A DNA stretch of 59,300 nt from an uncultured Oscillospiraceae bacterium (GTDB taxonomy: Bacteria > Bacillota > Clostridia > Oscillospirales > Oscillospiraceae). The notes under the pieces are model-generated. The model was not told the origin of the DNA. It was given only the letters and a program-made list of their open reading frames with translations, and ran no database searches. The stretch is from positions 1-59,300 of the forward strand of contig CALXDB010000001.1 in NCBI GenBank assembly GCA_944386955.1, in the 5' to 3' direction. Made by a program: the position numbers and the translations under genes. Of this stretch, positions 1-59,300 are shown one piece after another; position 1 is the stretch's first letter; the number at the start of each line of letters is the position of its first letter.

Positions 1-569
1 CCCACCGTGACGGTGGCCGCCTCCCCGGCGGGGCCCTGGGGACCTTCCGGACCTTGAGGCCCTTCGGGACCCTGGGGACCGGTTGCCCCGGTTGCTCCGG
101 TGGCGCCGGTTGCTCCGGTGGCTCCGGTAGCCCCGGTAGCCCCGGTGGGACCGGCAGGACCTTGGGGACCCTCCGGTCCCTGAGGCCCCTCGGGGCCCTG
201 GGGGCCGGTCGCCCCGGTGGCGCCCCGTGGAATGACGAAGTCCAGCACCGCGTTGGTATCGGTGCCGGAGTTGGTAACGGAGGCCTGGCTTCCCGGCGCG
301 CCCGTGGTGACGGTGCCTATCGTAACGGTGGCCGCTTCCCCGGCGGGGCCCTGAGCCCCGGTGGCCCCGGTGGGTCCCTGAGGTCCCCGAGGACCCTGGG
401 GCCCCTGGGATCCCTGAGGCCCTTGGGGTCCCATGGGACCCCGGGGACCAACGGGCCCGGGCAGGCCCCGGGGCCCTCTGGGGCCGGGACAGCAGACCAC
501 CTTTTCACCGCAGCGGCAGGGATCGCATCCCTCGCAGCAGTCGCAGGGGTTACAATGATGATGCATCAT
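1..569 (-). CDS. collagen-like (Gly-X-Y) repeat protein with a Cys-rich N-terminus; the 3' end runs off the window
   Basis: This ORF is not in the track because it has no stop inside the window. The reverse complement from ATG at 569 (GGGAGGA RBS about 9 nt upstream) reads [27 protein letters not shown]. That is followed by 17 perfect GXY triplets, a roughly 36-aa non-collagen module ([36 protein letters not shown]), 23 more GXY triplets, and then AATVTV again at the window edge. Confidence 0.75.
21..488 (-). repeat. two in-frame GXY-coding tracts (about 336-488 and 21-227) separated by a non-collagen module; the module start ([10 protein letters not shown]) recurs at about 6-40 and 315-345
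   Basis: Direct reading: repeated ggNccN triplets, and near-identical DNA at about 1-40 and 305-345. Confidence 0.7.
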
Positions 570-729
570 AGGGAAATCCTCCCGAAGTAAAATCATGGTG
601 AGGGACCGCTTGGTCCCTCACATCCTATGTGCCCGGCAGCCGGAGGGTTCCCGCCGGCTTTTGGGTGTTGCTTCAAGACTCCTTCCATGCTACAATAACG
701 TGTTAGAAATACAACAAGGGAGATTTTCT

Positions 730-2481
730 ATGACCACCCGGGATTTTCAGAACAAGGGCACCCTTGCCATCTTTTTCAGCTACTTCAAGCCCCATAAAAA
801 ACTCTTCCTCATGGACATCACCTGCGCCTTCCTCATGTCTATGATCGACCTTGCCTTCCCCTATGTGTCCCGCAAGTGCATGTACGACCTGCTGCCAAAC
901 AGTCTCTACAGCGCCTTTTTCGCCGTGATGGCCATTTTTCTGGTGGCTTATGTACTGCGGGCAGGGCTTCAGTATATTGTCTGCTACTGGGGCCACACCT
1001 TCGGCATTCGGGTGGAGGCAGACATACGCCGGGACCTCTTTAACCATATCCAAACCCTGTCCTTCGGCTTCTATGACAAAAACCGCACCGGCCATCTCAT
1101 GAGCCGCATGACCGCCGAGCTCTTCGACATCACGGAGCTGGCCCACCACGGCCCCGAGGATCTCTTCACCTCCCTGATCACCGTGCTGGGGGCCATCGCC
1201 ATCATGTTCACCATTCGCTGGCAGCTGGCCCTGGTGGTGCTGATCCTGGTGCCCATCTTCGTGGTAGTCACCATGGTCAACCGCCGCAGCATGATGGACG
1301 CCTCCCGGGCGGTGAAGCAGACCATGGCCGGCATCAACGCCGACATCGAGTCCAGCCTCTCCGGCATGCGCACCGCCAAGGCCTTCTCCAACGAGGGGAC
1401 CGAAGCCACCAAGTTCAATGCCGCCAATGAGCAGTTCAAAACCTCCAAGCGGAACTTCCACAAGGCCATGGGCCGCTTCAACGCCACCCTGGACTTCTTC
1501 ATGTGCCTCCTCCCCCTGGTAGTCATCGCCGTGGGCGGCAAGATGATCATGGACGGGGACATGAACTACATGGACCTCATCACCTTCAACCTCTATATCA
1601 GCACCTTCATCACCCCCATGCGGAAGATGGCCAACTTCAACGAGCTCTTCGCCAACGGCTTCGCCGGGCTCCACCGCTTCATTGAGCTCATGTCCATCGA
1701 GCCGGAGCTGAAGGATAAGGAGGATGCGGTGGAGCTCCAAAACGTCCGGGGCGAGATTGAAATGAAGGATGTGAGCTTCTCCTACGAGCGGGACGACACG
1801 GAGGTCCTCCACCATATCAATCTCCATGTGGCTCCCGGGGAGACCATCGCCGTGGTGGGCCCCTCCGGCGGCGGCAAGAGCACCCTGTGCAACCTGATCC
1901 CCCGGTTCTACGACGTTACCGAGGGCAGCGTCACCATCGACGGCCTGGACGTGCGGGACGTGCAGCAGCGGAGCCTTCGCCGGAATATCGGCGTGGTGCA
2001 GCAGGATGTGTTCCTCTTTGCTGCCAGCATCATGGAAAATATCCGCTACGGACGGCCGGACGCCTCGGTGGACGAAGTGATGGAAGCTGCCCGCCGGGCG
2101 GAGATCTACGACGACATCATGGCCATGCCCCAGGGCTTCGAGACCTATGTGGGCGAGCGGGGCGCCCTCCTCTCCGGCGGTCAGAAGCAGCGCATCGCCA
2201 TCGCCCGGATCTTTTTGAAAAATCCCCCGGTCCTCATTCTGGACGAGGCCACCTCCGCCCTGGACAGCGTCACCGAGTCCAAGATCCAGCACGCCTTTGA
2301 CGAGCTGGCCCGGGGCCGCACCACCCTCATCATCGCCCACCGCCTCTCCACCGTCCGTGCCGCCCACCGCATTCTGGTGGTCCGTGACGGCGTAATCGTG
2401 GAAGAGGGCAGCCACGAGGCCCTGATGGCCCGGAACGGGGACTACGCCCAGCTCTACAACACCCAGAATCTCAACGGATAA
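730..2481 (+). CDS. ABC transporter, fused permease/ATP-binding half-transporter (type I exporter, MsbA/LmrA-like)
   Basis: Six-TM N-terminal domain. Walker A is GPSGGGKST, the ABC signature is LSGGQKQRIAIAR, and Walker B is ILILDEATSALD. Start moved to ATG 730 (MTTRDF), which is preceded by AAGGGAG. Confidence 0.9.
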   Translation: MTTRDFQNKGTLAIFFSYFKPHKKLFLMDITCAFLMSMIDLAFPYVSRKCMYDLLPNSLYSAFFAVMAIFLVAYVLRAGLQYIVCYWGHTFGIRVEADIRRDLFNHIQTLSFGFYDKNRTGHLMSRMTAELFDITELAHHGPEDLFTSLITVLGAIAIMFTIRWQLALVVLILVPIFVVVTMVNRRSMMDASRAVKQTMAGINADIESSLSGMRTAKAFSNEGTEATKFNAANEQFKTSKRNFHKAMGRFNATLDFFMCLLPLVVIAVGGKMIMDGDMNYMDLITFNLYISTFITPMRKMANFNELFANGFAGLHRFIELMSIEPELKDKEDAVELQNVRGEIEMKDVSFSYERDDTEVLHHINLHVAPGETIAVVGPSGGGKSTLCNLIPRFYDVTEGSVTIDGLDVRDVQQRSLRRNIGVVQQDVFLFAASIMENIRYGRPDASVDEVMEAARRAEIYDDIMAMPQGFETYVGERGALLSGGQKQRIAIARIFLKNPPVLILDEATSALDSVTESKIQHAFDELARGRTTLIIAHRLSTVRAAHRILVVRDGVIVEEGSHEALMARNGDYAQLYNTQNLNG

Positions 2482-2487
2482 GGCGCT

Positions 2488-3267
2488 ATGGACAAGACAC
2501 AACTTCTCAGCCGGGCCGCCTCCCCCGAGGAGCGGATGCTGCTGGCCCGGGTATTGGACAAGTATGAACAGATGGACCGGCGGAACATCCCCACCGCCAC
2601 CCCCTTCCTCACCCAGGCAGAGCAGACCGCCGTCCAGGCCCTGCTGAACGCCGCGGGCATCCGGTCGGGATATATCTGGAACGGGGGATACCCCCAGGCG
2701 GAACGGAAGCTCCTTCAGTTCCTTCCCGACTGGTGCGAGACGGAGGACGGCGTCCTCACCGCCCTCCGGGCCAGGTGCCGGGGGGACGAGGCGCCCACCC
2801 ACCGGGACTTTCTCGGCAGCCTCATGGCCCTGGGCCTCACCCGTGAGAAATTCGGAGACCTCCTGGTAACGCCGGGGCAGTGCGACCTCATCACCGCGGC
2901 GGACGCCGCCCCCTTTCTCCTCCAAAATTGGGACAGCGCCGGACGGGCCCGGCTCCAGGTGGAGGAGATCCCCCTTGACGCCCTGAAGATCCCCGTTCAG
3001 CAGGTAAAGGAGATCCGGGATACGGTGGCCAGCCTTCGGCTGGATGCGGTGGCCGCCGGCGGCTTCTCTATGAGCCGCACCAGGGCCGCGGAGCTCATTG
3101 CCGCCGGACGGGTCCAGGTGAACCACCTGGACTGCGGCAAGGGGGACAGACTGGTAGGGGAGGGGGACGTGATCACCATCCGCGGCCTCGGCAAATGCGT
3201 AGTAGCTCAGGTGGGCGGCCAGAGCAAAAAGGGACGGACCATAATTGTACTTCACCGCTTTCTTTAA
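2488..3267 (+). CDS. YlmH-like RNA-binding S4-domain protein
   Basis: 259 aa. The N-terminus (EERMLLARVLDKYEQ) and the C-terminal S4-like segment (LRLDAVAAGGFSMSRTRAAELIAAGRVQVNH) match the YlmH family pattern. Confidence 0.7.
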   Translation: MDKTQLLSRAASPEERMLLARVLDKYEQMDRRNIPTATPFLTQAEQTAVQALLNAAGIRSGYIWNGGYPQAERKLLQFLPDWCETEDGVLTALRARCRGDEAPTHRDFLGSLMALGLTREKFGDLLVTPGQCDLITAADAAPFLLQNWDSAGRARLQVEEIPLDALKIPVQQVKEIRDTVASLRLDAVAAGGFSMSRTRAAELIAAGRVQVNHLDCGKGDRLVGEGDVITIRGLGKCVVAQVGGQSKKGRTIIVLHRFL

Positions 3268-3348
3268 ATTTTGACAACTATTTGTAATATTTTTATGAAA
3301 TATGCCGGAACGGACCGGATTTTTCCCTTGGAAGGAAGGAGACACCCC

Positions 3349-3567
3349 ATGGAACAGGCGAAAATCGACCGCATCAACCACCTGGCCCATAAGGCCAAGA
3401 CCATTGGCTTGACGGCGGAGGAGGAGCGGGAACGGACGGCGCTGCGGCGGGAATATATCGACGCGGTGCTGGGCAATCTGCAAAGCCAACTGGACCACAC
3501 CTACATCGTGGACGAGAAGGGCAACAAAAAGAAGCTACAGAAAAAAGGGGAGAATCGCCATGGCTGA
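3349..3567 (+). CDS. DUF896 / UPF0291 family small protein (YnzC-like)
   Basis: MEQAKIDRINHLAHKAKTIGLTAEEERERTALRREYI is the typical DUF896 helical repeat. GGAAGGAAGGAG RBS lies before ATG 3349. Confidence 0.7.
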   Translation: MEQAKIDRINHLAHKAKTIGLTAEEERERTALRREYIDAVLGNLQSQLDHTYIVDEKGNKKKLQKKGENRHG

Positions 3568-4861
3568 CCAACGTCAAGGGGGGCGGCGGCCCTCCGGCAG
3601 CGGGGAGATCTGTGTGCTGCTGCTGATCCTTTTGCTGATTTTTTTCTGGCCGGTGGGAGTACTCTACGCCATCTACAAGGCCGCCTTCGACAAGGGGGAG
3701 GACAACGCCCTCAATGAGTTTATCTGGTGGGTAGAGGATCTCTTCGGCGGCAGCAGGTCCCGCAAGCGCCGCAAACAGCAGTGGGACCGCTCCCGACGGC
3801 AGCAGCCCCGGCAATCCCAGCAGCCCCAGCAGGATTGGCAGCCTCAGCAGCCCCGGCAGGATTGGCAGCCTCAGCAAGTCCCGCCGCCCCAGGCGGCAGC
3901 GTCCCCCCGGCCAACGGCGGCCTCCAAGTTTCAAGCCCAGACACCGCCCCAGGCCCCCGAAACCAACGGGAGCTCCTCCAGAGGCCCCTCTGCCGGCGGC
4001 ACGGCGGCGCTGTGGATCATCGGCGCCTGCCTCCTCTTCGGCGGCGCCGTGGCCCTGGCCAGTGAGATTGAATCCCTGCTCTACGGCTACCTCTTTCTGG
4101 AGGATCTGGTAGCCGCTGCTCTGCTGACTCTCGCGGGCGGCGGGATGATTCTCTTCGGCCTGCGGAGATCCCGCGGCGCCCGACGGGCGAAAAAATATCT
4201 TCTGGCCATCGGCACATCGCAGTCCATGGCGCTGGACGAGATCTCCAAGCGGGTGGGCCGCAGTCGGAAGCAAGTAGTTCGGGAACTGCAAAAGCTGATC
4301 GACCGGGGCCTTTTGGGAGACGACGCTTATCTGGATCTGGAGCTGGGGTACTTCCTCCGCTACGGGGCCAAAGTGACGCCGCCCCCGCCGAAGGCGGACC
4401 AGGCGACTCCGGACCGGACCGGCGGACGCTACGGGAAGATCCTTCAGGACATCCGCACTGCCAACGACCGTATCGACGACGAGGCTCTTTCAGCCAAGAT
4501 CGACCGGCTGGAACAGATCACTGCCCAGATTCTCCGGGAGATCAGCGACCATCCGGAGAAGGAGGAGAAGATGCACACCTTCTTCGACTATTACCTGCCT
4601 ACCACCCAGAAGCTGCTGGATACCTACGCCGACTTTGAGGAGACCGGCGTAGAGGGAGAGAACCTGCGGGAGGCCAAGCAGCGCATCGAAAACACCATGG
4701 ACGGTATCGTGGAAGGCTTTGTCCGCCAGCTGGACAGCCTGTACAAAACCGATGTGATGGACGTGGAAAGCGACATCCGGGTCATGGAGAGTATGCTCCG
4801 CCGGGACAGCGCCAGCGCCGCCAAGGATTTCGGCAGCGGCCGGCAGGCCCGGGAAGAATGA
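3560..4861 (+). CDS. membrane protein with a P/Q-rich linker, a wHTH-like segment and a C-terminal XpaC-like (5-bromo-4-chloroindolyl phosphate hydrolysis protein family) domain
   Basis: N-terminal TM helix (ICVLLLILLLIFFWPVGVLYAIY). P/Q-rich repeat QQPRQSQQPQQDWQPQQPRQDWQPQQ. Two further TM helices. C-terminal helical region with the HTFFDYYLPTTQKLLDTYADFEE motif. Confidence 0.6.
   Translation: MADQRQGGRRPSGSGEICVLLLILLLIFFWPVGVLYAIYKAAFDKGEDNALNEFIWWVEDLFGGSRSRKRRKQQWDRSRRQQPRQSQQPQQDWQPQQPRQDWQPQQVPPPQAAASPRPTAASKFQAQTPPQAPETNGSSSRGPSAGGTAALWIIGACLLFGGAVALASEIESLLYGYLFLEDLVAAALLTLAGGGMILFGLRRSRGARRAKKYLLAIGTSQSMALDEISKRVGRSRKQVVRELQKLIDRGLLGDDAYLDLELGYFLRYGAKVTPPPPKADQATPDRTGGRYGKILQDIRTANDRIDDEALSAKIDRLEQITAQILREISDHPEKEEKMHTFFDYYLPTTQKLLDTYADFEETGVEGENLREAKQRIENTMDGIVEGFVRQLDSLYKTDVMDVESDIRVMESMLRRDSASAAKDFGSGRQAREE
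3801..3877 (+). repeat. imperfect 27-nt in-frame tandem repeat encoding QQP(R/Q)QDWQP
   Basis: gcaggattggcagcctcagca occurs at 3829 and again at 3856. The preceding cagcagccccggcaatcccagcagcccc is related. Confidence 0.6.
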
Positions 4862-4866
4862 CGCAG

Positions 4867-4913
4867 AAGACCGCCTTTGAGGAGGAGATTCCTTCCCAAA
4901 GGCGGTCTTTTTG
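4867..4913. terminator. bidirectional stem-loop between convergent genes
   Basis: AAGACCGCCTTTG ... CAAAGGCGGTCTT followed by TTTT, located between the stops at 4861 (+) and 4932 (-). Confidence 0.6.
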
Positions 4914-4931
4914 CTACTGAGAGAACAGCGC

Positions 4932-6350
4932 TCAGGTGTTGTCCCGGTTAATGGGGCGGCGGACTAGCAGGCGGCCCAGGGCCTTTTTGTCAAACGGACA
5001 GACCGGGTAGAGATAGCCCCGCCCGGCAATGGGCTTGGTGGTAAACAGCAGCACCAGCCACAGCACCATGCCAATGGCAAATCCCCACCAGTCCAGCAGG
5101 GCGATGAGCAGCAGCAAAATCACCCGCATGATCTTAAAGGCGTAGCCCATCTCAAAGCTGGGCTGGGCGAAGGAGGCAATGGATACATAGGCCATATACA
5201 CCAGCACCTCCGGTACCAGCCACCGGGCCTGAACAGCAAAATCTCCCAGGATCAGAGCTCCGATCATGGAGAAGGAGTTGCTCAGCACATCCGGGGTGTT
5301 GAGAGACGCCAGCTTCAAAAGGTCGATGATAAACTCCACCAGGAGGAGCTGCACCAGCAGGGGCACCTGCCCCATCTCCTCCACGGTGATGAACTGGAGC
5401 CAGTCGGGCACGTTATGGGGGCTCTTGGCCAAAAGATACCACACCGGGGTGATAATGAGCGACATGAGAAACACCACCATGCGGATATAACGGAAATAGG
5501 TGCCCACCAGAGGAGGGAAATAGTAGTCGTTTGCCTCCTCCATGAAAGCGAAAAAGTTGGTAGGCAGCAGCATCACTGAGGAGGAGTTGTCCACCAGCAT
5601 TACCACATTTCCCTCCATGATACAGGCGGTAGCCACATCGGGCCGCTCGGTGTAACGCACCTTGGGGAAGGGGTTGTACCACTGCCTGGGCATCATAGCC
5701 TCGGCAATGCTCTCCTGACTCATGGCCACAGAACCCACGTCGATGGCCAAGAGCTTTTCCCGCACCTCCTCCAGCAGGGCCCGATCTACCCGGTCCTCCA
5801 TGTAGGCCAGCACCACATCGGTGCGGCTGCTGCCCCCCACCTGGTGGTTCTCCAGGGTCAGATGCTCGTCCCGGACCCTGCGGCGAATGAGGGATGTGTT
5901 TTTCAAAAGGATCTCCACAAAACCGTCGTGGGAACCCCGGAGGACCCGGCCGTTGGTGGGTTCCTGGACCTCCCGGCCCGGAAACATCTTGGCGTCAATA
6001 AGGGCGCAGCGGCCAAAGCCCTCCAGCAGAAAGCAGGTCTTTCCCAGAAATACTCCGGTGAGAATGGACTCCAGACGGTCCTCCGAGGACACCTCCCCGA
6101 AGGTAACAAAGCGGTCGATGAACCGGTCCATATCGGAGACCGTCCCCATCTGCTCCGCCGTTACCTGCAGGAGGAAGGACAAGATCCGCTCGATGACCCC
6201 GTCATCTCCGTAGCCGTCCAGTACATAGAGCCGGGCCGCCCGGCCCCCCACCGTCAGGTCCCGGGCGATCACATCGAAATTCCGCCCCACGCCGATCCGC
6301 CGGTCCAGCTCCCGCCGGTTCTCCGCCAATACATTGCTCAGCCTCTCCAT
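4932..6350 (-). CDS. spore germination protein, GerA family A-subunit type (SpoVAF/GerKA-like)
   Basis: Soluble N-terminal domain (RNFDVIARDLTVGGRAARLYVLDGY...) followed by a multi-TM C-terminus, which is typical of the GerA family. Start moved to ATG 6350 (MERLSN) with a GGAGG RBS. Confidence 0.8.
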   Translation of the reverse strand: MERLSNVLAENRRELDRRIGVGRNFDVIARDLTVGGRAARLYVLDGYGDDGVIERILSFLLQVTAEQMGTVSDMDRFIDRFVTFGEVSSEDRLESILTGVFLGKTCFLLEGFGRCALIDAKMFPGREVQEPTNGRVLRGSHDGFVEILLKNTSLIRRRVRDEHLTLENHQVGGSSRTDVVLAYMEDRVDRALLEEVREKLLAIDVGSVAMSQESIAEAMMPRQWYNPFPKVRYTERPDVATACIMEGNVVMLVDNSSSVMLLPTNFFAFMEEANDYYFPPLVGTYFRYIRMVVFLMSLIITPVWYLLAKSPHNVPDWLQFITVEEMGQVPLLVQLLLVEFIIDLLKLASLNTPDVLSNSFSMIGALILGDFAVQARWLVPEVLVYMAYVSIASFAQPSFEMGYAFKIMRVILLLLIALLDWWGFAIGMVLWLVLLFTTKPIAGRGYLYPVCPFDKKALGRLLVRRPINRDNT

Positions 6351-6401
6351 AGCGCCTCCGCTTTCCTCTGTCGTTTCTCCTAGTATGCCCCCAAGCGGCA
6401 C

Positions 6402-6437
6402 AAAAAAATGCGGCGGGAGAAAAATCTCCCGCCGCAT
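6402..6437 (-). terminator. rho-independent terminator downstream of the SLH/transglutaminase gene
   Basis: The minus strand reads ATGCGGCGGGAGA tttt TCTCCCGCCGCAT followed by TTTTTTT. Confidence 0.65.
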
Positions 6438-6450
6438 TGCGTTCCCAGCC

Positions 6451-7902
6451 TTAGGAAAAACGTCCCGCAGCCTGAGCCTCGGTCATACCAAAATATTGGT
6501 ACTCCACCGTACCGCTCTGGGCCCCCCATGTAGGGTCGATATGATAGCTCCTGCCGTCCAGCTCCGCCACAGTCCAGATGTGGTCCGCTGTGGACACCGT
6601 ACCGCAGGAGATGCCCTCCAGCTTCAAAAGAAGGTTATAGGCCGCCACATAGCCGTCGCACACGGCGCTGCCCATGAAGAAGGCGCTGTAAGCCGTGTGA
6701 GACACGGAGGCGTCGTCGGCCCGGTAGTCGTAGGCACAGTTTTCGCACAGCCAAGTGAAGTAGGCCCTGGCCTTCTCATACTCCGACATACCGCTGCGGA
6801 GAAGACCGTCCTGATAGAGCCGGCTGCGGATCTCCACCGCCCGCTGCAGGGTCTCACGCCGGGCGGAGGAAAAAAGCTGATCGGAAAAGATGCTGCTGTA
6901 AAACCGCAGCGTCACCTCCCCGGTATCGGCGCTGTAGGTGCAGGAAACTGCGTTATAGCCCTGCTCGATGTACTGACGAATCTGGTTGAGATACTGCTGC
7001 ATGAGGAGGTTCACATGGTCCGTGGTTACCCAGACCGGCTCCATCTGCAGCGTCAAGGTGCTGCCGCCCCCCGCCAGCATCCAGCGGATGTTGTTGTCAA
7101 TGGCCGCGGTGTCCCCGGTCAGGTGGCTTCTGCGGAGGGTACCCGGCTCCACTAGGCTCTGATAGGAGGCGGACTGGGCCGCCCCGCTCTCCGCCCCGTT
7201 CCAGTCCAGCCGCACCCGGAGGTCCGGGTCTGCCAGCCGGGTCAGCAGGGCGGCGTACTCCGCCCGGGTGATGGAGCTGTCGGGCCGGAAATTCCCCGCA
7301 TCGTCGGAGCCGGAGACAATGCCCCACTTGTACAGCTGGAGGATCTCCTGCTGGTAGGGGGTGTAGTCGTCCACATCCTGAATGTACTGCCGGGTGGCGT
7401 AGCCCACAGCGACAGCATCGGCATTGATCTCCGGCAGCTCGCTCTCCGGAAGGATCCGGGCAGTGATGTGTGCCATCTGGGCCCGGGTGGCGGCGGCGGT
7501 ATACCGCCCTTCAAACTCCTGGGCAATGACCCCACGGTCCTGAAGATAACGAACATAGGGCAGGTACCAGGCCCCGCCGTCGCCGCCGAAGGCCGCCGGA
7601 CCGCTCTCCGCATCCCCCAGCTCATAGAGGCTCAGAAGCCGAGCGGCAAAGGCCGCCGCCTCTCCCACCGTCACGTTGCCCCGGGGGGCGAAGGTGCGGG
7701 CGTCCCTGCCCTGGGCCAGCCCCAGCTCATAGAGGGTCTTCACATTGTCGTAATACCAGTTGGCGGTGCTCACATCGGAAAACCGGTCTCCGTAGGTCCG
7801 GACCGCTGTGAAGTTGGCGGCGCTGCCGGTGACGGCAGCCTCCGCCCAGACGCTCCCCAGCAGCGCAAGGCAGAGCAGCAGGGTCAAAAGCCGTTTGGCC
7901 AT
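6451..7902 (-). CDS. secreted SLH-domain protein with a C-terminal transglutaminase-like cysteine protease core
   Basis: Signal peptide MAKRLLTLLLCLALLGSVWA. Three SLH-like repeats (FSDVSTANWYYDNVKTLYELGLAQG...; WYLPYVRYLQDRGVI...; PYQQEILQLYKWGIVSG...ITRAEYAALLTRL). C-terminal C...H...D core (AVCDGYVAAYNLLL ... ADHIWTVAELDGRSYHIDPTW). Confidence 0.8.
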   Translation of the reverse strand: MAKRLLTLLLCLALLGSVWAEAAVTGSAANFTAVRTYGDRFSDVSTANWYYDNVKTLYELGLAQGRDARTFAPRGNVTVGEAAAFAARLLSLYELGDAESGPAAFGGDGGAWYLPYVRYLQDRGVIAQEFEGRYTAAATRAQMAHITARILPESELPEINADAVAVGYATRQYIQDVDDYTPYQQEILQLYKWGIVSGSDDAGNFRPDSSITRAEYAALLTRLADPDLRVRLDWNGAESGAAQSASYQSLVEPGTLRRSHLTGDTAAIDNNIRWMLAGGGSTLTLQMEPVWVTTDHVNLLMQQYLNQIRQYIEQGYNAVSCTYSADTGEVTLRFYSSIFSDQLFSSARRETLQRAVEIRSRLYQDGLLRSGMSEYEKARAYFTWLCENCAYDYRADDASVSHTAYSAFFMGSAVCDGYVAAYNLLLKLEGISCGTVSTADHIWTVAELDGRSYHIDPTWGAQSGTVEYQYFGMTEAQAAGRFS

Positions 7903-7934
7903 GGCTTGTACCTCCTCCGCCCGTCAAGGGGCGG

Positions 7935-8963
7935 TCAGGGAACCAGGATGTCCATATCCTCCAGGATCAGATCCTGGTCGTAAAGGTTGAAGGATTCGTT
8001 GATGAGAGCCAGGGTGGCCTCCGGGTCCAGCACATAGTAGCTGCCGCTGTAGAAGCCCTTTCCCTGGAGCCAGGCGCCGTCGCCGGGAAGGGTGTAGAAG
8101 TGGATGTTCTCCATGCCTACGTTCAGAGCCTGCTCCCCGATCCAGGCCAGCTCCCCCACCTCCAGATCGGTGTCGATGTAGGTGTAGAAAAGAGAGGCAT
8201 ACTCCTTGACAGCCTGAATGGGATTGCTGCCCAGGTTGTCCAGCATCTGCTTAGCCACGGCAGTAAGGAAGGCCTGCTGGGTCTCGATGCGGCCGATATC
8301 GCCGTTGGGATAGCCGGTGCCGTCATTATTCTGACGGAACCGTACCACCTTTACCGCATCCTCTCCCTCCAGGTACTGATACCCCTTCTCAAAGTGAATA
8401 TGGAGATCCTGGACGGGGTCGTCGTAGTTCATATTCACCGGCACATCGAACCACACGCCGCCGACGGCGTCCACCAGCTCCACAAAGCCGTTCAGATCCA
8501 CGGACACATAAAAATCTACCGGGATGCCCAACAGGTTGCTCAGCTCCTCCTGCAGCCGCTCGATACCGCCCACATTGTAGGAGGCGTTGAACTTGGGCAC
8601 GTTCCAATCGGTGTCGATCCAGGTGTCCCGTGGGATACTGACAGCATTGAAGGCCTTGTTTTTCGCATCGATGAACAGCAGGATATTGGTATCGCTGCCG
8701 CCGTTATCGTCATCCTTGCCGGAGACCAGGATGGTATAGCAGCTCTCCTTACGCTGGCGCTGGGAAGAGGTCTCCCCCTTTTCCTGGCTCTCGCCGCTCC
8801 CGGTCGGGTCCTCCTCCACGGTGGTATCGGGCACCTCCGGGGGATGGACAAAGCAGCGGTACAGGCCGAACACACCCATGCCGCAAAAGAGCAGGATACA
8901 GATAAACAGGATCAATTTCTCCGCGCCGCTGCGGCGGCGGCGCTTTCTCTGGTGTGGTGCCAT
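7935..8963 (-). CDS. LytR-CpsA-Psr (LCP) family cell-wall polymer ligase
   Basis: N-terminal TM anchor, then ILVSGKDDDNGGSDTNILLFIDAKNKAFNAVSIPRDTWID, which is typical of the LCP domain. Start at ATG 8963 (MAPHQRKRRRR) with a GAAGGAGAG RBS. Confidence 0.85.
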   Translation of the reverse strand: MAPHQRKRRRRSGAEKLILFICILLFCGMGVFGLYRCFVHPPEVPDTTVEEDPTGSGESQEKGETSSQRQRKESCYTILVSGKDDDNGGSDTNILLFIDAKNKAFNAVSIPRDTWIDTDWNVPKFNASYNVGGIERLQEELSNLLGIPVDFYVSVDLNGFVELVDAVGGVWFDVPVNMNYDDPVQDLHIHFEKGYQYLEGEDAVKVVRFRQNNDGTGYPNGDIGRIETQQAFLTAVAKQMLDNLGSNPIQAVKEYASLFYTYIDTDLEVGELAWIGEQALNVGMENIHFYTLPGDGAWLQGKGFYSGSYYVLDPEATLALINESFNLYDQDLILEDMDILVP

Positions 8964-9100
8964 GGGTCTCTCTCCTTCAAGGGACAACCGCGGAGCGGCC
9001 CGGCGGCCGGGGCGGTTGGGATATGCACTCTTTTATATACCACAAACCGCCGCCGGAGGCAAGGGCCAAGCCGCCCCGTCTCTTTAAGTTTTCCAATTGT

Positions 9101-9304
9101 TCACAAGTTTTCCACGTCCCGCCCTCCGAGGGTACGGCAAAGTGCCTCCAAAAGGCTATTCTGCCGCTCCAGGGAGGCCAGAATCGCTTCCAAAGTCTGG
9201 CAGCCGCCGGGCGCGGGACGGCAGATGGGATGGACATAGCGCTTCACCGGCTGGCGCTCTTCCCTGGGCGCGCCGCTGCTCCGGCGGCGGTTGGAACACG
9301 TCAT
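9101..9304 (-). CDS. hypothetical 67-aa protein apparently co-transcribed with spoIIID
   Basis: ATG 9304 is preceded by GAGGAGGGG, about 15 nt after the spoIIID stop. I recognise no family. Confidence 0.35.
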   Translation of the reverse strand: MTCSNRRRSSGAPREERQPVKRYVHPICRPAPGGCQTLEAILASLERQNSLLEALCRTLGGRDVENL

Positions 9305-9321
9305 GGCAAACCCCTCCTCAC

Positions 9322-9579
9322 TCAAAGGCTGCTCTCGCCCCGGTACTTCTTACGGGTAGCGATGCCGCCGCGGATATGGCGCTGGGCTTTGTTCGTGTCC
9401 AGCACCTCCTTGACCTGGGTGTACAGCGTCCTGTTGAAGGCCGGCAGGCGTTCGCTGATGTCCTTGTGCACAGTGGACTTGCTGATCCCGAACTTCCGGG
9501 CGGCGGCACGAACGGTGGCGCCGTTTTCCACGATGTAGGCGGCCAGCTGGCAGGCCCGCTCCTCGATGTTTCCCTTCAA
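9322..9579 (-). CDS. spoIIID: sporulation transcriptional regulator SpoIIID
   Basis: (L/M)KGNIEERACQLAAYIVENGATVRAAARKFGISKSTVHKDISERLP...AQRHIRGGIATRKKY aligns residue for residue with Bacillus SpoIIID as I remember it (MHDYIKERTIKIGKYIVE...VSKSTVHKDLTERLP). The TTG at 9579 has a GGGAG RBS 10 nt upstream. The ATG at 9612 has no RBS. The track start at 9681 lies inside the cstA terminator. Confidence 0.85.
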   Translation of the reverse strand: MKGNIEERACQLAAYIVENGATVRAAARKFGISKSTVHKDISERLPAFNRTLYTQVKEVLDTNKAQRHIRGGIATRKKYRGESSL

Positions 9580-9679
9580 TGGCTTTACACTCCCTATCCC
9601 GTTATGCTCCATGTATATGAGCGGACGGGGACCGCCATGCCTGAGGCGGCGGGATCGGGCCATTTTACCGCCGAAAGGC

Positions 9680-9713
9680 AAAAAAAGCCCCGGCCAGTGG
9701 AGAGCTGGCCGGG
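9680..9713 (-). terminator. rho-independent terminator downstream of cstA
   Basis: The minus strand reads CCCGGCCAG ctctcca CTGGCCGGGG followed by CTTTTTTT. Confidence 0.65.
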
Positions 9714-9744
9714 ACCATAACAGCAGGGGATCGCTCCGGGGATC

Positions 9745-11196
9745 TTACACCCGAGCCTTGGCGCCGAGCACCGTCTTCTTCATGTAGATGAAGAGGAACA
9801 GGGCGGCCACCACAATACCCACCACCACGGCGATGGGATAATAAGTGGTCTCGGGAATCTTCAAGGCGTTCCACAGAATGCCCATGCACTCACCGGCCGC
9901 CATGAAGTAGGTGGCGGACACGGCGGACATGAAGGTGGCGGGAACAGCGCAGATCAGGTAGTTCTTCTTCTCCTTGTAGAGATAGGTGGCCGCAGCCCAC
10001 AGGGCGATCATGGCCAGAGTCTGGTTGGACCAGGAGAAGTAACGCCACACCACGTCGTAGTTCAGCTGCAGGATGATGGCGCCGGCAGCCAGCAGGGGGA
10101 TGGTCAGAGCCAGACGGTTCTTGAAGGGCTTCTGCTCGATCTTGAACCAATCGGCCAGAGTCAGACGAGCGCTGCGGTAAGCGGTATCACCGGAGGAGAT
10201 GGGGCAGACCACCACGCCCAGCAGGGCCAGCACACCGCCCACCTTGCCCATGGTGCTCTGGCAGATGGCGTGCACCACGGTGCTGGTGCCGATGGCGGTA
10301 CCCTCGGCAATGGAGGCCTTGATCAGGGGATATACGGTGACGCCGGCGGCGCACCACACCATGGCGATGATGCCCTCGGCCACCATGGCGCCGTAGAACA
10401 CCTTCTGGCCCAGCTTCTCGCTCTTGCAGCAGCGGGCCATCATGGGAGACTGGGTAGCATGGAAGCCGGAGATAGCGCCGCAGGCGATGGTGATGAACAT
10501 GAAGGACCACACATGGGTGCCCTGAGGATGCATGTTGGTGAAGTTATTCCACAGCTCCGGCATCTCATAGTTGCCGGAGAACAGCATGGAGCCGCCCACA
10601 CCCACAGCCATGATAATCAGGCAAATGCCGAACAGGGGATAGAGACGGCCGATGACCTTGTCGATGGGCACAAAGGTAGCAATGAAGTAGTACACCATCA
10701 CCACCACCAGCCAGAAGGTGGCGTTCAGGGTCTCGGGAGTCAGGATGGCCAGCAGATCGGCGGGGCCCTTGGTGAACACCACGCCGCACATCACCAGCAG
10801 CACCACGGAGAACACACGCATAACGTTCTTCATGCCGTTGCCCAGGTACTTGCCGGTCAGCTCGGAGATGCTGGCGCCGTTGTTGCGCATAGACAGCATG
10901 CCGCACATGTAATCGTGGACAGCACCGGCAAAAATGTTACCGAAAATGATCCACAGGTAGGCAATGGGCCCGAAGAGAGCGCCGCTGAGGGCGCCGAAGA
11001 TGGGGCCGGTGCCGGCAATATTCAGAAGCTGGATCAAAAACACCTTCCAGGTGGGCATGGGGACGTAGTCCACGCCGTCGTTGATGGCGACAGCCGGAGT
11101 CTCCCGATCGTCGGGTCCAAACACCTTGGCCACAAATTTGCCGTACAGGAGATAGCCCACGATCAGAAACGCAATGCAGAAAATGAACGTGATCAT
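9745..11196 (-). CDS. cstA: carbon starvation protein A (CstA family peptide/pyruvate transporter)
   Basis: MITFIFCIAFLIVGYLLYGKFVAKVFGPDD...LIQLLNIAGTGPIFGALSGALFGP is the canonical CstA N-terminus, and the protein is polytopic throughout. ATG 11196 has a GAGGAGGGA RBS. Confidence 0.9.
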   Translation of the reverse strand: MITFIFCIAFLIVGYLLYGKFVAKVFGPDDRETPAVAINDGVDYVPMPTWKVFLIQLLNIAGTGPIFGALSGALFGPIAYLWIIFGNIFAGAVHDYMCGMLSMRNNGASISELTGKYLGNGMKNVMRVFSVVLLVMCGVVFTKGPADLLAILTPETLNATFWLVVVMVYYFIATFVPIDKVIGRLYPLFGICLIIMAVGVGGSMLFSGNYEMPELWNNFTNMHPQGTHVWSFMFITIACGAISGFHATQSPMMARCCKSEKLGQKVFYGAMVAEGIIAMVWCAAGVTVYPLIKASIAEGTAIGTSTVVHAICQSTMGKVGGVLALLGVVVCPISSGDTAYRSARLTLADWFKIEQKPFKNRLALTIPLLAAGAIILQLNYDVVWRYFSWSNQTLAMIALWAAATYLYKEKKNYLICAVPATFMSAVSATYFMAAGECMGILWNALKIPETTYYPIAVVVGIVVAALFLFIYMKKTVLGAKARV

Positions 11197-11244
11197 AAAT
11201 TCCCTCCTCAAAAATCGGGGCCTCTCCAACCCCGTCCAGCCACA

Positions 11245-11272
11245 TTATAGCTTTGTATACACAGGATGCAAG
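11245..11272 (-). promoter_or_regulatory. candidate sigma-70-type promoter for cstA
   Basis: The minus strand reads TTGCAT, a 16-nt spacer, then TATAAT, about 50 nt upstream of the cstA ATG. A GTATAC palindrome lies in the spacer. Confidence 0.4.
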
Positions 11273-11527
11273 TCAAACCTTTTCTTTTTTTAAAAATCAG
11301 GGTTTTGCCCAATTTTATCCCCATATTTTTTGTCATTTTCTCCCATCGGCAGACTGATTTCTCCATTCCATTTCTCAAAAAATGAAGGATATCTCCAAAG
11401 CTCCGTATTTCTTATCAGACAAGCTGAGCGCCCCAATTGTCGATATTTGCAGAAAAAGTGACTATTCTTTTCCGATTCTTAACAGGCCCGATCTCTCGCC
11501 CGCCACGAATATTCCCTTTCCCGCATG

Positions 11528-11561
11528 AAAAAAAGGACCTCCGGCAGCATGCCGGAGGTCC
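11528..11561 (-). terminator. rho-independent terminator at the end of the phage-like cluster
   Basis: The minus strand reads GGACCTCCGGC atgct GCCGGAGGTCC followed by TTTTTTT, 16 nt after the endolysin stop. Confidence 0.7.
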
Positions 11562-11576
11562 TCTGGGGCGTTTCCC

Positions 11577-12233
11577 TTACTGTTTGCTCAGGCGGTACAG
11601 GATCTCCGCCAGCTGTTCTCTGGTGAGGAACATCTTGTACTGCATGTTCCCCGCCTCGTCTCCTTTCAAAAGGCCCGCCATCTCCGCCCAGGCCCGGGCC
11701 TGGGCGCTCCAGCTGCCTGGGGCCTGCTGCCGCAGCTCCTCCAGATAGCCGTCCATCAGTTTGTTGAAGGTCTCCTGGGTCATGGTCTCCTCCTCCTCGT
11801 ACAAGGGCATCTCGCCGGGCAGGCTGCCCGTTAAGATCATGGCGCTGGTCCACACGCCTCGCGCGTCCCACTGGATATGGGGCAGATCGGGAAAGCTCTT
11901 CCAGTCCCCGCCCCAGCTGAATCCCATCTCTTTGGCCAGGGCGGCGGCGGACTGGAAAAAGTCCGGGTCGCTGTACTCCTGTCCTTTCACGTTTTTGCAA
12001 AAATCAAAGGCCAGCCCCACCTTATCGGAGTGGAAAGTGGGTGTGGGGCTGTTGGTGACGATGGTACCTGGGCGGCTGCGGCCCTGCTCATAGAGCCAGG
12101 CCTGGTAAGCGCTGTCCCGCACGGTGCTGGTCACCAGCACCTGCAGTCCCGCAGCGCTGCACCGCTTCAGCCAGATCTTACAGTTGGCCGCCACATCCGG
12201 CCGCAGAAGGTCCACATCTCTGCTGTTCAGCAT
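11577..12233 (-). CDS. peptidase M15 (VanY / L-alanyl-D-glutamate peptidase-type) endolysin with a C-terminal SLH-like wall-binding segment
   Basis: Zn-ligand pattern FHSDKVGLAFDF ... GGDWKSFPDLPHIQWD (H-x-x-G-x-A-x-D ... D-x-x-H). The C-terminus SWSAQARAWAEMAGLLKGDEAGNMQYKMFLTREQLAEILYRL resembles a single SLH-type repeat. Confidence 0.8.
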   Translation of the reverse strand: MLNSRDVDLLRPDVAANCKIWLKRCSAAGLQVLVTSTVRDSAYQAWLYEQGRSRPGTIVTNSPTPTFHSDKVGLAFDFCKNVKGQEYSDPDFFQSAAALAKEMGFSWGGDWKSFPDLPHIQWDARGVWTSAMILTGSLPGEMPLYEEEETMTQETFNKLMDGYLEELRQQAPGSWSAQARAWAEMAGLLKGDEAGNMQYKMFLTREQLAEILYRLSKQ

Positions 12234-12296
12234 AGGGACTCCCCTCTCTCTTTGGTCTCGGGCGGCGTTGCCGCCCTTCTATTCTATGCGCCGGCG

Positions 12297-12596
12297 TTAC
12301 AGCTGCAGCCCCAGCTGCACCAGCACAAAGCCCACCAGCGCCCCCACCGCCATCAGCAGCACCTTGTCCACCACTGTCTCCCAGCGCTGGCCGGGCTTCT
12401 GCTCCAGCACATCTACCTTTTTCGTCAAATTTTCCAGTTCCTCCCGCAGATGGCGCTGTTCGCTGACCAGCACCTCCACAGAGGTGGCGATGTGGGTCAG
12501 CATCTCCTGTCCCCGCTCCAGCTGCTCGATGCGCCGGGTGTTGGACCGAGCCCGGGAGTCGGTCTCCGTCAGCTTCACCGCCGTTGTCTCTTCCAT
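12297..12596 (-). CDS. XhlA-like (hemolysin XhlA family) lysis-associated membrane protein
   Basis: 99 aa. Coiled-coil N-terminal region (RIEQLERGQEML...LREELENLTKKVDVLEQ) plus a single C-terminal TM helix (VLLMAVGALVGFVLVQLGLQL). It sits directly upstream of the endolysin. Confidence 0.6.
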   Translation of the reverse strand: MEETTAVKLTETDSRARSNTRRIEQLERGQEMLTHIATSVEVLVSEQRHLREELENLTKKVDVLEQKPGQRWETVVDKVLLMAVGALVGFVLVQLGLQL

Positions 12597-12602
12597 ATGC
12601 CG

Positions 12603-13169
12603 TCACACCGCCAATTCCAAGGTATGCCAGGTATACCCGGCCGCGTGGATGTCCGCCCAGGTCCACTCCCGCGCCTCCAGCTCCGCCCAGGTGAGGTAGC
12701 GGAAATAGAACTCCGTCTCCAGATGGCAGGGAATGATATCCAGGATCACCTGCCGGATCTGGTCGAACTCCTCCGGGATCCCCGCCACGTTGGGAAAGAT
12801 TACCCGGATGTGGCCCCACTGGTCCGTCTCCTGGGCCTCCGCCTTGATGCCGCAGCCCTGAATGGCCCGGTTCACCGCCTCCAGAGTGAAGCTGTCGCCG
12901 CTGATCTGCAGCAGGGCGTGAATGGCCTCCCGCCGGAGAGGGACGCTCACCTGGACGGGCCGGTGGGCGAAGAGGCTCTCCCGGCGGGAAAGTCCCTCTC
13001 CCTCCGCCGTGGCGGTGACGCATTCCCGCTGGGCGTAGTCCGCTGCATCGGCGGCGCCGTCCAGTCCTGCCCCCATAGCCTCCAGCTCGCTGGCACTGAG
13101 ACTGCCCGCACGGAGGTCATAGATTCCCAGTGGCCGCAGCAGCTCCTGCAAATACGCCGCGTATCCCAT
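12603..13169 (-). CDS. baseplate wedge protein, DUF2313 / XkdU / Mu gp48-like
   Basis: 188 aa immediately after the baseplate J-like gene. The N-terminus YLQELLRPLGIYDL fits the DUF2313 pattern as I remember it. Confidence 0.6.
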   Translation of the reverse strand: MGYAAYLQELLRPLGIYDLRAGSLSASELEAMGAGLDGAADAADYAQRECVTATAEGEGLSRRESLFAHRPVQVSVPLRREAIHALLQISGDSFTLEAVNRAIQGCGIKAEAQETDQWGHIRVIFPNVAGIPEEFDQIRQVILDIIPCHLETEFYFRYLTWAELEAREWTWADIHAAGYTWHTLELAV

Positions 13170-13170
13170 C

Positions 13171-14232
13171 TCAGCCTCCCATCTCCGTTATGGCCACCGC
13201 TCCCAAGGCAGGCAGCCGGGAGGGCAGTGCTGCCACATCCTCGGCTGGAGCGGTGAAGCGGTAGTTTGCCACGCTGTCCAGGGAGTAGAGCAGGTTTCCC
13301 AGTTCCGCCAGAGTCACCGGCTCCCCCAAAAGCTGACCGTCAAAAAAGCCGGCCAGGGCGTCCTCGGCGTCGGCTTTGGCCTGGGAAAAACTGTATCCCG
13401 CAGCCGGTTCCACCGCCGCCGTCACCGCCACAGGCAGCAGCTCCGGCGCCAGCACCTGCAGGTCCACTGCAATCTCCCTGCTTTTTTGCAGGGTCTCCTC
13501 CACCGCCTGGCGCAGCGTCTCCTCCGGTGCACCGGCAGCGGAGGAGATGTACACGTCCACCGTGCCGATGCCCCGTGGACGTCCCACAGCCCTGGCCGCC
13601 GCCACTCCTTCAAAGCGCATGGCCTCCTGCTCGTAGTAGGCGGCATTGGCCCCGTTAGGCAGGCGGCGGTAGCTGTCCAGGATTCTCGTCCGCAGGGCCT
13701 CGTCGTCCTCCCGGTCCGCCCCGCCGGTAAAGGGTTTGGGATTGGTGCACCGGGCCACCCCCGCCGGGGCCACCGCCATCAGCACCACCCGATCAGCCCC
13801 CACATTGCCGCTCTCCCCGCTCTCCGCCGCCTGGGCGGGCACCTCCGTCCACAGCTCCCCCGCCGGGATAGCCCCGTCCTCTAAAGTCTCATACCGCACC
13901 CCGGCGGCGGTCATGCACACCGTGCCCGCCGGGATATTGAGGCTCTGGCTCACCGCCTGGTCCACGGAAAAGCGGAGGACACCCTCCGCGGCGGTGGCGG
14001 CCACTCGTGTGATGTTTCGGGTCTCCCCGTGGTAATCCAGGAATTCCCCCTGGGCCGTCTGGGGGAAGCTCTGGTCCAGCACCCACTTTGCCTGGGCGTA
14101 CAGGGCCTGGACCTGGGCGGCAGCGGCATAGAGCCGGGCCGCCAGATCGCAGGCGGCGTGGGGCCGGTAGCCGGACTGCTGGGCAAAGGTGTCCAGCATC
14201 TCCTGATAGATCTCCTCCAAGGTCTTTTGCAT
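13171..14232 (-). CDS. baseplate J-like protein (XkdT / gp47 family)
   Basis: 353 aa. The position, size and sequence character (EIYQEMLDTFAQQSGYRPHAACDLAARLYAAAAQVQALYAQAKWVLDQSFPQTA) are typical of the Baseplate_J family. Confidence 0.75.
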   Translation of the reverse strand: MQKTLEEIYQEMLDTFAQQSGYRPHAACDLAARLYAAAAQVQALYAQAKWVLDQSFPQTAQGEFLDYHGETRNITRVAATAAEGVLRFSVDQAVSQSLNIPAGTVCMTAAGVRYETLEDGAIPAGELWTEVPAQAAESGESGNVGADRVVLMAVAPAGVARCTNPKPFTGGADREDDEALRTRILDSYRRLPNGANAAYYEQEAMRFEGVAAARAVGRPRGIGTVDVYISSAAGAPEETLRQAVEETLQKSREIAVDLQVLAPELLPVAVTAAVEPAAGYSFSQAKADAEDALAGFFDGQLLGEPVTLAELGNLLYSLDSVANYRFTAPAEDVAALPSRLPALGAVAITEMGG

Positions 14233-14244
14233 CGTCTCGCTCCC

Positions 14245-14598
14245 TTACATGGATATGGTCACTTCCGCCGTCACGGCGGTATCGCCCTGGCTGAGGCAGA
14301 CCCGAAGGGACAGCATCCCCGCCGCTCCCTGCTCCAGTTCCACCGATTCCACGGTTACATCCTCCTCCCCCAGCGCCTCGGCCACATATTGCCGGGCGGC
14401 GGAGAGCCGCCCCTCGGGGGGTTCCCGGCCCAGCAGATACAGCCGGCTGCCCAGTTCCGGCAGCACCGGCAGGCCGCCCCGCCGGGCGGTCAGGCGGAAG
14501 AGGACCCGCTGCAGCAGAGCCTCCTCCCCCTCCAGACGGACCACGCCGCCCCGGCCGTCCGCCACATAGTCTCCCTCGCGCAGCAGCAGTTCCATCAT
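14245..14598 (-). CDS. small baseplate protein, XkdS / DUF2634 (gp25/GPW-like position)
   Basis: 117 aa directly upstream of baseplate J. The motif LLQRVLFRLTARRGGLPVLPELGSRLY resembles the gp25-like fold family. Confidence 0.55.
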   Translation of the reverse strand: MMELLLREGDYVADGRGGVVRLEGEEALLQRVLFRLTARRGGLPVLPELGSRLYLLGREPPEGRLSAARQYVAEALGEEDVTVESVELEQGAAGMLSLRVCLSQGDTAVTAEVTISM

Positions 14599-14611
14599 CT
14601 TCTCCTTCCCG

Positions 14612-14995
14612 TCAGATCAGGGGCGTCAGCTGCACCCCGTTGAGAAACAGCGTTCCTGTGATCTCCACCCGGCCCCGCAGCTGGATGGTCCCATCCAGCC
14701 GCAGCCGGATGGAACTGTCCCCCGCCGTGAAAACCAGCTCTCCCGGCTCCAGGTCCTGCTCCTCCCGGCAGGCGGCAGCCACCACATAGCGCTCCTCGCC
14801 GCCGGTCCCCCCTTTTAAAACCAGCACCTGGTCTCCGGCCCTGGGCCGCCAGACCAGGCCGGCGGGGGCGTAGACGGGCAGGTCCCGCTCCTCGCCGCAG
14901 GTCTCCACCGCCGCCGGCGCCCCGCCGATGGTGGCAGTGCCGGCCTCGGCGGCGGAGGAGCCGCCCCGGGCGCGCAATCGCTCAGATATCCACAT
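14612..14995 (-). CDS. small baseplate hub/spike-like protein (XkdR / gpV-like position)
   Basis: 127 aa. VWRPRAGDQVLVLKGG resembles the OB-fold spike motif. Assignment is mainly by position. Confidence 0.45.
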   Translation of the reverse strand: MWISERLRARGGSSAAEAGTATIGGAPAAVETCGEERDLPVYAPAGLVWRPRAGDQVLVLKGGTGGEERYVVAAACREEQDLEPGELVFTAGDSSIRLRLDGTIQLRGRVEITGTLFLNGVQLTPLI

Positions 14996-15938
14996 GGTCT
15001 CTCGCCTCCAGTATCAGCGTGGTGGTCTCGCCGGCGCTGCCGCCCCGGCTCTCCGCCTCCACCACATCATAATCCCCCGCCAGTCCCAGGGGCTCGTAGG
15101 TCACCCATGCCACATCCCCAGGCTGGGCAGCAAATGCCCCTACCACCGTCATCTCCACCTGGTACATGCCCTCCATGCTCCGCCGGATCTGATACTCGCC
15201 GGTGTACCGCATGGCTGCCAGTGTGCTGATGCCGGGGGTGTAGAGCACCTGCCGCCGGCTGCCGCCCAGGTCCAGAAAGGCCCGGTTCACCACCCGCTGG
15301 GTAGTCTTCCTGGTCTTGTCCTTCACCAGCATCTCGGAGATCACCCCGTATCGGGTGAAGTGGACGGCACAATCCGTCACTGCCGCCGTACGGTCGATGC
15401 TCCGGTGGACGCCGCTGCCCGCCATGGGGCAGACCTGGAGGGTACCGTCGGCGGTAAACCAGGGCAGAAATCCCCCCACATAGCGGACAAAGCCGCTGAG
15501 GGCCTGCCACTGGCTGCTACCGCTGTCCACCCGATAAGCCCCAGCGCAGCGTAGGGCCGTACAATCCCCCAGCGAAATCCCCCAAGGGACGGCGTGATTG
15601 CGGAGAATCTCCTCCACCGTGGCCCCTTGGTACTCCGCCGCTTCCGCCTCGTTGTCCAGCAGCAGCGCCGCCAGTCCCCGGCCGGAGAAAGTCAGCAGGC
15701 GTCCCTGCTCTGACACCTCCGCCCGATACTCATCCACCACACCCTGCAAAACCAAATCGTCTCCCTGATAGGCGGTAAAACGGCAGACTTGAGGCAGCAC
15801 ATCCATCAGCTGTCCGTCAAAGAGGCACACCGCCTCCAGATCGTCGCAGGGGACGCTCCCGGTGCGGCGCAGCCGCCACTCCTTCACCGTGGGAGCCAGA
15901 TATACCTGACCGTCGCAGGCAGTGAGCTGAATGGTCAT
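14982..15938 (-). CDS. XkdQ / late-control gene D-like baseplate hub protein
   Basis: The track ORF was trimmed to ATG 15938 (MTIQLTACDG), which overlaps the LysM gene stop as ATGA. About 318 aa, in the position after the LysM protein as in PBSX-type tails. Confidence 0.6.
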   Translation of the reverse strand: MTIQLTACDGQVYLAPTVKEWRLRRTGSVPCDDLEAVCLFDGQLMDVLPQVCRFTAYQGDDLVLQGVVDEYRAEVSEQGRLLTFSGRGLAALLLDNEAEAAEYQGATVEEILRNHAVPWGISLGDCTALRCAGAYRVDSGSSQWQALSGFVRYVGGFLPWFTADGTLQVCPMAGSGVHRSIDRTAAVTDCAVHFTRYGVISEMLVKDKTRKTTQRVVNRAFLDLGGSRRQVLYTPGISTLAAMRYTGEYQIRRSMEGMYQVEMTVVGAFAAQPGDVAWVTYEPLGLAGDYDVVEAESRGGSAGETTTLILEARDHVDI

Positions 15939-16492
15939 CCCGGGACCACCACCTTCTGCCCCACCTGAATGCGATTGGGGTTGGAGATGGCGGGATTGGC
16001 CGCCAGGATCGCCTCCAGGGTCACGCCGTACCGCCCCGCGATAGCCCAGAGAGTATCCCCCTGAACCACCGTATAAACAGTGCTCGCCTGTTCCGATGCC
16101 GTCTCCGCCGCCGACAGCAGAATCAGCCCCGTGCGGCAGCTGGAGGAGTCCTCCCGGAAAGCGAAACGGTAGGCCACATAGTCCGGTAGGGGCTTTTGTG
16201 TCAGGGCCAGCTCCGTAAAATAGGCGCTGGAGGGCTGCCACACCGGGTGGATCAGCAGTCCCGCCCCCCCGCCGTAGAAGAGGGAGGCCAGCTCCTTGAA
16301 CCGGTCGTAGGCTCCCTCTCCGGCGAAGACCCCCTCTCCCTCCAGCACTCGGGCCATCAGCCCCAGATCCTGGAGGCAGTAGCGTCCGAAGGGCACCTTG
16401 TGTCCCGCCACCAGCCGCTGAAAGGAGATGGAGTAGGTATGGGGGTTGTGGGGCCAGACAAAGGTCTTATACCGCATGGGCGTCAGTTCCAT
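15935..16492 (-). CDS. LysM-domain tail protein (XkdP-like)
   Basis: C-terminal LysM domain YTVVQGDTLWAIAGRYGVTLEAILAANPAISNPNRIQVGQKVVVP. RBS is GAGAGGAGG. Confidence 0.8.
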   Translation of the reverse strand: MELTPMRYKTFVWPHNPHTYSISFQRLVAGHKVPFGRYCLQDLGLMARVLEGEGVFAGEGAYDRFKELASLFYGGGAGLLIHPVWQPSSAYFTELALTQKPLPDYVAYRFAFREDSSSCRTGLILLSAAETASEQASTVYTVVQGDTLWAIAGRYGVTLEAILAANPAISNPNRIQVGQKVVVPG

Positions 16493-16507
16493 CCGTCAAA
16501 CCTCCTC

Positions 16508-16978
16508 TCACAGCAGCGGAAAAGCGCCGTCGTACCGCCGGGCGTCCCGCTCCCACTGGGCGGACAGCTCCCGGGGGCCCACGGCCGTCTCCGTCTCTGC
16601 CGTTCCTGTGGTGCGCACCGTCTCCGCGGTCCCCTGGACCAACCGCTCCAGAGGCACCTCCCGCTCCTGCCGGACACTCTTCCCCGTGTCGATCTCCCGC
16701 GCCTCCCGGACCGCCTCCCCGGGGAGGACCGGCTCCGTCAGCTCCACAGTCCGCCCCTTCGCCTCCGGCTCCCCGGCGGCAATCGTACGGCTCTCCGGCA
16801 GCTCCGGTTCCCCAGCCCGCACCGCCTCAAACCGCGCCATATCGAAGGAGGATGCCTCGCCTCCCTCGGTCCGCTCCTGGACCGCCCTCTGGTCCGCCGC
16901 CTCCAGCAGAGGGGACAAGCGCCCCAGGGCCTCCAGAGGCAGGCGGAAGGTGATCTCCACCAGTTCTCTCGGGTCCAT
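16508..16978 (-). CDS. acidic 156-aa protein occupying the tail-chaperone/tape-measure slot
   Basis: ATG 16978 overlaps the tube gene stop (TGATG). The protein is E/A/R/T-rich (…TAETVRTTGTAETETAVGPRELSAQWERDARRYDGAFPLL). It is the only ORF between the tube gene and the LysM gene. Confidence 0.5.
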   Translation of the reverse strand: MDPRELVEITFRLPLEALGRLSPLLEAADQRAVQERTEGGEASSFDMARFEAVRAGEPELPESRTIAAGEPEAKGRTVELTEPVLPGEAVREAREIDTGKSVRQEREVPLERLVQGTAETVRTTGTAETETAVGPRELSAQWERDARRYDGAFPLL

Positions 16979-17370
16979 CAGGCCACCACTTCCATCCGCT
17001 TTTTGGCCACCACAGACACCTTCTCCGCCACCATAGTCCCCAGCTTGCCCTCCTCGGCGATGGCGTTCCAGTTGCAGCCGCTGTAGATCACCCGGCGGTC
17101 CGGCTTGCAGATCACCAGGGAGAAATCCTCCAGGGTGTAGAAGTCGATGCCGTCGGCAATGGCATCGTCGGTAGCGTAGAGTCGAGTCAGCTCCAGCACA
17201 TACTGGTTCTGGGAGGCGATGGTCCCCACTGGCTCCGCCTCGCCGAAGGCCTCCACCGGGGTGCTGGTGCGGGTGGTTTTGGCGGTGTAGCTCTGGACCA
17301 CCGCCACCTTTTTCCCTTCCAGCTCCAAATAGATGTCGCTGCTGGTGGGAAATCCTGTCACACTTGCCAT
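16978..17370 (-). CDS. phage tail tube protein (XkdM-like)
   Basis: 130 aa immediately downstream of the sheath gene. Beta-rich sequence (IYLELEGKKVAVVQSYTAKTTRTSTPVEAFG...) consistent with XkdM-type tubes. Confidence 0.65.
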   Translation of the reverse strand: MASVTGFPTSSDIYLELEGKKVAVVQSYTAKTTRTSTPVEAFGEAEPVGTIASQNQYVLELTRLYATDDAIADGIDFYTLEDFSLVICKPDRRVIYSGCNWNAIAEEGKLGTMVAEKVSVVAKKRMEVVA

Positions 17371-17382
17371 AGGTTTCCTCCT

Positions 17383-18441
17383 TTATACCGTAATATGGGC
17401 AGTGAGATAGATCTGGTTGAGGCCGTGGGACACGGCAAAGCTGAACTCCACCAGGCACACCGTGGGATCCACGCTGTCGGCCTCCACGCTGACCTCGCCG
17501 TAGCTGTCGATGATCTGGGCCGCCACCTTGTTCTCCAGCTCCACGATCACCTGGGAGCGGATGGCCCCCCGGGTCTGGAGGGTGTTCTTGGTGCGGGTGA
17601 AGCGGCTGCGAAGAGCGGAGCGAACGGCGGGGATCACGTCGTCCACGATCAAAATGGTGGTCAGCTCCCGCCAGGTGGCGTCGGCGCTGCCTCCGGTCTT
17701 GGTACGGGTGGTAATGCCCCGCACCGGAGACACCACGCCTCCCACTGCCTCCAGGGGCGTCACGCCGCCCCGGACCAGGAGGTCGATGTCGTTGTCGCTG
17801 TACCGGACGCCGACGCCCCCCAGCCCCTGGAGCTCCACGCCGTTGAGGGGCACCGCCGGGTCGCCGCTTGCGGCAATGACCCCGGCCACAGCGGCGGCGG
17901 CGAACACGCCGCTGCGGGCCTCTCCCCCCTCGTCGGTGACGTCGGGCCCCACCAGCACCATCCGCTCGCTGTTGAGCCCCTCGGCCCGGGTAATGAGAGC
18001 GGACACGTCCTCGCCGCTGCTGCCCACTACGCCGATGCGCTCCCTTCGGGCGGCGCTGGCGCTCTCCAGACTGGTCCGCAGCAGCTGCTGCACCGTCAGC
18101 TCGCCGCTGTCACACACCACCACCTGGATATCCTCCTCCATGCTGAGGAGGTCGAAGGCGTCGCCGTAGCTGCCGCCGTCGGCCACCCGCACCGCCCGGA
18201 CGGCGGTAACGCCGTTGAGAAAGAGGAGGCGCAGGAGCTCCGCCATGGCCTGGCCCTCCTCATCGGCGCCGAAGGCGGCCAGACCGCCCTCATAGCTGGT
18301 CACCAGCGTCACCTGGTCCGTGTCCCCCTGGGCGGCCTGGGCGGCCACGCCCACCACCTTGGAGGCGGTGCCCCGGCGCACCAGCATCGAGGCGTCGTAG
18401 GAGGAGTACACCCCGGGCCTCTCATGTACGATACTGCTCAA
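17383..18441 (-). CDS. phage contractile tail sheath protein (XkdK-like)
   Basis: 352 aa. The N-terminal ERPGVYSSYDAS and overall pattern are typical of tail sheath proteins, and the tube gene follows. Confidence 0.8.
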   Translation of the reverse strand: MSSIVHERPGVYSSYDASMLVRRGTASKVVGVAAQAAQGDTDQVTLVTSYEGGLAAFGADEEGQAMAELLRLLFLNGVTAVRAVRVADGGSYGDAFDLLSMEEDIQVVVCDSGELTVQQLLRTSLESASAARRERIGVVGSSGEDVSALITRAEGLNSERMVLVGPDVTDEGGEARSGVFAAAAVAGVIAASGDPAVPLNGVELQGLGGVGVRYSDNDIDLLVRGGVTPLEAVGGVVSPVRGITTRTKTGGSADATWRELTTILIVDDVIPAVRSALRSRFTRTKNTLQTRGAIRSQVIVELENKVAAQIIDSYGEVSVEADSVDPTVCLVEFSFAVSHGLNQIYLTAHITV

Positions 18442-18940
18442 AATCAGGCGCTCCTTTCAATTTGAAGTCCAAAAACAGCCCCGGCTCCTCTTGAGCCTGG
18501 GCCACGAAGGCGGCGGTGCACTGGAGGAGGGCGGCCTGTCGAATGTGCTCCGTCTCCCGGTCCCAGCCCGCCGCTTCCCAGATCATTTCCCCGGGGCGGA
18601 GCCCCTCGGCCAGTCCCGCCAGGAGGGCGTCGTGAGCCTCCTCCAAAACGGCCGTGCAGCCCGCCGCCCCCTCCGTTCCGGGGCCGTAGGCCGTCAGCTC
18701 CACACTGACCTCCAGCCGCCGGCCGTATACCTCCCGCCAGGTGGCAGTGTCCGCCTCATAGGCCAGCCCCAGATAGTCGCAGAGGGCGGCGCTGGCGCTG
18801 TCGGCCCGCCGCAGGCCCACCACGATCACCGGTCGGTCATACTGTCCCGCCCACTGTGGCTCCCAGGCGGCAGCCGCGGGAATGTCCGCCGCCGCGAGGC
18901 ACCGCAGCACCTCCCGGCGCACCTGTTCCAGTCCGCTCAT
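18422..18940 (-). CDS. head-tail joining / tail-completion-like protein (hypothetical)
   Basis: The track ORF was trimmed to ATG 18940 (MSGLEQVRRE), which overlaps the preceding stop as ATGA. 172 aa, located between the connector genes and the sheath. Confidence 0.45.
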   Translation of the reverse strand: MSGLEQVRREVLRCLAAADIPAAAAWEPQWAGQYDRPVIVVGLRRADSASAALCDYLGLAYEADTATWREVYGRRLEVSVELTAYGPGTEGAAGCTAVLEEAHDALLAGLAEGLRPGEMIWEAAGWDRETEHIRQAALLQCTAAFVAQAQEEPGLFLDFKLKGAPDFEQYRT

Positions 18941-19260
18941 TCCGCCGCCTCCCTCTCCGTCCGGAGAAGGCCGTGCCAGTAGAGCACCGCCTCCCCCAGG
19001 TACACCGGCGTGGCGGACAGCACCCGAAAACGCTCCCCGCCGCACTCGACTACATCGTGGCGGAGCAGGGTGGTGCCGCCGGGGCCGATGTAGACCCAAC
19101 GCCGCTGGTCCACCGCTCCCAGAGGCGTAGCAGCCACCGGGTCCTCTCCGCCGCTGGTCTGGGGCTGCACCGAGGCCTGAAGGACGATCTGTTCCTCTCC
19201 CCGCCACAGCGTCACCCGCTGGCCATAGGCGGCAAAGAACCGCTCCAGCCGTCCCCTCAT
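18937..19260 (-). CDS. head-tail adaptor / head-closure-like protein (hypothetical)
   Basis: Trimmed to ATG 19260 (MRGRLERFF), which overlaps the preceding stop as ATGA. 107 aa. Assignment is by position. Confidence 0.45.
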   Translation of the reverse strand: MRGRLERFFAAYGQRVTLWRGEEQIVLQASVQPQTSGGEDPVAATPLGAVDQRRWVYIGPGGTTLLRHDVVECGGERFRVLSATPVYLGEAVLYWHGLLRTEREAAE

Positions 19261-19607
19261 CCCGGCACCCCCACGAAGGCAAAGCCATCGCCGCCGCAGT
19301 AGGGGGCCATGATCTTCCAGGCCTGGCGGCGCATCCGCGACGCGGTGTCGCTCCAATTCCCGCCGCCTACGGACACATCTCCCACCCGGACCGCACCGGT
19401 CTCATTCCGGCCGCCCGTCAGATTGGCGGCAGCCAGCCAGGCGGCGGCGCAGAGGAACAGGTCCGCGCAGTCCTCGGCCGTCACGCCGTCCCGCAGGGCG
19501 GAGCGGAGCTCCCGCTCCGCTCCGGCGCACAGCCGCCACAGCACGCCCTCCTCCGCCTCTGTAGGCGACGCCAGGGCCTTTGCAATGGTAAAGATCTCCT
19601 CGGTCAT
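19257..19607 (-). CDS. gp6-like head-tail connector protein
   Basis: 116 aa directly after the MCP gene. The helical N-terminus (TIAKALASPTEAEEGVLWRLCAGAERELRSAL) is as in gp6-like DNA-packaging/connector proteins. Confidence 0.5.
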   Translation of the reverse strand: MTEEIFTIAKALASPTEAEEGVLWRLCAGAERELRSALRDGVTAEDCADLFLCAAAWLAAANLTGGRNETGAVRVGDVSVGGGNWSDTASRMRRQAWKIMAPYCGGDGFAFVGVPG

Positions 19608-19646
19608 CTTCCCAGCCTCCTTTTGTTGTGATGATGGTCCCTCCCG

Positions 19647-20678
19647 TCAGATCTCCAGCACCCGGGAGGCGTCCTGGAAAAGCTTGGCGAAGCCGGAGAT
19701 GCAGGTGATGGCCGCCCGCTCCAGCTGGCGGTCAATGAGCTTGTCGTACTCCACCTGCACCTGGCCGCCGGTGACCATCTCCAGCGCGTAGTTCTTGTCG
19801 AGACCGATGAGCTTGCCCTTGGGCATGGCCCCGGTCCGCAGCAGGCGTGCGCCCAGGGGGGTGGTCAGGGCGCCGGTGCCCTGGAAATTGAGGCCGGTGA
19901 GAGGATTTTGGAACTCCTCCATCTTGAGAAGCTGCAGCATCACGTCGCCGCCCACCAGAAGGGTATTCATGGTGTAGGGATCAAACTCCCCCCAGAAGTC
20001 CAGCAGGGCGCCGTAATCCAGGGTCCCCTTGGTGCCGGAGATGGGTTCCGTGCCCACGGTATAGCTCTTGGCGGCGTTGTCGTTGCCGTCGCCGTCCATT
20101 ACCACAGAGATGGCGTCCTCCAGCTGCATCCGGGCGATGTGTCCGCCGATCTGGCGGAGGGTCACAGAGAAGAGGTCCAGCCGCTGGAAGCGGATGGCCT
20201 CATAGGAGGCCACCAGCATCCGCCCCCGCTTGTGGAGCTTCACCAGGTTCTCCTGGGTCCGCACCTGGGTCTGGGGCAGCTGACCGCCCTCCTCCACCCG
20301 AGCCAGACGCTTGTCCTCCTCGGAGGGCACCGAAGCAATGGAGCGGTAGTCCCTGCCGTCAAAGGTGGTAACCGCCGCAGTGATGTGGGGCAGGACGTTC
20401 TCCTCCTCCATGCCCTGGCGCACCACCCGGGCCACAAACTCCGGGAACAGCACGGCGGACTCGGTGGTGTGGAAGAACTTCTCCACCATGTCGCTGCCGC
20501 TGCCCTTCACATGGATGTCAAAGCGCTTGAGCTGGCGCTGGAAGGCGTCCAGTCCCTCCATGGGGGTACCCCGATAGGCCTCGCTGGGGTCACAGGCCTC
20601 CAGCACCTGGGAGAAGGTCTTGCCGGCCTCGCCGTACATCCCCTTCTCCAGCTTCACGTCATTCAGAAGATATGCCAT
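19647..20678 (-). CDS. phage major capsid protein
   Basis: 343 aa from ATG 20678 (MAYLLNDVKLEKG), RBS AAAGGAGGAG. Follows the protease/scaffold and decoration-like genes. Sequence character is typical of HK97-fold capsid proteins. Confidence 0.75.
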   Translation of the reverse strand: MAYLLNDVKLEKGMYGEAGKTFSQVLEACDPSEAYRGTPMEGLDAFQRQLKRFDIHVKGSGSDMVEKFFHTTESAVLFPEFVARVVRQGMEEENVLPHITAAVTTFDGRDYRSIASVPSEEDKRLARVEEGGQLPQTQVRTQENLVKLHKRGRMLVASYEAIRFQRLDLFSVTLRQIGGHIARMQLEDAISVVMDGDGNDNAAKSYTVGTEPISGTKGTLDYGALLDFWGEFDPYTMNTLLVGGDVMLQLLKMEEFQNPLTGLNFQGTGALTTPLGARLLRTGAMPKGKLIGLDKNYALEMVTGGQVQVEYDKLIDRQLERAAITCISGFAKLFQDASRVLEI

Positions 20679-20698
20679 GTTCGTCTCCTCCTTTTTTC

Positions 20699-21034
20699 TC
20701 ACAGCAGCACCGTGACGGTCTGGGCGGTCTCGTCAGTCTCCACCACCCAGCGCTTCACGCCGCTCTCGTCGCTCTTCACGCCGCCGCTGCCGTTGGCGCT
20801 GAGGCCGGTAAAGCCCACGGCAGGCGCGCCCTCGCTGTAGCCCACCGTCACAAAGCCGCCCACCTGCACGCTGACCGCACCGTCTCTCCCGGACACTGCC
20901 ACACCGCAGAAGGCCTCTCCCGCGCCGCAGGCCGCCACCGTCTGAGCCCCGCTTACCTTCACCACGCTGCCCTCGGGGATGTCCTCCCCCAGGAAGGTGG
21001 CGCACCACTGCCCAATGCCGTTAAAAGATACCAT
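20699..21034 (-). CDS. small Gly/Val-rich head protein (DUF2190 / decoration-like)
   Basis: 111 aa between the protease/scaffold and MCP genes. The beta-rich G/V/A composition resembles DUF2190-type head proteins. Confidence 0.4.
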   Translation of the reverse strand: MVSFNGIGQWCATFLGEDIPEGSVVKVSGAQTVAACGAGEAFCGVAVSGRDGAVSVQVGGFVTVGYSEGAPAVGFTGLSANGSGGVKSDESGVKRWVVETDETAQTVTVLL

Positions 21035-21055
21035 GTTCCGCTCCTCCTTTGTTTG

Positions 21056-21949
21056 TTACACCAAAAATGCCTCGCCGCTGTCGCTTCCATGGCCCCAGCC
21101 CAACTGGGGACCGGGCCATCTCCGGCGCTCCAGCCGCTTTTTCAGCACCCGGGTCAGCTCCAGCAGCTCCTCTTCCTCCATGCGCTCCGCGGCTCTGGCG
21201 AAAATGGCGCAGTCCAGATCCTCCTCCGCCAGTCCCGCCAGGCGCACCAGTTCCTGCCGCAGGGCCGCCAGATAGCTCCGACCGGCGGCGGCCTCCTTTT
21301 CCAGCTGAAGCCGCTCCCCCTGGTCAAAACCCCGGTACACCAAGGTCTTCTTCAAAACCCCTGCCTCCCGCTGGGCGGGCACCGCCACAAAGGACCACTC
21401 GTAGGCGTCGGTGGGGTCCTCCAGAATGGCGGTGCACAGCTTGCCGTCATACTGCCGGCCGGGTACATGTCCACATTGGGAAATCTCCCCGCCGCATACG
21501 GAGCACACCCGGCGGGCCACCGCACAGCCCACGCTGACCTCCTTTTTGATCCCGCCCTCGATCTCCTCAATGAGCGCCTGGTTCTTTTCGGAGCGGAGCA
21601 TATAGGCCCAGCCCTTCAGATACCGGCAGGGCTCCCCCGCCATGGTCATCCGCCCCGGCTCCTCGGCCACCTCCGTCCGGTAGATCCGGGCAGTCTGCCC
21701 GGCGGCAGACCACTGGTGGTCAAAAATGCCGCTCTTGCCTACAAACAGCTCTCCCAGCCTCTGGAGGCAGTCGAGAGAAAACCGCTCAAAATCCCGGTCC
21801 ACCTCGTTGTCGCACAGCCGCAGGGCGAAGGTGTACACCTGCTCCGCCGTCAGCTCCCCCTTGGCAAAGCGGTTGATCTCCGCCAGATCCGCCTCGGTGA
21901 CGCCGCCGTACTCCACACCGCCTGTTTTTTTCACATCCGTCACTGTCAC
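21056..21949 (-). CDS. prohead protease-like domain fused to a coiled-coil scaffold-like C-terminus
   Basis: The GTG at 21949 overlaps the portal stop (GTGA) and has a GGAAGGG RBS. The N-terminal roughly 200 aa are globular (FALRLCDNEVDRDFERFS...GIFDHQW...). A Cys4 knuckle is present (CAVARRVCSVCGGEISQCGH). The C-terminus is helical and E/L/R-rich. Confidence 0.55.
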   Translation of the reverse strand: MTVTDVKKTGGVEYGGVTEADLAEINRFAKGELTAEQVYTFALRLCDNEVDRDFERFSLDCLQRLGELFVGKSGIFDHQWSAAGQTARIYRTEVAEEPGRMTMAGEPCRYLKGWAYMLRSEKNQALIEEIEGGIKKEVSVGCAVARRVCSVCGGEISQCGHVPGRQYDGKLCTAILEDPTDAYEWSFVAVPAQREAGVLKKTLVYRGFDQGERLQLEKEAAAGRSYLAALRQELVRLAGLAEEDLDCAIFARAAERMEEEELLELTRVLKKRLERRRWPGPQLGWGHGSDSGEAFLV

Positions 21950-23139
21950 AGCTTCCCTTCCATCTGAAGATTTTCCAATTCCAGCTTCCTCGCCTGCTGT
22001 CGGTACCACTCCGCCTTGGCCTCATCCAGCTCATCCTGGAGGTTGATGTCGTCCCACAGCACCTCAAAGGGCTCATAGATCCCATTGAGGCGCATCCACA
22101 TCCGGCAGATTTTCTCCACCACAGGGGTAAGCCCCCGGCGAATGGCTGTCAGCTCGGAGGTAAGGATGTCCGCCTGCTGGGTGCTCATCCGCTCCGTGGA
22201 GGACCAGCTGAGCCCCAGCATAAAAGGCGGAATGCCGGTCTTGGCGATGAGCTGCTCCAGGATCTGCCGCACCGGCACCTCGCTGTCGAGAATCTGGTTG
22301 TCCGCGCCGATGACCCGGATGTCCACATCTCCGATGGCCACAAAATCCCGGACGCTGCCAGTTTTGGAGCTCTGCATGGCCCGGCTCCACTCCCTGGCGA
22401 TCTGCCGGCTGCGCTCCTGAGCCGTGGCCGGGTCCATCTCTCCGCTCTGAGGCTTGCACACCACGGCAAACCGGACGTTGCCCATCCGCTCCCAGTTGGC
22501 TCCCATAGCGGTGAAGATCTTCCCCAGAAGCTCCGTCAAAAAGGGCATGGACCGAAGCATGGACACCCCATAGGGGCTGTGGGTCTCCGGATTGTAGGGG
22601 GTAAAGAGGAGCAGATCCTGCCGGGGCAGCGGCCGCGGCATGCCATCGCTGCCGTAGCCCCAGAGGGTAAAATCCAGAGGAGAATCCCCCTCCCGGATCT
22701 GCACATCCTCCACCCTTCCGCAGACCAGAGCGGCGATGTCCCGGCCCTCCGGGTCCACCACCATCTCCCCCACCGCCTGACCGAAGGTGAGCATGGAGTC
22801 GAGATACATGTCCAAAAAGGCATTGATCCCCACCTGCCCCCGACCGGCGGGCACGGTTTTGAGGAAGCGGTCCATCTGCCGCTGAACACTCTGGGTCGCA
22901 CAGTCCACCGTCACGCCCCCGGCCAGCCGGATGATCTTGCAGAGGGCGGCGTCCACCGCCGGGACCCCCTGGCGGATGGCCTGATAGAGCCGGGCCTCCC
23001 CGCCTCCCAGGGGGACCATATCCATGAGGCCTCCCCAGGGGAGGGCGTCCCGGCTGCGCAGCTGGGTGGAGGCCGCCGCCACCCCCTCCTCCTTTCGTTT
23101 GAAAAACGCCATACTGTTTCCATCCTTTCCTGTACTCAC
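21946..23139 (-). CDS. phage portal protein
   Basis: About 390 aa directly downstream of TerL. Start is either GTG 23139 (a GTGA overlap with the TerL stop) or ATG 23112. Size and position are typical of a portal. Confidence 0.75.
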   Translation of the reverse strand: MSTGKDGNSMAFFKRKEEGVAAASTQLRSRDALPWGGLMDMVPLGGGEARLYQAIRQGVPAVDAALCKIIRLAGGVTVDCATQSVQRQMDRFLKTVPAGRGQVGINAFLDMYLDSMLTFGQAVGEMVVDPEGRDIAALVCGRVEDVQIREGDSPLDFTLWGYGSDGMPRPLPRQDLLLFTPYNPETHSPYGVSMLRSMPFLTELLGKIFTAMGANWERMGNVRFAVVCKPQSGEMDPATAQERSRQIAREWSRAMQSSKTGSVRDFVAIGDVDIRVIGADNQILDSEVPVRQILEQLIAKTGIPPFMLGLSWSSTERMSTQQADILTSELTAIRRGLTPVVEKICRMWMRLNGIYEPFEVLWDDINLQDELDEAKAEWYRQQARKLELENLQMEGKL

Positions 23140-24389
23140 CGCTCTACCGACACGGCGGCAAAGCCATCCCCCCGGAAACTCCCCGCCACTGTAGACGCAA
23201 AATACCGCATGTCGTCCATGGCGTGGTCATTTTGTTTCAGGGGGACCTCCCTGCCCTGACCGCCGGCCTCCCAGCAGTAGAGGGCCATTTCCCGCAGGAG
23301 ATCCCGGCAGGGCCGGCAGATCACCAGCCTGCCGCTTTTGAGAAGCCCCGCTGTCAGGCGGATGCCCGCCAGCACGTCGTTGGCCGCCTTCACCACGGGA
23401 AAGCCCTCCCGGCGCAGGGCGGTGATAAAGCTGGCGGCGGAGGGGTCCACCACCACCCGTCTCAGCTGCCGCCCCGCCGCCAGCCGCCGCAGGTCCGCCA
23501 CATACTCCTGGTCCGTCTTTTGTACACCGGTGTCCCGGGAAGCGTAGTAGTACTCGTCCACCCGATACCACACCCCATCCCGCAGCCCCCATAAACCAAA
23601 CGAGCATGGGTTGGCGGTGCCGTAATCGATGGAGACGCAGTACTGCTCCAGCTCCCCCTCCGGCACCGGCTGTACCATTTCCTCCGGGGAAAAGAAATCG
23701 TAGATGAGCCCCTCGGCCGCCGACCACTCCCCCAATACGAACCGGCGGTAGAACGCCCCGGAGTAGCGGTTTTCATACCGCCGCCGCATAGCGGGAGAGA
23801 GGCTGGGATTGTCGGCCATGGTGAAATGAAGGTAGAGGGCGTTTTTCTCCTCCGCGCGGCAGATCCACTCCCGGTAAAACCAGTGCTGGGGCCCCTCGGG
23901 GTTGCAGTTGAACCACAGCCTGCTGCCCTCGACGCTGCACCGTGCCAGGGCCTGCTCCACGAAGCTGCGGGGCATGAGGGCCACCTCGTCCATCAGCACC
24001 CCGGCGAAGGTAGCGCCCTGGATCAGTGCCGCGCTGCCCTCGTCCTTGCCGCCGATGAGATGAAAGAGGTTTTCATGTCCCTCTCCCCGGACCACCAGCT
24101 GATTGGCGCTGCGCCGCTCGGTGACGCTGAGCCCCAGCTCCCCCAGCAGGGGCGTCAGCTCATTCACCAGATTGCGCCGGAGGGAGACGATGGTCTTTCC
24201 GCACAAGGCGAACTGCCGCTGATGAAAGGCGGCGGTGGCCCAACAGAAAAAGCTGAGCCCCATGGCCAGGGTCTTGCCGCTTCTGACGGCCCCGTCACAA
24301 ATGATGGCCTCTCGGCGGCTGTCCTCCGACCCTGGGCACCACCACAGCAGCACCCTCTTCTGCTTTTCGGAAAAGCTGTGGATTCTCAC
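23136..24389 (-). CDS. phage terminase large subunit (PBSX/XtmB-type)
   Basis: Walker A-like [10 protein letters not shown]. ATPase motifs (LMDEVALMP) and a C-terminal nuclease-like region (SIDYGTANP ... DHAMDDMRY). Confidence 0.9.
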
Positions 24390-24670
24390 GCGTTCTCCCC
24401 TCCGCCAAGCTGCTGAAGGAAATCCATCAGTCCGCCGCCCCCCTGTTCCCCCTCCAGGGCCAGCAGCAGCTCCAGGGCCTTGGTGCGGTCAAAGAACTTC
24501 AGCTCCATAGCGCCGTTGGCATGGCACTTGAATTCCGCCACCCCCTCCAGCCTCAGCTTCCGGATATCCACGCCCTCCTCCATGGCCAGGCGGATGGCGT
24601 CGTTGGGCCGGTAGAAGGCCAGCCGCTCCAGAAGTCCGATCAGATCCTCCCGGCTTTTTCTCCTGCTCAT
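24386..24670 (-). CDS. truncated terminase small-subunit-like protein (C-terminal part only)
   Basis: 94 aa from ATG 24670 (AAAGGA RBS). [30 protein letters not shown] matches the conserved C-terminal block of Firmicute-phage TerS proteins (…iKl.DKlkALElLgk), recalled from memory. No N-terminal HTH segment is present. The stop overlaps the TerL start as ATGA. Confidence 0.55.
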
Positions 24671-24709
24671 GTACTCATCCTTTCCAACCCCGGGGGCTGC
24701 GGGGAAAAA

Positions 24710-24728
24710 ATTGCACGAAAACGTGCAA
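24710..24728. promoter_or_regulatory. perfect 7-4-7 palindrome TTGCACG-AAAA-CGTGCAA upstream of the phage-like cluster
   Basis: Read directly. It lies 40-58 nt upstream of the TerS-like ATG, inside the divergent ridA/cluster intergenic region. Confidence 0.3.
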
Positions 24729-24767
24729 CCAAAAATTTTCTCCGGCGGCCTGCCGCCCCTCTCTCCA

Positions 24768-24795
24768 TTGACATTTCGAAGCAATCTGGTACAAT
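24768..24795 (+). promoter_or_regulatory. near-consensus sigma-70 promoter for ridA
   Basis: TTGACA (24768-24773), a 16-nt spacer, then TGgTACAAT (extended -10, 24787-24795), 35 nt upstream of the ridA ATG. Confidence 0.55.
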
Positions 24796-24829
24796 GAAGC
24801 CATCACCAACAGAAACGGAGGAGATTCCC

Positions 24830-25207
24830 ATGAAGAAGATCATCGCCACCGACAAGGCGCCCGCCGCCATCGGTCCTTATAGCCAGGGTGTCAGCGCCGG
24901 CAGCCTGACCATCACCAGCGGTCAGCTGCCCATCGACCCCGCCACCGGGGCCTTTGCCGAGGGCGGCATTGCCGGTCAGACCCGCCAGTCTCTGGAGAAC
25001 GTGAAGGCCGTCCTGGCCGCCGCGGGCTACGAGATGAGCGACGTCATCAAGACCACCGTGTTCCTCAGCGACATGAACAACTTTGCCGCCATGAACGAGG
25101 TGTACGCCACCTACTTTGCCGGTGAGGCACCCGCCCGCAGCGCCGTGGAGGTAGCCCGTCTGCCCAAGGACGCGCTGGTGGAGATCGAGGCCATCGCCGT
25201 CAAGTAA
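24830..25207 (+). CDS. ridA: RidA family reactive-intermediate (enamine/imine) deaminase
   Basis: [20 protein letters not shown]...[18 protein letters not shown]...[23 protein letters not shown] is the canonical YjgF/RidA sequence. A GGAGGAG RBS is present. Confidence 0.9.
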
Positions 25208-25221
25208 CCCCAAAAGCAGAG

Positions 25222-25259
25222 AAAACCGCCGCGAAACATGCTGTTTCTCGGCGGTTTTT
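25222..25259. terminator. bidirectional stem-loop between ridA and the end of the his operon
   Basis: AAAACCGCCGCGAAACA tgc TGTTTCTCGGCGGTTTTT. Confidence 0.65.
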
Positions 25260-25309
25260 CATCCGTCAAAAAAGGAGCACCGAAGCAGCTCTGCTCCGGT
25301 GCTCCTCGT

Positions 25310-26128
25310 CTATTCTCCTATCGGGACATCTACAAACCCCTCCCCGGTGCGGTACACCGTGGAGGAAAAACCACAGGCCGCCGCCAGGGCGAAGGCCTGG
25401 GGATAGCCGAACAAAAGGGACTCTCCGCTGTGGCTGTCGCTGGTGACGGCCACCCTGCCGCCCTTCTCCCGGATCCGCCGGAGAAACACCGGGTCGGGGT
25501 AGGGGGCGGTGCGGTAGCCCCGGGACATAGCTCCGGTGTTGATCTCGAAGATCACATCCCGCTCCAAAAGGGCATCCAGGGCCTCCATGGCCGGACCCCG
25601 ATACCGGGGGTCGGCGGCGTCAAAGAGCCGGTTCCCCTCGTTGAACTTGGTGAAGAGGTCGAAGTGGCCCACGATCTGGCAGCCGGTAGCCTTCGCCACC
25701 TCCGCCTCCAGACGGAAGTAGTCCCGGGCGAAGGCGTAAAAGTCCCCACCGTAGAACTCCCGGGCCGCCCGGACAAAAATGGCCTCGCTCTCATCTACCG
25801 AGAGCACGGCTCCGTCCTTCACCACACAGTGGACGGAGCCGATGAGGTAGTCCCAATCCGGCCCGGCAGGCGGGGAGAAGTAGTCCTGCTCCAGGCCGAG
25901 AAATACGTCCATCTGTCCCCGGTACTGCTCCCGGAGGTCCAGCACCGCCTGGCGGTAAAGGGGCACCGACACCGCCGGCATGCACCAGTCGTCCCCGTCG
26001 GGGAGCGGCGCGTGGCCGGAGAAGCCGATGGCTCCGCAGCCCGCGGCCAGGGCCGCCGCAGCCATCTCCGCCGGGGTGTTCTTCCCGTCGCAGAGGGTGG
26101 TGTGGCAGTGGAGGGTCTGGGGCTTCAT
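25310..26128 (-). CDS. hisJ: histidinol-phosphatase, PHP family
   Basis: [18 protein letters not shown]...GFSGHAP is the PHP-domain HisJ/HisK pattern. It is the last gene of the his operon. Confidence 0.85.
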
Positions 26129-26775
26129 TTGGTCATCTTCTCCTGCTTCACCTTGTGGTCGATAACATGGCGGCTGGCCAGCTCCGCCAGGATATCGTCC
26201 ACGCTGATGCCCATCTCCACCATCAGCACCATGACGTGGTACATAAGGTCCGCGATCTCATAGATGGTCTCCGCCTTGTCCTCCGCCTTGCCGGCGATGA
26301 TGACTTCAGTGGACTCCTCGCCCACCTTCTTGAGGATCTTGTCGAGACCCTTCTGGAAGAGGTAGGTGGTGTAGGACCCCTCGGGGAGATCCCGCTTCCG
26401 GCCTTCCAGAAGGCCGTAGAGGCCTTTGACGGAGAAGGGCTCCGGGGATTCGCCAATGAAAACCTTGTCACTGAAGCAGGAGTCGGTGCCCAGATGGCAG
26501 GCGGGGCCGGTCTTGTTCACCCGGATCACCAGGGCATCCCGGTCGCAGTCGGCGGTGATGTCCACCACATACTGCACGTTGCCGCTGGTCTCCCCCTTCC
26601 GCCACAGCTCCTGCCGGGACCGGGACCAGAAGCAGGTGCGGCCCTCCTTCATGGTGATCTCCAGGCTCTCCCGGTTCATGTAGGCCAGGGTCAGAACCTC
26701 CTTGGTGGTGGCATCCACCACGATGGCGGGAAGGAGGCCGTGGCCGTTGAATTTCAAATCGTCAATGGAAAGCAT
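26125..26775 (-). CDS. hisIE: bifunctional phosphoribosyl-AMP cyclohydrolase / phosphoribosyl-ATP diphosphatase
   Basis: HisI part: GLLPAIVVD...[10 protein letters not shown]...[18 protein letters not shown]. HisE part: [22 protein letters not shown]...[11 protein letters not shown]. Confidence 0.9.
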
Positions 26776-26787
26776 ATTCGTTCTCCT

Positions 26788-27546
26788 TTATACGCGCATA
26801 ATGATGCCCCGGTCCGCCAGGGCTTTTTTCAAATCGGGGATCTGGACCTCGCCAAAGTGGAAAATGGAGGCGGCGAGGCCTGCGTCCACCTTGGGAAGGG
26901 TCTCAAAGAGGGTGACAAAATCTTCGATGCACCCGGCGCCGCCGGAGGCGATCACCGGCACGTTCACCGCGTCGCAGACGGCGGAGAGCATTTCAAGGTC
27001 AAAGCCCTTCTTTACCCCGTCGGTGTCGATGCTGTTGAGGACGATCTCCCCGGCGCCGCTGGCGACGCCTTTTTTGATCCATTCGATGGCGTCCAGGCCC
27101 GTGTCCTCCCGGCCGCCCTTGGCGAAGACCCGGAACTGGCCGTCCACCCGCTTGGCGTCCACGCTGAGGACCACGCACTGATCCCCGTAGCGCTGGGCGG
27201 CGGCGGCAATGAGGGAGGGGTCCCGGATGGCTCCGGAGTTGACGCTGACCTTGTCGGCTCCGCATTTGAGGACCCGGTCGAAGTCGTCCACGGTGTTGAT
27301 GCCGCCCCCCACGGTGAGGGGGATGAAGATGGTGGAGGCCACCTCGGTGAGAATGTCGGTGAAGAGGGCCCGGCCCTCGGCGGAGGCGGTGATATCGTAG
27401 AACACCAGCTCGTCGGCGCCGCAGTCGCTGTAGAACTTGGCCAGCTTCACGGGACTGGACACGTCGCTGAGCCCTAAGAAGTTGACCCCCTTCACCACCC
27501 GACCGTCCTTTACATCGAGACAGGGAATGATCCGCTTGGTGATCAC
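26788..27546 (-). CDS. hisF: imidazole glycerol phosphate synthase cyclase subunit
   Basis: [20 protein letters not shown]...[13 protein letters not shown]...GADKVSVNS is canonical HisF. Confidence 0.95.
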
Positions 27547-28262
27547 TGGTCTCCCCCCTCCAAAATGGCGTCCTCCAGATCCACCGCCCCGGTGTACCAG
27601 GCCTTGCCCACGATGGAGCCGTAGAGGCCCATGTCGCTGAGGCGGGCAATATCCCGGTTACAGGAGATGCCGCCGGAGGCGATAATATCACAGCTGACCG
27701 CCTCCTGGAGAGCGGCCAGACGGTCGTAAGAGGGACCGGAGAGGGTGCCGTCGGTGTCGATATCGGTGAAGATCAGCTTCTGGACGCCGATGGCCTCCAT
27801 CTGCCGGGCGAAGTCCAAGTAGTCGATGCCGGCGTCCTCCACCCAGCCGGCGGTGCGGACCCGGCCGTCCTTGGTGTCGATGCCCACAGCGATGCGGTCG
27901 CTGCCGTAGTGGGCCACGGCGGAGCGGACGAGGTCCGGGTCGCTGACGGCGGCGGAGCCGATGACCGCCCGGTAGATACCCATGGCAAAGATGGCCTCCA
28001 GGTCCTGGATGGTGCGGATGCCGCCGCCCAGCTGAATCTTCAGGCCCACCCGGGACACGGCCTTCACGATGTCCGTGTTCTTCCGCTTGCCGTCCTTGGC
28101 GCCGTCCAGGTCCACCATGTGCATGTGGGTGGCTCCGGCGGCCCGGAAGGCCATGGCGGTAGCCACGGGGTCGTCGGCCACCTGCTGGGCCGTGGCGAAA
28201 TCGCCTTTGTAGAGGCGGACCACCTTGCCGTCCTTTAAGTCGATGGCGGGAAAAATGATCAT
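27543..28262 (-). CDS. hisA: ProFAR isomerase
   Basis: [22 protein letters not shown]...LQLGGGIR...IIASGGI. Confidence 0.95.
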
Positions 28263-28891
28263 GTCAGATCCTCCATTTCACAGAAGGCCCGCAGGATACT
28301 GAGCCCCACGGCGCCGCTTTTTTCCGGGTGGAACTGGGTGCCCATGACGTTGTCTCGCGCCACTGCCGCCGTCAGCTCCGGGCCGTACTCGGCGGTGGCG
28401 ATAAGGTCGGCGTCACAGTCCGTGGCGTAGTAGGAGTGGACGAAGTAGACGCAGTCCCCCTCCCGGATATGGCGGAAGAGGGGGCTGACAGGTTTGTTCT
28501 TGGGGAAGTGGAGGGCGTTCCAGCCGATGTGGGGCACCTTGTACCCCGCGGGGACCACCGGTTCCATGCTTACCACCCGTCCGGGGATGAGGCCGAGGCC
28601 CGGGTGCTCGCCGTACTCCAGGCTCTTGTCAAAGAGAAGCTGCATCCCCAGGCAGATGCCGAGGAGGGGCTTGCCCCGGTTGGCCTCCTCGATCACCACC
28701 TGGTCGAGACCGCTTTTCCGGAGAAGCTCCGCCGCGTCGCCGAAGGCTCCCACTCCGGGGAGCACGATCTTCCCGGCGGAGCGGATGACGTCCGGGTCCC
28801 CGGTGACGGTGACCTCTGCCCCTAAGGAGCGGAAGGAACAGGTGAGGGAAAAGAGGTTCCCCACCCCGTAGTCCACAATGGCGATCATCAC
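28259..28891 (-). CDS. hisH: imidazole glycerol phosphate synthase glutaminase subunit
   Basis: IAIVDYGVGNLFS...LPGVGAFG...LGICLGMQLL...FVHSY...GTQFHPEKS. Confidence 0.95.
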   Translation of the reverse strand: MMIAIVDYGVGNLFSLTCSFRSLGAEVTVTGDPDVIRSAGKIVLPGVGAFGDAAELLRKSGLDQVVIEEANRGKPLLGICLGMQLLFDKSLEYGEHPGLGLIPGRVVSMEPVVPAGYKVPHIGWNALHFPKNKPVSPLFRHIREGDCVYFVHSYYATDCDADLIATAEYGPELTAAVARDNVMGTQFHPEKSGAVGLSILRAFCEMEDLT

Positions 28892-29481
28892 AGCACCCCC
28901 TTGGTGGAGGGGATCTCCTGGGCAAAGGCGGGGTCGATGGCTGCCGCCTGACGGAGGGAGCGTCCGAGGCTCTTGAACATGCCCTCAATGATGTGGTGGC
29001 TGTTTCGTCCCGCCAGCTGCTGGACGTGGAGGGTCATGTTGGCCCGGCGGACCAGGGCCAGGAGGAACTCCTCCACCAGCTCCGTGTCAAAGGTGCCCAC
29101 CTTCTCTGTGGGGATCTGGAGGTCGCAGCACAGCATCCCCCGGCCGGAGAGGTCCACGGCGGTGAGGAGGAGGGCCTCGTCCATGGGGAGGGTGCAGCTG
29201 CCGTAGCGGTACACCCCCCGGAGGTCGCCGAGGGCCTTGGCAAAGGCGTCCCCCAGGCAGATGCCGACGTCCTCCACGGTGTGGTGGTCGTCCACCCAGG
29301 TGTCGCCTTTGCAGTGGACCGTCAGATCGAAGCGGCCGTGGCGGGCAAAGAGGGTGAGCATGTGGTCGAGAAAGCCGCAGCCGGTAGCGATGTCGCTCTT
29401 CCCGGTGCCCTCAATGGTGAGAGAGAGGGTGATGTCGGTCTCGGCGGTCTTCCGCTGGATCTGGGCAGAGCGCATGGTCAC
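28888..29481 (-). CDS. hisB: imidazoleglycerol-phosphate dehydratase
   Basis: RKTAETDI...GFLDHML...DDHHTVEDVGI...NSHHIIEGMFK. Confidence 0.95.
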   Translation of the reverse strand: MTMRSAQIQRKTAETDITLSLTIEGTGKSDIATGCGFLDHMLTLFARHGRFDLTVHCKGDTWVDDHHTVEDVGICLGDAFAKALGDLRGVYRYGSCTLPMDEALLLTAVDLSGRGMLCCDLQIPTEKVGTFDTELVEEFLLALVRRANMTLHVQQLAGRNSHHIIEGMFKSLGRSLRQAAAIDPAFAQEIPSTKGVL

Positions 29482-30542
29482 ACCTCCTTGAGAATTTCAC
29501 GGACCTTCTCCAGCAGCACGTCCATCTGCTCCCTGGAGCCGATGGTGATGCGGACGTGGTTCTGGAGGGCGGGCTTGTTCCAGTAGCGCACCAGCACGCC
29601 CCGGCGCTTCAGCTCCCGGTAGAGGTCGCCGCCGGAGAGCTTGGGGCAGCTGGTGAAGATGAAGTTGGCCTGGGAGGGAAGGGTGGTGAAGCCCAGCTTC
29701 CCCAGCTCCTCCACGGTGTAGGCCCGGTTTTCCGCGATGATCTTCGCGTTCTTTTTATAGTAGTCGTCGCTGTCCACGGCGGCCTCGGCGGCCACCAGGG
29801 TCAGGCGGTTTAAGTTGTAGGGGTTGGTGGAGTACTTGATCTTGTTGAGGTCCTCGATGAGGGCCTTGCTGCCAAGGGCGAAGCCTATGCGGCCTCCGGC
29901 CATGGACCGGGACTTGGAGAAGGTCATGCACACCAGGAGGTTCTCGTACTTTTTGATGAGGGGATAGCAGCTCTCCGCCCCAAAGTCCACATAGGCCTCG
30001 TCGATGAGGACGACATGGTTGGGATTGGTCTGGACGATCTTCTCGATGTCCGCCACGGAGATCACCCGGCCCGTGGGGGCGTTGGGGTTGGCGATGACCA
30101 CGTTCTGGTGGAGACCGCAGTAGTCCTCCGGCTCCAGGCGGAAGTCCTCCCGGAGGGGGATCACCGTGGCGGGGACGTTGTGAAGGTTGGCATAGACGGG
30201 GTAGAAGCCGTAGCTGATGTCCGGGAAGGCCACGGGGCGCTCGGCGTCACAGAAGGCCATGAAGGCAAAGTTCAGAATGTCGTCAGAGCCGTTGGAGAGG
30301 AACACGTTTTCCTCCCCCACGCCGTAGAGGTCCGCCAGCTTCTTCCGCAGGCGCTTGCAGTCCGGGTCGGGGTACAGGTTCAGCCGTCCCACCTCGTAGG
30401 CGTTCACCGCGGCGATGACCTCCGGGGAGGGGGGAAAGGGGGACTCGTTGGTGTTCAGCTTCACATACTGCATATCCTGGGGCTGCTCGCCGGGGACGTA
30501 GGCCTCCAGGGCGGCGAAGCGGGAACTCATAAATCTGCTCAT
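29478..30542 (-). CDS. hisC: histidinol-phosphate aminotransferase
   Basis: YVKLNTNESPFPPSP...SNGSDD...TFSKSRSMAGGRIG (PLP lysine motif). Start set to ATG 30542, because the longer start overlaps hisD. Confidence 0.9.
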   Translation of the reverse strand: MSRFMSSRFAALEAYVPGEQPQDMQYVKLNTNESPFPPSPEVIAAVNAYEVGRLNLYPDPDCKRLRKKLADLYGVGEENVFLSNGSDDILNFAFMAFCDAERPVAFPDISYGFYPVYANLHNVPATVIPLREDFRLEPEDYCGLHQNVVIANPNAPTGRVISVADIEKIVQTNPNHVVLIDEAYVDFGAESCYPLIKKYENLLVCMTFSKSRSMAGGRIGFALGSKALIEDLNKIKYSTNPYNLNRLTLVAAEAAVDSDDYYKKNAKIIAENRAYTVEELGKLGFTTLPSQANFIFTSCPKLSGGDLYRELKRRGVLVRYWNKPALQNHVRITIGSREQMDVLLEKVREILKEV

Positions 30543-30558
30543 GCTGCGGGCCTTCTTT

Positions 30559-31839
30559 CTATATGGTCTCGTCAAAACGGCTGAGAACGCTGCGGGCGTG
30601 GGCCTCTAAGCCCTCCTGCCGGGCAAAGCGGGCGATCTTGCCGCTGACCTTCCCCAGGGCCTCCGCCGTGTAGTAGGTAAACTGGGTCTTCTTCACAAAG
30701 TCGTCCACGCTGAGGGGGCTCATGAACCGGGCGGTGCCGCTGGTGGGGAGGGTGTGGTTGGGACCGGCAAAGTAGTCCCCAAGGGCCTCCGGGCAGCTGC
30801 GGCCCAGGAATATGGACCCGGCGTGGCGGATCTTGTCGAGATAGTCGAAGGGGTTGTCGAGGCACAGCTCCAGGTGCTCGGGAGCGATCTCGTTGGCGAT
30901 GTCGATGACGGCGGCGAGATCCTCCGCCACGATGATCTTGCCGTTTTGGTCGATGGAGGCCCGGGCGATCTCCGCCCGGGGCAGCAGGGGAATCTGCCGC
31001 TCCAGCTCGTCGCTCACCGCTTTGGCCAGGGTCTCGCTGTCGGTGACCAAAACGGCGGAGGCCATCTTGTCGTGCTCGGCCTGGCTGAGAAGGTCCGCGG
31101 CCACCACCCGGGCATCGCTCTTCCCGTCGGCCACCACCAAAATCTCGCTGGGACCGGCGATCATGTCGATGGCCACCTGGCCGAAGACCTGGCGCTTGGC
31201 CTCCGCCACATAGGCGTTGCCGGGGCCCACGATCTTGTCCACCCGGGGGATGGTCTCGGTGCCGTAGGCCAGAGCCGCCACCGCCTGGGCACCGCCGGTG
31301 CGGAACACCCGGTCCACCCCGGCAATCCGGGCGGCGGCCAGAATGACGGGATGGATGTCGCCAACCCAGGTGGGGGGCGACACCATGACCACCTCACGGC
31401 AGCCGGCGATCTTGGCGGGGATGGCATTCATCAAAACGCTGGAGGGGTAGGCGGCGGTGCCGCCGGGGATGTAGAGGCCCACCCGGTCCATGGGGATCAC
31501 CTTCTGGCCGAGAAGAATGCCCTCCTCCTCGCTGATGACGAAGCTGTTGCGGACCTGACGGCGGTGGAAGCTGCGGATGCGTTCCGCCGCCTCAGTAAGG
31601 ATCTGGCGCAGCTCCCCGTCCAGGGCGTCCACGGCGGCATCCAGCACGGCGGCGGGCACCTCGATCTCCTTCAATTCCGCCTTGTCAAATTTTTCGGCGT
31701 AGCAGCGGAGAGCGGCGTCCCCATCCTTCCGGACGGCGGCGATGATCTCCGCCACGGCGGGGCCTACGCTGGCCACCGCCTCGCAGCGGGAAAAGATCTC
31801 CTCCGGTGAGACCTTTCCATAGGGCAAAATCCGGATCAT
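30559..31839 (-). CDS. hisD: histidinol dehydrogenase
   Basis: [24 protein letters not shown]...QAEHD...APEHLEL...[13 protein letters not shown]. Confidence 0.95.
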
Positions 31840-31843
31840 ATCC

Positions 31844-32485
31844 TTACTCCTTCCCCTCCTCCGGCTGCCAGTCGCTGATGCGCTGGGCCAGCTGCCGGAT
31901 GGGCTCGTTTTTGAATTTATAGCTCACCTTGTTGGCGATGAGCCGGGCGCTGATGGGCACGATGTCCACCTTGGGCTCCAGGCCGTTTTCCAGCAGGGTC
32001 CGGCCGGTCTCCACGATATCCACGATCACGTCGCTGAGGCCCAGAAGAGGGGCGATCTCGATGGAGCCGTTGAGCTTGATGATATCGATGTCCCGGCTGA
32101 TGGAGCTGTAGTAGGTCCGGGCGATCCGGGGGAACTTGGTGGCCACCCGGAGGGTGCTGCTGCCCTCGTCGTAAAACTCCTTCCGGCCCGCTACGCACAT
32201 CCGGCACTTGCCGATGCCTAAGTCCGCCAGCTCGTAGATGTCGGGGGCGTACTCCAGCAGAATGTCCTTTCCCGCCACGCCGATGTCGGCGGCGCCCCGC
32301 TCCACATAGATGGCCACGTCCGAGGGCTTCACCCAGAAGTAGCGGACCCCCTTCTTCTCGTTTTCAAACACCAGCTTCCGGTTCTCCTCCTCGATGGAGG
32401 GGCACTCGTAGCCCACCGCCTTGAACATACGGTAGACCTTTTCTCCAAGACGCCCCTTAGGCAGGGCAATGTTGATCATCTCCAT
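31844..32485 (-). CDS. hisG: ATP phosphoribosyltransferase, short form
   Basis: INIALPKGRL...RYFWVKPSDVAIYVERGAADIGVAGKD...VETGRTL. At 213 aa it lacks the C-terminal regulatory domain, consistent with hisZ being upstream. Confidence 0.95.
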   Translation of the reverse strand: MEMINIALPKGRLGEKVYRMFKAVGYECPSIEEENRKLVFENEKKGVRYFWVKPSDVAIYVERGAADIGVAGKDILLEYAPDIYELADLGIGKCRMCVAGRKEFYDEGSSTLRVATKFPRIARTYYSSISRDIDIIKLNGSIEIAPLLGLSDVIVDIVETGRTLLENGLEPKVDIVPISARLIANKVSYKFKNEPIRQLAQRISDWQPEEGKE

Positions 32486-32488
32486 GGG

Positions 32489-33589
32489 TTACGCCTCCTT
32501 CCGCAGATCCCGCAGTTCCCGGTACTTGAGACCGTCGGGGATCTCCTGCTCCACCCGCACCGTCTTGCCGGAGGCCAGAACGGCGTTGGCGGCGGCTGCC
32601 ACGGCGGCGGGGGTGCGGCTGTGGTCATAGAGCAGCAGCACATCCACGTCGTAGTCCCGGCTCTTGGCGCCGAAGCGTTCCAGCTGATCGAGATACACCG
32701 CAAAGCCGATGGCGCCGCCCTCCCGGCCCATTTTCTTCAGGAGATTGTCATACCGGCCTCCCGACAGCACGCCGCTGGCAAGGCCCGGGAGATAGCCCCG
32801 GAAAATGACGCCGCTGTAGTAGTTCATATCGTTGACAATGGAGAAGTCCAGCCGTAGCCGGTCTCCAAGGCCGTACTGCTCCAGAAGGCCCCAGAGCTCC
32901 TGAAGCTCCCGGAGGGCTTCCCGGCTCCCCTCCGTCACCGCCAGCTCCTCCAGCACCGGGAGGGCCTTGGCGGGCGGCGCGTAGAGAAGCGCCAGGCGGC
33001 CGAGGGCCTCCACCGTTTCCTCAGGAAGCCCATGCTCCCGGCCCAGCTGCTGAAGGGCGGGGACGTTTTTCTCCCCCATGGCCTTCAGAAGGGCCGCCTC
33101 CGTCTCCTGAGAGAGGGAGAGGGGGGAGAGAAGACCGGAGACAAAGCCCAGGTGGCTCAGATCCAGGAGATACTCCTCGCTGATGGTCTCCAGGCTCCGG
33201 GCCGCCAGCATCACCACCTCCCCCACGGCGTAGCCGTCCAGAGGGCCGATGCATTCCAGTCCCGCCTGCATGATCTCCCGGTAGCCGTGGGAGGTGGGGG
33301 AGGTGCGGTACACGTTCTCGTGGTAGTAGACCTTCTGCAGCCCCTTGCCGCTGTTGGAGTTTTTCAGAATGGACAGGGTCACATCCGGCTTCAGGGCCAT
33401 GAGCTTGCCGTCCACGTCGGTGAAGGTGAGGATATGGTCGCTGACCAGAAAGCTCTTGTTCCGGACGTACAGGTCGTACTCCTCAAATTTGCTCATCTTA
33501 TAGGGGAGGTAGCCGTGGCGGCGGTACAGCTCCCGCAGCCGGAATACCGCCCGCTCCTCATTTTTCAAAAGAAGCTCCGCGTCCATGGT
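32489..33589 (-). CDS. hisZ: ATP phosphoribosyltransferase regulatory subunit (HisRS paralogue)
   Basis: HisRS-like class II core (FRLRELYRRHGYLPYKMSKFEEYDLY...YYHENVYR...GGRYD). It is the first gene of the his operon. ATG 33589 has an AGGAGG RBS. Confidence 0.85.
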   Translation of the reverse strand, partial: TMDAELLLKNEERAVFRLRELYRRHGYLPYKMSKFEEYDLYVRNKSFLVSDHILTFTDVDGKLMALKPDVTLSILKNSNSGKGLQKVYYHENVYRTSPTSHGYREIMQAGLECIGPLDGYAVGEVVMLAARSLETISEEYLLDLSHLGFVSGLLSPLSLSQETEAALLKAMGEKNVPALQQLGREHGLPEETVEALGRLALLYAPPAKALPVLEELAVTEGSREALRELQELWGLLEQYGLGDRLRLDFSIVNDMNYYSGVIFRGYLPGLASGVLSGGRYDNLLKKMGREGGAIGFAVYLDQLERFGAKSRDYDVDVLLLYDHSRTPAAVAAAANAVLASGKTVRVEQEIPDGLKYRELRDLRKEA

Positions 33590-33729
33590 GAGTCCTCCTG
33601 CATACAATTTCATTTTATCATACCGCCTGGGGGCGGGTTTGGCAACCAAAACTTTCTTTTCTTTAATATGCTAACATGGTAATACATTAGCGAATGAAAG
33701 TCAAGAAAAAGACTGCGGGCGAAAAAGCC

Positions 33730-33759
33730 AAAAAAGGCGGCCTGATGCAGGCCGCCTTT
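33730..33759 (-). terminator. rho-independent terminator downstream of the MOSC gene
   Basis: The minus strand reads GGCGGCC tgcatca GGCCGCC followed by TTTTTT. Confidence 0.7.
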
Positions 33760-33786
33760 GGTGGAAAAAACGGGAGATCCGGCGCG

Positions 33787-34221
33787 TCACGGCTCCAGGA
33801 TGATGGGATCTCCGGGCCGGAGGACGCCCCCCTCCAGGATCTTCACAAAGATGCCCTCCCGGGGCATGACGCAGTCCCCGGCGGCCTTGCGGATGGCGCA
33901 GTCACTGTGGCACTCCTTGCCGATCTGGGTCACCTCCGCCAGCACCGGTCCCAGCCGCAGCCGCTGGCCCACCGGCAGCTCATAGAGGCAGATGCCCTCG
34001 GTGAGGATGTTCTCCGCAAAGTCCCCCGGCTTCAGGGGAAAGTCGATCTTCTCCTGGACCTTCCGGACGCTCTCAATACCCAGAAGGCTCACCTGACGGT
34101 GCCAGTTCCCGGCGTGGGCGTCCCCCACGATGCCGTGGTCGGGCCGCAGCTCTGCCTCCGGCACCGGATGCTTCTGAATGCCCTTGCGCTCACTGATGCA
34201 GATAGCGAGGATCTCAGCCAT
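33787..34221 (-). CDS. MOSC domain-containing protein
   Basis: ICISERKGIQK...GDAHAG.WHRQVSLL...PGDFAENILTEG...LAEVTQIGKECH is a typical small MOSC protein. Confidence 0.85.
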   Translation of the reverse strand: MAEILAICISERKGIQKHPVPEAELRPDHGIVGDAHAGNWHRQVSLLGIESVRKVQEKIDFPLKPGDFAENILTEGICLYELPVGQRLRLGPVLAEVTQIGKECHSDCAIRKAAGDCVMPREGIFVKILEGGVLRPGDPIILEP

Positions 34222-34744
34222 GGTGATGTTCCTCCCCGTGGTGGTGATGTTCGCCGCACTCGGCGGCGCAGCCCCGGAGGATGTCGATGCCGTGGCGGAG
34301 GGCCGGCAGCACCGCCCCCAGGCACTCCGTCACCGCCTTCACGCTTCCGGGCAGGTTGAGGATCAGAGTGTCCCCCCGGATGCCGGCGGTTTCCCGGCTG
34401 AGCATGCCGTGGGGGGTGTGGCGGAGGCTCTCCGCCCGCATAGCCTCCGGAATGCCGGGGGTGAAGCGCTGGATCACCGAGGCGGCGGCCTCGGGAGTGA
34501 TATCCCGCTTGGAAAAGCCGGTGCCGCCGGTGGTGGCGGCAAGGCACACCTTCTTCTCGTCGCAGCAGAGGAGGAGGGCCTCCCGGATGGCCTCGTAGTC
34601 GTCGGGCAAAATGGCGGTATATACCACCTGGTATCCCGCCGCCTCCAGCATGGCCGCCATGGCCGGACCGCTTTTATCCTCCCGGAGCCCCTGAGCCCCC
34701 TTGTCGCTGATGGTCAGCACCGCCGCCGTATATTCCATATTCAC
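34214..34744 (-). CDS. moaB: MogA/MoaB family molybdenum cofactor biosynthesis protein with a His-rich tail
   Basis: [10 protein letters not shown]...DKSGP...[16 protein letters not shown]...PGSVKA. The C-terminus is [14 protein letters not shown]. Confidence 0.85.
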
Positions 34745-35223
34745 TCCGCCTCCCTTTGATACTCGCCGCTCTTGCCGCCGCTCTTTCGCTCCAGGCGGAT
34801 ACAGTCAATGACCATGTCCTTCTGTACCGCCTTGCACATATCATAAATGGTAAGGGCCGCGGCGGACACCGCCGTCAGCGCCTCCATCTCCACCCCTGTG
34901 GGGCCGGTGCACCGAACAGAAGCTGTGATTTCCACCGCCAGCTCCGACTCATTGAGGACAAAGGTCAAATCCACCCCGGAGAGAAGCAGGGGATGGCACA
35001 TGGGGATCAGTTCCCAGGTCCGCTTGGCTGCCATGATCCCCGCCACCTGGGCGCAGCCCAGCACGTCTCCCTTCTTCATCCCGCCGCATCGGATGAGCCG
35101 GAAGGTCTCCTCGTTCACCAGCACCCGTCCCGTTGCCAAGGCCTCCCGCACCGTGTCGTCTTTGGCGGACACGTCCACCATCCGAGGCCGTCCCGCCTCG
35201 TTGAAATGGGTCAGCTCTCCCAC
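34741..35223 (-). CDS. moaC: cyclic pyranopterin monophosphate synthase
   Basis: [24 protein letters not shown]...[28 protein letters not shown]...GVEMEALTA. Confidence 0.95.
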
Positions 35224-35428
35224 AGTCGTCTTCCCCCTTCTCTCTTGATATGGCTATTGTAACGGGCCTAAGGCAATTTTGCAAGTCACCCGCAGCATGA
35301 TAAAGATTCCGTTAAGAAAACAACAAGCTTTGTCAAGAAAATATCAAATGCACCGGCAGGGTCTTGAGAATTTGATGGAAAAGACTACAATGGCAGACAG
35401 TGAAATTTCGTTTTCGGAGGAATCTGTC

Positions 35429-35707
35429 ATGGAAGTATCCAATCTGTTCGTGTGTCTGATGGGCATGGGCGTCACCTTCATCGGCCTGATCGCGCTGATT
35501 TTTATGACCTCGATTATGGGCGCTATCTGCCGCCGCAGCGAGAGCAGTCAGGCCAAGGCGCCCCAGGCTCCCGCCGTAATCCCCCCTGCGGCTGACGCCA
35601 TTCCCAACCGGGGCGAGCTGATCGCCGCCGTGTCTGCCGCTCTGGCGGAGGAACTGGGCACCGACGTAGCCGCCATCCGCATCTTGTCCTTTAAAAAGGT
35701 GGGCTGA
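35429..35707 (+). CDS. OadG-family small membrane protein (decarboxylase gamma-chain-like), stand-alone
   Basis: MEVSNLFVCLMGMGVTFIGLIALIFMTSIMG ... ELIAAVSAALAEELGTDVAAIRILSFKKV is the typical OadG architecture. ATG 35429 has a GGAGG RBS. Confidence 0.6.
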   Translation: MEVSNLFVCLMGMGVTFIGLIALIFMTSIMGAICRRSESSQAKAPQAPAVIPPAADAIPNRGELIAAVSAALAEELGTDVAAIRILSFKKVG

Positions 35708-35722
35708 TTGGTCAAAATGACA

Positions 35723-35752
35723 AGAGGGCGTGCCGTCCGGCACGCCCTCTTT
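35723..35752 (+). terminator. stem-loop after the OadG-like gene
   Basis: AGAGGGCGTGCC gtcc GGCACGCCCTCT followed by a short TT tract. Confidence 0.45.
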
Positions 35753-35849
35753 CCATACCGTGTCCCCGGGACGGGGGCTTTACGAAGCGGGGGAAATACG
35801 GTATAGTAAAGCTGTTCAGCGGGAAGCGGACAAAGAGGAGGCGGCAGTC

Positions 35850-36935
35850 ATGAAATGGAAAAAACTGCGGGACTGGTTTCCCGTTGGATGGCGGGAGTCC
35901 TTGCTCACTGCGGGGATCCTGATCGTAGCAGTGATCTGCTGCGCGCTGCTCCACGGCCTGGATGCCAGCGGCAGCTACGCCTCTATGGTGTTCGTGCTGG
36001 CAGTGGTATGCGTGGCCCGGGTGACCACCGGTTACCTCTATGGCATCCTGGCCTCCTTCGTGGGGGTGGTGGCCACCAACTACACCTTCACCTACCCCTA
36101 CGGTGCCTTCAATTTCACCATCGCCGGCTATCCTCTCACCTTCTGCGTCATGCTGGCGGTGTCCATCATCACCAGCGCCCTCACCACCCAGACCAAGGCC
36201 CATGAGCGGCTGCGGGCGGAGACGGAGAAGGAGATCATGCGGGCCAACCTCCTCCGTGCCATTTCCCACGACATCCGCACCCCCCTCACCTGTATCCTGG
36301 GAGCCACCTCCACCATTCTGGAGAGTGGGGACCGGGTAAGTCCGGAGAAGCAGCGGGAGCTGCTGACCCAGGTCCAGGAGGAATCCCGGTGGCTCATCAA
36401 CATGGTGGAGAACCTTTTGAGCATCACCCGCATGAACAACGGCAACGCTCTGCTCAGCAAGCAGCCGGAGGTCGTGGAGGAGGTGGTAGGCGGGGCGGTA
36501 CAGAAATTCCGCAAGCGCTATCCCAACGTCCGCATTACTATCGAGGCCCCGGAGGACTTTGCCGTAGCCTCTATGGACGCCACGCTCATAGAACAGGTCC
36601 TCATCAACATCATGGAAAACGCCGTGCTCCACGGACAAAACACCACCCGCATCACCCTGACTCTTACCCAGGACGAGAGCTGGGTGTCTATCGCCGTGGA
36701 GGACGACGGCGGCGGGGTGGACCCCAAGATTATCCACAAGATTCTGGACGACTCCTTCTCCCAGATTCGGGAGGAGCGCAGCGATATGAAACGCAATATG
36801 GGGATCGGCCTGTCCGTATGCCGCTCCATCATCACAGCCCACGGCGGCTCCATCGCCGTACGCAACACCGAGCAGGGGGCGGAGTTCACCGTAACGCTGC
36901 CCCGGGACCAAGGGGAGGAATATACCGATGATTAA
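35850..36935 (+). CDS. sensor histidine kinase, KdpD C-terminal type (DUF4118 membrane domain plus HisKA plus HATPase)
   Basis: Four TM helices resembling DUF4118. H-box LLRAISHDIRTPLT. N/G boxes NIMENAVLHG ... DDGGG ... GIGLSVC. ATG 35850 has a GAGGAGG RBS. Confidence 0.85.
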   Translation: MKWKKLRDWFPVGWRESLLTAGILIVAVICCALLHGLDASGSYASMVFVLAVVCVARVTTGYLYGILASFVGVVATNYTFTYPYGAFNFTIAGYPLTFCVMLAVSIITSALTTQTKAHERLRAETEKEIMRANLLRAISHDIRTPLTCILGATSTILESGDRVSPEKQRELLTQVQEESRWLINMVENLLSITRMNNGNALLSKQPEVVEEVVGGAVQKFRKRYPNVRITIEAPEDFAVASMDATLIEQVLINIMENAVLHGQNTTRITLTLTQDESWVSIAVEDDGGGVDPKIIHKILDDSFSQIREERSDMKRNMGIGLSVCRSIITAHGGSIAVRNTEQGAEFTVTLPRDQGEEYTDD

Positions 36936-37632
36936 AGAGAAAGTGCTGATCGTGGAGGATGAGCTGGGCATCCGCAACTTCATCGCCACCATTCTGAACG
37001 CCAACGACTACGACGCCATCACCGCCTCCAGCGGGGCCGACGCCATGAGCATGGTGACCTCCCACTGTCCGGATGTACTGCTGCTGGACCTGGGGCTGCC
37101 CGACATGGACGGCATGGAGATCGTCCGGGCGGTGCGCAGCTGGAGCAATGTGCCCATCGTGGTCATCTCCGCCCGAAACCATGAGCGGGATAAGGTGGAG
37201 GCTCTGGACGCCGGAGCTGACGACTACATCACCAAACCCTTCGGCTCCGCGGAGCTGCTGGCCCGGATTCGGGCAGCCATCCGCCACACCCGTACCCAGC
37301 TGCCCAACAGCATGATCGCCAATTCCGGCCAGTTCCGCACCGGGGACATGGTCATCGATTACGACAAGCACTGCGTTTTTGTCAAGGGGGAAAATGTGAA
37401 GCTCACCCAGGGGGAGTACCGTATCGTGTCCCTGCTGGGCAAGTACGCCGGGAAGGTTCTGACCTATGACTTTATTATTAAGGAGCTGTGGGGCCCCAAG
37501 GCCAAGAGCGACAACCAGATCCTCCGGGTGAACATGGCCAACATCCGCCGGAAGATCGAGGAGAATCCCGCCGACCCCAAGTACATCTTCACCGAGATGG
37601 GAGTGGGCTACCGCATGGCCGAGGGCGAATGA
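36928..37632 (+). CDS. OmpR-family response regulator (KdpE-like)
   Basis: Receiver domain (VLIVEDE...LLDLGLPDMDG...ISARN...KPF) plus a winged-helix output domain (LTQGEYRIVSLL...LRVNMANIRRKIE...GVGYRM). Confidence 0.9.
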   Translation: MIKEKVLIVEDELGIRNFIATILNANDYDAITASSGADAMSMVTSHCPDVLLLDLGLPDMDGMEIVRAVRSWSNVPIVVISARNHERDKVEALDAGADDYITKPFGSAELLARIRAAIRHTRTQLPNSMIANSGQFRTGDMVIDYDKHCVFVKGENVKLTQGEYRIVSLLGKYAGKVLTYDFIIKELWGPKAKSDNQILRVNMANIRRKIEENPADPKYIFTEMGVGYRMAEGE

Positions 37633-37655
37633 CCGCCCCGCTCCCTCCGCCGCAG

Positions 37656-37689
37656 ACCGCCGGAGCCCCCTGTGCTCCGGCGGTTTTTG
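37656..37689 (+). terminator. rho-independent terminator after the two-component system
   Basis: ACCGCCGGAGC cccctgt GCTCCGGCGGT followed by TTTTT. Confidence 0.7.
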
Positions 37690-37902
37690 TATAACTTTTC
37701 CCTCCTTGCAGGACCGCGGCCGCATGAATGAATTTCACCAATCCATTACAAAAGGTAATGGAAAATCGGTAGAAATTTGGCGGAAAGCAGCCGGAATATT
37801 CGGGAAGAATCCGGGAGTTGTCCGGGGTTTTGGGCCAAAATTGTGTGAAATCGCCATAAAAACCCTAGGGAACCTGCGTAGGAATTGTATGGATATTGCC
37901 GA

Positions 37903-37931
37903 TTGACTTTGAGGAGATGAAGTTTTATCAT
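37903..37931 (+). promoter_or_regulatory. candidate promoter for the liv-type ABC operon
   Basis: TTGACT, a 17-nt spacer, then TATCAT, about 90 nt upstream of ATG 38022. Confidence 0.3.
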
Positions 37932-38021
37932 ATACCCAACGCCTGAGAGGGCGCGGCGTCCCTGTATACTTCCGGAAGATTGGAGTATGGGGACTATATC
38001 AAGAAAAGGAGTTCCTGCATC

Positions 38022-39227
38022 ATGAAGAAGTTTATCGCAATGCTGATGGCTGCTGCGATGATGATGGCCATGGTTGCCTGCGGCAACACTGCCAGCAACA
38101 ACGGCAACAGCAGCAACAACGGCGGCTCTGCCGACGAGGGCGGCAGCACCGACGGCACCGTCGTCATCAGAATCGGCGGCATCGGCCCCCTGACCGGCGA
38201 CAACGCTGTGTACGGCGTGGCCACCCAGCTGGGCGCTCAGGTGGCTGTTGACGAGATCAACGCCCTGGGCGGTCCTATCCAGTTCGAGTACAACTTCCAG
38301 GATGATACCGGCGTGGCTGAGACTGCCGTGAGCGCCTACAACACCCTGAAGGACTGGGAGGCCGACATCATCTACGGCTGCACCACCACCGGACCCAGCG
38401 TCACCATCTCCGCGGAGACCTATGCGGACCGCTACTTCCAGCTGACCCCCTCTGCCTCTTCCACGGATGTGACCGCCGGTAAGGACAACGTGTTCCAGAT
38501 GTGCTTCACCGACCCCAACCAGGGCGTCACCGCCGCTGACTACATCAGCGCCAACAGCCTGGGCAGCAAGATCGGCGTCATCTACAACAACGGCGACGCC
38601 TACTCCACCGGCATTGCCGAGGCCTTCATCGCCCACGCCGAGGAGATCGGCCTGGAGGTGGTCGCTACCGAGACCTATCCCAGCGACAAGAACACCGACT
38701 ACAACGTCCAGCTGAACGCCTGTAAGGACGCCGGTGCCGACCTGGTGTTCCTGCCCATCTACTACAGCCCTGCTTCCCTGATCCTGGCCCAGGCCAGCGC
38801 CATGGGCTACGCCCCCACCTTCTTCGGCGCTGACGGCATGGACGGCATCCTGACCATGGACGGCTTTGACGCTTCCCTGGCCGAGGGCCTGATGCTGATG
38901 ACCCCCTTCAACGCCGACGCCACCGACGATGCCACCGTGAACTTCGTGGAGTCCTACAAGGAGCTCAGCGACGGTGTGATCCCCAACCAGTTTGCTGCCG
39001 ACGGCTATGACTGCATCTACGCCATCTATGCCGCCCTGCAGAACATCGAGGGTCTGGCTGATATGGACCACGAGGCCCTGTGCGAGGCCCTGATCGCCGC
39101 CTTTACCGCTGAGGACTTCAGCGTCGACGGTCTCACCGGTTCCGGCATGAGCTGGAGCACCAGCGGCGAGATCTCCAAGGATCCCGTGGTCGTGGTGATC
39201 CAGGACGGCGCTTATGTGACCATGTAA
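38022..39227 (+). CDS. ABC transporter substrate-binding lipoprotein (branched-chain amino acid / LivJ-type)
   Basis: Lipoprotein signal MKKFIAMLMAAAMMMAMVACGN. Type-I periplasmic binding fold pattern (IGGIGPLTGDNAVYG...). Followed by LivHMGF-type genes. Confidence 0.9.
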   Translation: MKKFIAMLMAAAMMMAMVACGNTASNNGNSSNNGGSADEGGSTDGTVVIRIGGIGPLTGDNAVYGVATQLGAQVAVDEINALGGPIQFEYNFQDDTGVAETAVSAYNTLKDWEADIIYGCTTTGPSVTISAETYADRYFQLTPSASSTDVTAGKDNVFQMCFTDPNQGVTAADYISANSLGSKIGVIYNNGDAYSTGIAEAFIAHAEEIGLEVVATETYPSDKNTDYNVQLNACKDAGADLVFLPIYYSPASLILAQASAMGYAPTFFGADGMDGILTMDGFDASLAEGLMLMTPFNADATDDATVNFVESYKELSDGVIPNQFAADGYDCIYAIYAALQNIEGLADMDHEALCEALIAAFTAEDFSVDGLTGSGMSWSTSGEISKDPVVVVIQDGAYVTM

Positions 39228-39403
39228 CCTGCCGGTTTCCGGCCAGCGACCATTTTATACTGACAGGAGGGTTGCCGAATACTCGGCAACCCTCCTATCC
39301 CCGATTTCAGACATGCTGATATGGCAGAAAAGATCACAAGGTCTCCTTGCGGTTTTTTCCGCCGTATCAGAGAGATGAGAAGGAAAGAGAAAGAGGTGTG
39401 TGT

Positions 39404-40282
39404 ATGTCGTTTCTCAACAATGTGATCACCGGCATCAGCCTGGGCAGCATCTACGCCATCATCGCCCTGGGCTACACCATGGTGTACGGCATCGCCAAAA
39501 TGCTGAACTTTGCCCACGGCGACGTGATCATGGTGGGCGCCTATGTGTGCTTTTTCGCCACGGGCAGCTTTGGTCTCCACCCGGTGGCGGGCGTGCTGCT
39601 GGCCATGGTGGTGTGTACCATTCTGGGCACGGTCATTGAGGGCCTGGCCTACAAGCCCCTGCGTCAGGCGCCCTCCCTGGCGGTGCTGATCACCGCCATC
39701 GGCGTCAGCTGGTTCCTCCAGAACAGCGCCCAGCTTCTCTGGGGCGCAGCGCCCAAGGTCTTTACCCCGGTGGTCTCCGGGGGCCTCAGCATCTTCGGGG
39801 GGCAGCTGAATATCTCCTATGTCACCATCCTCACTGTGGTCTCGTGCCTTGTGATTATGGTTCTCCTCTCCGCCTTCATCGGCAAGGGGAAGATGGGCAA
39901 GGCCATGCGGGCCTGCTCCGAGGACAAGGGGGCCGCCCAGCTCATGGGCATCAACGTCAACTCCACCATCTCCATGACCTTTGCCATCGGCTCCGCCCTG
40001 GCGGCCATTGCCGGCGTGCTGATGTGCTCCGCCTACCCCACCCTGATGCCCACCACCGGCTCTCTGCCCGGCATCAAGGCCTTCACCGCCGCCGTGTTCG
40101 GCGGCATCGGCTCCGTGCCCGGGGCCTTTGTGGGCGGGCTGCTGCTGGGTATCATCGAGATCTTCGCCAAGGCCTACATCTCCACCGATCTCTCCGACGC
40201 CATCGTGTTTCTGGCGCTGATCATCGTGCTGCTGGTGAAGCCCTCTGGCCTGCTGGGCAAGTATGTGCCCGAGAAAGTGTGA
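39404..40282 (+). CDS. livH: branched-chain amino acid ABC transporter permease (LivH-type)
   Basis: MSFLNNVITGISLGSIYAIIALGYTMVYGIAKMLNFAHGD is the canonical LivH N-terminus. Confidence 0.9.
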   Translation: MSFLNNVITGISLGSIYAIIALGYTMVYGIAKMLNFAHGDVIMVGAYVCFFATGSFGLHPVAGVLLAMVVCTILGTVIEGLAYKPLRQAPSLAVLITAIGVSWFLQNSAQLLWGAAPKVFTPVVSGGLSIFGGQLNISYVTILTVVSCLVIMVLLSAFIGKGKMGKAMRACSEDKGAAQLMGINVNSTISMTFAIGSALAAIAGVLMCSAYPTLMPTTGSLPGIKAFTAAVFGGIGSVPGAFVGGLLLGIIEIFAKAYISTDLSDAIVFLALIIVLLVKPSGLLGKYVPEKV

Positions 40283-40292
40283 GGTGGCCGGT

Positions 40293-41384
40293 ATGACTGC
40301 AATGAAACAAGCAAGACGGCTGCGCAAGGCCACCGTCAACTCCTTCATCAACTACGCCATTGTCATCGCGGCGTTCATCATCCTCCAGATCCTCTTGGGT
40401 CAGGACATGATCTCCAACTCCATCCAGAGCATGCTGGTGCCGGTGTGCTGCTACATCGTCATGGCGGTGAGCCTGAACCTCACCGTGGGCATTCTGGGCG
40501 AACTGAGCCTCGGCCACGCCGGGTTTATGAGCCTGGGCGCCTTCTCCGGCATCATCGTCTCCACCGCCCTGAAGGATGTGGTGGCGGCGGAGCCTCTGCG
40601 GCTTCTCATTGCCATGCTGGTGGGCGCTGTCATGGGCGGCATCGGCGGCGTCATCGTGGGCCTGCCCGTGCTGCGGCTCCGGGGCGACTACCTGGCCATC
40701 GTCACCCTGGCCTTCGGCGAGATCATCAAGAACGTGATCATGGTCCTCTATGTGGGCATCGACAGCGACGGTCTCCACATGGCCACCAAGGAGGCCAATC
40801 TGGTACTGGCCGAGGACGGTGTGGCCATTATTAAGGGGCCCATGGGCGCCGTGGGCGTCACCAAGATCGCCAGCTTCACCGCCGGCTTCATTCTGATTCT
40901 GGTGACGCTGTTTGTGGTCCAGAATCTGGTGGACAGCCGGGCGGGCCGGGCCATTCTCTCCCTGCGGGATAACCGCATCGCCGCCGAGAGCTGCGGCATC
41001 AACGTGACCAAGTACAAGCTGATGGCCTTTGTGGTCTCCGCCGTGCTGGCCGGCGCCGCCGGCGCCCTGTACGGCCTCAACTACTCCTCCACCGTGGCCA
41101 GCAAGTTTGACTTCAACACCTCCATTCTGGTGCTGGTGTATGTGGTGCTGGGCGGTCTCGGCAGCATCCGCGGCTCCATCATCGCCGCCGCCATTCTGAC
41201 GCTGCTGCCGGAGATGTCCTTCATGCGCTCCAGCAGCCTGAAGGATTATCGCATGCTGCTGTACGCCGTGATTTTGATTTTGGTCATGCTGGCCAGCAAC
41301 AATCCCACCCTCCGCAGGGCCTTCGGCGCCGTGGGCAAGAAGTTTAAGAGCAGCAAGAAGCAGGAAGGAGGCGCCGCGCAATGA
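40293..41384 (+). CDS. livM: branched-chain amino acid ABC transporter permease (LivM-type)
   Basis: AVSLNLTVGILGELSLGHAGFMSLGAF...RGDYLAIVTLAFGEI is the LivM pattern. Confidence 0.9.
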   Translation: MTAMKQARRLRKATVNSFINYAIVIAAFIILQILLGQDMISNSIQSMLVPVCCYIVMAVSLNLTVGILGELSLGHAGFMSLGAFSGIIVSTALKDVVAAEPLRLLIAMLVGAVMGGIGGVIVGLPVLRLRGDYLAIVTLAFGEIIKNVIMVLYVGIDSDGLHMATKEANLVLAEDGVAIIKGPMGAVGVTKIASFTAGFILILVTLFVVQNLVDSRAGRAILSLRDNRIAAESCGINVTKYKLMAFVVSAVLAGAAGALYGLNYSSTVASKFDFNTSILVLVYVVLGGLGSIRGSIIAAAILTLLPEMSFMRSSSLKDYRMLLYAVILILVMLASNNPTLRRAFGAVGKKFKSSKKQEGGAAQ

Positions 41385-42229
41385 GCAAGCAGTATCCTAA
41401 GCCCAAGCTGGTGCCGGTGCCCAGCACCAACATCATCCCCGAGCGGGATGTGGACAAGAGCCCCATCCTGGAGTGCCGCCACCTGGGCATCGACTTCGGC
41501 GGTCTCAGCGCCGTCAGCGACTTCAACATGGCCATTGGCCGCACGGAGATCGCCGGCCTCATCGGCCCCAACGGCGCAGGCAAGACCACGGTGTTCAACC
41601 TTTTGACCAAGGTCTACCAGCCCACCCGGGGCACCATCCTGCTGGATGGGAAGGACACCCACTCCATGACCACTGCCCAGGTCAATCGGGCGGGTATTGC
41701 CCGGACCTTCCAGAACATCCGTCTCTTCTCCAAGCTTAGCGTGGAGGACAACGTGAAGATCGGCCTGCACAACCAGGCGACCTATCCCATGTGGAGCGGG
41801 ATCTTCCGTCTGCCCTCCTACTGGCACAAGGAAAAAGTGGCCCACGAGATGGCCCTGGAGCTCCTGAGCATCTTTGACATGCAGGACCTGGCGGACCACC
41901 AGGCCGGCTCCCTCCCCTACGGTGCCCAGCGCCGTCTGGAGATTGTCCGGGCCCTGGCCACCGGCCCCAGCCTCCTGCTGCTGGACGAGCCCGCCGCGGG
42001 CATGAACCCCTCGGAGACGGCGGAACTTATGGACAACATCGTGAAGATCCGGGACACCTTCCAGATCGCCATCATGCTCATCGAGCACGACATGAACCTG
42101 GTCATGGGCATCTGCGAGGGCATCTGTGTTTTGAACTTCGGCAAGATCATCGCCAAGGGCACCCCCGCCGAGATCCAGGCCAACCCGGCGGTGATCGAGG
42201 CGTATCTCGGTAAGAAGAAGGAGGCGTGA
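41381..42229 (+). CDS. livG: ABC transporter ATP-binding protein (LivG-type)
   Basis: Walker A GPNGAGKTT, signature LPYGAQRRLEI, Walker B LLLLDEPAAGM. Confidence 0.9.
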   Translation: MSKQYPKPKLVPVPSTNIIPERDVDKSPILECRHLGIDFGGLSAVSDFNMAIGRTEIAGLIGPNGAGKTTVFNLLTKVYQPTRGTILLDGKDTHSMTTAQVNRAGIARTFQNIRLFSKLSVEDNVKIGLHNQATYPMWSGIFRLPSYWHKEKVAHEMALELLSIFDMQDLADHQAGSLPYGAQRRLEIVRALATGPSLLLLDEPAAGMNPSETAELMDNIVKIRDTFQIAIMLIEHDMNLVMGICEGICVLNFGKIIAKGTPAEIQANPAVIEAYLGKKKEA

Positions 42230-42231
42230 GT

Positions 42232-42939
42232 ATGGCACTGCTGCAGGTCAACGATATCCATGTGTATTACGGCAGCATTCACGCTGTCAAGGGCGTCTCC
42301 TTTGAAGTGAACCAGGGCGAGGTGGTGACCCTCATCGGCGCCAACGGCGCAGGCAAGTCTACCGTTCTGAACACCATCTCCGGTCTTCTCCATCCCCGCA
42401 CCGGGTCCGTGGTCTTTGAGGACAAGGACCTGAAGGGCGTCCAGCCCCACAAGGTGGTGGAGCACGGTCTCGCCCAGGTGCCTGAAGGCCGGCGGATCTT
42501 CCTCCAGATGTCCGTAGAGGAGAATCTGGAAATGGGTGCCTTTACCCAGCCGGGCTCCACCGTCGAGCCGGGCATCGCCGATGTGTATGAGCGCTTTCCC
42601 AGGCTGAAGGAGCGGCGCAAGCAGATTGCCGGCACCCTTTCCGGCGGCGAGCAGCAGATGCTGGCCATGGGCCGGGCACTGATGAGCAAGCCCAAGCTCC
42701 TGATGCTGGACGAACCCTCCATGGGCCTCGCCCCCATCCTGGTGGAGCAGATCTTTGACATCATCAAGGAACTCCACGCGGCGGGCACCACCATTCTGCT
42801 GGTAGAGCAGAACGCCCAGGCCGCCCTGGCTGTGGCCGACCGGGCTTACGTTATGGAGACCGGCAAGATCACCCTCAGCGGTACCGGTGCCGAACTGATG
42901 GCCAGCGATGAGGTGCAGAAGGCCTATCTGGGCGGCTGA
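42232..42939 (+). CDS. livF: ABC transporter ATP-binding protein (LivF-type)
   Basis: Walker A GANGAGKST, signature LSGGEQQMLAMGRAL, Walker B LLMLDEPSMGL. The ATG at 42232 lies 7 nt after AAGGAGG. An alternative GTG is at 42226. Confidence 0.9.
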   Translation: MALLQVNDIHVYYGSIHAVKGVSFEVNQGEVVTLIGANGAGKSTVLNTISGLLHPRTGSVVFEDKDLKGVQPHKVVEHGLAQVPEGRRIFLQMSVEENLEMGAFTQPGSTVEPGIADVYERFPRLKERRKQIAGTLSGGEQQMLAMGRALMSKPKLLMLDEPSMGLAPILVEQIFDIIKELHAAGTTILLVEQNAQAALAVADRAYVMETGKITLSGTGAELMASDEVQKAYLGG

Positions 42940-42951
42940 ACCTGAACCTAC

Positions 42952-42983
42952 AAAAAGAAGGGGCTGTGCTCCTTCTTTTTTTA
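42952..42983 (+). terminator. terminator after livF
   Basis: AAAAAGAAGGGGC tgt GCTCCTTCTTTTTTT, with one mismatch in the stem. Confidence 0.55.
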
Positions 42984-43154
42984 TTTTCTTTTTCCGAAAA
43001 TACCAATGGACAAAGCTGCTCCTGGCCGTTGACCTGGAGCGGGAGCCGCCATTCTGATGCGCGCCGCGTTTCAGCGCGCCGTCCTGACAGCGGCAGGGCC
43101 CATACAATTGCCCTTATCGAATCCTCCCCCACTGTGAAAACTATCGCCAGATAC

Positions 43155-43195
43155 AAAAGCCGGAGCCCCGGGGATTCCCGGGGGCTCCGGCTTTT
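43155..43195. terminator. bidirectional terminator downstream of the hydrogenase operon
   Basis: AAAAGCCGGAGCCCCGGG gatt CCCGGGGGCTCCGGCTTTT. Confidence 0.7.
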
Positions 43196-43205
43196 ATCAG
43201 AAACA

Positions 43206-44957
43206 TCACTTCTTGCTGGGCGCAAGAGGCATCTTCCACGCCTCATGGTCGGTATGCAGCAGCTCGTGGGATTTGTGGGACAGGGGCTTCGTAAGATACT
43301 CGCTGTACAGCGCCTGCACCGCGGGATTCTCGTGGGAGAAGCGGAGGTCGTTGACCTTGTCCAGTCCGTAGAGCACCTGGCCCCGGGTCTCCGCCAGCTC
43401 CTGGGCCTCGTGGATGGGCTGACCGCCGCCGCCGGCGCAGCCGCCGGGACAGGCCATGATCTCCACGAAGTCGTACTGGACTTTCCCTGCCCGGAGGGCC
43501 TCGATGAGCCGCCGGGTGTTGCCAAGTCCGCTGGCCACCGCCACCCGCACCGGGGTATCCTGAATGCGGAAGGTGGCCTCCTTCCAGCCGTCCATACCCC
43601 GTACGTCCTCAAAGGCGTCGGCGTCGGGGTTCTCCCCGGTGACCAGGAAGTAGGCGGACCGGAGGGCCGCCTCCATCACGCCGCCGGTGGCGCCGAAGAT
43701 GACGGCAGCGCCGCTGCCCACGCCCAGAGGAGAGTCAAACTCCTCCTCTTTCAGGGCGTGCACGTCGATGTGCTCCGCCCGGATCATCCGGTCGATCTCC
43801 CGGGTGGTGAGCACCAGATCCACATCCGGATCGCCGCAGGCGTCGTTCATCACCGGCAGGGCGCACTCCGCCTTCTTGGCCATACAGGGCATCACGGAGA
43901 TGCAGCGGATCTTGTGGGGGTCCACGCCGATGCGCTCAGCGAAGTAAGACTTGGTCACCGCGCCGAACATCTGCTGGGGGCTCTTGGCGGTGGAGAGATT
44001 CTTCACCATGTCGGGGTACTGGCTCTTGAGAAAGCGCACCCAGCCGGGGCAGCAGGAGGTGAACATAGGCCAGGCGTACTTGCCCGGCTCTCCCAGCCGC
44101 TGGAGGAACTCGCTGCCCTCCTCCATGATGGTGAGGTCAGCGGAGAAATTGGTGTCGAAGATGTACTGGAAGCCCATGCGCCGGAGGGCCGCCACCAGCC
44201 GCTTGACGGTGGCCTCCTCCCGGCTGAGGCCCATGCTCTCGCCCCAGGCCGCCCGCACCGCCGGCGCGATCTGCACCACGGTGGTGAGGCTCTTGTCGTT
44301 GAGGAGAGCGAAGGCCCGCTGGGTGTCGTCCCGGGCCCGGAGAGCGCCCACGGGACAGTGGGTGACGCACTGGCCGCAGAGGGCGCAGTCCGCCTCCCGG
44401 ATATTCCGGCCCAGAGACACGTCCACGGTGGTCCGGGAGCCGGTGTTGGCGATGTCCCAGATGTTGAGGCTCTGGACCTTGTCGCAGACCTGGATGCAGC
44501 GCATGCACTTGATGCACTTGCTGGCGTCCCGGATCATGGGGAAGGTCACATCCCAGTTGGCGGGAGCAGGCTCCTTGTGGTAGTTGAGGTGGCTGAGGCC
44601 CAGGTCATTGGCCAGCTTCTGCAGCTCGCAGTTGCCGCTGCGGACACAGTAGGGGCAGTCGCAGTTGTGCTGGCTGAGGATCAGCTCCACATTCACCCGC
44701 CGGGCCTCCCGGACCCGGGGAGAGTTGGTGTAGACCACCATGCCCTCCCAGACATGGTTGTTGCAGGAGGCCACCAGCTTCTGGATGCCCTCGATCTCCA
44801 CCACGCACACCCGGCAGGCGGCGATCTCATTGAGGTCCTTCAGATAGCAGAGGCTGGGGATGTTGATGCCCACGCTGCGGGCGGCATTGAGGATAGAGGT
44901 GCCCCGAGGCACGGACACCGCCATGCCGTCGATCGTCAGATTGACCATCTTTACCAT
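43206..44957 (-). CDS. hydA: [FeFe] hydrogenase catalytic subunit (HydA, multi-cluster group A type)
   Basis: N-terminal 2Fe-2S domain (LCYLKDLNEIAACRVC). Ferredoxin-like CIKCMRCIQVCD and CALCGQCVTHCP. H-cluster motifs TSCCPGW, MPCMAKKAE and EIMACPGGCAGGGGQP. Confidence 0.9.
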   Translation of the reverse strand: MVKMVNLTIDGMAVSVPRGTSILNAARSVGINIPSLCYLKDLNEIAACRVCVVEIEGIQKLVASCNNHVWEGMVVYTNSPRVREARRVNVELILSQHNCDCPYCVRSGNCELQKLANDLGLSHLNYHKEPAPANWDVTFPMIRDASKCIKCMRCIQVCDKVQSLNIWDIANTGSRTTVDVSLGRNIREADCALCGQCVTHCPVGALRARDDTQRAFALLNDKSLTTVVQIAPAVRAAWGESMGLSREEATVKRLVAALRRMGFQYIFDTNFSADLTIMEEGSEFLQRLGEPGKYAWPMFTSCCPGWVRFLKSQYPDMVKNLSTAKSPQQMFGAVTKSYFAERIGVDPHKIRCISVMPCMAKKAECALPVMNDACGDPDVDLVLTTREIDRMIRAEHIDVHALKEEEFDSPLGVGSGAAVIFGATGGVMEAALRSAYFLVTGENPDADAFEDVRGMDGWKEATFRIQDTPVRVAVASGLGNTRRLIEALRAGKVQYDFVEIMACPGGCAGGGGQPIHEAQELAETRGQVLYGLDKVNDLRFSHENPAVQALYSEYLTKPLSHKSHELLHTDHEAWKMPLAPSKK

Positions 44958-46786
44958 CTCTTCGTCCTCCCTCCCTTAAATACGCCGTAGCCGAAGTGGT
45001 CGCACCGCAGGCACCGCTGGGCCTCCTGCTTGGCCACCTCGTCGGTGAAGCCGCACTCGATGCACTGGAAGTTCTCCTTGCGCTCGAAGGCCTTCTCCAT
45101 GGGCAGCTCGCTGCGGCCGCAGCTGGGCCGCTCGCCGAGATACGCCTTGGGGATCTTCACATCCACCTCGATGCGGTGCTCGAAGCCCAGATACTCGTCA
45201 ATGTTGGCGGCGGCCACCTTGCCCGCCGCAATGGCCTTGATGACGGTGGCGGGGCCGGTGACGCAGTCGCCGCCGGCGAAGATGCCCGCGTTGTTCTCAA
45301 TGCCGCCGCTGGAGAGGGCGGCGATGGTGCCGCGATGGATGGGTACGCCGGCCTCCTCAAAGGCCTTCAGCTCGATACTCTGGCCGATGGCCACGATGAT
45401 CACGTCGGCGGGCACCCGGACCTCCGGTTCCGCGGCCTTCTCCGGCCGGGGACGGCCGGCGCTGTCGATGGAGCCCACCCGCTGGGGCTGGACCCACAGC
45501 GCCACGGCGTTGTCGTTCTCGTCGGCCTCGATGCGGACGGGAGCCATCATGGTGAGGAGCTCCACGCCCTCTGCCATGGCGCCCTCCACCTCTTCAGCGA
45601 GAGCGGTCATATCCTGCTGACGGCGGCGGTAGGCCACGCTGACAGTCTTGGCTCCCAGACGGGCGGCGCTGCGGCAGCAGTCCATGGCCACGTTGCCGCC
45701 GCCGATGACCACCACGTTCTTCCCGGTAAAGTCGGGCATGGTGCCGTCGCCGATGGCCCGCAGCATCTCCACAGCGGAGATAACGCCCCGGGCGTCCTCC
45801 CCTTCAATGCCCACCTTCTTGTCGGTGTGGGCGCCGATGGAGATGTAGATGGCGTCGTAACGGCGGTGGAGCTCCGCCAGGGAGATATCCTTGCCGATGG
45901 TGACGCCCAGATTGACCTCCACCCCGGTGGCCAGGATGGCGTCGATGTCCTTCTGCAGCTCCTCCCGGGGCAGACGGTAGCTGGGGATGCCGTAGCGGAG
46001 CATACCGCCCAGCTGCTTGCGGGATTCAAACACTGTGACCTTGTGGCCCATAAGGGAGAGGTAGAAAGCGGCGGAGAGACCGCTGGGGCCGCCGCCCACA
46101 ATGGCCACGGTCTTGCCGGTGGCTTCGGCGCAGGGGGGCGGGGGCACGATGCCCGCGTGGTCCACCGCGTAGCGCTTGAGGCCGCGGATATTCACCGCGC
46201 CCTCGATCATATTCCGGCGGCAGCGGGACTCGCAGGGGTGCTCGCACACCAGACCGCAGGCCCCGGGGAAGGGGTTGTCCTTGCGGATGAGGCGCACGGC
46301 GTCGGCATAGCGTCCGGCCCCCACCAGAGCCACATAGCCGGGGATGTCCACCCCGGCGGGACACTGGGCCACGCAGGGCACCGGCTGGTCCAGGTTGCAC
46401 AGGCACCGGCCGGTCTTCACATGGGATTCGTAGTCGTCCCGGAAGCCCCGGATGCCCTTGAGGACCATGTTGGCGGCCTCATAGCCGATGGCGCAGTCGG
46501 CGCTGTCGGAGATCACCTGAGCAGTGGTCTCGATGAAGTCCAGGGTCTCCATGGTGGCCCGGCCCTCCAGCACATCGTCGATCAGCAGGGCCAGCTGCCG
46601 CAGCCCCACCCGGCACGGCGTACACTTGCCGCAGGTCTGGGCATGGCACATCTTCAAAAACGCAGCGGCCAGATCCACCGGGCACAATCCCGGAGGGCTG
46701 GCCACGATCCGGTGCTCCAGATCCCGGTACAGGGATTCCACCACGGCCTGGGAGCCGCTGGTGGAATAAAATTCCAATCTGCTCAT
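44951..46786 (-). CDS. iron-sulfur flavoprotein: NuoF-C-terminal-like 4Fe-4S module fused to a GltD/NfnB-like NAD(P)H oxidoreductase
   Basis: CGKCTPCRVG (NuoF-type cluster motif). Cys-rich linker (CVAQCPAGV..., CEHPCESRC). Two Rossmann motifs, VAIVGGGPSGLSAAFYL and VVVIGGGNVAMDCC. Confidence 0.85.
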   Translation of the reverse strand: MSRLEFYSTSGSQAVVESLYRDLEHRIVASPPGLCPVDLAAAFLKMCHAQTCGKCTPCRVGLRQLALLIDDVLEGRATMETLDFIETTAQVISDSADCAIGYEAANMVLKGIRGFRDDYESHVKTGRCLCNLDQPVPCVAQCPAGVDIPGYVALVGAGRYADAVRLIRKDNPFPGACGLVCEHPCESRCRRNMIEGAVNIRGLKRYAVDHAGIVPPPPCAEATGKTVAIVGGGPSGLSAAFYLSLMGHKVTVFESRKQLGGMLRYGIPSYRLPREELQKDIDAILATGVEVNLGVTIGKDISLAELHRRYDAIYISIGAHTDKKVGIEGEDARGVISAVEMLRAIGDGTMPDFTGKNVVVIGGGNVAMDCCRSAARLGAKTVSVAYRRRQQDMTALAEEVEGAMAEGVELLTMMAPVRIEADENDNAVALWVQPQRVGSIDSAGRPRPEKAAEPEVRVPADVIIVAIGQSIELKAFEEAGVPIHRGTIAALSSGGIENNAGIFAGGDCVTGPATVIKAIAAGKVAAANIDEYLGFEHRIEVDVKIPKAYLGERPSCGRSELPMEKAFERKENFQCIECGFTDEVAKQEAQRCLRCDHFGYGVFKGGRTKRW

Positions 46787-46839
46787 AATGACCTCCCATC
46801 GTCACTTCTCATGCTCGCAAGGCCTTGGGGACCTTCTTG

Positions 46840-47210
46840 ACTCTATTGTATAATATTCTCTCTTCATAAATCAATACCATTGTTAAAAACGAGACAAGAA
46901 CCAGCCTCTTGCACAATTCTCTTTCGAATTTTTGGCGAATTATTCACATTTCTGTGCGAAATTCTTTTGATGTTTTGTATTTTTTGCCGATTTTATTTTT
47001 CTTCCTGATAAAAAAGCCAATTTTTGCTCTTACTCCACATTATTTTAGAAAGCGTAATATTCAGTAGTTCGATTAAATATTCATGAATTCTTTTCGCATA
47101 TTGTTTCCGATGCAGTCCACCATCTACAGACAGGTGTCCCCAGAACAACTCTCTTTTCCCTTTTCCCGGTGCAATAATATCCTCATTTGCCTCACCTAAC
47201 GCAGGTTTAT
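46840..47210. other. visibly AT-rich islet in an otherwise GC-rich window
   Basis: Read directly: runs such as ttgtataatattctctcttcataaatcaataccattgttaaaaac and tgttttgtattttttgccgattttatttttcttcctgataaaaaagcc. Contains the palindrome CACATTTCTGTG (46945-46956) and GCGAA(A)TT direct repeats. Confidence 0.5.
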
Positions 47211-47255
47211 GCAAATCGCGGCGGAACCGGCAGCGGGCTCCCCCGCCGGTTGCGG

Positions 47256-47292
47256 AAAAAGCCGCCGCCCCGGGCAAACCCGGAGCGGCGGT
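47256..47292 (-). terminator. rho-independent terminator downstream of the DUF308 gene
   Basis: The minus strand reads ACCGCCGCTCCGGG tttg CCCGGGGCGGCGGC followed by TTTTT. A second hairpin (AACCGGC...GCCGGTT) lies just beyond it. Confidence 0.65.
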
Positions 47293-47304
47293 CTCTCGTT
47301 TTCT

Positions 47305-47835
47305 TCAATTTCTGCGGGTAAAATAGAGGTCCACCAAATCACAGACCCCAGCGGCGGCCAGGCTGATGCCGAAAAACAGCACCACTGTCTTCACTGCTGA
47401 GAAGGGGTTGAAAAACAGCACGCCGCCCAGCAGCAGGGGCACCAGCGCCAGCAGCACGGTGAACCAGGCCATGGGCAGCCCCTCCCGCACCGCCTGCCAG
47501 GCTGCAGGCGCCTTCATCAGTCCCACCAGCAGCAGGAGGCAGCCCAAGGTAAAGGGCAGGAAGGACAGGATGGTCTCTGGAAAGAGAAGACACACCGCCC
47601 CCAGCACAGCCAGCAGCACAGCCACCGTACATTCCCCCCGCAGAAGGATCCCCTCCCGCCGCGCCTTGGAAAAGCGCCAGAAGCCGGCGGCCGCATAGAT
47701 CAGGGCCAGAAGTCCCACCCCCCAGCAGAAGAGCTTGCTGCTCATCTCCGGATAGAGGATCAGCACCGCGCCCACCAGGAGATAAACAATTGCCATGGGC
47801 GGACGGCGGCGGCTCAGTCGATATGAGGAGGACAC
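47305..47835 (-). CDS. DUF308 / HdeD-like membrane protein
   Basis: Six hydrophobic helices with the repeated pattern typical of DUF308 (ILYPEMSS..., LLFPETIL..., FFNPFSAV...). The GTG at 47835 has an AAGGAGG RBS. Confidence 0.6.
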   Translation of the reverse strand: MSSSYRLSRRRPPMAIVYLLVGAVLILYPEMSSKLFCWGVGLLALIYAAAGFWRFSKARREGILLRGECTVAVLLAVLGAVCLLFPETILSFLPFTLGCLLLLVGLMKAPAAWQAVREGLPMAWFTVLLALVPLLLGGVLFFNPFSAVKTVVLFFGISLAAAGVCDLVDLYFTRRN

Positions 47836-47872
47836 GCCTCTCCCCTCCTTTCAAAATGTGCAGAGCGCGGCT

Positions 47873-49198
47873 TCACTCCGTCTTCCAGAAGGCAGCGCTG
47901 TAAGGCGGAAGCTCGCTGCCGCCGCCGAAATCGTGGAGCTTGCCGGTGATGAGGTCTGTGGCCCGGCCCGCCCGGGCGTTGAAGTGGGCGGTATAGGGCT
48001 GGCCGTCGGCATTGATGGCCACCAACACCCGCTCTCCCTCCGCCTGCCGCTCGAAGATGAGCTGGCGGTTGGTCATCACCAGGATATGGAAATTCCCCCG
48101 GCACAGGGCAGGGCTCTGCCGCCGGGCGGCGGCCAGATGGGAAATGAAGTCGGTGAGCGCCGTCTCCTCCGGAGCCTCCAGGGCGGGGCGGAGGGCTGGG
48201 TCGCCGTCGCTCTTTTTCCCCTGGATGCCCCACTCGCTGCCGTAGTACACCGAGGGCACCCCGGGCATGCCGAAGAGGAGTCCCCAGGCAGGGACCAGGT
48301 GCTTGGGGTCCGTCAGCCGGGAGGCGATGCGCTCCACGTCGTGGTTGTCCAGGAAGTTAAAGAGGGGCAGCCCCTTGTAGAGGGTCCACTGCTCCGGGCC
48401 GAACTGGCGCAGAAGGCTATGGCCGATCTCGAAGAGATTCATGGAATTGAAGCTGGACCACAGGCCCTTGTAGCACTCATAGTTGGTAACGCTGTGGCAC
48501 TTGTCGGCGGCGCACCAGCGATTGTAGTCCCCATGAAGGGTTTCTCCCATAAGGACGAAGTCGGGGCGGAGCGTGTCGGTAAACTGGCGCAGACGGCGAA
48601 GGTACTGTTCATCTAAACAGTAAGCCACGTCCAGCCGCAGCCCGTCGATGCCGAACTCGTCCACCCAGCGGCGGATGGCGTCGAACTGATGGGTAATCAC
48701 CGCCTCGTTGTGAAGGTTCAGCTTCACCAGCTCATAATGCCCCTCCCAGCCCTCATACCAGAAGCCGTCGTTGTAGTTGGAATTGCCGTCAAAGCTCAGG
48801 TGGAACCAGTCCTTGTAGGGGCTGTCCCATCGCTTCTCCTGAACGTCGCGGAAAGCCCAGAAGCCCCGCCCCACATGGTTGAAGACTCCGTCCAGCATCA
48901 CCCGGAGGCCCGCCTCGTGGAGGGCGCCGCAGACGGCCTTGAAGTCCTCATTGGTCCCAAGACGGCAGTCCACCTTGGTGTAGTCCCGGGTGTCGTAGCC
49001 ATGGCGGTCACTTTCAAAGAGGGGGTTGAAGAGGACCGTGGTGGCCCCCAGGGCCTTGATATGGTCCACCCAATCGAGGATCCGCCGGATGCGGGGCACG
49101 GTGACGCCGTCGTTGTCCAGGGGAGCGCCGCAGAGTCCCAGGGGATAGATCTGATAGACCACCGCCTCCTCAAACCAGGCGGGACAATTGTGAGACAT
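47873..49198 (-). CDS. glycoside hydrolase family 13 (alpha-amylase superfamily) enzyme, cytoplasmic
   Basis: WFEEAVVYQIYP...LGATTVLFNPLFES..HGYDT.DY...DGVFNHVG...GLRLDVA...GETLHG...FLDNHD are the GH13 conserved regions. There is no signal peptide. Confidence 0.85.
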   Translation of the reverse strand: MSHNCPAWFEEAVVYQIYPLGLCGAPLDNDGVTVPRIRRILDWVDHIKALGATTVLFNPLFESDRHGYDTRDYTKVDCRLGTNEDFKAVCGALHEAGLRVMLDGVFNHVGRGFWAFRDVQEKRWDSPYKDWFHLSFDGNSNYNDGFWYEGWEGHYELVKLNLHNEAVITHQFDAIRRWVDEFGIDGLRLDVAYCLDEQYLRRLRQFTDTLRPDFVLMGETLHGDYNRWCAADKCHSVTNYECYKGLWSSFNSMNLFEIGHSLLRQFGPEQWTLYKGLPLFNFLDNHDVERIASRLTDPKHLVPAWGLLFGMPGVPSVYYGSEWGIQGKKSDGDPALRPALEAPEETALTDFISHLAAARRQSPALCRGNFHILVMTNRQLIFERQAEGERVLVAINADGQPYTAHFNARAGRATDLITGKLHDFGGGSELPPYSAAFWKTE

Positions 49199-49255
49199 AG
49201 GATCATACCTCCGTTTTTAGTGTGTGCGGGGAATGGGAATATGGTGCCGGAAATA

Positions 49256-49936
49256 TCAGGAAAGGGTCGGGTCCTCCGGGGGAAAATAGCTCACCGAGGG
49301 ACGGCCGCCGGTGTCGTAGTTGATGCGGCTGAAGGCCTCCCCGTGCTCCACCAGATAGTTCATATACCGCCGTACCGTCACTGCAGAGAGGCCGGCGGCG
49401 GCGGCCAGGGCGTCGCTGGTACAACCGGCGGCGCCGGTGGAGAGGAGGCAGGCCCGGATGCGCTCCATCGTCTGCTCCTGAAGGCCCTTGGGCAGGGTAT
49501 CCGCCGGCATTTGAGGAGCAAAGAGGGCATCCAGATCCTGTTGGGACACACTGCCCTGGAGACTCTCCCGGTGGAGGCAGAAGGTGTTGAGGGCTTTTTG
49601 CAGCCGCTCCTGGGTAAAGGGCTTCACCAGGTAGTCCACCACTCCCAGCTTCAAAAGGGCGTCCACCGTCCGGGCATCGTTGGCCGCGGTAATCATAATG
49701 ACGTCCACCGACCGCTCCATGGTCCGCAGGCGGCGGAGAAGCTCCGGCCCCGTGAGGCCTGGCATGAACACATCCAGCACCAGAAGATCCGCCGTGTGCT
49801 CCCGAAACCACCGGAGGGCTGCCCGGCCGTCCCGGAACTCCTGGACCACCGTGAAGCGCCGGTCCTTCTCCACAAAACTGCGGTTGAGCAGAGAGATCAT
49901 AGGATCATCCTCGGCGATGACCACCTCATAGCTCAC
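49256..49936 (-). CDS. response regulator, CitB/DcuR family
   Basis: Receiver domain (VVIAEDDPMI...LLVLDVFMPGLTG...ITAAND...DYLVKPF) plus a C-terminal HTH (TSDALAAAAGLSAVTVRRYMNYLVEHG). The GTG start overlaps the kinase stop. Confidence 0.85.
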   Translation of the reverse strand: MSYEVVIAEDDPMISLLNRSFVEKDRRFTVVQEFRDGRAALRWFREHTADLLVLDVFMPGLTGPELLRRLRTMERSVDVIMITAANDARTVDALLKLGVVDYLVKPFTQERLQKALNTFCLHRESLQGSVSQQDLDALFAPQMPADTLPKGLQEQTMERIRACLLSTGAAGCTSDALAAAAGLSAVTVRRYMNYLVEHGEAFSRINYDTGGRPSVSYFPPEDPTLS

Positions 49937-51546
49937 GGTCTCTCCTCCTCTCCCTTTTCTCCGCGGAAGGTAACATAGAACACCGCCCCCACGTCCAGCT
50001 CCGTCTCCACCCGGATCTGGCCGTGGTAGGAGTCCGTCAGCTCCTTCACCAGGCTCAGGCCGGTGCCCCGCTCCTCCCCCTTGGTGGAGAAGCCCTTCTC
50101 AAAGATGTGGGGCATCACCGTGGAGGAGATGCCGGGGCCCGTGTCCTCCACACAGAGGAACAGCCCTTCCGCATCCTCCCGAATGGTAACGGTGATCTCC
50201 TTGAGGGAGCATCCGGAGAGGTTGAGGCTCTCGATGGCATTGTCCACCAAATTGCCCAGAATGGTCACCAGCACCGCGCTGGGAAGAAAGCGGCACTCGG
50301 CAGACAGAGCGCTGCCCGGCTCCAGGATCAGCCGGATGCCCAGCTCCGCCGCCCGGCTGGTCTTACCCACCAGCAGCGCCGCCGTAGTGGGGTCGCCGAT
50401 GCGGTCCATCACCCGGCTCACCGCCTGGTGCTGGGTGTGGGTAATCTCCATGATATACTCCTTGGCCATATCCGTTTTCCCCATCTGAAGCAGGCCGTGG
50501 ATCACATGGAGCTTGTTCATGAACTCGTGGGTATAGGCCCGCATGGCCTCCACCATATGCTGTACGCCGGTGAGGCTCTCCGCCAGGCGGGTCATCTCCG
50601 TCCGGTCCCGGAAGATGGCCACCGCTCCGACCACCTTGCCGTCCTGACAGATGGGCAGGCGGTCCGACAGCACCCGGCCCCCGGGCAGGTCGTTGATGCT
50701 GATGTTGTGCTCCGCCTTCCCCGTGCGCAGCAGGCGCTGGAGGGTGGTGTTCCGGTTCAGCTCCTTGGCGGAATGGCCGATAATGGCCTGGCGGCTCTCA
50801 AGGCCGAAGAGGTGGGCCGCCGCTGCATTGATATAGATGACGCGGCCGCTGCGGTCGATGGCCACGATGCCCTCCTCCAGGCTCTCCAGCACCACCTCCT
50901 GGCGGTGGAAAAGGCGCCGGAAGTCGTCGGGCTCATAACCCATGAGGGTATGCTTGATGCGCCGGGTCATCCGCCGGGACAACAGGATCCCCAACAGGCA
51001 GGCCGCCGCAGCCACCACCAAAAATTGGCCCACTGTACTGCCCACCAGGGCTCGGATACTGCGGGTGTAGATCCCCACAGCCACGAAGCCCACGATGGTC
51101 CCGCTCTCGTCCTCCACCGGGACGAAGGCACACCGCTCTGCCGTCTCCAGCCCCTCAGCTCCCATAACATAACGCTCCCCCTTCAGGGTGTCCTTCCAGG
51201 CGCTGCCCTGGTAAGTCAGGCCGATGTGCTCCTCCTCCGGACTATAGAGGAGCCGGGCCTCCGTATCAGCCACCAGGATCAGATCAATGCCATCCACCGC
51301 GGAGATAGCGGAGTCAAGATAGCTTGTGAGCCAGTCGGCGTCCGTCTCCCCGGTAAGGACCCGGCGGACCTGGGGCAGCTGGGAGAGCACCAGGGCGGAG
51401 TTGGTAAGATTGGTGTCGATGGCCCGGAATTCGATCCGCAGGGTCAGCACCATGGTGCCCACAAAGGCCAGAAGGGCCGTGGTAATAACCAGGATCAGGT
51501 TCATATTGGTCAATTGACTGCGAAGAGATTGATTTCGTTCCTGCAT
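49933..51546 (-). CDS. sensor histidine kinase, DcuS/CitA (SpoOB-type phosphoacceptor) family
   Basis: Two TM helices flank an extracellular sensor domain. Cytoplasmic PAS-like segment. H-box MRAYTHEFMNKLHVIHGLL. ATPase boxes GNLVDNAIES ... DTGPGI ... GTGLSLV. Confidence 0.85.
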   Translation of the reverse strand: MQERNQSLRSQLTNMNLILVITTALLAFVGTMVLTLRIEFRAIDTNLTNSALVLSQLPQVRRVLTGETDADWLTSYLDSAISAVDGIDLILVADTEARLLYSPEEEHIGLTYQGSAWKDTLKGERYVMGAEGLETAERCAFVPVEDESGTIVGFVAVGIYTRSIRALVGSTVGQFLVVAAAACLLGILLSRRMTRRIKHTLMGYEPDDFRRLFHRQEVVLESLEEGIVAIDRSGRVIYINAAAAHLFGLESRQAIIGHSAKELNRNTTLQRLLRTGKAEHNISINDLPGGRVLSDRLPICQDGKVVGAVAIFRDRTEMTRLAESLTGVQHMVEAMRAYTHEFMNKLHVIHGLLQMGKTDMAKEYIMEITHTQHQAVSRVMDRIGDPTTAALLVGKTSRAAELGIRLILEPGSALSAECRFLPSAVLVTILGNLVDNAIESLNLSGCSLKEITVTIREDAEGLFLCVEDTGPGISSTVMPHIFEKGFSTKGEERGTGLSLVKELTDSYHGQIRVETELDVGAVFYVTFRGEKGEEERP

Positions 51547-51760
51547 GGCGCTTCCTCCTTCTTTTTTCCGGCGGCGGGACCTTCCGCTCCATGGATTTAT
51601 ATGTCAAGTATAGCCCGGACTGAAGGGTCCTGTCAATTTTTCTTAACGCCTTTTAACAGATTTATTTTTTTTAGGACGGATATTTTCTTTACTTTGGAAA
51701 GGGTTTCCTTTTTCCGACAAGGCGAGTAAGGTAATCCAGGCAAGTCAGGAGGTGAGATTT

Positions 51761-52459
51761 GTGGAACATATTAAGGAAGAACTGACGGCCCAACTGCAAA
51801 ATCCCACGGCTTTCACCATTCCCATCGGCGACGGGATCCCCGTAGCCCAGTCGGTGCTGGTCAGCTGGATCCTCATGGTGGTGCTCATCGCCGTTATGTT
51901 TGCCCTGACCCGGAATCTGAAGAAGGAGAAGCCGGGAAAGGTGCAGCTGGTGCTGGAGTATTTCGTGGAATTCATGAATGGCTTCTGCGAGAACAATATC
52001 GGCCGGCACGGGAAGGATTTTGCTCCCTGGCTGGGGACGGTGGGACTGTTTATCGGCTTTTGCAACCTCAGCGGGCTGCTGGGTCTGGTGCCTCCCACCA
52101 AGAACCTGAACGTGACATTGGCCCTTGCCCTTACCAGTGTGGTGCTGATCTACGGCGCCTCCTTCCGCTATAACGGTCTGAAGGGCGGCCTGCACAAGTT
52201 TGTGGAGCCCTCCCCCATTATGCTGCCCATCAACATCATGGAGATCGGTATCCGGCCTTTGAGCCTGTGTATGCGGCTGTTCGGCAACGTAATGGCCGCC
52301 TTCGTGGTGATGGAGCTGGTAAAACTGCTGGTGCCCGTGGCGGTGCCCGTGGTATTCAGCCTATACTTCGATATTTTCGACGGACTGATCCAGACTGTCG
52401 TGTTTGTCTTCCTCACGGCCCTGTTCGTGGGAGAATCCCTGGAGGAGGCGGAGGCCTAA
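51761..52459 (+). CDS. atpB: F-type ATP synthase subunit a
   Basis: Polytopic, with the conserved LSLCMRLFGNVMAAFVVMEL (essential Arg region). The GTG at 51761 lies 8 nt after AGGAGG. Confidence 0.9.
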   Translation: MEHIKEELTAQLQNPTAFTIPIGDGIPVAQSVLVSWILMVVLIAVMFALTRNLKKEKPGKVQLVLEYFVEFMNGFCENNIGRHGKDFAPWLGTVGLFIGFCNLSGLLGLVPPTKNLNVTLALALTSVVLIYGASFRYNGLKGGLHKFVEPSPIMLPINIMEIGIRPLSLCMRLFGNVMAAFVVMELVKLLVPVAVPVVFSLYFDIFDGLIQTVVFVFLTALFVGESLEEAEA

Positions 52460-52500
52460 GCCCCTCTTCCCGCTAAAAATTTTTTTGGAGGTTACATACG

Positions 52501-52716
52501 ATGAGTGTTGCAATTGGAGCTGCAGTCGCAGTGCTGACCGGCGTGGGTGCCGGCGTGGGAATTGGATTTGCTACCGGCAAGGCCACTGAGGCCATTGCCC
52601 GCCAGCCGGAGGCCGCCGGTCAGATCCGGAGCTCTCTGATCGTGGGCTGCGCCCTGGCCGAGGCCACCGCCATCTACGGCTTCATCACGGCTCTGGTCCT
52701 GATCTTCCTGCAGTAA
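52501..52716 (+). CDS. atpE: F-type ATP synthase subunit c
   Basis: 71-aa hairpin with an ARQPE loop and the carboxylate in [11 protein letters not shown]. Confidence 0.9.
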
Positions 52717-52755
52717 GCGCGGGGGAAGCATCACAGGAAAAGGAGACGGGAAGAC

Positions 52756-53226
52756 GTGCTGAATATCGATCCATATACGATCTTATTTACATTGATCAAC
52801 TTGTTGATCCTGTTCGTGGCCATGAAAAAGGTGCTCTTCAAGCCCATCAACGACATTTTGGAGAGCCGGGCCAAAACCGTGCAGGACAACCTGGAGCAGG
52901 CCCAGCGTCAGCGGGAGGAAGCCCAGGCGCTGAAGGCCCAGTATGAGGAACAGATGGCCCAATCCCGCCAGCAGGCCGCCCAGCTGCTCAGCCAGGCCAA
53001 AACCCAGAGCCAGGAGGTCTACCAGAAAACGGTGTCCGATGCTCAGGCCGAGGCCAAGAAGCTGATGACCGCCGGGGCTGAGCGCAACCGCCATGACCGG
53101 GAGGTCATGCTCAAGAGCGTGCGGGAAGAGGTCGCCTCTCTGGTGGTGGAGGCCGCCGCAAAGGTGGCCGAGCAGAGCGACACCGCCATTGACGATTTTC
53201 TGCAGGAGGAGCGTGAGACCAAATGA
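52756..53226 (+). CDS. atpF: F-type ATP synthase subunit b
   Basis: N-terminal TM helix, then a long charged helix ([37 protein letters not shown]...). Confidence 0.85.
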
Positions 53227-54956
53227 ACAGCTGTGTTCTGACCTGTGTGAAAAAGCCCGATCAGGCCCAACAGCAGCGGCTGCTCACCTTCCTCAAGGAG
53301 AAGCACGGCGCAGCGGCGGAGGAGCTGGAGGTCCGCATCGACCCCAGCATCCTGGGGGGCTTCGTCCTCACCGCCGACGGCTATACTTACGACTACAGCG
53401 TCAAGGGCCGCATCCGGCAGATGGGGGAGCAGCTGAAGGGCAATCCCACCACCTTTGAGGACCCCAAGGCGTTGGTGGAATCTCTCCGAAAGGAGATCCG
53501 GGACTTCACCCCCTCCCGGGACCCCATGGAGCTGGGCGAGGTGACGGAGGTCAGCGACGGCATCGTCACCGCCAAGGGTCTGCCCCGTGCGGTGTACGGC
53601 GAGCAGGTCCTCTTTGAGAACGGCGAACAGGGCATGGTGATGGATCTCCGCCAAGAGACCGTCGGCATCGTGCTGCTGGGCGAGAGCGAAGGCATCGGCG
53701 AGGGCAGTAAGGTCCGCCGTACCGGCCGTACCGTGGAGGTGCCGGTAGGCGAAGGTCTTCTGGGCCGGGTGGTGGACGCCCTGGGCCGCCCCATCGACGA
53801 CATGGGCCCCATCCAGAACGACGGCTTCCGCCCTGTGGAGCAGGAGGCCGGCGGCGTTATCACCCGGGAGCCTGTGACGGTGCCTCTCCAGACCGGCATC
53901 ATGGCCATCGACGCCATGGTCCCCATCGGCCGGGGCCAGCGGGAGCTGATCGTGGGCGACCGGCAGACCGGCAAGACGGCCATCGCCGTGGATACCATGC
54001 TCAACCAGAAGGACACCGGCGTTCTGTGCATCTATGTGGCCATCGGCCAGAAGGCCTCCTCGGTGGCGCGGGTTCAGGAGACCCTCCGCAAGAGAGGAGC
54101 TATGGACCACTGCATCATCGTGTCCGCCGCCGCCGGCGACAGCCCCTCTCTTCAGTATATCGCCCCCTATGCCGGTGCGGCCATGGGCGAATACTTCATG
54201 GAGCGGGGTCGGGATGTGCTGATTGTCTACGACGACCTCAGCAAGCACGCCGTGGCCTATCGGACTCTGAGTCTTCTTTTGAAGCGGTCCCCCGGCCGCG
54301 AGGCCTACCCCGGCGACGTGTTTTACCTTCACAGCCGCCTGCTGGAGCGGGCCTGCCGCCTCACCAAGGAATACGGCGGCGGCTCCATGACCGCCCTGCC
54401 CATCATCGAAACCCAGGCGGGCGACGTGTCCGCCTATATCCCCACCAACGTCATCTCCATCACCGACGGCCAGATCTATCTGGAGTCCGGCCTTTTCTTC
54501 GCCGGCCAGCGTCCCGCCATCAATGTGGGCCTGTCCGTGTCCCGTGTGGGCGGCGCCGCCCAGACCCGGGCCATCAAGAAGACCGCCGGTACTCTGCGTA
54601 TCGACCTGGCCCGCTTCCGGGAGTTGGAGGTATTCACCCAGTTCTCCTCTGACCTCGACAAGGCCACCCAGCAGGTACTGGACCATGGCAAACGGCTACT
54701 GGAGCTCCTTAAGCAGCCTCAGTACCACCCCATGACCGTCAGCCGCCAGGCCACCCTTCTCTATGTGGCCACTCAGGGCCTTTTGGACGACGTGCCCCTG
54801 GAGAAGGTGTCTGAATTCACCGAATCCTTTATGGAACGGATGGAAACGGAGCACAGCGACGTGCTCCAGGGCATCGAGGAGACCGGCGCCATAAGCGGTG
54901 TAGCCGCCGAAACCATCCGGGAAACCCTGCTGTCCTGCAAGGAGACCCTGGTATGA
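53223..54956 (+). CDS. atpA: F-type ATP synthase alpha subunit, preceded in frame by the C-terminal roughly 70 aa of a delta (OSCP) subunit
   Basis: Residues 1-73 (…[39 protein letters not shown]) match only the C-terminal end of AtpH. From about residue 78 the protein is canonical alpha (VSDGIV...[13 protein letters not shown]...GDRQTGKT...). There is no stop between the two parts. An internal ATG is at 53421. Confidence 0.85.
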
Positions 54957-54990
54957 CCTGCATGAGTCCCAATCGAGGAGGTGAGCGGCT

Positions 54991-55875
54991 GTGACAGGCA
55001 TGAAGGAGATCCGGGATCACATCAAGAGTGTACAGCAGACGCTGAAGATCACCAACGCCATGTATCTCATCTCCTCGGCAAATCTGCGCCGGGCGAGAAA
55101 GCAGCTCAACGATGTGCTCCCCTACTTTACCAAAATCTATAATGCCATTGCCGACATTCTCCAGCGCTCCCCGGAGCTGAACCACCCCTACTTCGACCGG
55201 CGGCTCCATATCCCCCGGGAGGAGCGGAAGATCGGCTATATCATCCTTACCGGCGACAAGGGCCTGGCCGGGGCCTATAACCACAACGTGCTGCAGCTGG
55301 CGGAGGAGCGGATGAAGCGCACCGTGAATCCCCGGCTTTTCGTCATGGGCCATGTGGGCCGGACCTACTTTGCGGATCAGGGCTACCAAATGGAGCCCTC
55401 CTTCGGCTTCGGCGTTCAGGACCCCACCATGGCCCAGGCCCGAACCATCAGTGAGATCATGGTGGAAAAATTCCAAAAGCAGGAGCTGGACGAGGTCCAT
55501 CTCATCTACACCGAGATGGTGACCCCCCTGGAGCTGCGGGTCCGGGAGCTGCGGCTGCTGCCTTTGGTGCGCAGCGACTTTCCCCGGCTCAAGGAGCAGA
55601 AGGGCTTCCGGCGGACCATGGACTATGTACCCTCGGTGGACGCGGTGCTGGACAACATCGTGCCCGGCTACGTCAAGGGTATGATTTTCGGTGGACTGGT
55701 GGAGAGCTTCTGCTCCGAGCAGAACGCCCGCATGACCGCCATGCAGACCGCCAACGACAACGCCTCGGACATGCTGAAGAAGCTGTCCCTGTCCTACAAC
55801 CAGGCCCGTCAGACCGCCATCACCCAGGAGATTACCGAGATCGTGGGCGGCTCCGGCCTCTTTACCCAATCCTAA
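54991..55875 (+). CDS. atpG: F-type ATP synthase gamma subunit
   Basis: MKEIRDHIKSVQQTLKITNAMYLISSANLRRA ... ARMTAMQTANDNA ... ITQEITEIVGG. Confidence 0.9.
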   Translation: MTGMKEIRDHIKSVQQTLKITNAMYLISSANLRRARKQLNDVLPYFTKIYNAIADILQRSPELNHPYFDRRLHIPREERKIGYIILTGDKGLAGAYNHNVLQLAEERMKRTVNPRLFVMGHVGRTYFADQGYQMEPSFGFGVQDPTMAQARTISEIMVEKFQKQELDEVHLIYTEMVTPLELRVRELRLLPLVRSDFPRLKEQKGFRRTMDYVPSVDAVLDNIVPGYVKGMIFGGLVESFCSEQNARMTAMQTANDNASDMLKKLSLSYNQARQTAITQEITEIVGGSGLFTQS

Positions 55876-55892
55876 GTATTCCGGAAGGTTGA

Positions 55893-57290
<1,398 letters not shown>

Positions 57291-57710
57291 ATGGAGCGCA
57301 CCTTCTTCCTGGAGGTGGTGACGCCGGAGCGTACCTTCTTCAGCGGGGAGTGCTCCTCCATGGTACTCCCCACTCTGGACGGTCTCTACGGTGTGCTGGC
57401 AGGCCACGAGCCCATGGTCACCGCTGTGGAGAGCGGCGTGTTCAAGTATCGCACCCCTGACGGCATGTGGCACTTCGCCGCTGTGGGCAAGGGTTTTGCC
57501 GAGGTGATGCCCGAGTCCACCATTCTTCTGGTAACCACCGCCGAGCGTCCCCGAGAGATCGATGAACAGCGGGCCCGGCAAGCTATGGAGCGCGCCCAGC
57601 AGCGGCTGCACACCCTCCCCACCGATCAGCAGGAGTACACTTTCTCCCGGGCAGCTCTGGAGCGGGCCAAAGCCCGCCTGGAAGCCAAGCGGATGCAGCG
57701 AAAAAAATAA
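57291..57710 (+). CDS. atpC: F-type ATP synthase epsilon subunit
   Basis: LEVVTPERTFFSGE...VLPTLDGLYGVLAGHEPMV, plus a C-terminal helical hairpin. Confidence 0.9.
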   Translation: MERTFFLEVVTPERTFFSGECSSMVLPTLDGLYGVLAGHEPMVTAVESGVFKYRTPDGMWHFAAVGKGFAEVMPESTILLVTTAERPREIDEQRARQAMERAQQRLHTLPTDQQEYTFSRAALERAKARLEAKRMQRKK

Positions 57711-57717
57711 CAAAAAA

Positions 57718-57752
57718 GCGGAGATTTCCATTGGAAATCTCCGCTTTCTCTT
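57718..57752. terminator. bidirectional terminator after the atp operon
   Basis: GCGGAGATTTCC att GGAAATCTCCGC, flanked by an A-run upstream and a T-rich tract downstream. Confidence 0.75.
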
Positions 57753-57762
57753 TCACAGGCTT

Positions 57763-58302
57763 TTATACTTCCCGGTACAATACCAAGCTGAACCAGGTGA
57801 CCAGGTTGGGGGCGGCAAGGAAATCCAGACCAAACCGCTCCGCCAGCTCCGTCACCAAGATGCCGTGACTTTCTACGCAGGGCAGCATCCTCTCCGGGTG
57901 GCGGCAGGGGCCCTCCGGCCAGGCGCACTTCTCGCACAGGGCGCAGGACTCGGTAGAGAGGGCCATGGCCTCCGCCCCCTCCCGCCGCACCAGATCCAGC
58001 ACCTGATGGGTCAGCTCCTCGTGGGCCAGGCGGGTAGGCAGGGTTTTGTCCAGATCAGCGGCGTCCTCTACCTCTGCCATGGACACCAGGAGGAGAGCCT
58101 CCGGGTAGGAGAGGCACCGTACCCGGCAGTCCTCCACCTCCCCCACCGCCGGGGGACAGGCCCAGGTCTTGTTATACTGGGGGCACTCCTGGCGGCAGAT
58201 ATGCCGCACCTTTTGGGAGAACATCAGGGTGTCCGTGGGAAAAAACTCATACTGCACCAGGGGCAGCTCCCTCAGCCGCTCCTCCAGCCGCTGCCGGTCC
58301 AT
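57763..58302 (-). CDS. DUF2284 metal-binding (Cys-rich) protein
   Basis: VRHICRQECPQYNKTWACPP ... CALCEKCAWPEGPCRHPERMLPC is the typical DUF2284 Cys pattern. ATG 58302 overlaps the UDG stop as ATGA. Confidence 0.75.
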   Translation of the reverse strand: MDRQRLEERLRELPLVQYEFFPTDTLMFSQKVRHICRQECPQYNKTWACPPAVGEVEDCRVRCLSYPEALLLVSMAEVEDAADLDKTLPTRLAHEELTHQVLDLVRREGAEAMALSTESCALCEKCAWPEGPCRHPERMLPCVESHGILVTELAERFGLDFLAAPNLVTWFSLVLYREV

Positions 58303-58889
58303 CACTCCGCCTCCTCTCGGGGATAAGTATGGGTGCACACCCGCCGAATCTCCGCCTGAAGAGCCTTCAGGTCGTCGAAGGTCTCCGGCCGGCGGGAGGG
58401 GTCCCGCAGCAGGGCAGAGGGGTGATAAATGGCCATCATCCGCACTCCTGCCTTCTCAAACCACTGGCCGTGCTCCCGGGTGATCTTGAAATCCGGCTTG
58501 ATAAGCTGCATGGCGGCGATGCGGCCGAGGCACACAATGATCTTAGGCCGGATGAGGGCTGTCTGCCGCCGCAAAAAGCCGATACACGCCTCCTGCTCCG
58601 TGTTCAGGGGATCCCGGTTATTGGGGGGACGGCACTTGACGATGTTGGTAATGTAAACCTTGGTCCGGTCCAAATCGATAATCTCCAGCATGTCGTCCAG
58701 CAGCTTCCCCGCCTTGCCCACGAAGGGAACGCCCTCCCGGTCCTCCGTGGCGCCGGGGCCCTCGCCGATGAACAGCACCTCTGCCGACCGGTTCCCCACG
58801 CCGAACACCACATGCTGCCGTCCGTCGCAGAGGGAGCAGCCCCGGCAGGCCACGGTCTCCCGCTCTAAATTTTCCCAGCTGTCCGCCAT
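58302..58889 (-). CDS. uracil-DNA glycosylase, family 4
   Basis: CRGCSLC...VVFGVGNRSAEVLFIGEGPGATED..G.PFVG.AGKLLD...YITNIVKCRPP.NR.P...HPSALLR. Confidence 0.9.
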   Translation of the reverse strand: MADSWENLERETVACRGCSLCDGRQHVVFGVGNRSAEVLFIGEGPGATEDREGVPFVGKAGKLLDDMLEIIDLDRTKVYITNIVKCRPPNNRDPLNTEQEACIGFLRRQTALIRPKIIVCLGRIAAMQLIKPDFKITREHGQWFEKAGVRMMAIYHPSALLRDPSRRPETFDDLKALQAEIRRVCTHTYPREEAE

Positions 58890-58986
58890 GTCGTTTCCTC
58901 CGTATGCGATCCCTCTCCCGGGGACATTCTATGGAAAGCGCGCCTGCGGCGCGTCCTATTCTCCCCAGGGAAAGGAGCGTCTTCTG

Positions 58987-59300
58987 TTGCTGCTTTGGTC
59001 CTTTTTCTTCTACGGCTTTCTCGGCTTCCTCCTGGAGCGGGCCTTTGCCCGGCTTACCGGGGCAAAACTTCAGGTACGCAAGGGGTTCCTGCTGCTGCCT
59101 CTGTGCCCGGTATATGGTCTTGCCATGGTCCTCTTTCTGGCGCTGACGCCGCCTGGAACATGGGGGTGGTGGGGTCTGGTGCTCCGGGGCCTTATTCTCT
59201 GCACTCTCACGGAATATGCCGTCCATCTCTTCTATGACCGGGTGTTCCACGTCCGCTTCTGGGATTACGACGGAGTCTTCGCCAATGTGTGGGGCCGGGT
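58987..59300 (+). CDS. partial polytopic membrane protein (possibly DUF1113 / putative ABC-transporter type IV family); continues beyond the window
   Basis: This open frame is not in the track because it has no stop. It reads LLLWSFFFYGFLGFLLERAFARL...LLLPLCPVYGLAMVL...TEYAVHLFYDRVFHVRFWDYDG. The candidate TTG start at 58987 lies 9 nt after AAAGGAG. Confidence 0.45.
   Translation, partial: MLLWSFFFYGFLGFLLERAFARLTGAKLQVRKGFLLLPLCPVYGLAMVLFLALTPPGTWGWWGLVLRGLILCTLTEYAVHLFYDRVFHVRFWDYDGVFANVWGR

Follow-up and report, generated by a model that had tools for sequence, protein, structure and literature searches.

Gene content and boundaries of the locus

We analysed a 59,300-nucleotide stretch of DNA (the window) from an uncultured Oscillospiraceae bacterium. 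Positions 11577-24670 of its minus strand carry 20 same-strand genes, from TerS through an endolysin, within ~13 kb (Table 1). The 20 ORFs that a sequence-only reading of this DNA had listed were confirmed. Each was reproduced exactly by gene calls from 10 or more independent metagenome contigs that have the same flanks, and all of them scored as coding (codon model trained on host-type long ORFs). None is disrupted, as had been noted. Overlapping start-stop junctions were also observed, but not the six ATGA/GTGA overlaps claimed; there are five 4-nt ATGA/GTGA overlaps and one 1-nt TGATG overlap, besides two longer overlaps.

Upstream, the host gene ridA starts 159 nt from the TerS ATG, in line with the ~160 nt given earlier; downstream, cstA starts at 11196, ~380 nt from the cluster. 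The terminator attributed to the cluster was located as well. At the locus, a tRNA search found none and an Rfam search gave zero matches. In agreement with the earlier reading, the window locus has no integrase, repressor or replication gene and no flanking direct or att repeats were found around the cluster; an xre/xpf-type control module is also absent from the locus. GC3 is 0.84 both inside and outside the cluster, which bears out a codon composition as GC-rich as that of the flanks, and overall GC is a little higher inside (0.658 versus 0.619 outside). These data show a single compact operon in which all 20 genes are intact, with a terminator at its end and host genes directly at both sides.

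Table 1. Features of the locus, from the upstream to the downstream end
Feature	Position	Strand	Evidence or remark
GC hairpin (GGCGGCAGGCCGCC), then A/T tract GAAAATTTTT	24731..24757	-	Directly upstream of the palindrome
Perfect 18-bp palindrome, TTGCACG-N4-CGTGCAA	24711..24728	-	41 nt before TerS ATG
TerS-like protein, 94 aa	24386..24670	-	Aligns with C-terminal ~95 residues of full-length form
Large terminase (TerL), 417 aa	23136..24389	-	PBSX family; TIGR01547 at 1.7e-51
Portal, 388 aa	21946..23112	-	phrog_30703 at 1e-159; weak PF04860
Head-morphogenesis protein, protease/scaffold slot, 295-297 aa	21056..21949	-	phrog_16951 (function unknown) at 9e-114
Small virion structural protein, decoration/scaffold slot, 111 aa	20699..21034	-	phrog_4588 at 2e-23
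Major capsid protein, 343 aa	19647..20678	-	PF25209 at 8.7e-15; phrog_3922 at 1.9e-109
Connector 1, head-tail joining slot, 116 aa	19257..19607	-	Position; no profile match; kept in 74 loci
Connector 2, 107 aa	18937..19260	-	Position; no profile match; kept in 75 loci
Connector 3, tail-completion slot, 172 aa	18422..18940	-	phrog_25177 at 4.9e-33; kept in 78 loci
Contractile tail sheath, 352 aa	17383..18441	-	PF04984, PF17482; phrog_279 at 4e-45
Tail tube, 130 aa	16978..17370	-	Position; phrog_27038 at 4e-60
Slot protein (whole chaperone-plus-tape-measure slot), 156 aa	16508..16978	-	Position; no family match
LysM baseplate/hub-associated protein, 185 aa	15935..16492	-	XkdP / P2 gpX position; PF01476 at 1.9e-17
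Baseplate hub, 318 aa	14982..15938	-	phrog_177 at 1.6e-33; weak PF22255
Small spike-slot protein, 127 aa	14612..14995	-	phrog_25991 at 9e-27
gpW/gp25-like baseplate wedge, 116-117 aa	14245..14598	-	phrog_43, phrog_975 at ~1e-6; weak PF07409
Baseplate J protein, 353 aa	13171..14232	-	PF04865 at 4.5e-50; phrog_6 at 3e-67
gpI / Mu gp48-like wedge, 188 aa	12603..13169	-	PF10076 at 2e-7 (below curated cut-off); phrog_521 at 7.7e-16
XhlA-like membrane protein (lysis), 99 aa	12297..12596	-	phrog_937 at 2.7e-15
Endolysin, M15 peptidase domain, 218 aa	11577..12233	-	PF13539 at 1.8e-9; phrog_6523 at 1.4e-28
Intrinsic terminator	11532..11564	-	15-bp stem (9 GC pairs), then T-run; closes operon

Among the gene labels proposed earlier, TerL, portal, major capsid, sheath, LysM, hub, Baseplate_J, XhlA and M15 endolysin are backed by profiles, and gp48-like weakly so. 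The labels protease/scaffold, decoration, three connectors, tube, XkdR and XkdS reflect gene position, these proteins matching at most function-unknown PHROGs or weak profiles. Both Walker motifs, A (GAVRSGKT) and B (VLMDE), are present in TerL, which also matches PF03237 (Terminase_6N) and the PDB large terminase 5OE8/5OEA (1.7e-132). The window TerS, which has zero Pfam or PHROG matches of its own, can be aligned with the longer TerS proteins (150-180 aa) of Oscillibacter-type loci, one of which matches PF03592 Terminase_2 (2.4e-9, residues 10-127); it is devoid of ~55 N-terminal residues, the N-terminal part of Terminase_2. The truncation noted earlier is not local damage, the short form being common to several genera, while Oscillibacter-type loci retain the full-length one. 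The latter was counted against the explanation preferred below. For the protease/scaffold-slot protein, Pfam, NCBIfam and PDB searches were all without match; its AF2 model (pLDDT 63) has confident long C-terminal helices (210-276), and Foldseek on this model returned nothing significant.

Among the tail proteins, the tube is the most conserved of the cluster family (dN/dS 0.05-0.07). The slot protein combines a conserved N-terminus and an FD..RFE motif with a middle part of low complexity; its C-terminus ends in ...WERDARRYDGAFPLL, a motif common to the slot proteins of all lineages. Its length is ~150-400 aa across the family; nine of the 13 homologues found have exactly 156 aa. It was taken as the tail-length ruler by position only, and its fast evolution (dN/dS 0.41-0.43 against two close relatives) and predicted disorder over most of its length (AF2 pLDDT 58) count against the preferred explanation. 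Apart from it, the spike-slot protein is the most variable structural protein (68-76% identity to close relatives, dN/dS 0.31-0.47). The LysM domain is C-terminal, and the N-terminus of the same protein weakly matches PF07157 and phrog_184. The gpI/gp48-like gene is the final structural gene, followed in all loci by lysis or host genes. The XhlA-like translation shows a C-terminal hydrophobic segment, and the wall-binding-like C-terminal domain of the endolysin is also present in the CHAP-type endolysins of Oscillibacter loci.

The palindrome upstream of TerS has its sole perfect match in the window at this site. With at most two mismatches, 45 of 60 loci, representing several genera, have it at the same position before TerS, and it is a candidate operator of the operon. 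Hairpins with A/T tracts comparable to the one next to it were observed at many loci; we infer that the window hairpin and tract likely act as an insulating terminator and/or UP-like element.

Distribution, inheritance and selection

We found 4,524 tube homologues, and relatives of the tube are encoded by 381 species genomes; the loci of the best 80 of these 381 genomes were compared in detail. All 80 are from Oscillospiraceae, and all have 17 core genes of constant order and size spanning 12-13 kb (TerL-to-gpI span, 11.8-13.1 kb). The minimal tape-measure slot and the missing fibre, both pointed out in the sequence-only reading, are family traits: in each of the best 80 loci tube and LysM genes are only 0.49-1.33 kb apart, and the last baseplate gene has no fibre gene after it. 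None of the 80 has an adjacent integrase, and searches of the ~80 loci revealed no primase/replication gene, regulator or att repeat either. The 'proviruses' of IMG/VR are the same ~13-kb block.

All 16 core genes are of normal length in 41 of the 59 full loci. At one locus, L084, the genes from portal to connector 3 are lost, which was counted against the preferred explanation. A related head module (L012) is present without tail genes on a 46.7-kb contig. Adjacent lysis genes are missing at many loci, and none has a fibre; therefore, essential parts may lie elsewhere or be missing, which was likewise counted against the preferred explanation. The flanking genes vary from genus to genus, so some past relocation is possible, a further point against that explanation. 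There is partial synteny on both sides: one side shares kdpDE-like genes, the other cstA, recG and the window gene 4932-6350; the kdpDE-like two-component system abuts TerS in Oscillibacter-type loci and is 11 kb from it in the window.

Compared with two close relatives (loci L014 and L015), dN/dS was 0.03-0.47 for all 20 genes, and dS of the cluster was similar to that of the flanks. TerL gave 0.025-0.046 in this comparison and 0.03-0.10 when eight further species pairs were included. In those eight pairs the median dN/dS was 0.05-0.29, with 0.11 for flank genes. All genes of the cluster are under purifying selection, like the flanking host genes. Moreover, tail-protein identity tracks RecG identity (Pearson r = 0.86), showing that divergence of the cluster follows that of the neighbouring host gene recG.

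Proposed function and alternative explanations

The block is quite probably a DNA-packaging particle locus of the GTA/PBSX kind, derived from a phage, domesticated and under host regulation; it would be ancient and vertically inherited in Oscillospiraceae, which retain it to serve their own needs. Conservation, purifying selection, co-divergence with RecG and the absence of integrase and att sites support the earlier view of a host-maintained locus, presumably particle-producing, rather than a decaying prophage. The block is not the private remnant of one genome: it is kept under selection in hundreds of Oscillospiraceae species of the gut. GTA-like packaging of Oscillospiraceae DNA (Onthomonas, Pelethomonas) was described in 2026, with the gene cluster unnamed (PMC12946183; bioRxiv 10.64898/2026.07.08.737213). 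The block is the best candidate for the "gene transfer agent" of this family, and two Pelethomonas genomes (L025 and L028) carry it.

We propose that a host factor acts at the palindrome, whose 5-N6-5 geometry is typical of CRP/FNR-type dimers and which lies ~41 bp before the likely transcription start, and switches the operon on in a subpopulation. The portal, slot-4, small structural and capsid proteins would assemble proheads. The N-terminal part of Terminase_2 is the usual DNA-recognition part; the PBSX-family TerL, together with a TerS devoid of it, would package DNA by the headful mechanism and with little sequence preference, so that most of the cargo would be chromosomal. Sheath and tube would polymerise on a Mu/PBSX-like baseplate around the very short slot protein, which should give an unusually short, fibreless contractile tail, and XhlA and the endolysin would release the particles. 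A hallmark of GTAs is that the head cannot hold the whole gene cluster; an element of 13 kb might in principle be accommodated by its own capsid, which was counted against the preferred explanation.

A PBSX-type particle that punctures related cells or serves programmed lysis, its packaged DNA being an undelivered by-product, is a less likely but serious alternative. It would account for the PBSX-family TerL and the PBSX-like tail/baseplate gene order with LysM protein and XhlA, and PBSX particles themselves contain 13 kb of random host DNA that they do not transfer (PMC12946183). However, an irrelevant cargo is hard to reconcile with packaging genes that are the most strongly constrained of the locus, no locus has a fibre or receptor-binding gene for killing specificity, and the xre/xpf-type control module is absent.

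We consider a mobile phage satellite or minimal prophage (e.g. capsid-forming and tail-carrying), for which a helper phage or the host would supply excision, replication and fibres, to be improbable. The absence of integrase, primase/replication gene, regulator and att repeat at ~80 loci, divergence in step with recG, dS matching the flanks, partial synteny and host-like GC3 argue against this, in spite of the ~13-kb size, the self-contained head and packaging genes resembling those of capsid-forming satellites, the tailless head module of L012 and the flanks varying between genera. An 'unknown MGE resembling a capsid-forming satellite' in a Pelethomonas MAG (bioRxiv 10.64898/2026.07.08.737213) also favours it, though this is possibly another element. 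Still more improbable is that the block merely persists as the inactive remnant of a prophage. The lack of fibre, long tape measure, lysogeny module and, in the window, holin would suit a remnant, as would the large internal deletion in L084, but the ORFs are intact in the window and in most of the 59 full-length loci, dN/dS is far under 1 for every gene in ten species pairs, and the candidate operator is conserved. The 'missing' parts are absent at every locus, which indicates design rather than decay.

Comparison with known systems

The sequence-only reading had stated that the locus matches no described GTA or tailocin architecture, and we found none in the open-access literature. The tail module has no close phage relative: the sheath and J proteins are at most ~32% identical to real-phage proteins, the nearest being those of the Mu-like phages SuMu and 3927AP2 and of BalMu-1 (26-32%; the same range for the nearest true phage sheaths). 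The locus resembles Mu-like/P2-like myoviruses in its hub (gp44-like second domain), gpW/gp46-like, Baseplate_J/gp47 and gp48-like proteins, but is devoid of fibre genes, long tape measure, transposase and lysogeny genes. Capsid-forming phage-inducible chromosomal islands (cf-PICIs) are also small and encode a terminase, portal, capsid and connectors of their own. They have an integrase as well as regulatory and replication genes, and no tail genes; our locus is the opposite in each of these respects.

PBSX of Bacillus subtilis, a defective prophage or phage-like bacteriocin, is likewise encoded on a Firmicute chromosome by clustered genes for head, contractile tail and lysis. Both have a TIGR01547 large terminase and the order sheath, tube, slot, LysM, hub, small spike-slot, gpW-like, Baseplate_J, gp48-like, XhlA and endolysin. 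However, the locus is ~13 kb against ~28 kb for PBSX, lacks the xre/xpf control genes, XkdV-type fibre, XkdW/X and XepA, and has a 156-aa slot protein in place of the much longer XkdO tape measure (1,332 aa). Most of its proteins are not detectably similar to Xkd proteins (the closest 'XkdT' has 28% identity), and NCBIfam Xkd models gave zero matches to them.

RcGTA-type elements of Alphaproteobacteria are also structural-only clusters (~13-15 kb) with vertical inheritance, purifying selection and host regulation, the last being a supposition for our locus, and in both accessory genes may sit elsewhere. The RcGTA TerS has no DNA-recognition part (PMC12946183), nor has the window TerS. The proteins are unrelated, and our locus, as judged from its genes, differs in its contractile rather than siphovirus-like tail, its Gram-positive host and, in the window, the attached lysis genes. 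FpGTA of Faecalibacterium is podovirus-like and has two operons (10.5 and 5.5 kb), the second with baseplate, fibre and RBP genes (PMC12946183), whereas our locus has sheath, tube and Mu-like baseplate genes in one operon and is fibreless. By layout the two are alike in a compact operon that starts with a TerS without an evident DNA-binding domain and continues with TerL, portal, scaffold and capsid, and both belong to gut Clostridia and are near-ubiquitous within a genus (Faecalibacterium for FpGTA).

Gene content and edges of the cluster

The cluster consists of 20 minus-strand ORFs, which we delimited by start-codon and ribosome-binding context, in a window of ~63% GC. The sequence-only reading had described them as a structural block in late-operon order, and this description was confirmed by profile searches and by gene calls: the same 20 products are called on at least 10 independent metagenome contigs that carry an identical tube protein. 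The neighbours on these contigs are also identical (hisIE, a PHP-family gene and ridA on one side; cstA, spoIIID and lytR on the other). Therefore, the junctions are not an assembly artefact, a possibility that had been raised at the outset. In the window, ridA and the his operon flank one side of the cluster, and cstA and spoIIID the other.

Features of the cluster and its surroundings
Feature	Position	Strand	Support or remark
Cluster, TerS to M15 endolysin	11577-24670	minus	20 ORFs
Large terminase (TerL)		minus	Terminase_6N; NCBIfam 'PBSX family' TIGR01547, 1.7e-51, 175.9 bits against a cut-off of 105
Portal		minus	phrog_30703, 1e-159
Major capsid protein (MCP)		minus	PF25209; phrog_3922
Sheath		minus	PF04984, PF17482
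Slot protein (156 aa)	16508-16978	minus	between tube and LysM genes
LysM protein		minus	profile search
Hub		minus	phrog_177
gpW-like protein		minus	profile search
Baseplate_J		minus	4.5e-50
Mu gp48-like protein		minus	PF10076, under its cut-off
XhlA		minus	phrog_937
XhlA-endolysin spacer	12233-12297		63 nt, GC hairpin, no holin gene
M15 endolysin		minus	profile search
Terminator at operon end	11532-11564		strong
Palindrome	24728-24711		41 nt ahead of the TerS ATG
cstA	9745-11196		between endolysin and spoIIID
Host gene with homologues beside related loci	4932-6350
kdpD/E-like kinase and response regulator	35850-37632		11 kb from TerS

The genes are tightly packed: neighbours overlap by 4 nt at five junctions, by 1 nt at one and by longer stretches at two. 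The operon ends in a terminator of its own, as had been proposed. The last structural gene (gpI-like) is separated from XhlA by 6 nt with nothing in between, and TerS from ridA by a spacer of 159 nt. GC3 is 0.84 both within the cluster and outside, in agreement with the host-like codon composition noted earlier. Direct repeats that might mark att sites were sought at both edges; only short chance-level repeats turned up, and none of them pairs the two flanks, which also bears out the earlier reading. An Rfam scan of the whole window gave zero matches, a tRNA scan of the window found none, and the 59-kb window outside the cluster holds ordinary host genes and no further phage gene. Neither an xre repressor nor an xpf sigma-like activator adjoins the cluster, as the spacer leads directly to ridA, and there is no regulator gene within it. 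At Oscillibacter-type loci, one or two small membrane proteins occupy the place of the holin-less spacer between XhlA and the endolysin.

Profile searches supported the main head, tail and lysis roles that had been assigned from the sequence, while the connectors, the tube and XkdR/S remain named by position. The same applies to the 'protease/scaffold' and 'decoration' labels; the profile matches of all these proteins are weak or to families of unknown function. The tube, hub, spike-slot, gpW-like and gpI-like proteins gave no NCBIfam matches, the NCBIfam search returned no Xkd-family names, and membership of the XkdQ-U, XkdK or XkdM families is clear by profile for Baseplate_J only. TerL matches the solved large terminase 5OE8/5OEA at 1.7e-132, and its translation shows Walker A and Walker B motifs. 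Searching PDB sequences with the sheath, the capsid protein and the slot-4 protein (the 295-aa 'protease/scaffold' ORF) returned nothing useful. The AF2 model of the slot-4 protein has a pLDDT of 63 and found no PDB match at E < 0.5 in Foldseek; its name thus remains a label by position.

TerS occurs in two size classes. The Oscillibacter/Dysosmobacter type has 147-199 aa, and one such protein matches Pfam Terminase_2 across residues 10-127. The window, Pelethomonas and Flavonifractor types have 88-123 aa and align with the C-terminal two thirds only. The truncation of the window TerS suspected earlier is therefore real and common to these three types; the protein lacks the N-terminal Terminase_2 segment, presumably the DNA-recognition part of these proteins.

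Distribution, inheritance and neighbourhood

Clustered at 90%, the homologues of the tube protein (130 aa) number 4,524, and when one genome of each species was scanned, relatives turned up in 381. All of the best 80 loci belong to Oscillospiraceae, including Oscillibacter, Dysosmobacter, Flavonifractor, Intestinimonas, Pelethomonas (two genomes, loci L025 and L028) and many unnamed MAGs. The complete genome of a cultured type strain, Oscillibacter valericigenes Sjm18-20, carries the cluster.

We compared the loci by tblastn with the window proteins, followed by our own gene calling and clustering. At every locus examined (~80), 17 core genes keep their order and near-constant sizes: TerS, TerL, portal, slot-4, small structural protein, MCP, three connectors, sheath and tube, then, after the slot, LysM protein, hub, spike-slot protein, gpW-like, J and gpI-like. 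The span from TerL to gpI is 11.8-13.1 kb. In IMG/VR we found 146 matches, and on every contig of sufficient length the 'provirus' amounts to the same ~13-kb block alone. Fifty-nine loci cover the core completely. In 41 of these, each of the 16 scored genes is present and its length is within 0.8-1.3 times the median; the rest mostly have one short gene absent, which could reflect the gene caller or MAG quality. The sole clear case of decay among the 59 is L084, an Oscillibacter sp. MAG locus (~7800-10400) with a real internal deletion that removed portal through connector 3 and fused TerL to a truncated sheath.

An integrase or replication gene adjoins the cluster at none of the ~80 related loci. 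Downstream of the gpI-like gene, some loci have a lysis cassette of XhlA, one or two small membrane proteins and endolysin, and others run straight into host genes such as recG, cstA, nrdD, uvrD or thyA/folA. No fibre-like gene was found among the larger ORFs downstream of gpI at the loci examined, so that the missing fibre recorded for the window is a property shared across related loci.

Comparison with the two closest relatives (L014, L015) gave dN/dS values of 0.03-0.47 for the whole set of 20 genes, and of 0.02-0.21, with a similar range of dS, for the flanking host genes. In other sub-lineages, eight more species pairs gave a median dN/dS per gene of 0.05-0.29 for the 17 core genes; the median for 49 flank genes is 0.11. 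Every gene is thus below 1, the outcome that had been set as a check. The most strongly constrained genes are TerL, MCP and tube, which argues that packaging and particle integrity matter. Tail-protein identity follows RecG identity at the 16 loci with an adjoining recG (Pearson 0.86, Spearman 0.77; the pairs are non-independent). Selection, intact genes and co-divergence with RecG together support the earlier view of a host-maintained locus rather than a decaying prophage. Between the window and L014, the head genes have diverged less at synonymous sites (dS 0.22-0.36) than the baseplate and lysis genes (0.46-0.88), possibly due to recombination within the operon or to differences in codon constraint.

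On the question of a common cstA/ridA locus, cstA recurs in relatives, ridA marks the window group, and the flank genes vary by genus with some overlap. Recurrent neighbours on the cstA side are cstA itself, recG and the homologue of a further window gene (table). On the other side, a kdpD/E-like two-component system directly abuts TerS in 15 Oscillibacter/Dysosmobacter loci. Its window counterpart, whose response regulator is 61-70% identical, lies farther away, and the pair may be an ancestral neighbour or a regulator. This pattern fits an old chromosomal position later eroded by rearrangement. In L014 and L015, cstA is absent from its place beside the endolysin and the ridA side borders homologues of genes that the window has at 57.7-58.9 kb, indicating rearrangements even among close species.

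The tape-measure slot and the upstream palindrome

The minimal tape-measure slot noticed in the window (471 nt) proved to be family-wide, with tube and LysM lying 0.49-1.33 kb apart in every genome locus and 0.64-1.43 kb apart in the loci from IMG/VR. We observed two arrangements. The slot is either filled by a single protein (156-257 aa in the window type, ~195-403 aa in the Pelethomonas type) or by a protein of ~100-140 aa, sometimes with a ~85-aa zinc-ribbon piece, followed by one of ~150-230 aa. All forms have in common the C-terminal motif (F/W)(E/Q)RD(A/G)RRYD(G/N)GFxL(Y/L/F) and an N(P/A)xFD..RFE motif; split forms have the latter at the C-terminus of the upstream ORF, fused forms in the interior. 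The longest slot protein (403 aa, locus L045) contains ~8 tandem copies of the 13-aa unit PLADPPAAxGE(V/I)(S/F), which suggests that slot length grows through repeat expansion.

The window slot protein has 13 detectable homologues only, nine of them exactly 156 aa long, and its dN/dS (0.41-0.43) indicates weaker yet purifying selection. Its AF2 model (pLDDT 58) has three short helices and a disordered middle, and neither favours nor counters a role as ruler. A helical tape measure sets ~0.15 nm of tail per residue. By position and analogy, the 156-aa protein would correspond to a tail of ~25 nm. The small slot, the absent fibre and the short TerS appear to be design features. If the locus is active, the series from 156 to 403 aa is a natural test of how contractile tail length is set.

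Upstream of TerS lies a perfect 18-bp palindrome, TTGCACGTTTTCGTGCAA, with the consensus TTGCACG-N4-CGTGCAA; it is the sole perfect copy in the window. With up to two mismatches, the motif stands at the equivalent site in 45 of 60 loci, in several genera and behind any upstream gene, and elsewhere there are ~57 scattered two-mismatch matches in 1.39 Mb. Some lineages have symmetric variants, e.g. TGTACG-N4-CGTACA. Ahead of the motif there is an A/T tract and, in many cases, a terminator-like hairpin. In the Pelethomonas group, a TATGGG element follows the motif after ~18 nt, and the ribosome-binding site comes next. At locus L090, tandem GGAG(C/A)GCGGAG(G/A)GG repeats lie directly upstream of the A/T tract and palindrome.

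The 5-N6-5 geometry matches that of CRP/FNR-type sites, and from its sequence we read the palindrome as a candidate operator that overlaps the -35 region and would be bound by a dimeric regulator. The alternative, an RNA hairpin or attenuator, appears less likely, because conservation across genera extends to the stem sequence but not to the loop, and about one third of the loci have no T-run; for these reasons a hairpin plus T-run was set aside as the main reading. The leader folded as RNA was nothing special (z = -1.06). The only sigma-70-like promoter in the TerS-ridA spacer is oriented toward ridA. If the locus is active, the conserved candidate operator offers a handle on regulation of the cluster.

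Interpretation and comparison with known systems

We consider it likely that the cluster is a domesticated, host-controlled operon whose products would form DNA-filled heads on short, fibreless contractile tails, the particles presumably leaving the cell via lysis. A dead remnant is disfavoured, as the genes are intact and under selection. We likewise disfavour a mobile satellite, because integrase, replication genes and att sites are absent at ~80 loci and the cluster co-diverges with host genes. A related element on a 46.7-kb contig of 47.5% GC (L012, MT835508.1), which has a homologous head module from TerS to MCP plus three small ORFs at 21600-27700 followed by opposite-strand genes other than tail genes, may itself be a head-only element or satellite.

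The Oscillospiraceae, most of them uncultured, are butyrate producers that abound in the gut. In three studies from 2026, their chromosomal DNA was strongly over-represented in virus-like particles (VLPs), and the authors suspected a GTA, with its genes unnamed (PMC12946183; bioRxiv 10.64898/2026.07.08.737213; TrIdent preprint). In one of them, GTA-like packaging in Onthomonas has a read-length peak at ~5.9 kb and the packaged fragment for 'GT' is ~35 kb, neither of which is linkable to the window cluster; a gene cluster is named only for the podovirus-like FpGTA of Faecalibacterium (PMC12946183). Onthomonas sp900545815 could be mapped to none of the cluster loci retrieved. The mouse VLPs are strongly enriched in Oscillospiraceae DNA, especially that of Pelethomonas, and both preprints report no convincing GTA cluster, only 'an unknown MGE resembling a capsid-forming satellite' (bioRxiv 10.64898/2026.07.08.737213; TrIdent preprint). 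These reports and the presence of the cluster in Pelethomonas are leads, and the cluster, found there and in the cultured strain Sjm18-20, is a concrete and testable candidate for the packaging genes.

More tentatively, and with some doubt, the operon could be the missing basis of Oscillospiraceae packaging in human and mouse gut VLPs: a new particle whose DNA-filled head would sit on the shortest contractile tail known, its length set by a ruler of 150-400 aa with RDARRYDGGF at the end, without fibres and under a family-wide host regulator at TTGCACG-N4-CGTGCAA. If so, a dominant gut clade would possess an ancient gene-exchange organelle at the level of the family. [quoted passage not shown]

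Virus catalogues already hold the locus. IMG/VR lists it as ~13-kb 'proviruses' (loci L094-L173) and GenBank as 'Bacteriophage sp.' (MT835769, MT837832); PHROGs 16951, 27038, 25177 and 25991, of unknown function, seem built largely from it. A host locus is thus counted as virus, which distorts prophage and virome statistics for Oscillospiraceae. Among GenBank 'phage' records, MT835769 comes closest. This faecal scaffold of 18.6 kb is made up of the cluster and 8 kb of host genes; it probably came from a DNase-treated VLP preparation, and we infer its link to PMC8361208.

The sheath and J proteins of the nearest real phages, Mu-like phages and BalMu-1 (whose protein is annotated 'XkdT'), are only 26-32% identical. 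The head module has somewhat closer relatives on lower-GC faecal contigs, where TerL, portal and MCP are 46-57% identical. On one contig of 43% GC (L013, MT835952.1, 885-4062), a homologous head module and LysM protein leave no room for a sheath; connector 3 is followed by a 119-aa ORF, a 73-aa ORF with ERESRRYSHGF and the LysM protein. The 119-aa ORF was considered as a homologous 'sheath-less' tube and set aside, as hhalign showed no similarity to the tube profile.

The open-access literature yielded no prior description of the cluster as a GTA, tailocin or PBSX-like element in Oscillospiraceae, only VLP studies, and the earlier impression of an architecture unlike described GTAs and tailocins agrees with this. 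Unlike an intact temperate myovirus, the cluster has no lysogeny, replication or fibre module, no att sites and no genome-size tape measure. R-type tailocins and extracellular contractile injection systems are headless, whereas the cluster has strongly constrained TerS, TerL, portal and MCP. It is the opposite of a cf-PICI, which has an integrase and replication module and no tail genes: it lacks the former and has sheath, tube and baseplate. With PBSX it shares the PBSX-family large terminase; however, PBSX has the long tape measure XkdO, the tail fibre XkdV and adjoining xre and xpf, and the cluster has neither of the first two, family-wide, nor the latter pair. With GTAs it shares a phage-derived chromosomal structural cluster free of integration, replication and lysogeny genes, and host upkeep through vertical inheritance and purifying selection. 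The random packaging of host DNA that marks GTAs is addressed only indirectly, by the missing N-terminal segment of the window TerS and by the VLP reports on Oscillospiraceae DNA. The comparison supports a variant of the GTA/PBSX-like domesticated phage particle, with an unusual minimal architecture and a wide distribution.

Follow-up and report, generated by a model that had tools for sequence, protein, structure and literature searches.

How is the length of a contractile tail set when the place of the tape measure and its chaperones is held by one small acidic protein? The combination of a long helical tape measure with a frameshifted chaperone pair is a highly conserved rule among tailed phages, in which a separate G chaperone coats the long, aggregation-prone tape measure. 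The locus considered here, from an uncultured Oscillospiraceae bacterium (GenBank assembly GCA_944386955.1, contig CALXDB010000001.1, positions 1 to 59,300; this whole analysed stretch of 59,300 nt is called the window below), belongs to a family that appears to bend this rule stepwise. We lean, by a small measure, towards reading the protein in this slot as a miniaturised chaperone/tape-measure derivative, which would both start the tube and, without help from a chaperone, act as a mini ruler, the tail being about 15-35 nm long. No published description of the slot family or of its host cluster was found.

Gene content of the host cluster

The slot is part of a head, contractile-tail and lysis cluster of 13.2 kb on the minus strand (11577..24784), recognised by Pfam and PHROG matches and collinear in 80 species loci. 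The head part comprises, in order, genes for the small terminase, the large terminase, the portal, a 317-aa and a 111-aa protein, an HK97-type capsid protein and three connector-sized products. The small-terminase position is occupied by a 132-aa ORF, the counterparts of which in two related loci (L038 and L001) match Pfam Terminase_2. The tail part continues with the sheath, the putative tube, the slot ORF, a LysM/DNA_circ_N protein, a gp44-like hub, a 127-aa protein, a gp46/W-like protein, Baseplate_J and a Mu gp48-like protein, and the cluster ends with a 99-aa membrane protein and then an M15 lysin. The 99-aa protein (12297-12596) combines a coiled coil with a C-terminal membrane segment and is possibly holin- or XhlA-like. 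The M15 lysin is found at the same position in just 25 of 80 related loci, and a strong terminator-like hairpin with a 15-bp stem (11564-11532) lies downstream of it. No tail-fibre or receptor-binding gene was found after the Mu gp48-like baseplate gene (window positions 11577-13169).

The neighbours of the slot, all on the minus strand, are identified with varying certainty. The tail sheath gene (17383..18441, 352 aa) matches Pfam Phage_sheath_1 and Phage_sheath_1C. The gene on the other side of the slot (15935..16492) encodes a LysM/DNA_circ_N hub-proximal protein similar to Mu gp43 and P2 gpU/gpX (Pfam LysM, E 1.9e-17, and DNA_circ_N; PHROG baseplate hub, GpU-like), and the next one (14982..15938) a gp44-like baseplate hub of 318 aa (phrog_177, E 1.6e-33; Pfam Gp44-like_2nd). 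The gene that follows the sheath gene (16978..17370, 130 aa) is called the putative tail tube gene on the basis of its position, its size, a strong match to the uncharacterised phrog_27038 (E 4e-60) and a beta-rich, low-confidence model. Indeed, no Pfam or PHROG profile names the 130-aa protein as a tube, its AF2 model from a single sequence is beta-rich and unreliable (pLDDT 40.6), and a PDB sequence search with the tube family profile returned chance-level matches only.

The cluster is flanked on one side by CstA, LytR, an SLH protein and GerA, and on the other by RidA, the his operon, kinases, transporters, hydrogenase and ATP synthase. Beyond the cluster, the scan of the window covered ORFs of about 250 aa and longer, and neither an integrase nor a replication gene was found in the window. 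A 396-aa ORF between transporter and hydrogenase genes (41917-43107, minus strand) exhibits a moderate third-position GC of 0.72 and no Pfam match; it may be a spurious or an uncharacterised gene.

Between the window and the related locus L167, synonymous divergence rises from 0.06 in the sheath and tube genes to 0.45-0.60 in the slot, LysM and hub genes. The jump suggests a recombination breakpoint at or near the tube/slot junction (position ~16978), the baseplate-proximal half of the cluster having been exchanged as a mosaic.

A single open reading frame in the slot

The space that separates the putative tube gene from the LysM hub gene is wholly taken up by one ORF of 471 nt, i.e., 156 codons and a stop (16508..16978, minus strand), which we read, from the ORF, its sequence and its homologues of 156-210 aa, as a fused T-module/mini tape-measure protein of the type called III below. 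Its ATG and the TGA of the upstream 130-aa gene overlap by one base (TGATG), and the LysM gene starts (16492) 15 nt past its stop, with a GAGGAGG ribosome-binding site before it. The product is acidic (pI 4.67; 32 acidic versus 21 basic residues), rich in E (16.7%), A (12.2%), R (12.2%), L (9.6%) and T (8.3%), and contains no long hydrophobic stretch. The remaining minus-strand frames of the slot hold ORFs of 29-64 aa only, and the plus-strand ORFs are Arg/Pro/Ser-rich shadows. The original prediction had described the sole coding capacity between the tube and LysM genes as one 156-aa ORF rich in E, A, R and T, without transmembrane segment and without a useful second frame, and it proved correct on each of these points when the frames of both strands were checked.

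A hidden frameshift in the window slot was ruled out, since the alternative frames do not exceed 64 aa and the A-rich slippery heptamer used by relatives is absent. The hallmark of a chaperone pair, two overlapping ORFs with a -1 frameshift at a slippery heptamer, is thus lacking in the window slot and present in the type I relatives described below.

A word-indexed search returned 13 homologues of the slot protein with lengths of 156-210 aa and identities of 49-99%, in the alignment of which the first 28 and last 20 residues are nearly invariant and the middle varies in length. To judge from these 13 homologues with their invariant ends, the slot ORF is a genuine coding sequence. An exhaustive profile search of 1.84 billion representative proteins gave 36 relatives, all of 60-282 aa and none of them a long tape measure. 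The slot protein has no match in Pfam or PHROG, and its family profile found none in a PDB sequence search. Searched by tblastn against 50,697 phage records, the slot protein had no match and the tube protein matched two unannotated virome contigs only.

Three slot architectures among related loci

With the tube protein as bait, 492 stretches were recovered from the species-representative bacterial genome set, nearly all labelled Oscillospiraceae, in genera that include Oscillibacter, Dysosmobacter, Flavonifractor, Intestinimonas and Pelethomonas. Relatives of the tube protein were also present in 195 IMG/VR contigs, many of them about 13-14 kb long. The core from terminase to gp48 was collinear, with fixed spacing, in 80 of the 80 genome loci examined out of the 492 tube matches, and the impression given by the original prediction of a peculiarity of one locus does not hold. 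In the cultured Oscillibacter valericigenes Sjm18-20, the genome of which is complete, the cluster lies between transporter genes and SOD/PheT, and no integration or replication genes were found in its surroundings. Similarly, the locus L003 has the same RidA and LytR/SLH/GerA neighbours as the window, with a slot protein that is only 54% identical. In one of the two virome contigs, L001 (GenBank MT835769, 'Bacteriophage sp.', 18.6 kb), the cluster is preceded by genes for thymidylate synthase and dihydrofolate reductase (3819-5194), and phage replication genes are lacking; the record probably represents a piece of bacterial chromosome that was carried along when virus-like particles were prepared.

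Both the tube and the LysM gene are present in 152 loci, in which the length of the slot ranges over 425-1447 nt, the 486 nt of the window being among the shortest. None of the 152 holds a long tape measure in the slot, and the concern that relatives might carry one where the window has a short ORF is not borne out among them.

The slots fall into three types. In type I, a slot of about 1.1-1.4 kb holds a chaperone ORF of ~140 aa, a T extension of ~85 aa and then a mini tape measure of 160-260 aa. The ~140-aa ORF ends in ...ALKKAWST and overlaps the ~85-aa ORF at CTA AAA AAA GCC, a perfect A_AAA_AAA -1 slippery site that is found in L124 (10381-11009), L001 (16034-16683), L163, L081 and others. 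The extension reads ...SLEHTPEERLRWRVL...CPxC...CxxCG...N.SFDxxRFxxLKRGE, and the mini tape measure ends in RDARRYDGGF. The CPxC...CxxC motif of the extension resembles a zinc ribbon, a feature that we do not know to have been described from the T part of any tail chaperone. Judged by this arrangement, type I is the canonical G / G-T / tape-measure layout with a miniature tape measure, and it is the frameshift pair immediately before the mini tape measure that tells which gene of the slot is which. Among the cultured carriers, strains of Intestinimonas and Flavonifractor represent this type. In type II, an ORF of ~100 aa with a G-like start ends directly in FDxxRF and is followed by a mini tape measure of 107-275 aa; O. 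valericigenes Sjm18-20 belongs here, with 104 and 193 aa. In type III, to which the window belongs, the slot holds one ORF of 135-299 aa.

When the G, G-T and mini tape-measure proteins of these relatives were scanned against Pfam and PHROG, no tape-measure or chaperone family was returned. Their sole profile matches were weak ones, of the T part to a double-zinc-ribbon family and of one G-like ORF to an uncharacterised PHROG (E 0.0039). A motif of the ERDARRYDGAF type stands in the last slot ORF of most loci.

In a neighbour-joining tree of the sheath and hub proteins, types I, II and III form three contiguous blocks, the type III block containing about 38 loci, which indicates that each slot type is stably inherited. 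A recent deletion specific to one strain was ruled out, the single-ORF state being typical of a whole clade.

Modular structure of the slot protein

Three modules may be distinguished in the slot protein, all given here on the minus strand. The N-terminal module (residues 1-56; 16811..16978) consists of a conserved strand and helices and is supported by hhalign to T, invariant columns, AF2 helices and dN/dS; it includes the motif SFDMARF (residues 44-50; 16829-16849). The middle linker (residues 57-131; 16586..16810) is rich in E, P, A, T and G, variable in length and predicted from pLDDT to be disordered. The C-terminal module (residues 132-156; 16511..16585), supported by hhalign to the mini tape-measure family and by an AF2 helix, combines this helix with ERDARRYDGAF (residues 143-153; 16520-16552). 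Mini tape-measure proteins have this end in common with it, and the module presumably serves as the anchor in the hub.

For hhalign, the query was a profile built from 35 type III proteins, the one of the window among them. It matched the mini tape measure over the C-terminal 57 columns (probability 98.2%, E 3.6e-14), the C-terminal half of the ~100-aa type II ORF (probability 90.5%, E 1.3e-6) and the T extension (probability 87%, E 4e-6), with window residues 1-58 aligned to T positions 28-97, and it gave no match to the G part (probability 0.2%). Similarly, tblastn on the window placed the T matches near 16800 and the mini tape-measure matches at 16500-16600, with none of either elsewhere in the window, and G proteins matched nowhere in it.

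By its shared C-terminal end, the slot protein is tape-measure-derived, and a short tail is to be expected from this match to the proteins that hold the tape-measure position in relatives. For the N-terminal end, the string ASFDMARF is identical in the window family and in the T extension of L001, and the zinc ribbon (CPxC...CxxC) is absent from the module of the window. The hhalign support is moderate here, resting largely on one short motif, and we hold with moderate confidence that the N-terminal module is homologous to the C-terminal part of the T extension, minus the zinc ribbon. The original prediction had the chaperone missing; its T part, which relatives encode by frameshift, rather appears to be fused to the N-terminus of the slot protein.

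The AF2 model of the slot protein, built from 14 sequences, has a mean pLDDT of 58, with helices at residues 15-38, 47-56 and 135-150. The pLDDT is below 50 over residues 63-101 and 112-131, and residues 63-131 are without confident structure. The middle linker is predicted on this basis to be disordered and of low complexity, which does not agree with the helical ruler that had been assumed.

Compared with what defines a tape measure, the slot ORF lies between the tube and LysM/hub genes and is homologous, in its C-terminal 57 columns, to the protein that follows the G/GT frameshift pair in relatives. It matches no curated family (Pfam, PHROG, PDB, exhaustive HMM search), and with 156 aa and three AF2 helices it is not a long, mostly alpha-helical protein of several hundred residues. 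Compared with what defines the chaperones, it is homologous to the T part, with the SFDxxRF motif in common, and not to the G part. We therefore read it as a variant of the known tape-measure/chaperone system, descended from such a system and lying outside the curated families.

Selection and length variation

Estimates of dN/dS were obtained from pairings of the window with three homologous loci. Values of 0.07-0.31 for the sheath, tube, LysM and hub genes point to strong purifying selection. Within the slot protein, values of 0.09-0.36 were obtained for the N-terminal module and of 0.34-1.02, almost neutral, for the linker; the C-terminal 25-residue window is less clear (0.32-0.72), and its end motif is nearly invariant in the alignment.

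The linkers of homologues carry insertions of 28 and 54 aa. In the 210-aa allele of L170 (543-718), a 39-nt tandem repeat is present in 4.5 copies and encodes a 13-aa unit of the form AGEPELLQSQEAA, which accounts, at least partly, for the 156/184/210-aa length series; the only tandem repeat of the window ORF is a weak 11-nt array. The slot ORF is open in all relatives and its length changes are in-frame. Such substitutions and insertions are the pattern of a working protein in which the ends are under constraint and the spacer is constrained in its composition, and not that of a pseudogene. Length variation by repeats is frequent in tape measures. Close relatives, the sheath and tube proteins of which hardly differ, have slot proteins of 135-299 aa, and this two-fold spread is odd for a precise ruler.

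Proposed mechanism and alternative readings

In the reading that we favour, the C-terminal helix and ERDARRYDGAF would be the remainder of the tape measure, seated in the hub (the LysM/gp43-like and gp44-like proteins) and nucleating tube polymerisation. The N-terminal 56 residues would descend from the T extension, covalently joined to the tape measure, and this module would recruit or terminate tube subunits. The linker between them, about 75 acidic, proline-rich and disordered residues, would run through the tube lumen, and its reach would cap the number of tube/sheath rings. With the tape measure shrunk to a soluble, acidic, disordered chain, the G coat would no longer be needed; the fusion of T in cis to a short tape measure would thus make both the separate G chaperone and the frameshift dispensable. 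Hub anchoring, tube recruitment, the ruler function, the tail length and the formation of particles are what we infer from these genes.

Helices rise by 0.15 nm per residue, and a ring is roughly 4 nm high. The 156 residues would correspond to about 23 nm if they were helical (156 x 0.15 nm), and the 100 residues beyond the T module to 15 nm as a helix and to at most about 35 nm as a fully stretched chain. A range of 15-35 nm would accommodate about 4-9 rings of roughly 4 nm. The original prediction had considered the protein as a possible ruler, a part that is strengthened by the match of its C-terminus to the tape-measure proteins of relatives; its conversion at 0.15 nm per residue stands as a lower bound only, because the middle is predicted to be disordered.

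The two-fold spread in length, with slot proteins of 135-299 aa among relatives whose tube proteins are 76-96% identical, would be more readily understood if the slot protein were a tether or plug. Its ends would then bind the hub and the tube top or terminator, the channel would be closed until firing, and length would be set otherwise, by terminator kinetics or sheath-tube cooperativity, leaving the linker free to drift. The nearly neutral linker (dN/dS up to 1.0) and the predicted disorder of the middle fit such a protein as well. However, the linker is kept open-reading and compositionally uniform and is altered by whole repeat units, and no other length determinant is evident in the cluster. 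To our knowledge, the protein in the tape-measure slot is the length determinant in every characterised long-tailed phage or phage-derived contractile particle, which also speaks against a tether. Lambda is one of these (PMC5009743). On balance we consider the tether or plug rather unlikely.

We give little credence to the idea of a pure assembly chaperone, similar to XkdN or gpG, that is not incorporated into a machine devoid of tape measure like the type VI secretion systems. The slot protein is indeed small and acidic, is encoded directly after the tube gene and has an N-terminal part related to the chaperone extension; it nevertheless shows no similarity to the G part and has no frameshift partner, and its C-terminal end is the one conserved, in relatives, in the ORF that comes after the chaperone pair, in tape-measure position.

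That the slot ORF is a decayed deletion remnant in a dying prophage, a copy making no tails, is hardly probable either: the slot is among the shortest of its range (486 nt within 425-1447 nt) and has lost the G chaperone and the zinc ribbon, but the single-ORF layout is intact across a clade of species-level genomes, the 13 homologues, some with as little as 49% identity, have invariant ends, the flanking structural genes are all intact and under purifying selection, and the chromosomal neighbourhood is kept in L003 despite its divergent slot protein. Finally, a long tape measure may be encoded elsewhere in the genome, as the original prediction had envisaged, but no second tape-measure candidate and no G chaperone were found elsewhere in the window by ORF scan and tblastn.

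Comparison with known systems

In lambda, G binds the tape measure and the T part of the rare frameshift product G-T recruits the tube subunit (PMC5009743). The genes of lambda gpG/gpGT and gpH, and those of P2 gpE/gpE+E' and gpT, occupy the same position after the tube gene, and the frameshift logic of the lambda/P2 type is found in the type I relatives (A_AAA_AAA). The window protein would keep, from such systems, pieces that descend from the T part and from the end of the tape measure. Unlike lambda and P2, the window lacks a G part, a frameshift and a second ORF, its T module being fused in cis; its protein has 156 aa against several hundred to >800, with a disordered acidic rather than helical middle and no profile-level match.

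The particle of RcGTA, a domesticated chromosomal capsid with a short tail, has a tape measure of about 216 residues and five tube rings (PMC7296036). With it, a short ruler is already known from a particle that has been domesticated. The RcGTA tail is non-contractile, whereas the window cluster encodes a sheathed tail, and RcGTA g11, a largely helical ruler, has a 113-residue helix and a beta-rich part without fused chaperone module, whereas the window protein is shorter and largely disordered. No sequence relationship between the slot protein and RcGTA g11 was detectable, the relatives found by HMM search all having 60-282 aa and bearing no names.

PBSX of Bacillus subtilis is a Firmicutes element that packages host DNA, in which genes for sheath, tube, chaperone, tape measure, LysM protein and baseplate follow each other (XkdN/XkdO/XkdP). 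The window cluster presents the same gene order. Both the tape measure and the tail of PBSX are long, whereas in the window the pair of chaperone and tape measure is replaced by one 156-aa protein, and no tail-fibre gene comes after the baseplate genes.

In contractile injection systems, the way in which length is set depends on whether there is a protein in the lumen, as with the Afp14/Pvc14 rulers and the ruler-less type VI systems. Extracellular contractile injection systems and type VI systems are sheath-tube machines too, but without a capsid, whereas the window operon includes terminase, portal and capsid genes; no sequence link to them was found (Pfam, exhaustive HMM search).

A candidate gene transfer agent of gut Oscillospiraceae

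The head, tail and lysis genes are chromosomal and without integration or replication genes in the window, in O. valericigenes and in L003, and they are collinear in 80 species. With this gene content, the 13-kb cluster looks like a domesticated element similar to a gene transfer agent (GTA). Recent virome studies describe GTA-like packaging from the Oscillospiraceae Onthomonas and Pelethomonas but could assign no genes to it (PMC12946183; bioRxiv 10.64898/2026.07.08.737213), and PBSX has been discussed as GTA-like (PMC12946183). The cluster is present in Pelethomonas genomes (L018, L021). It is a candidate gene set for the reported packaging, a lead and not a demonstration.

A bolder proposal, which we put forward tentatively and with more doubt than conviction, brings these elements together. 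A clade of gut Oscillospiraceae would possess a domesticated capsid with a contractile tail shorter than any known. A disordered acidic chain of 135-300 residues would determine the length of this tail, with a tube-recruiting chaperone domain fused in cis, i.e., a chaperone-free and frameshift-free 'entropic' ruler. The family would keep three stages of the transition, from the G/GT frameshift with mini tape measure, through an in-frame G-T' with mini tape measure, to the single fused ORF, and the cluster would be the gene set behind the reported Oscillospiraceae GTA-like packaging.

In the reading favoured above, the tails of the hundreds of gut Oscillospiraceae species that harbor the cluster should all be unusually short. 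The family bears on whether a disordered chain can measure length and on how short a contractile tail can work, and its natural variants and cultured carriers, such as Oscillibacter valericigenes, bear on the roles of the G and T parts. If the GTA gene cluster were found, gene flow in this abundant family of the gut could be approached by experiment.
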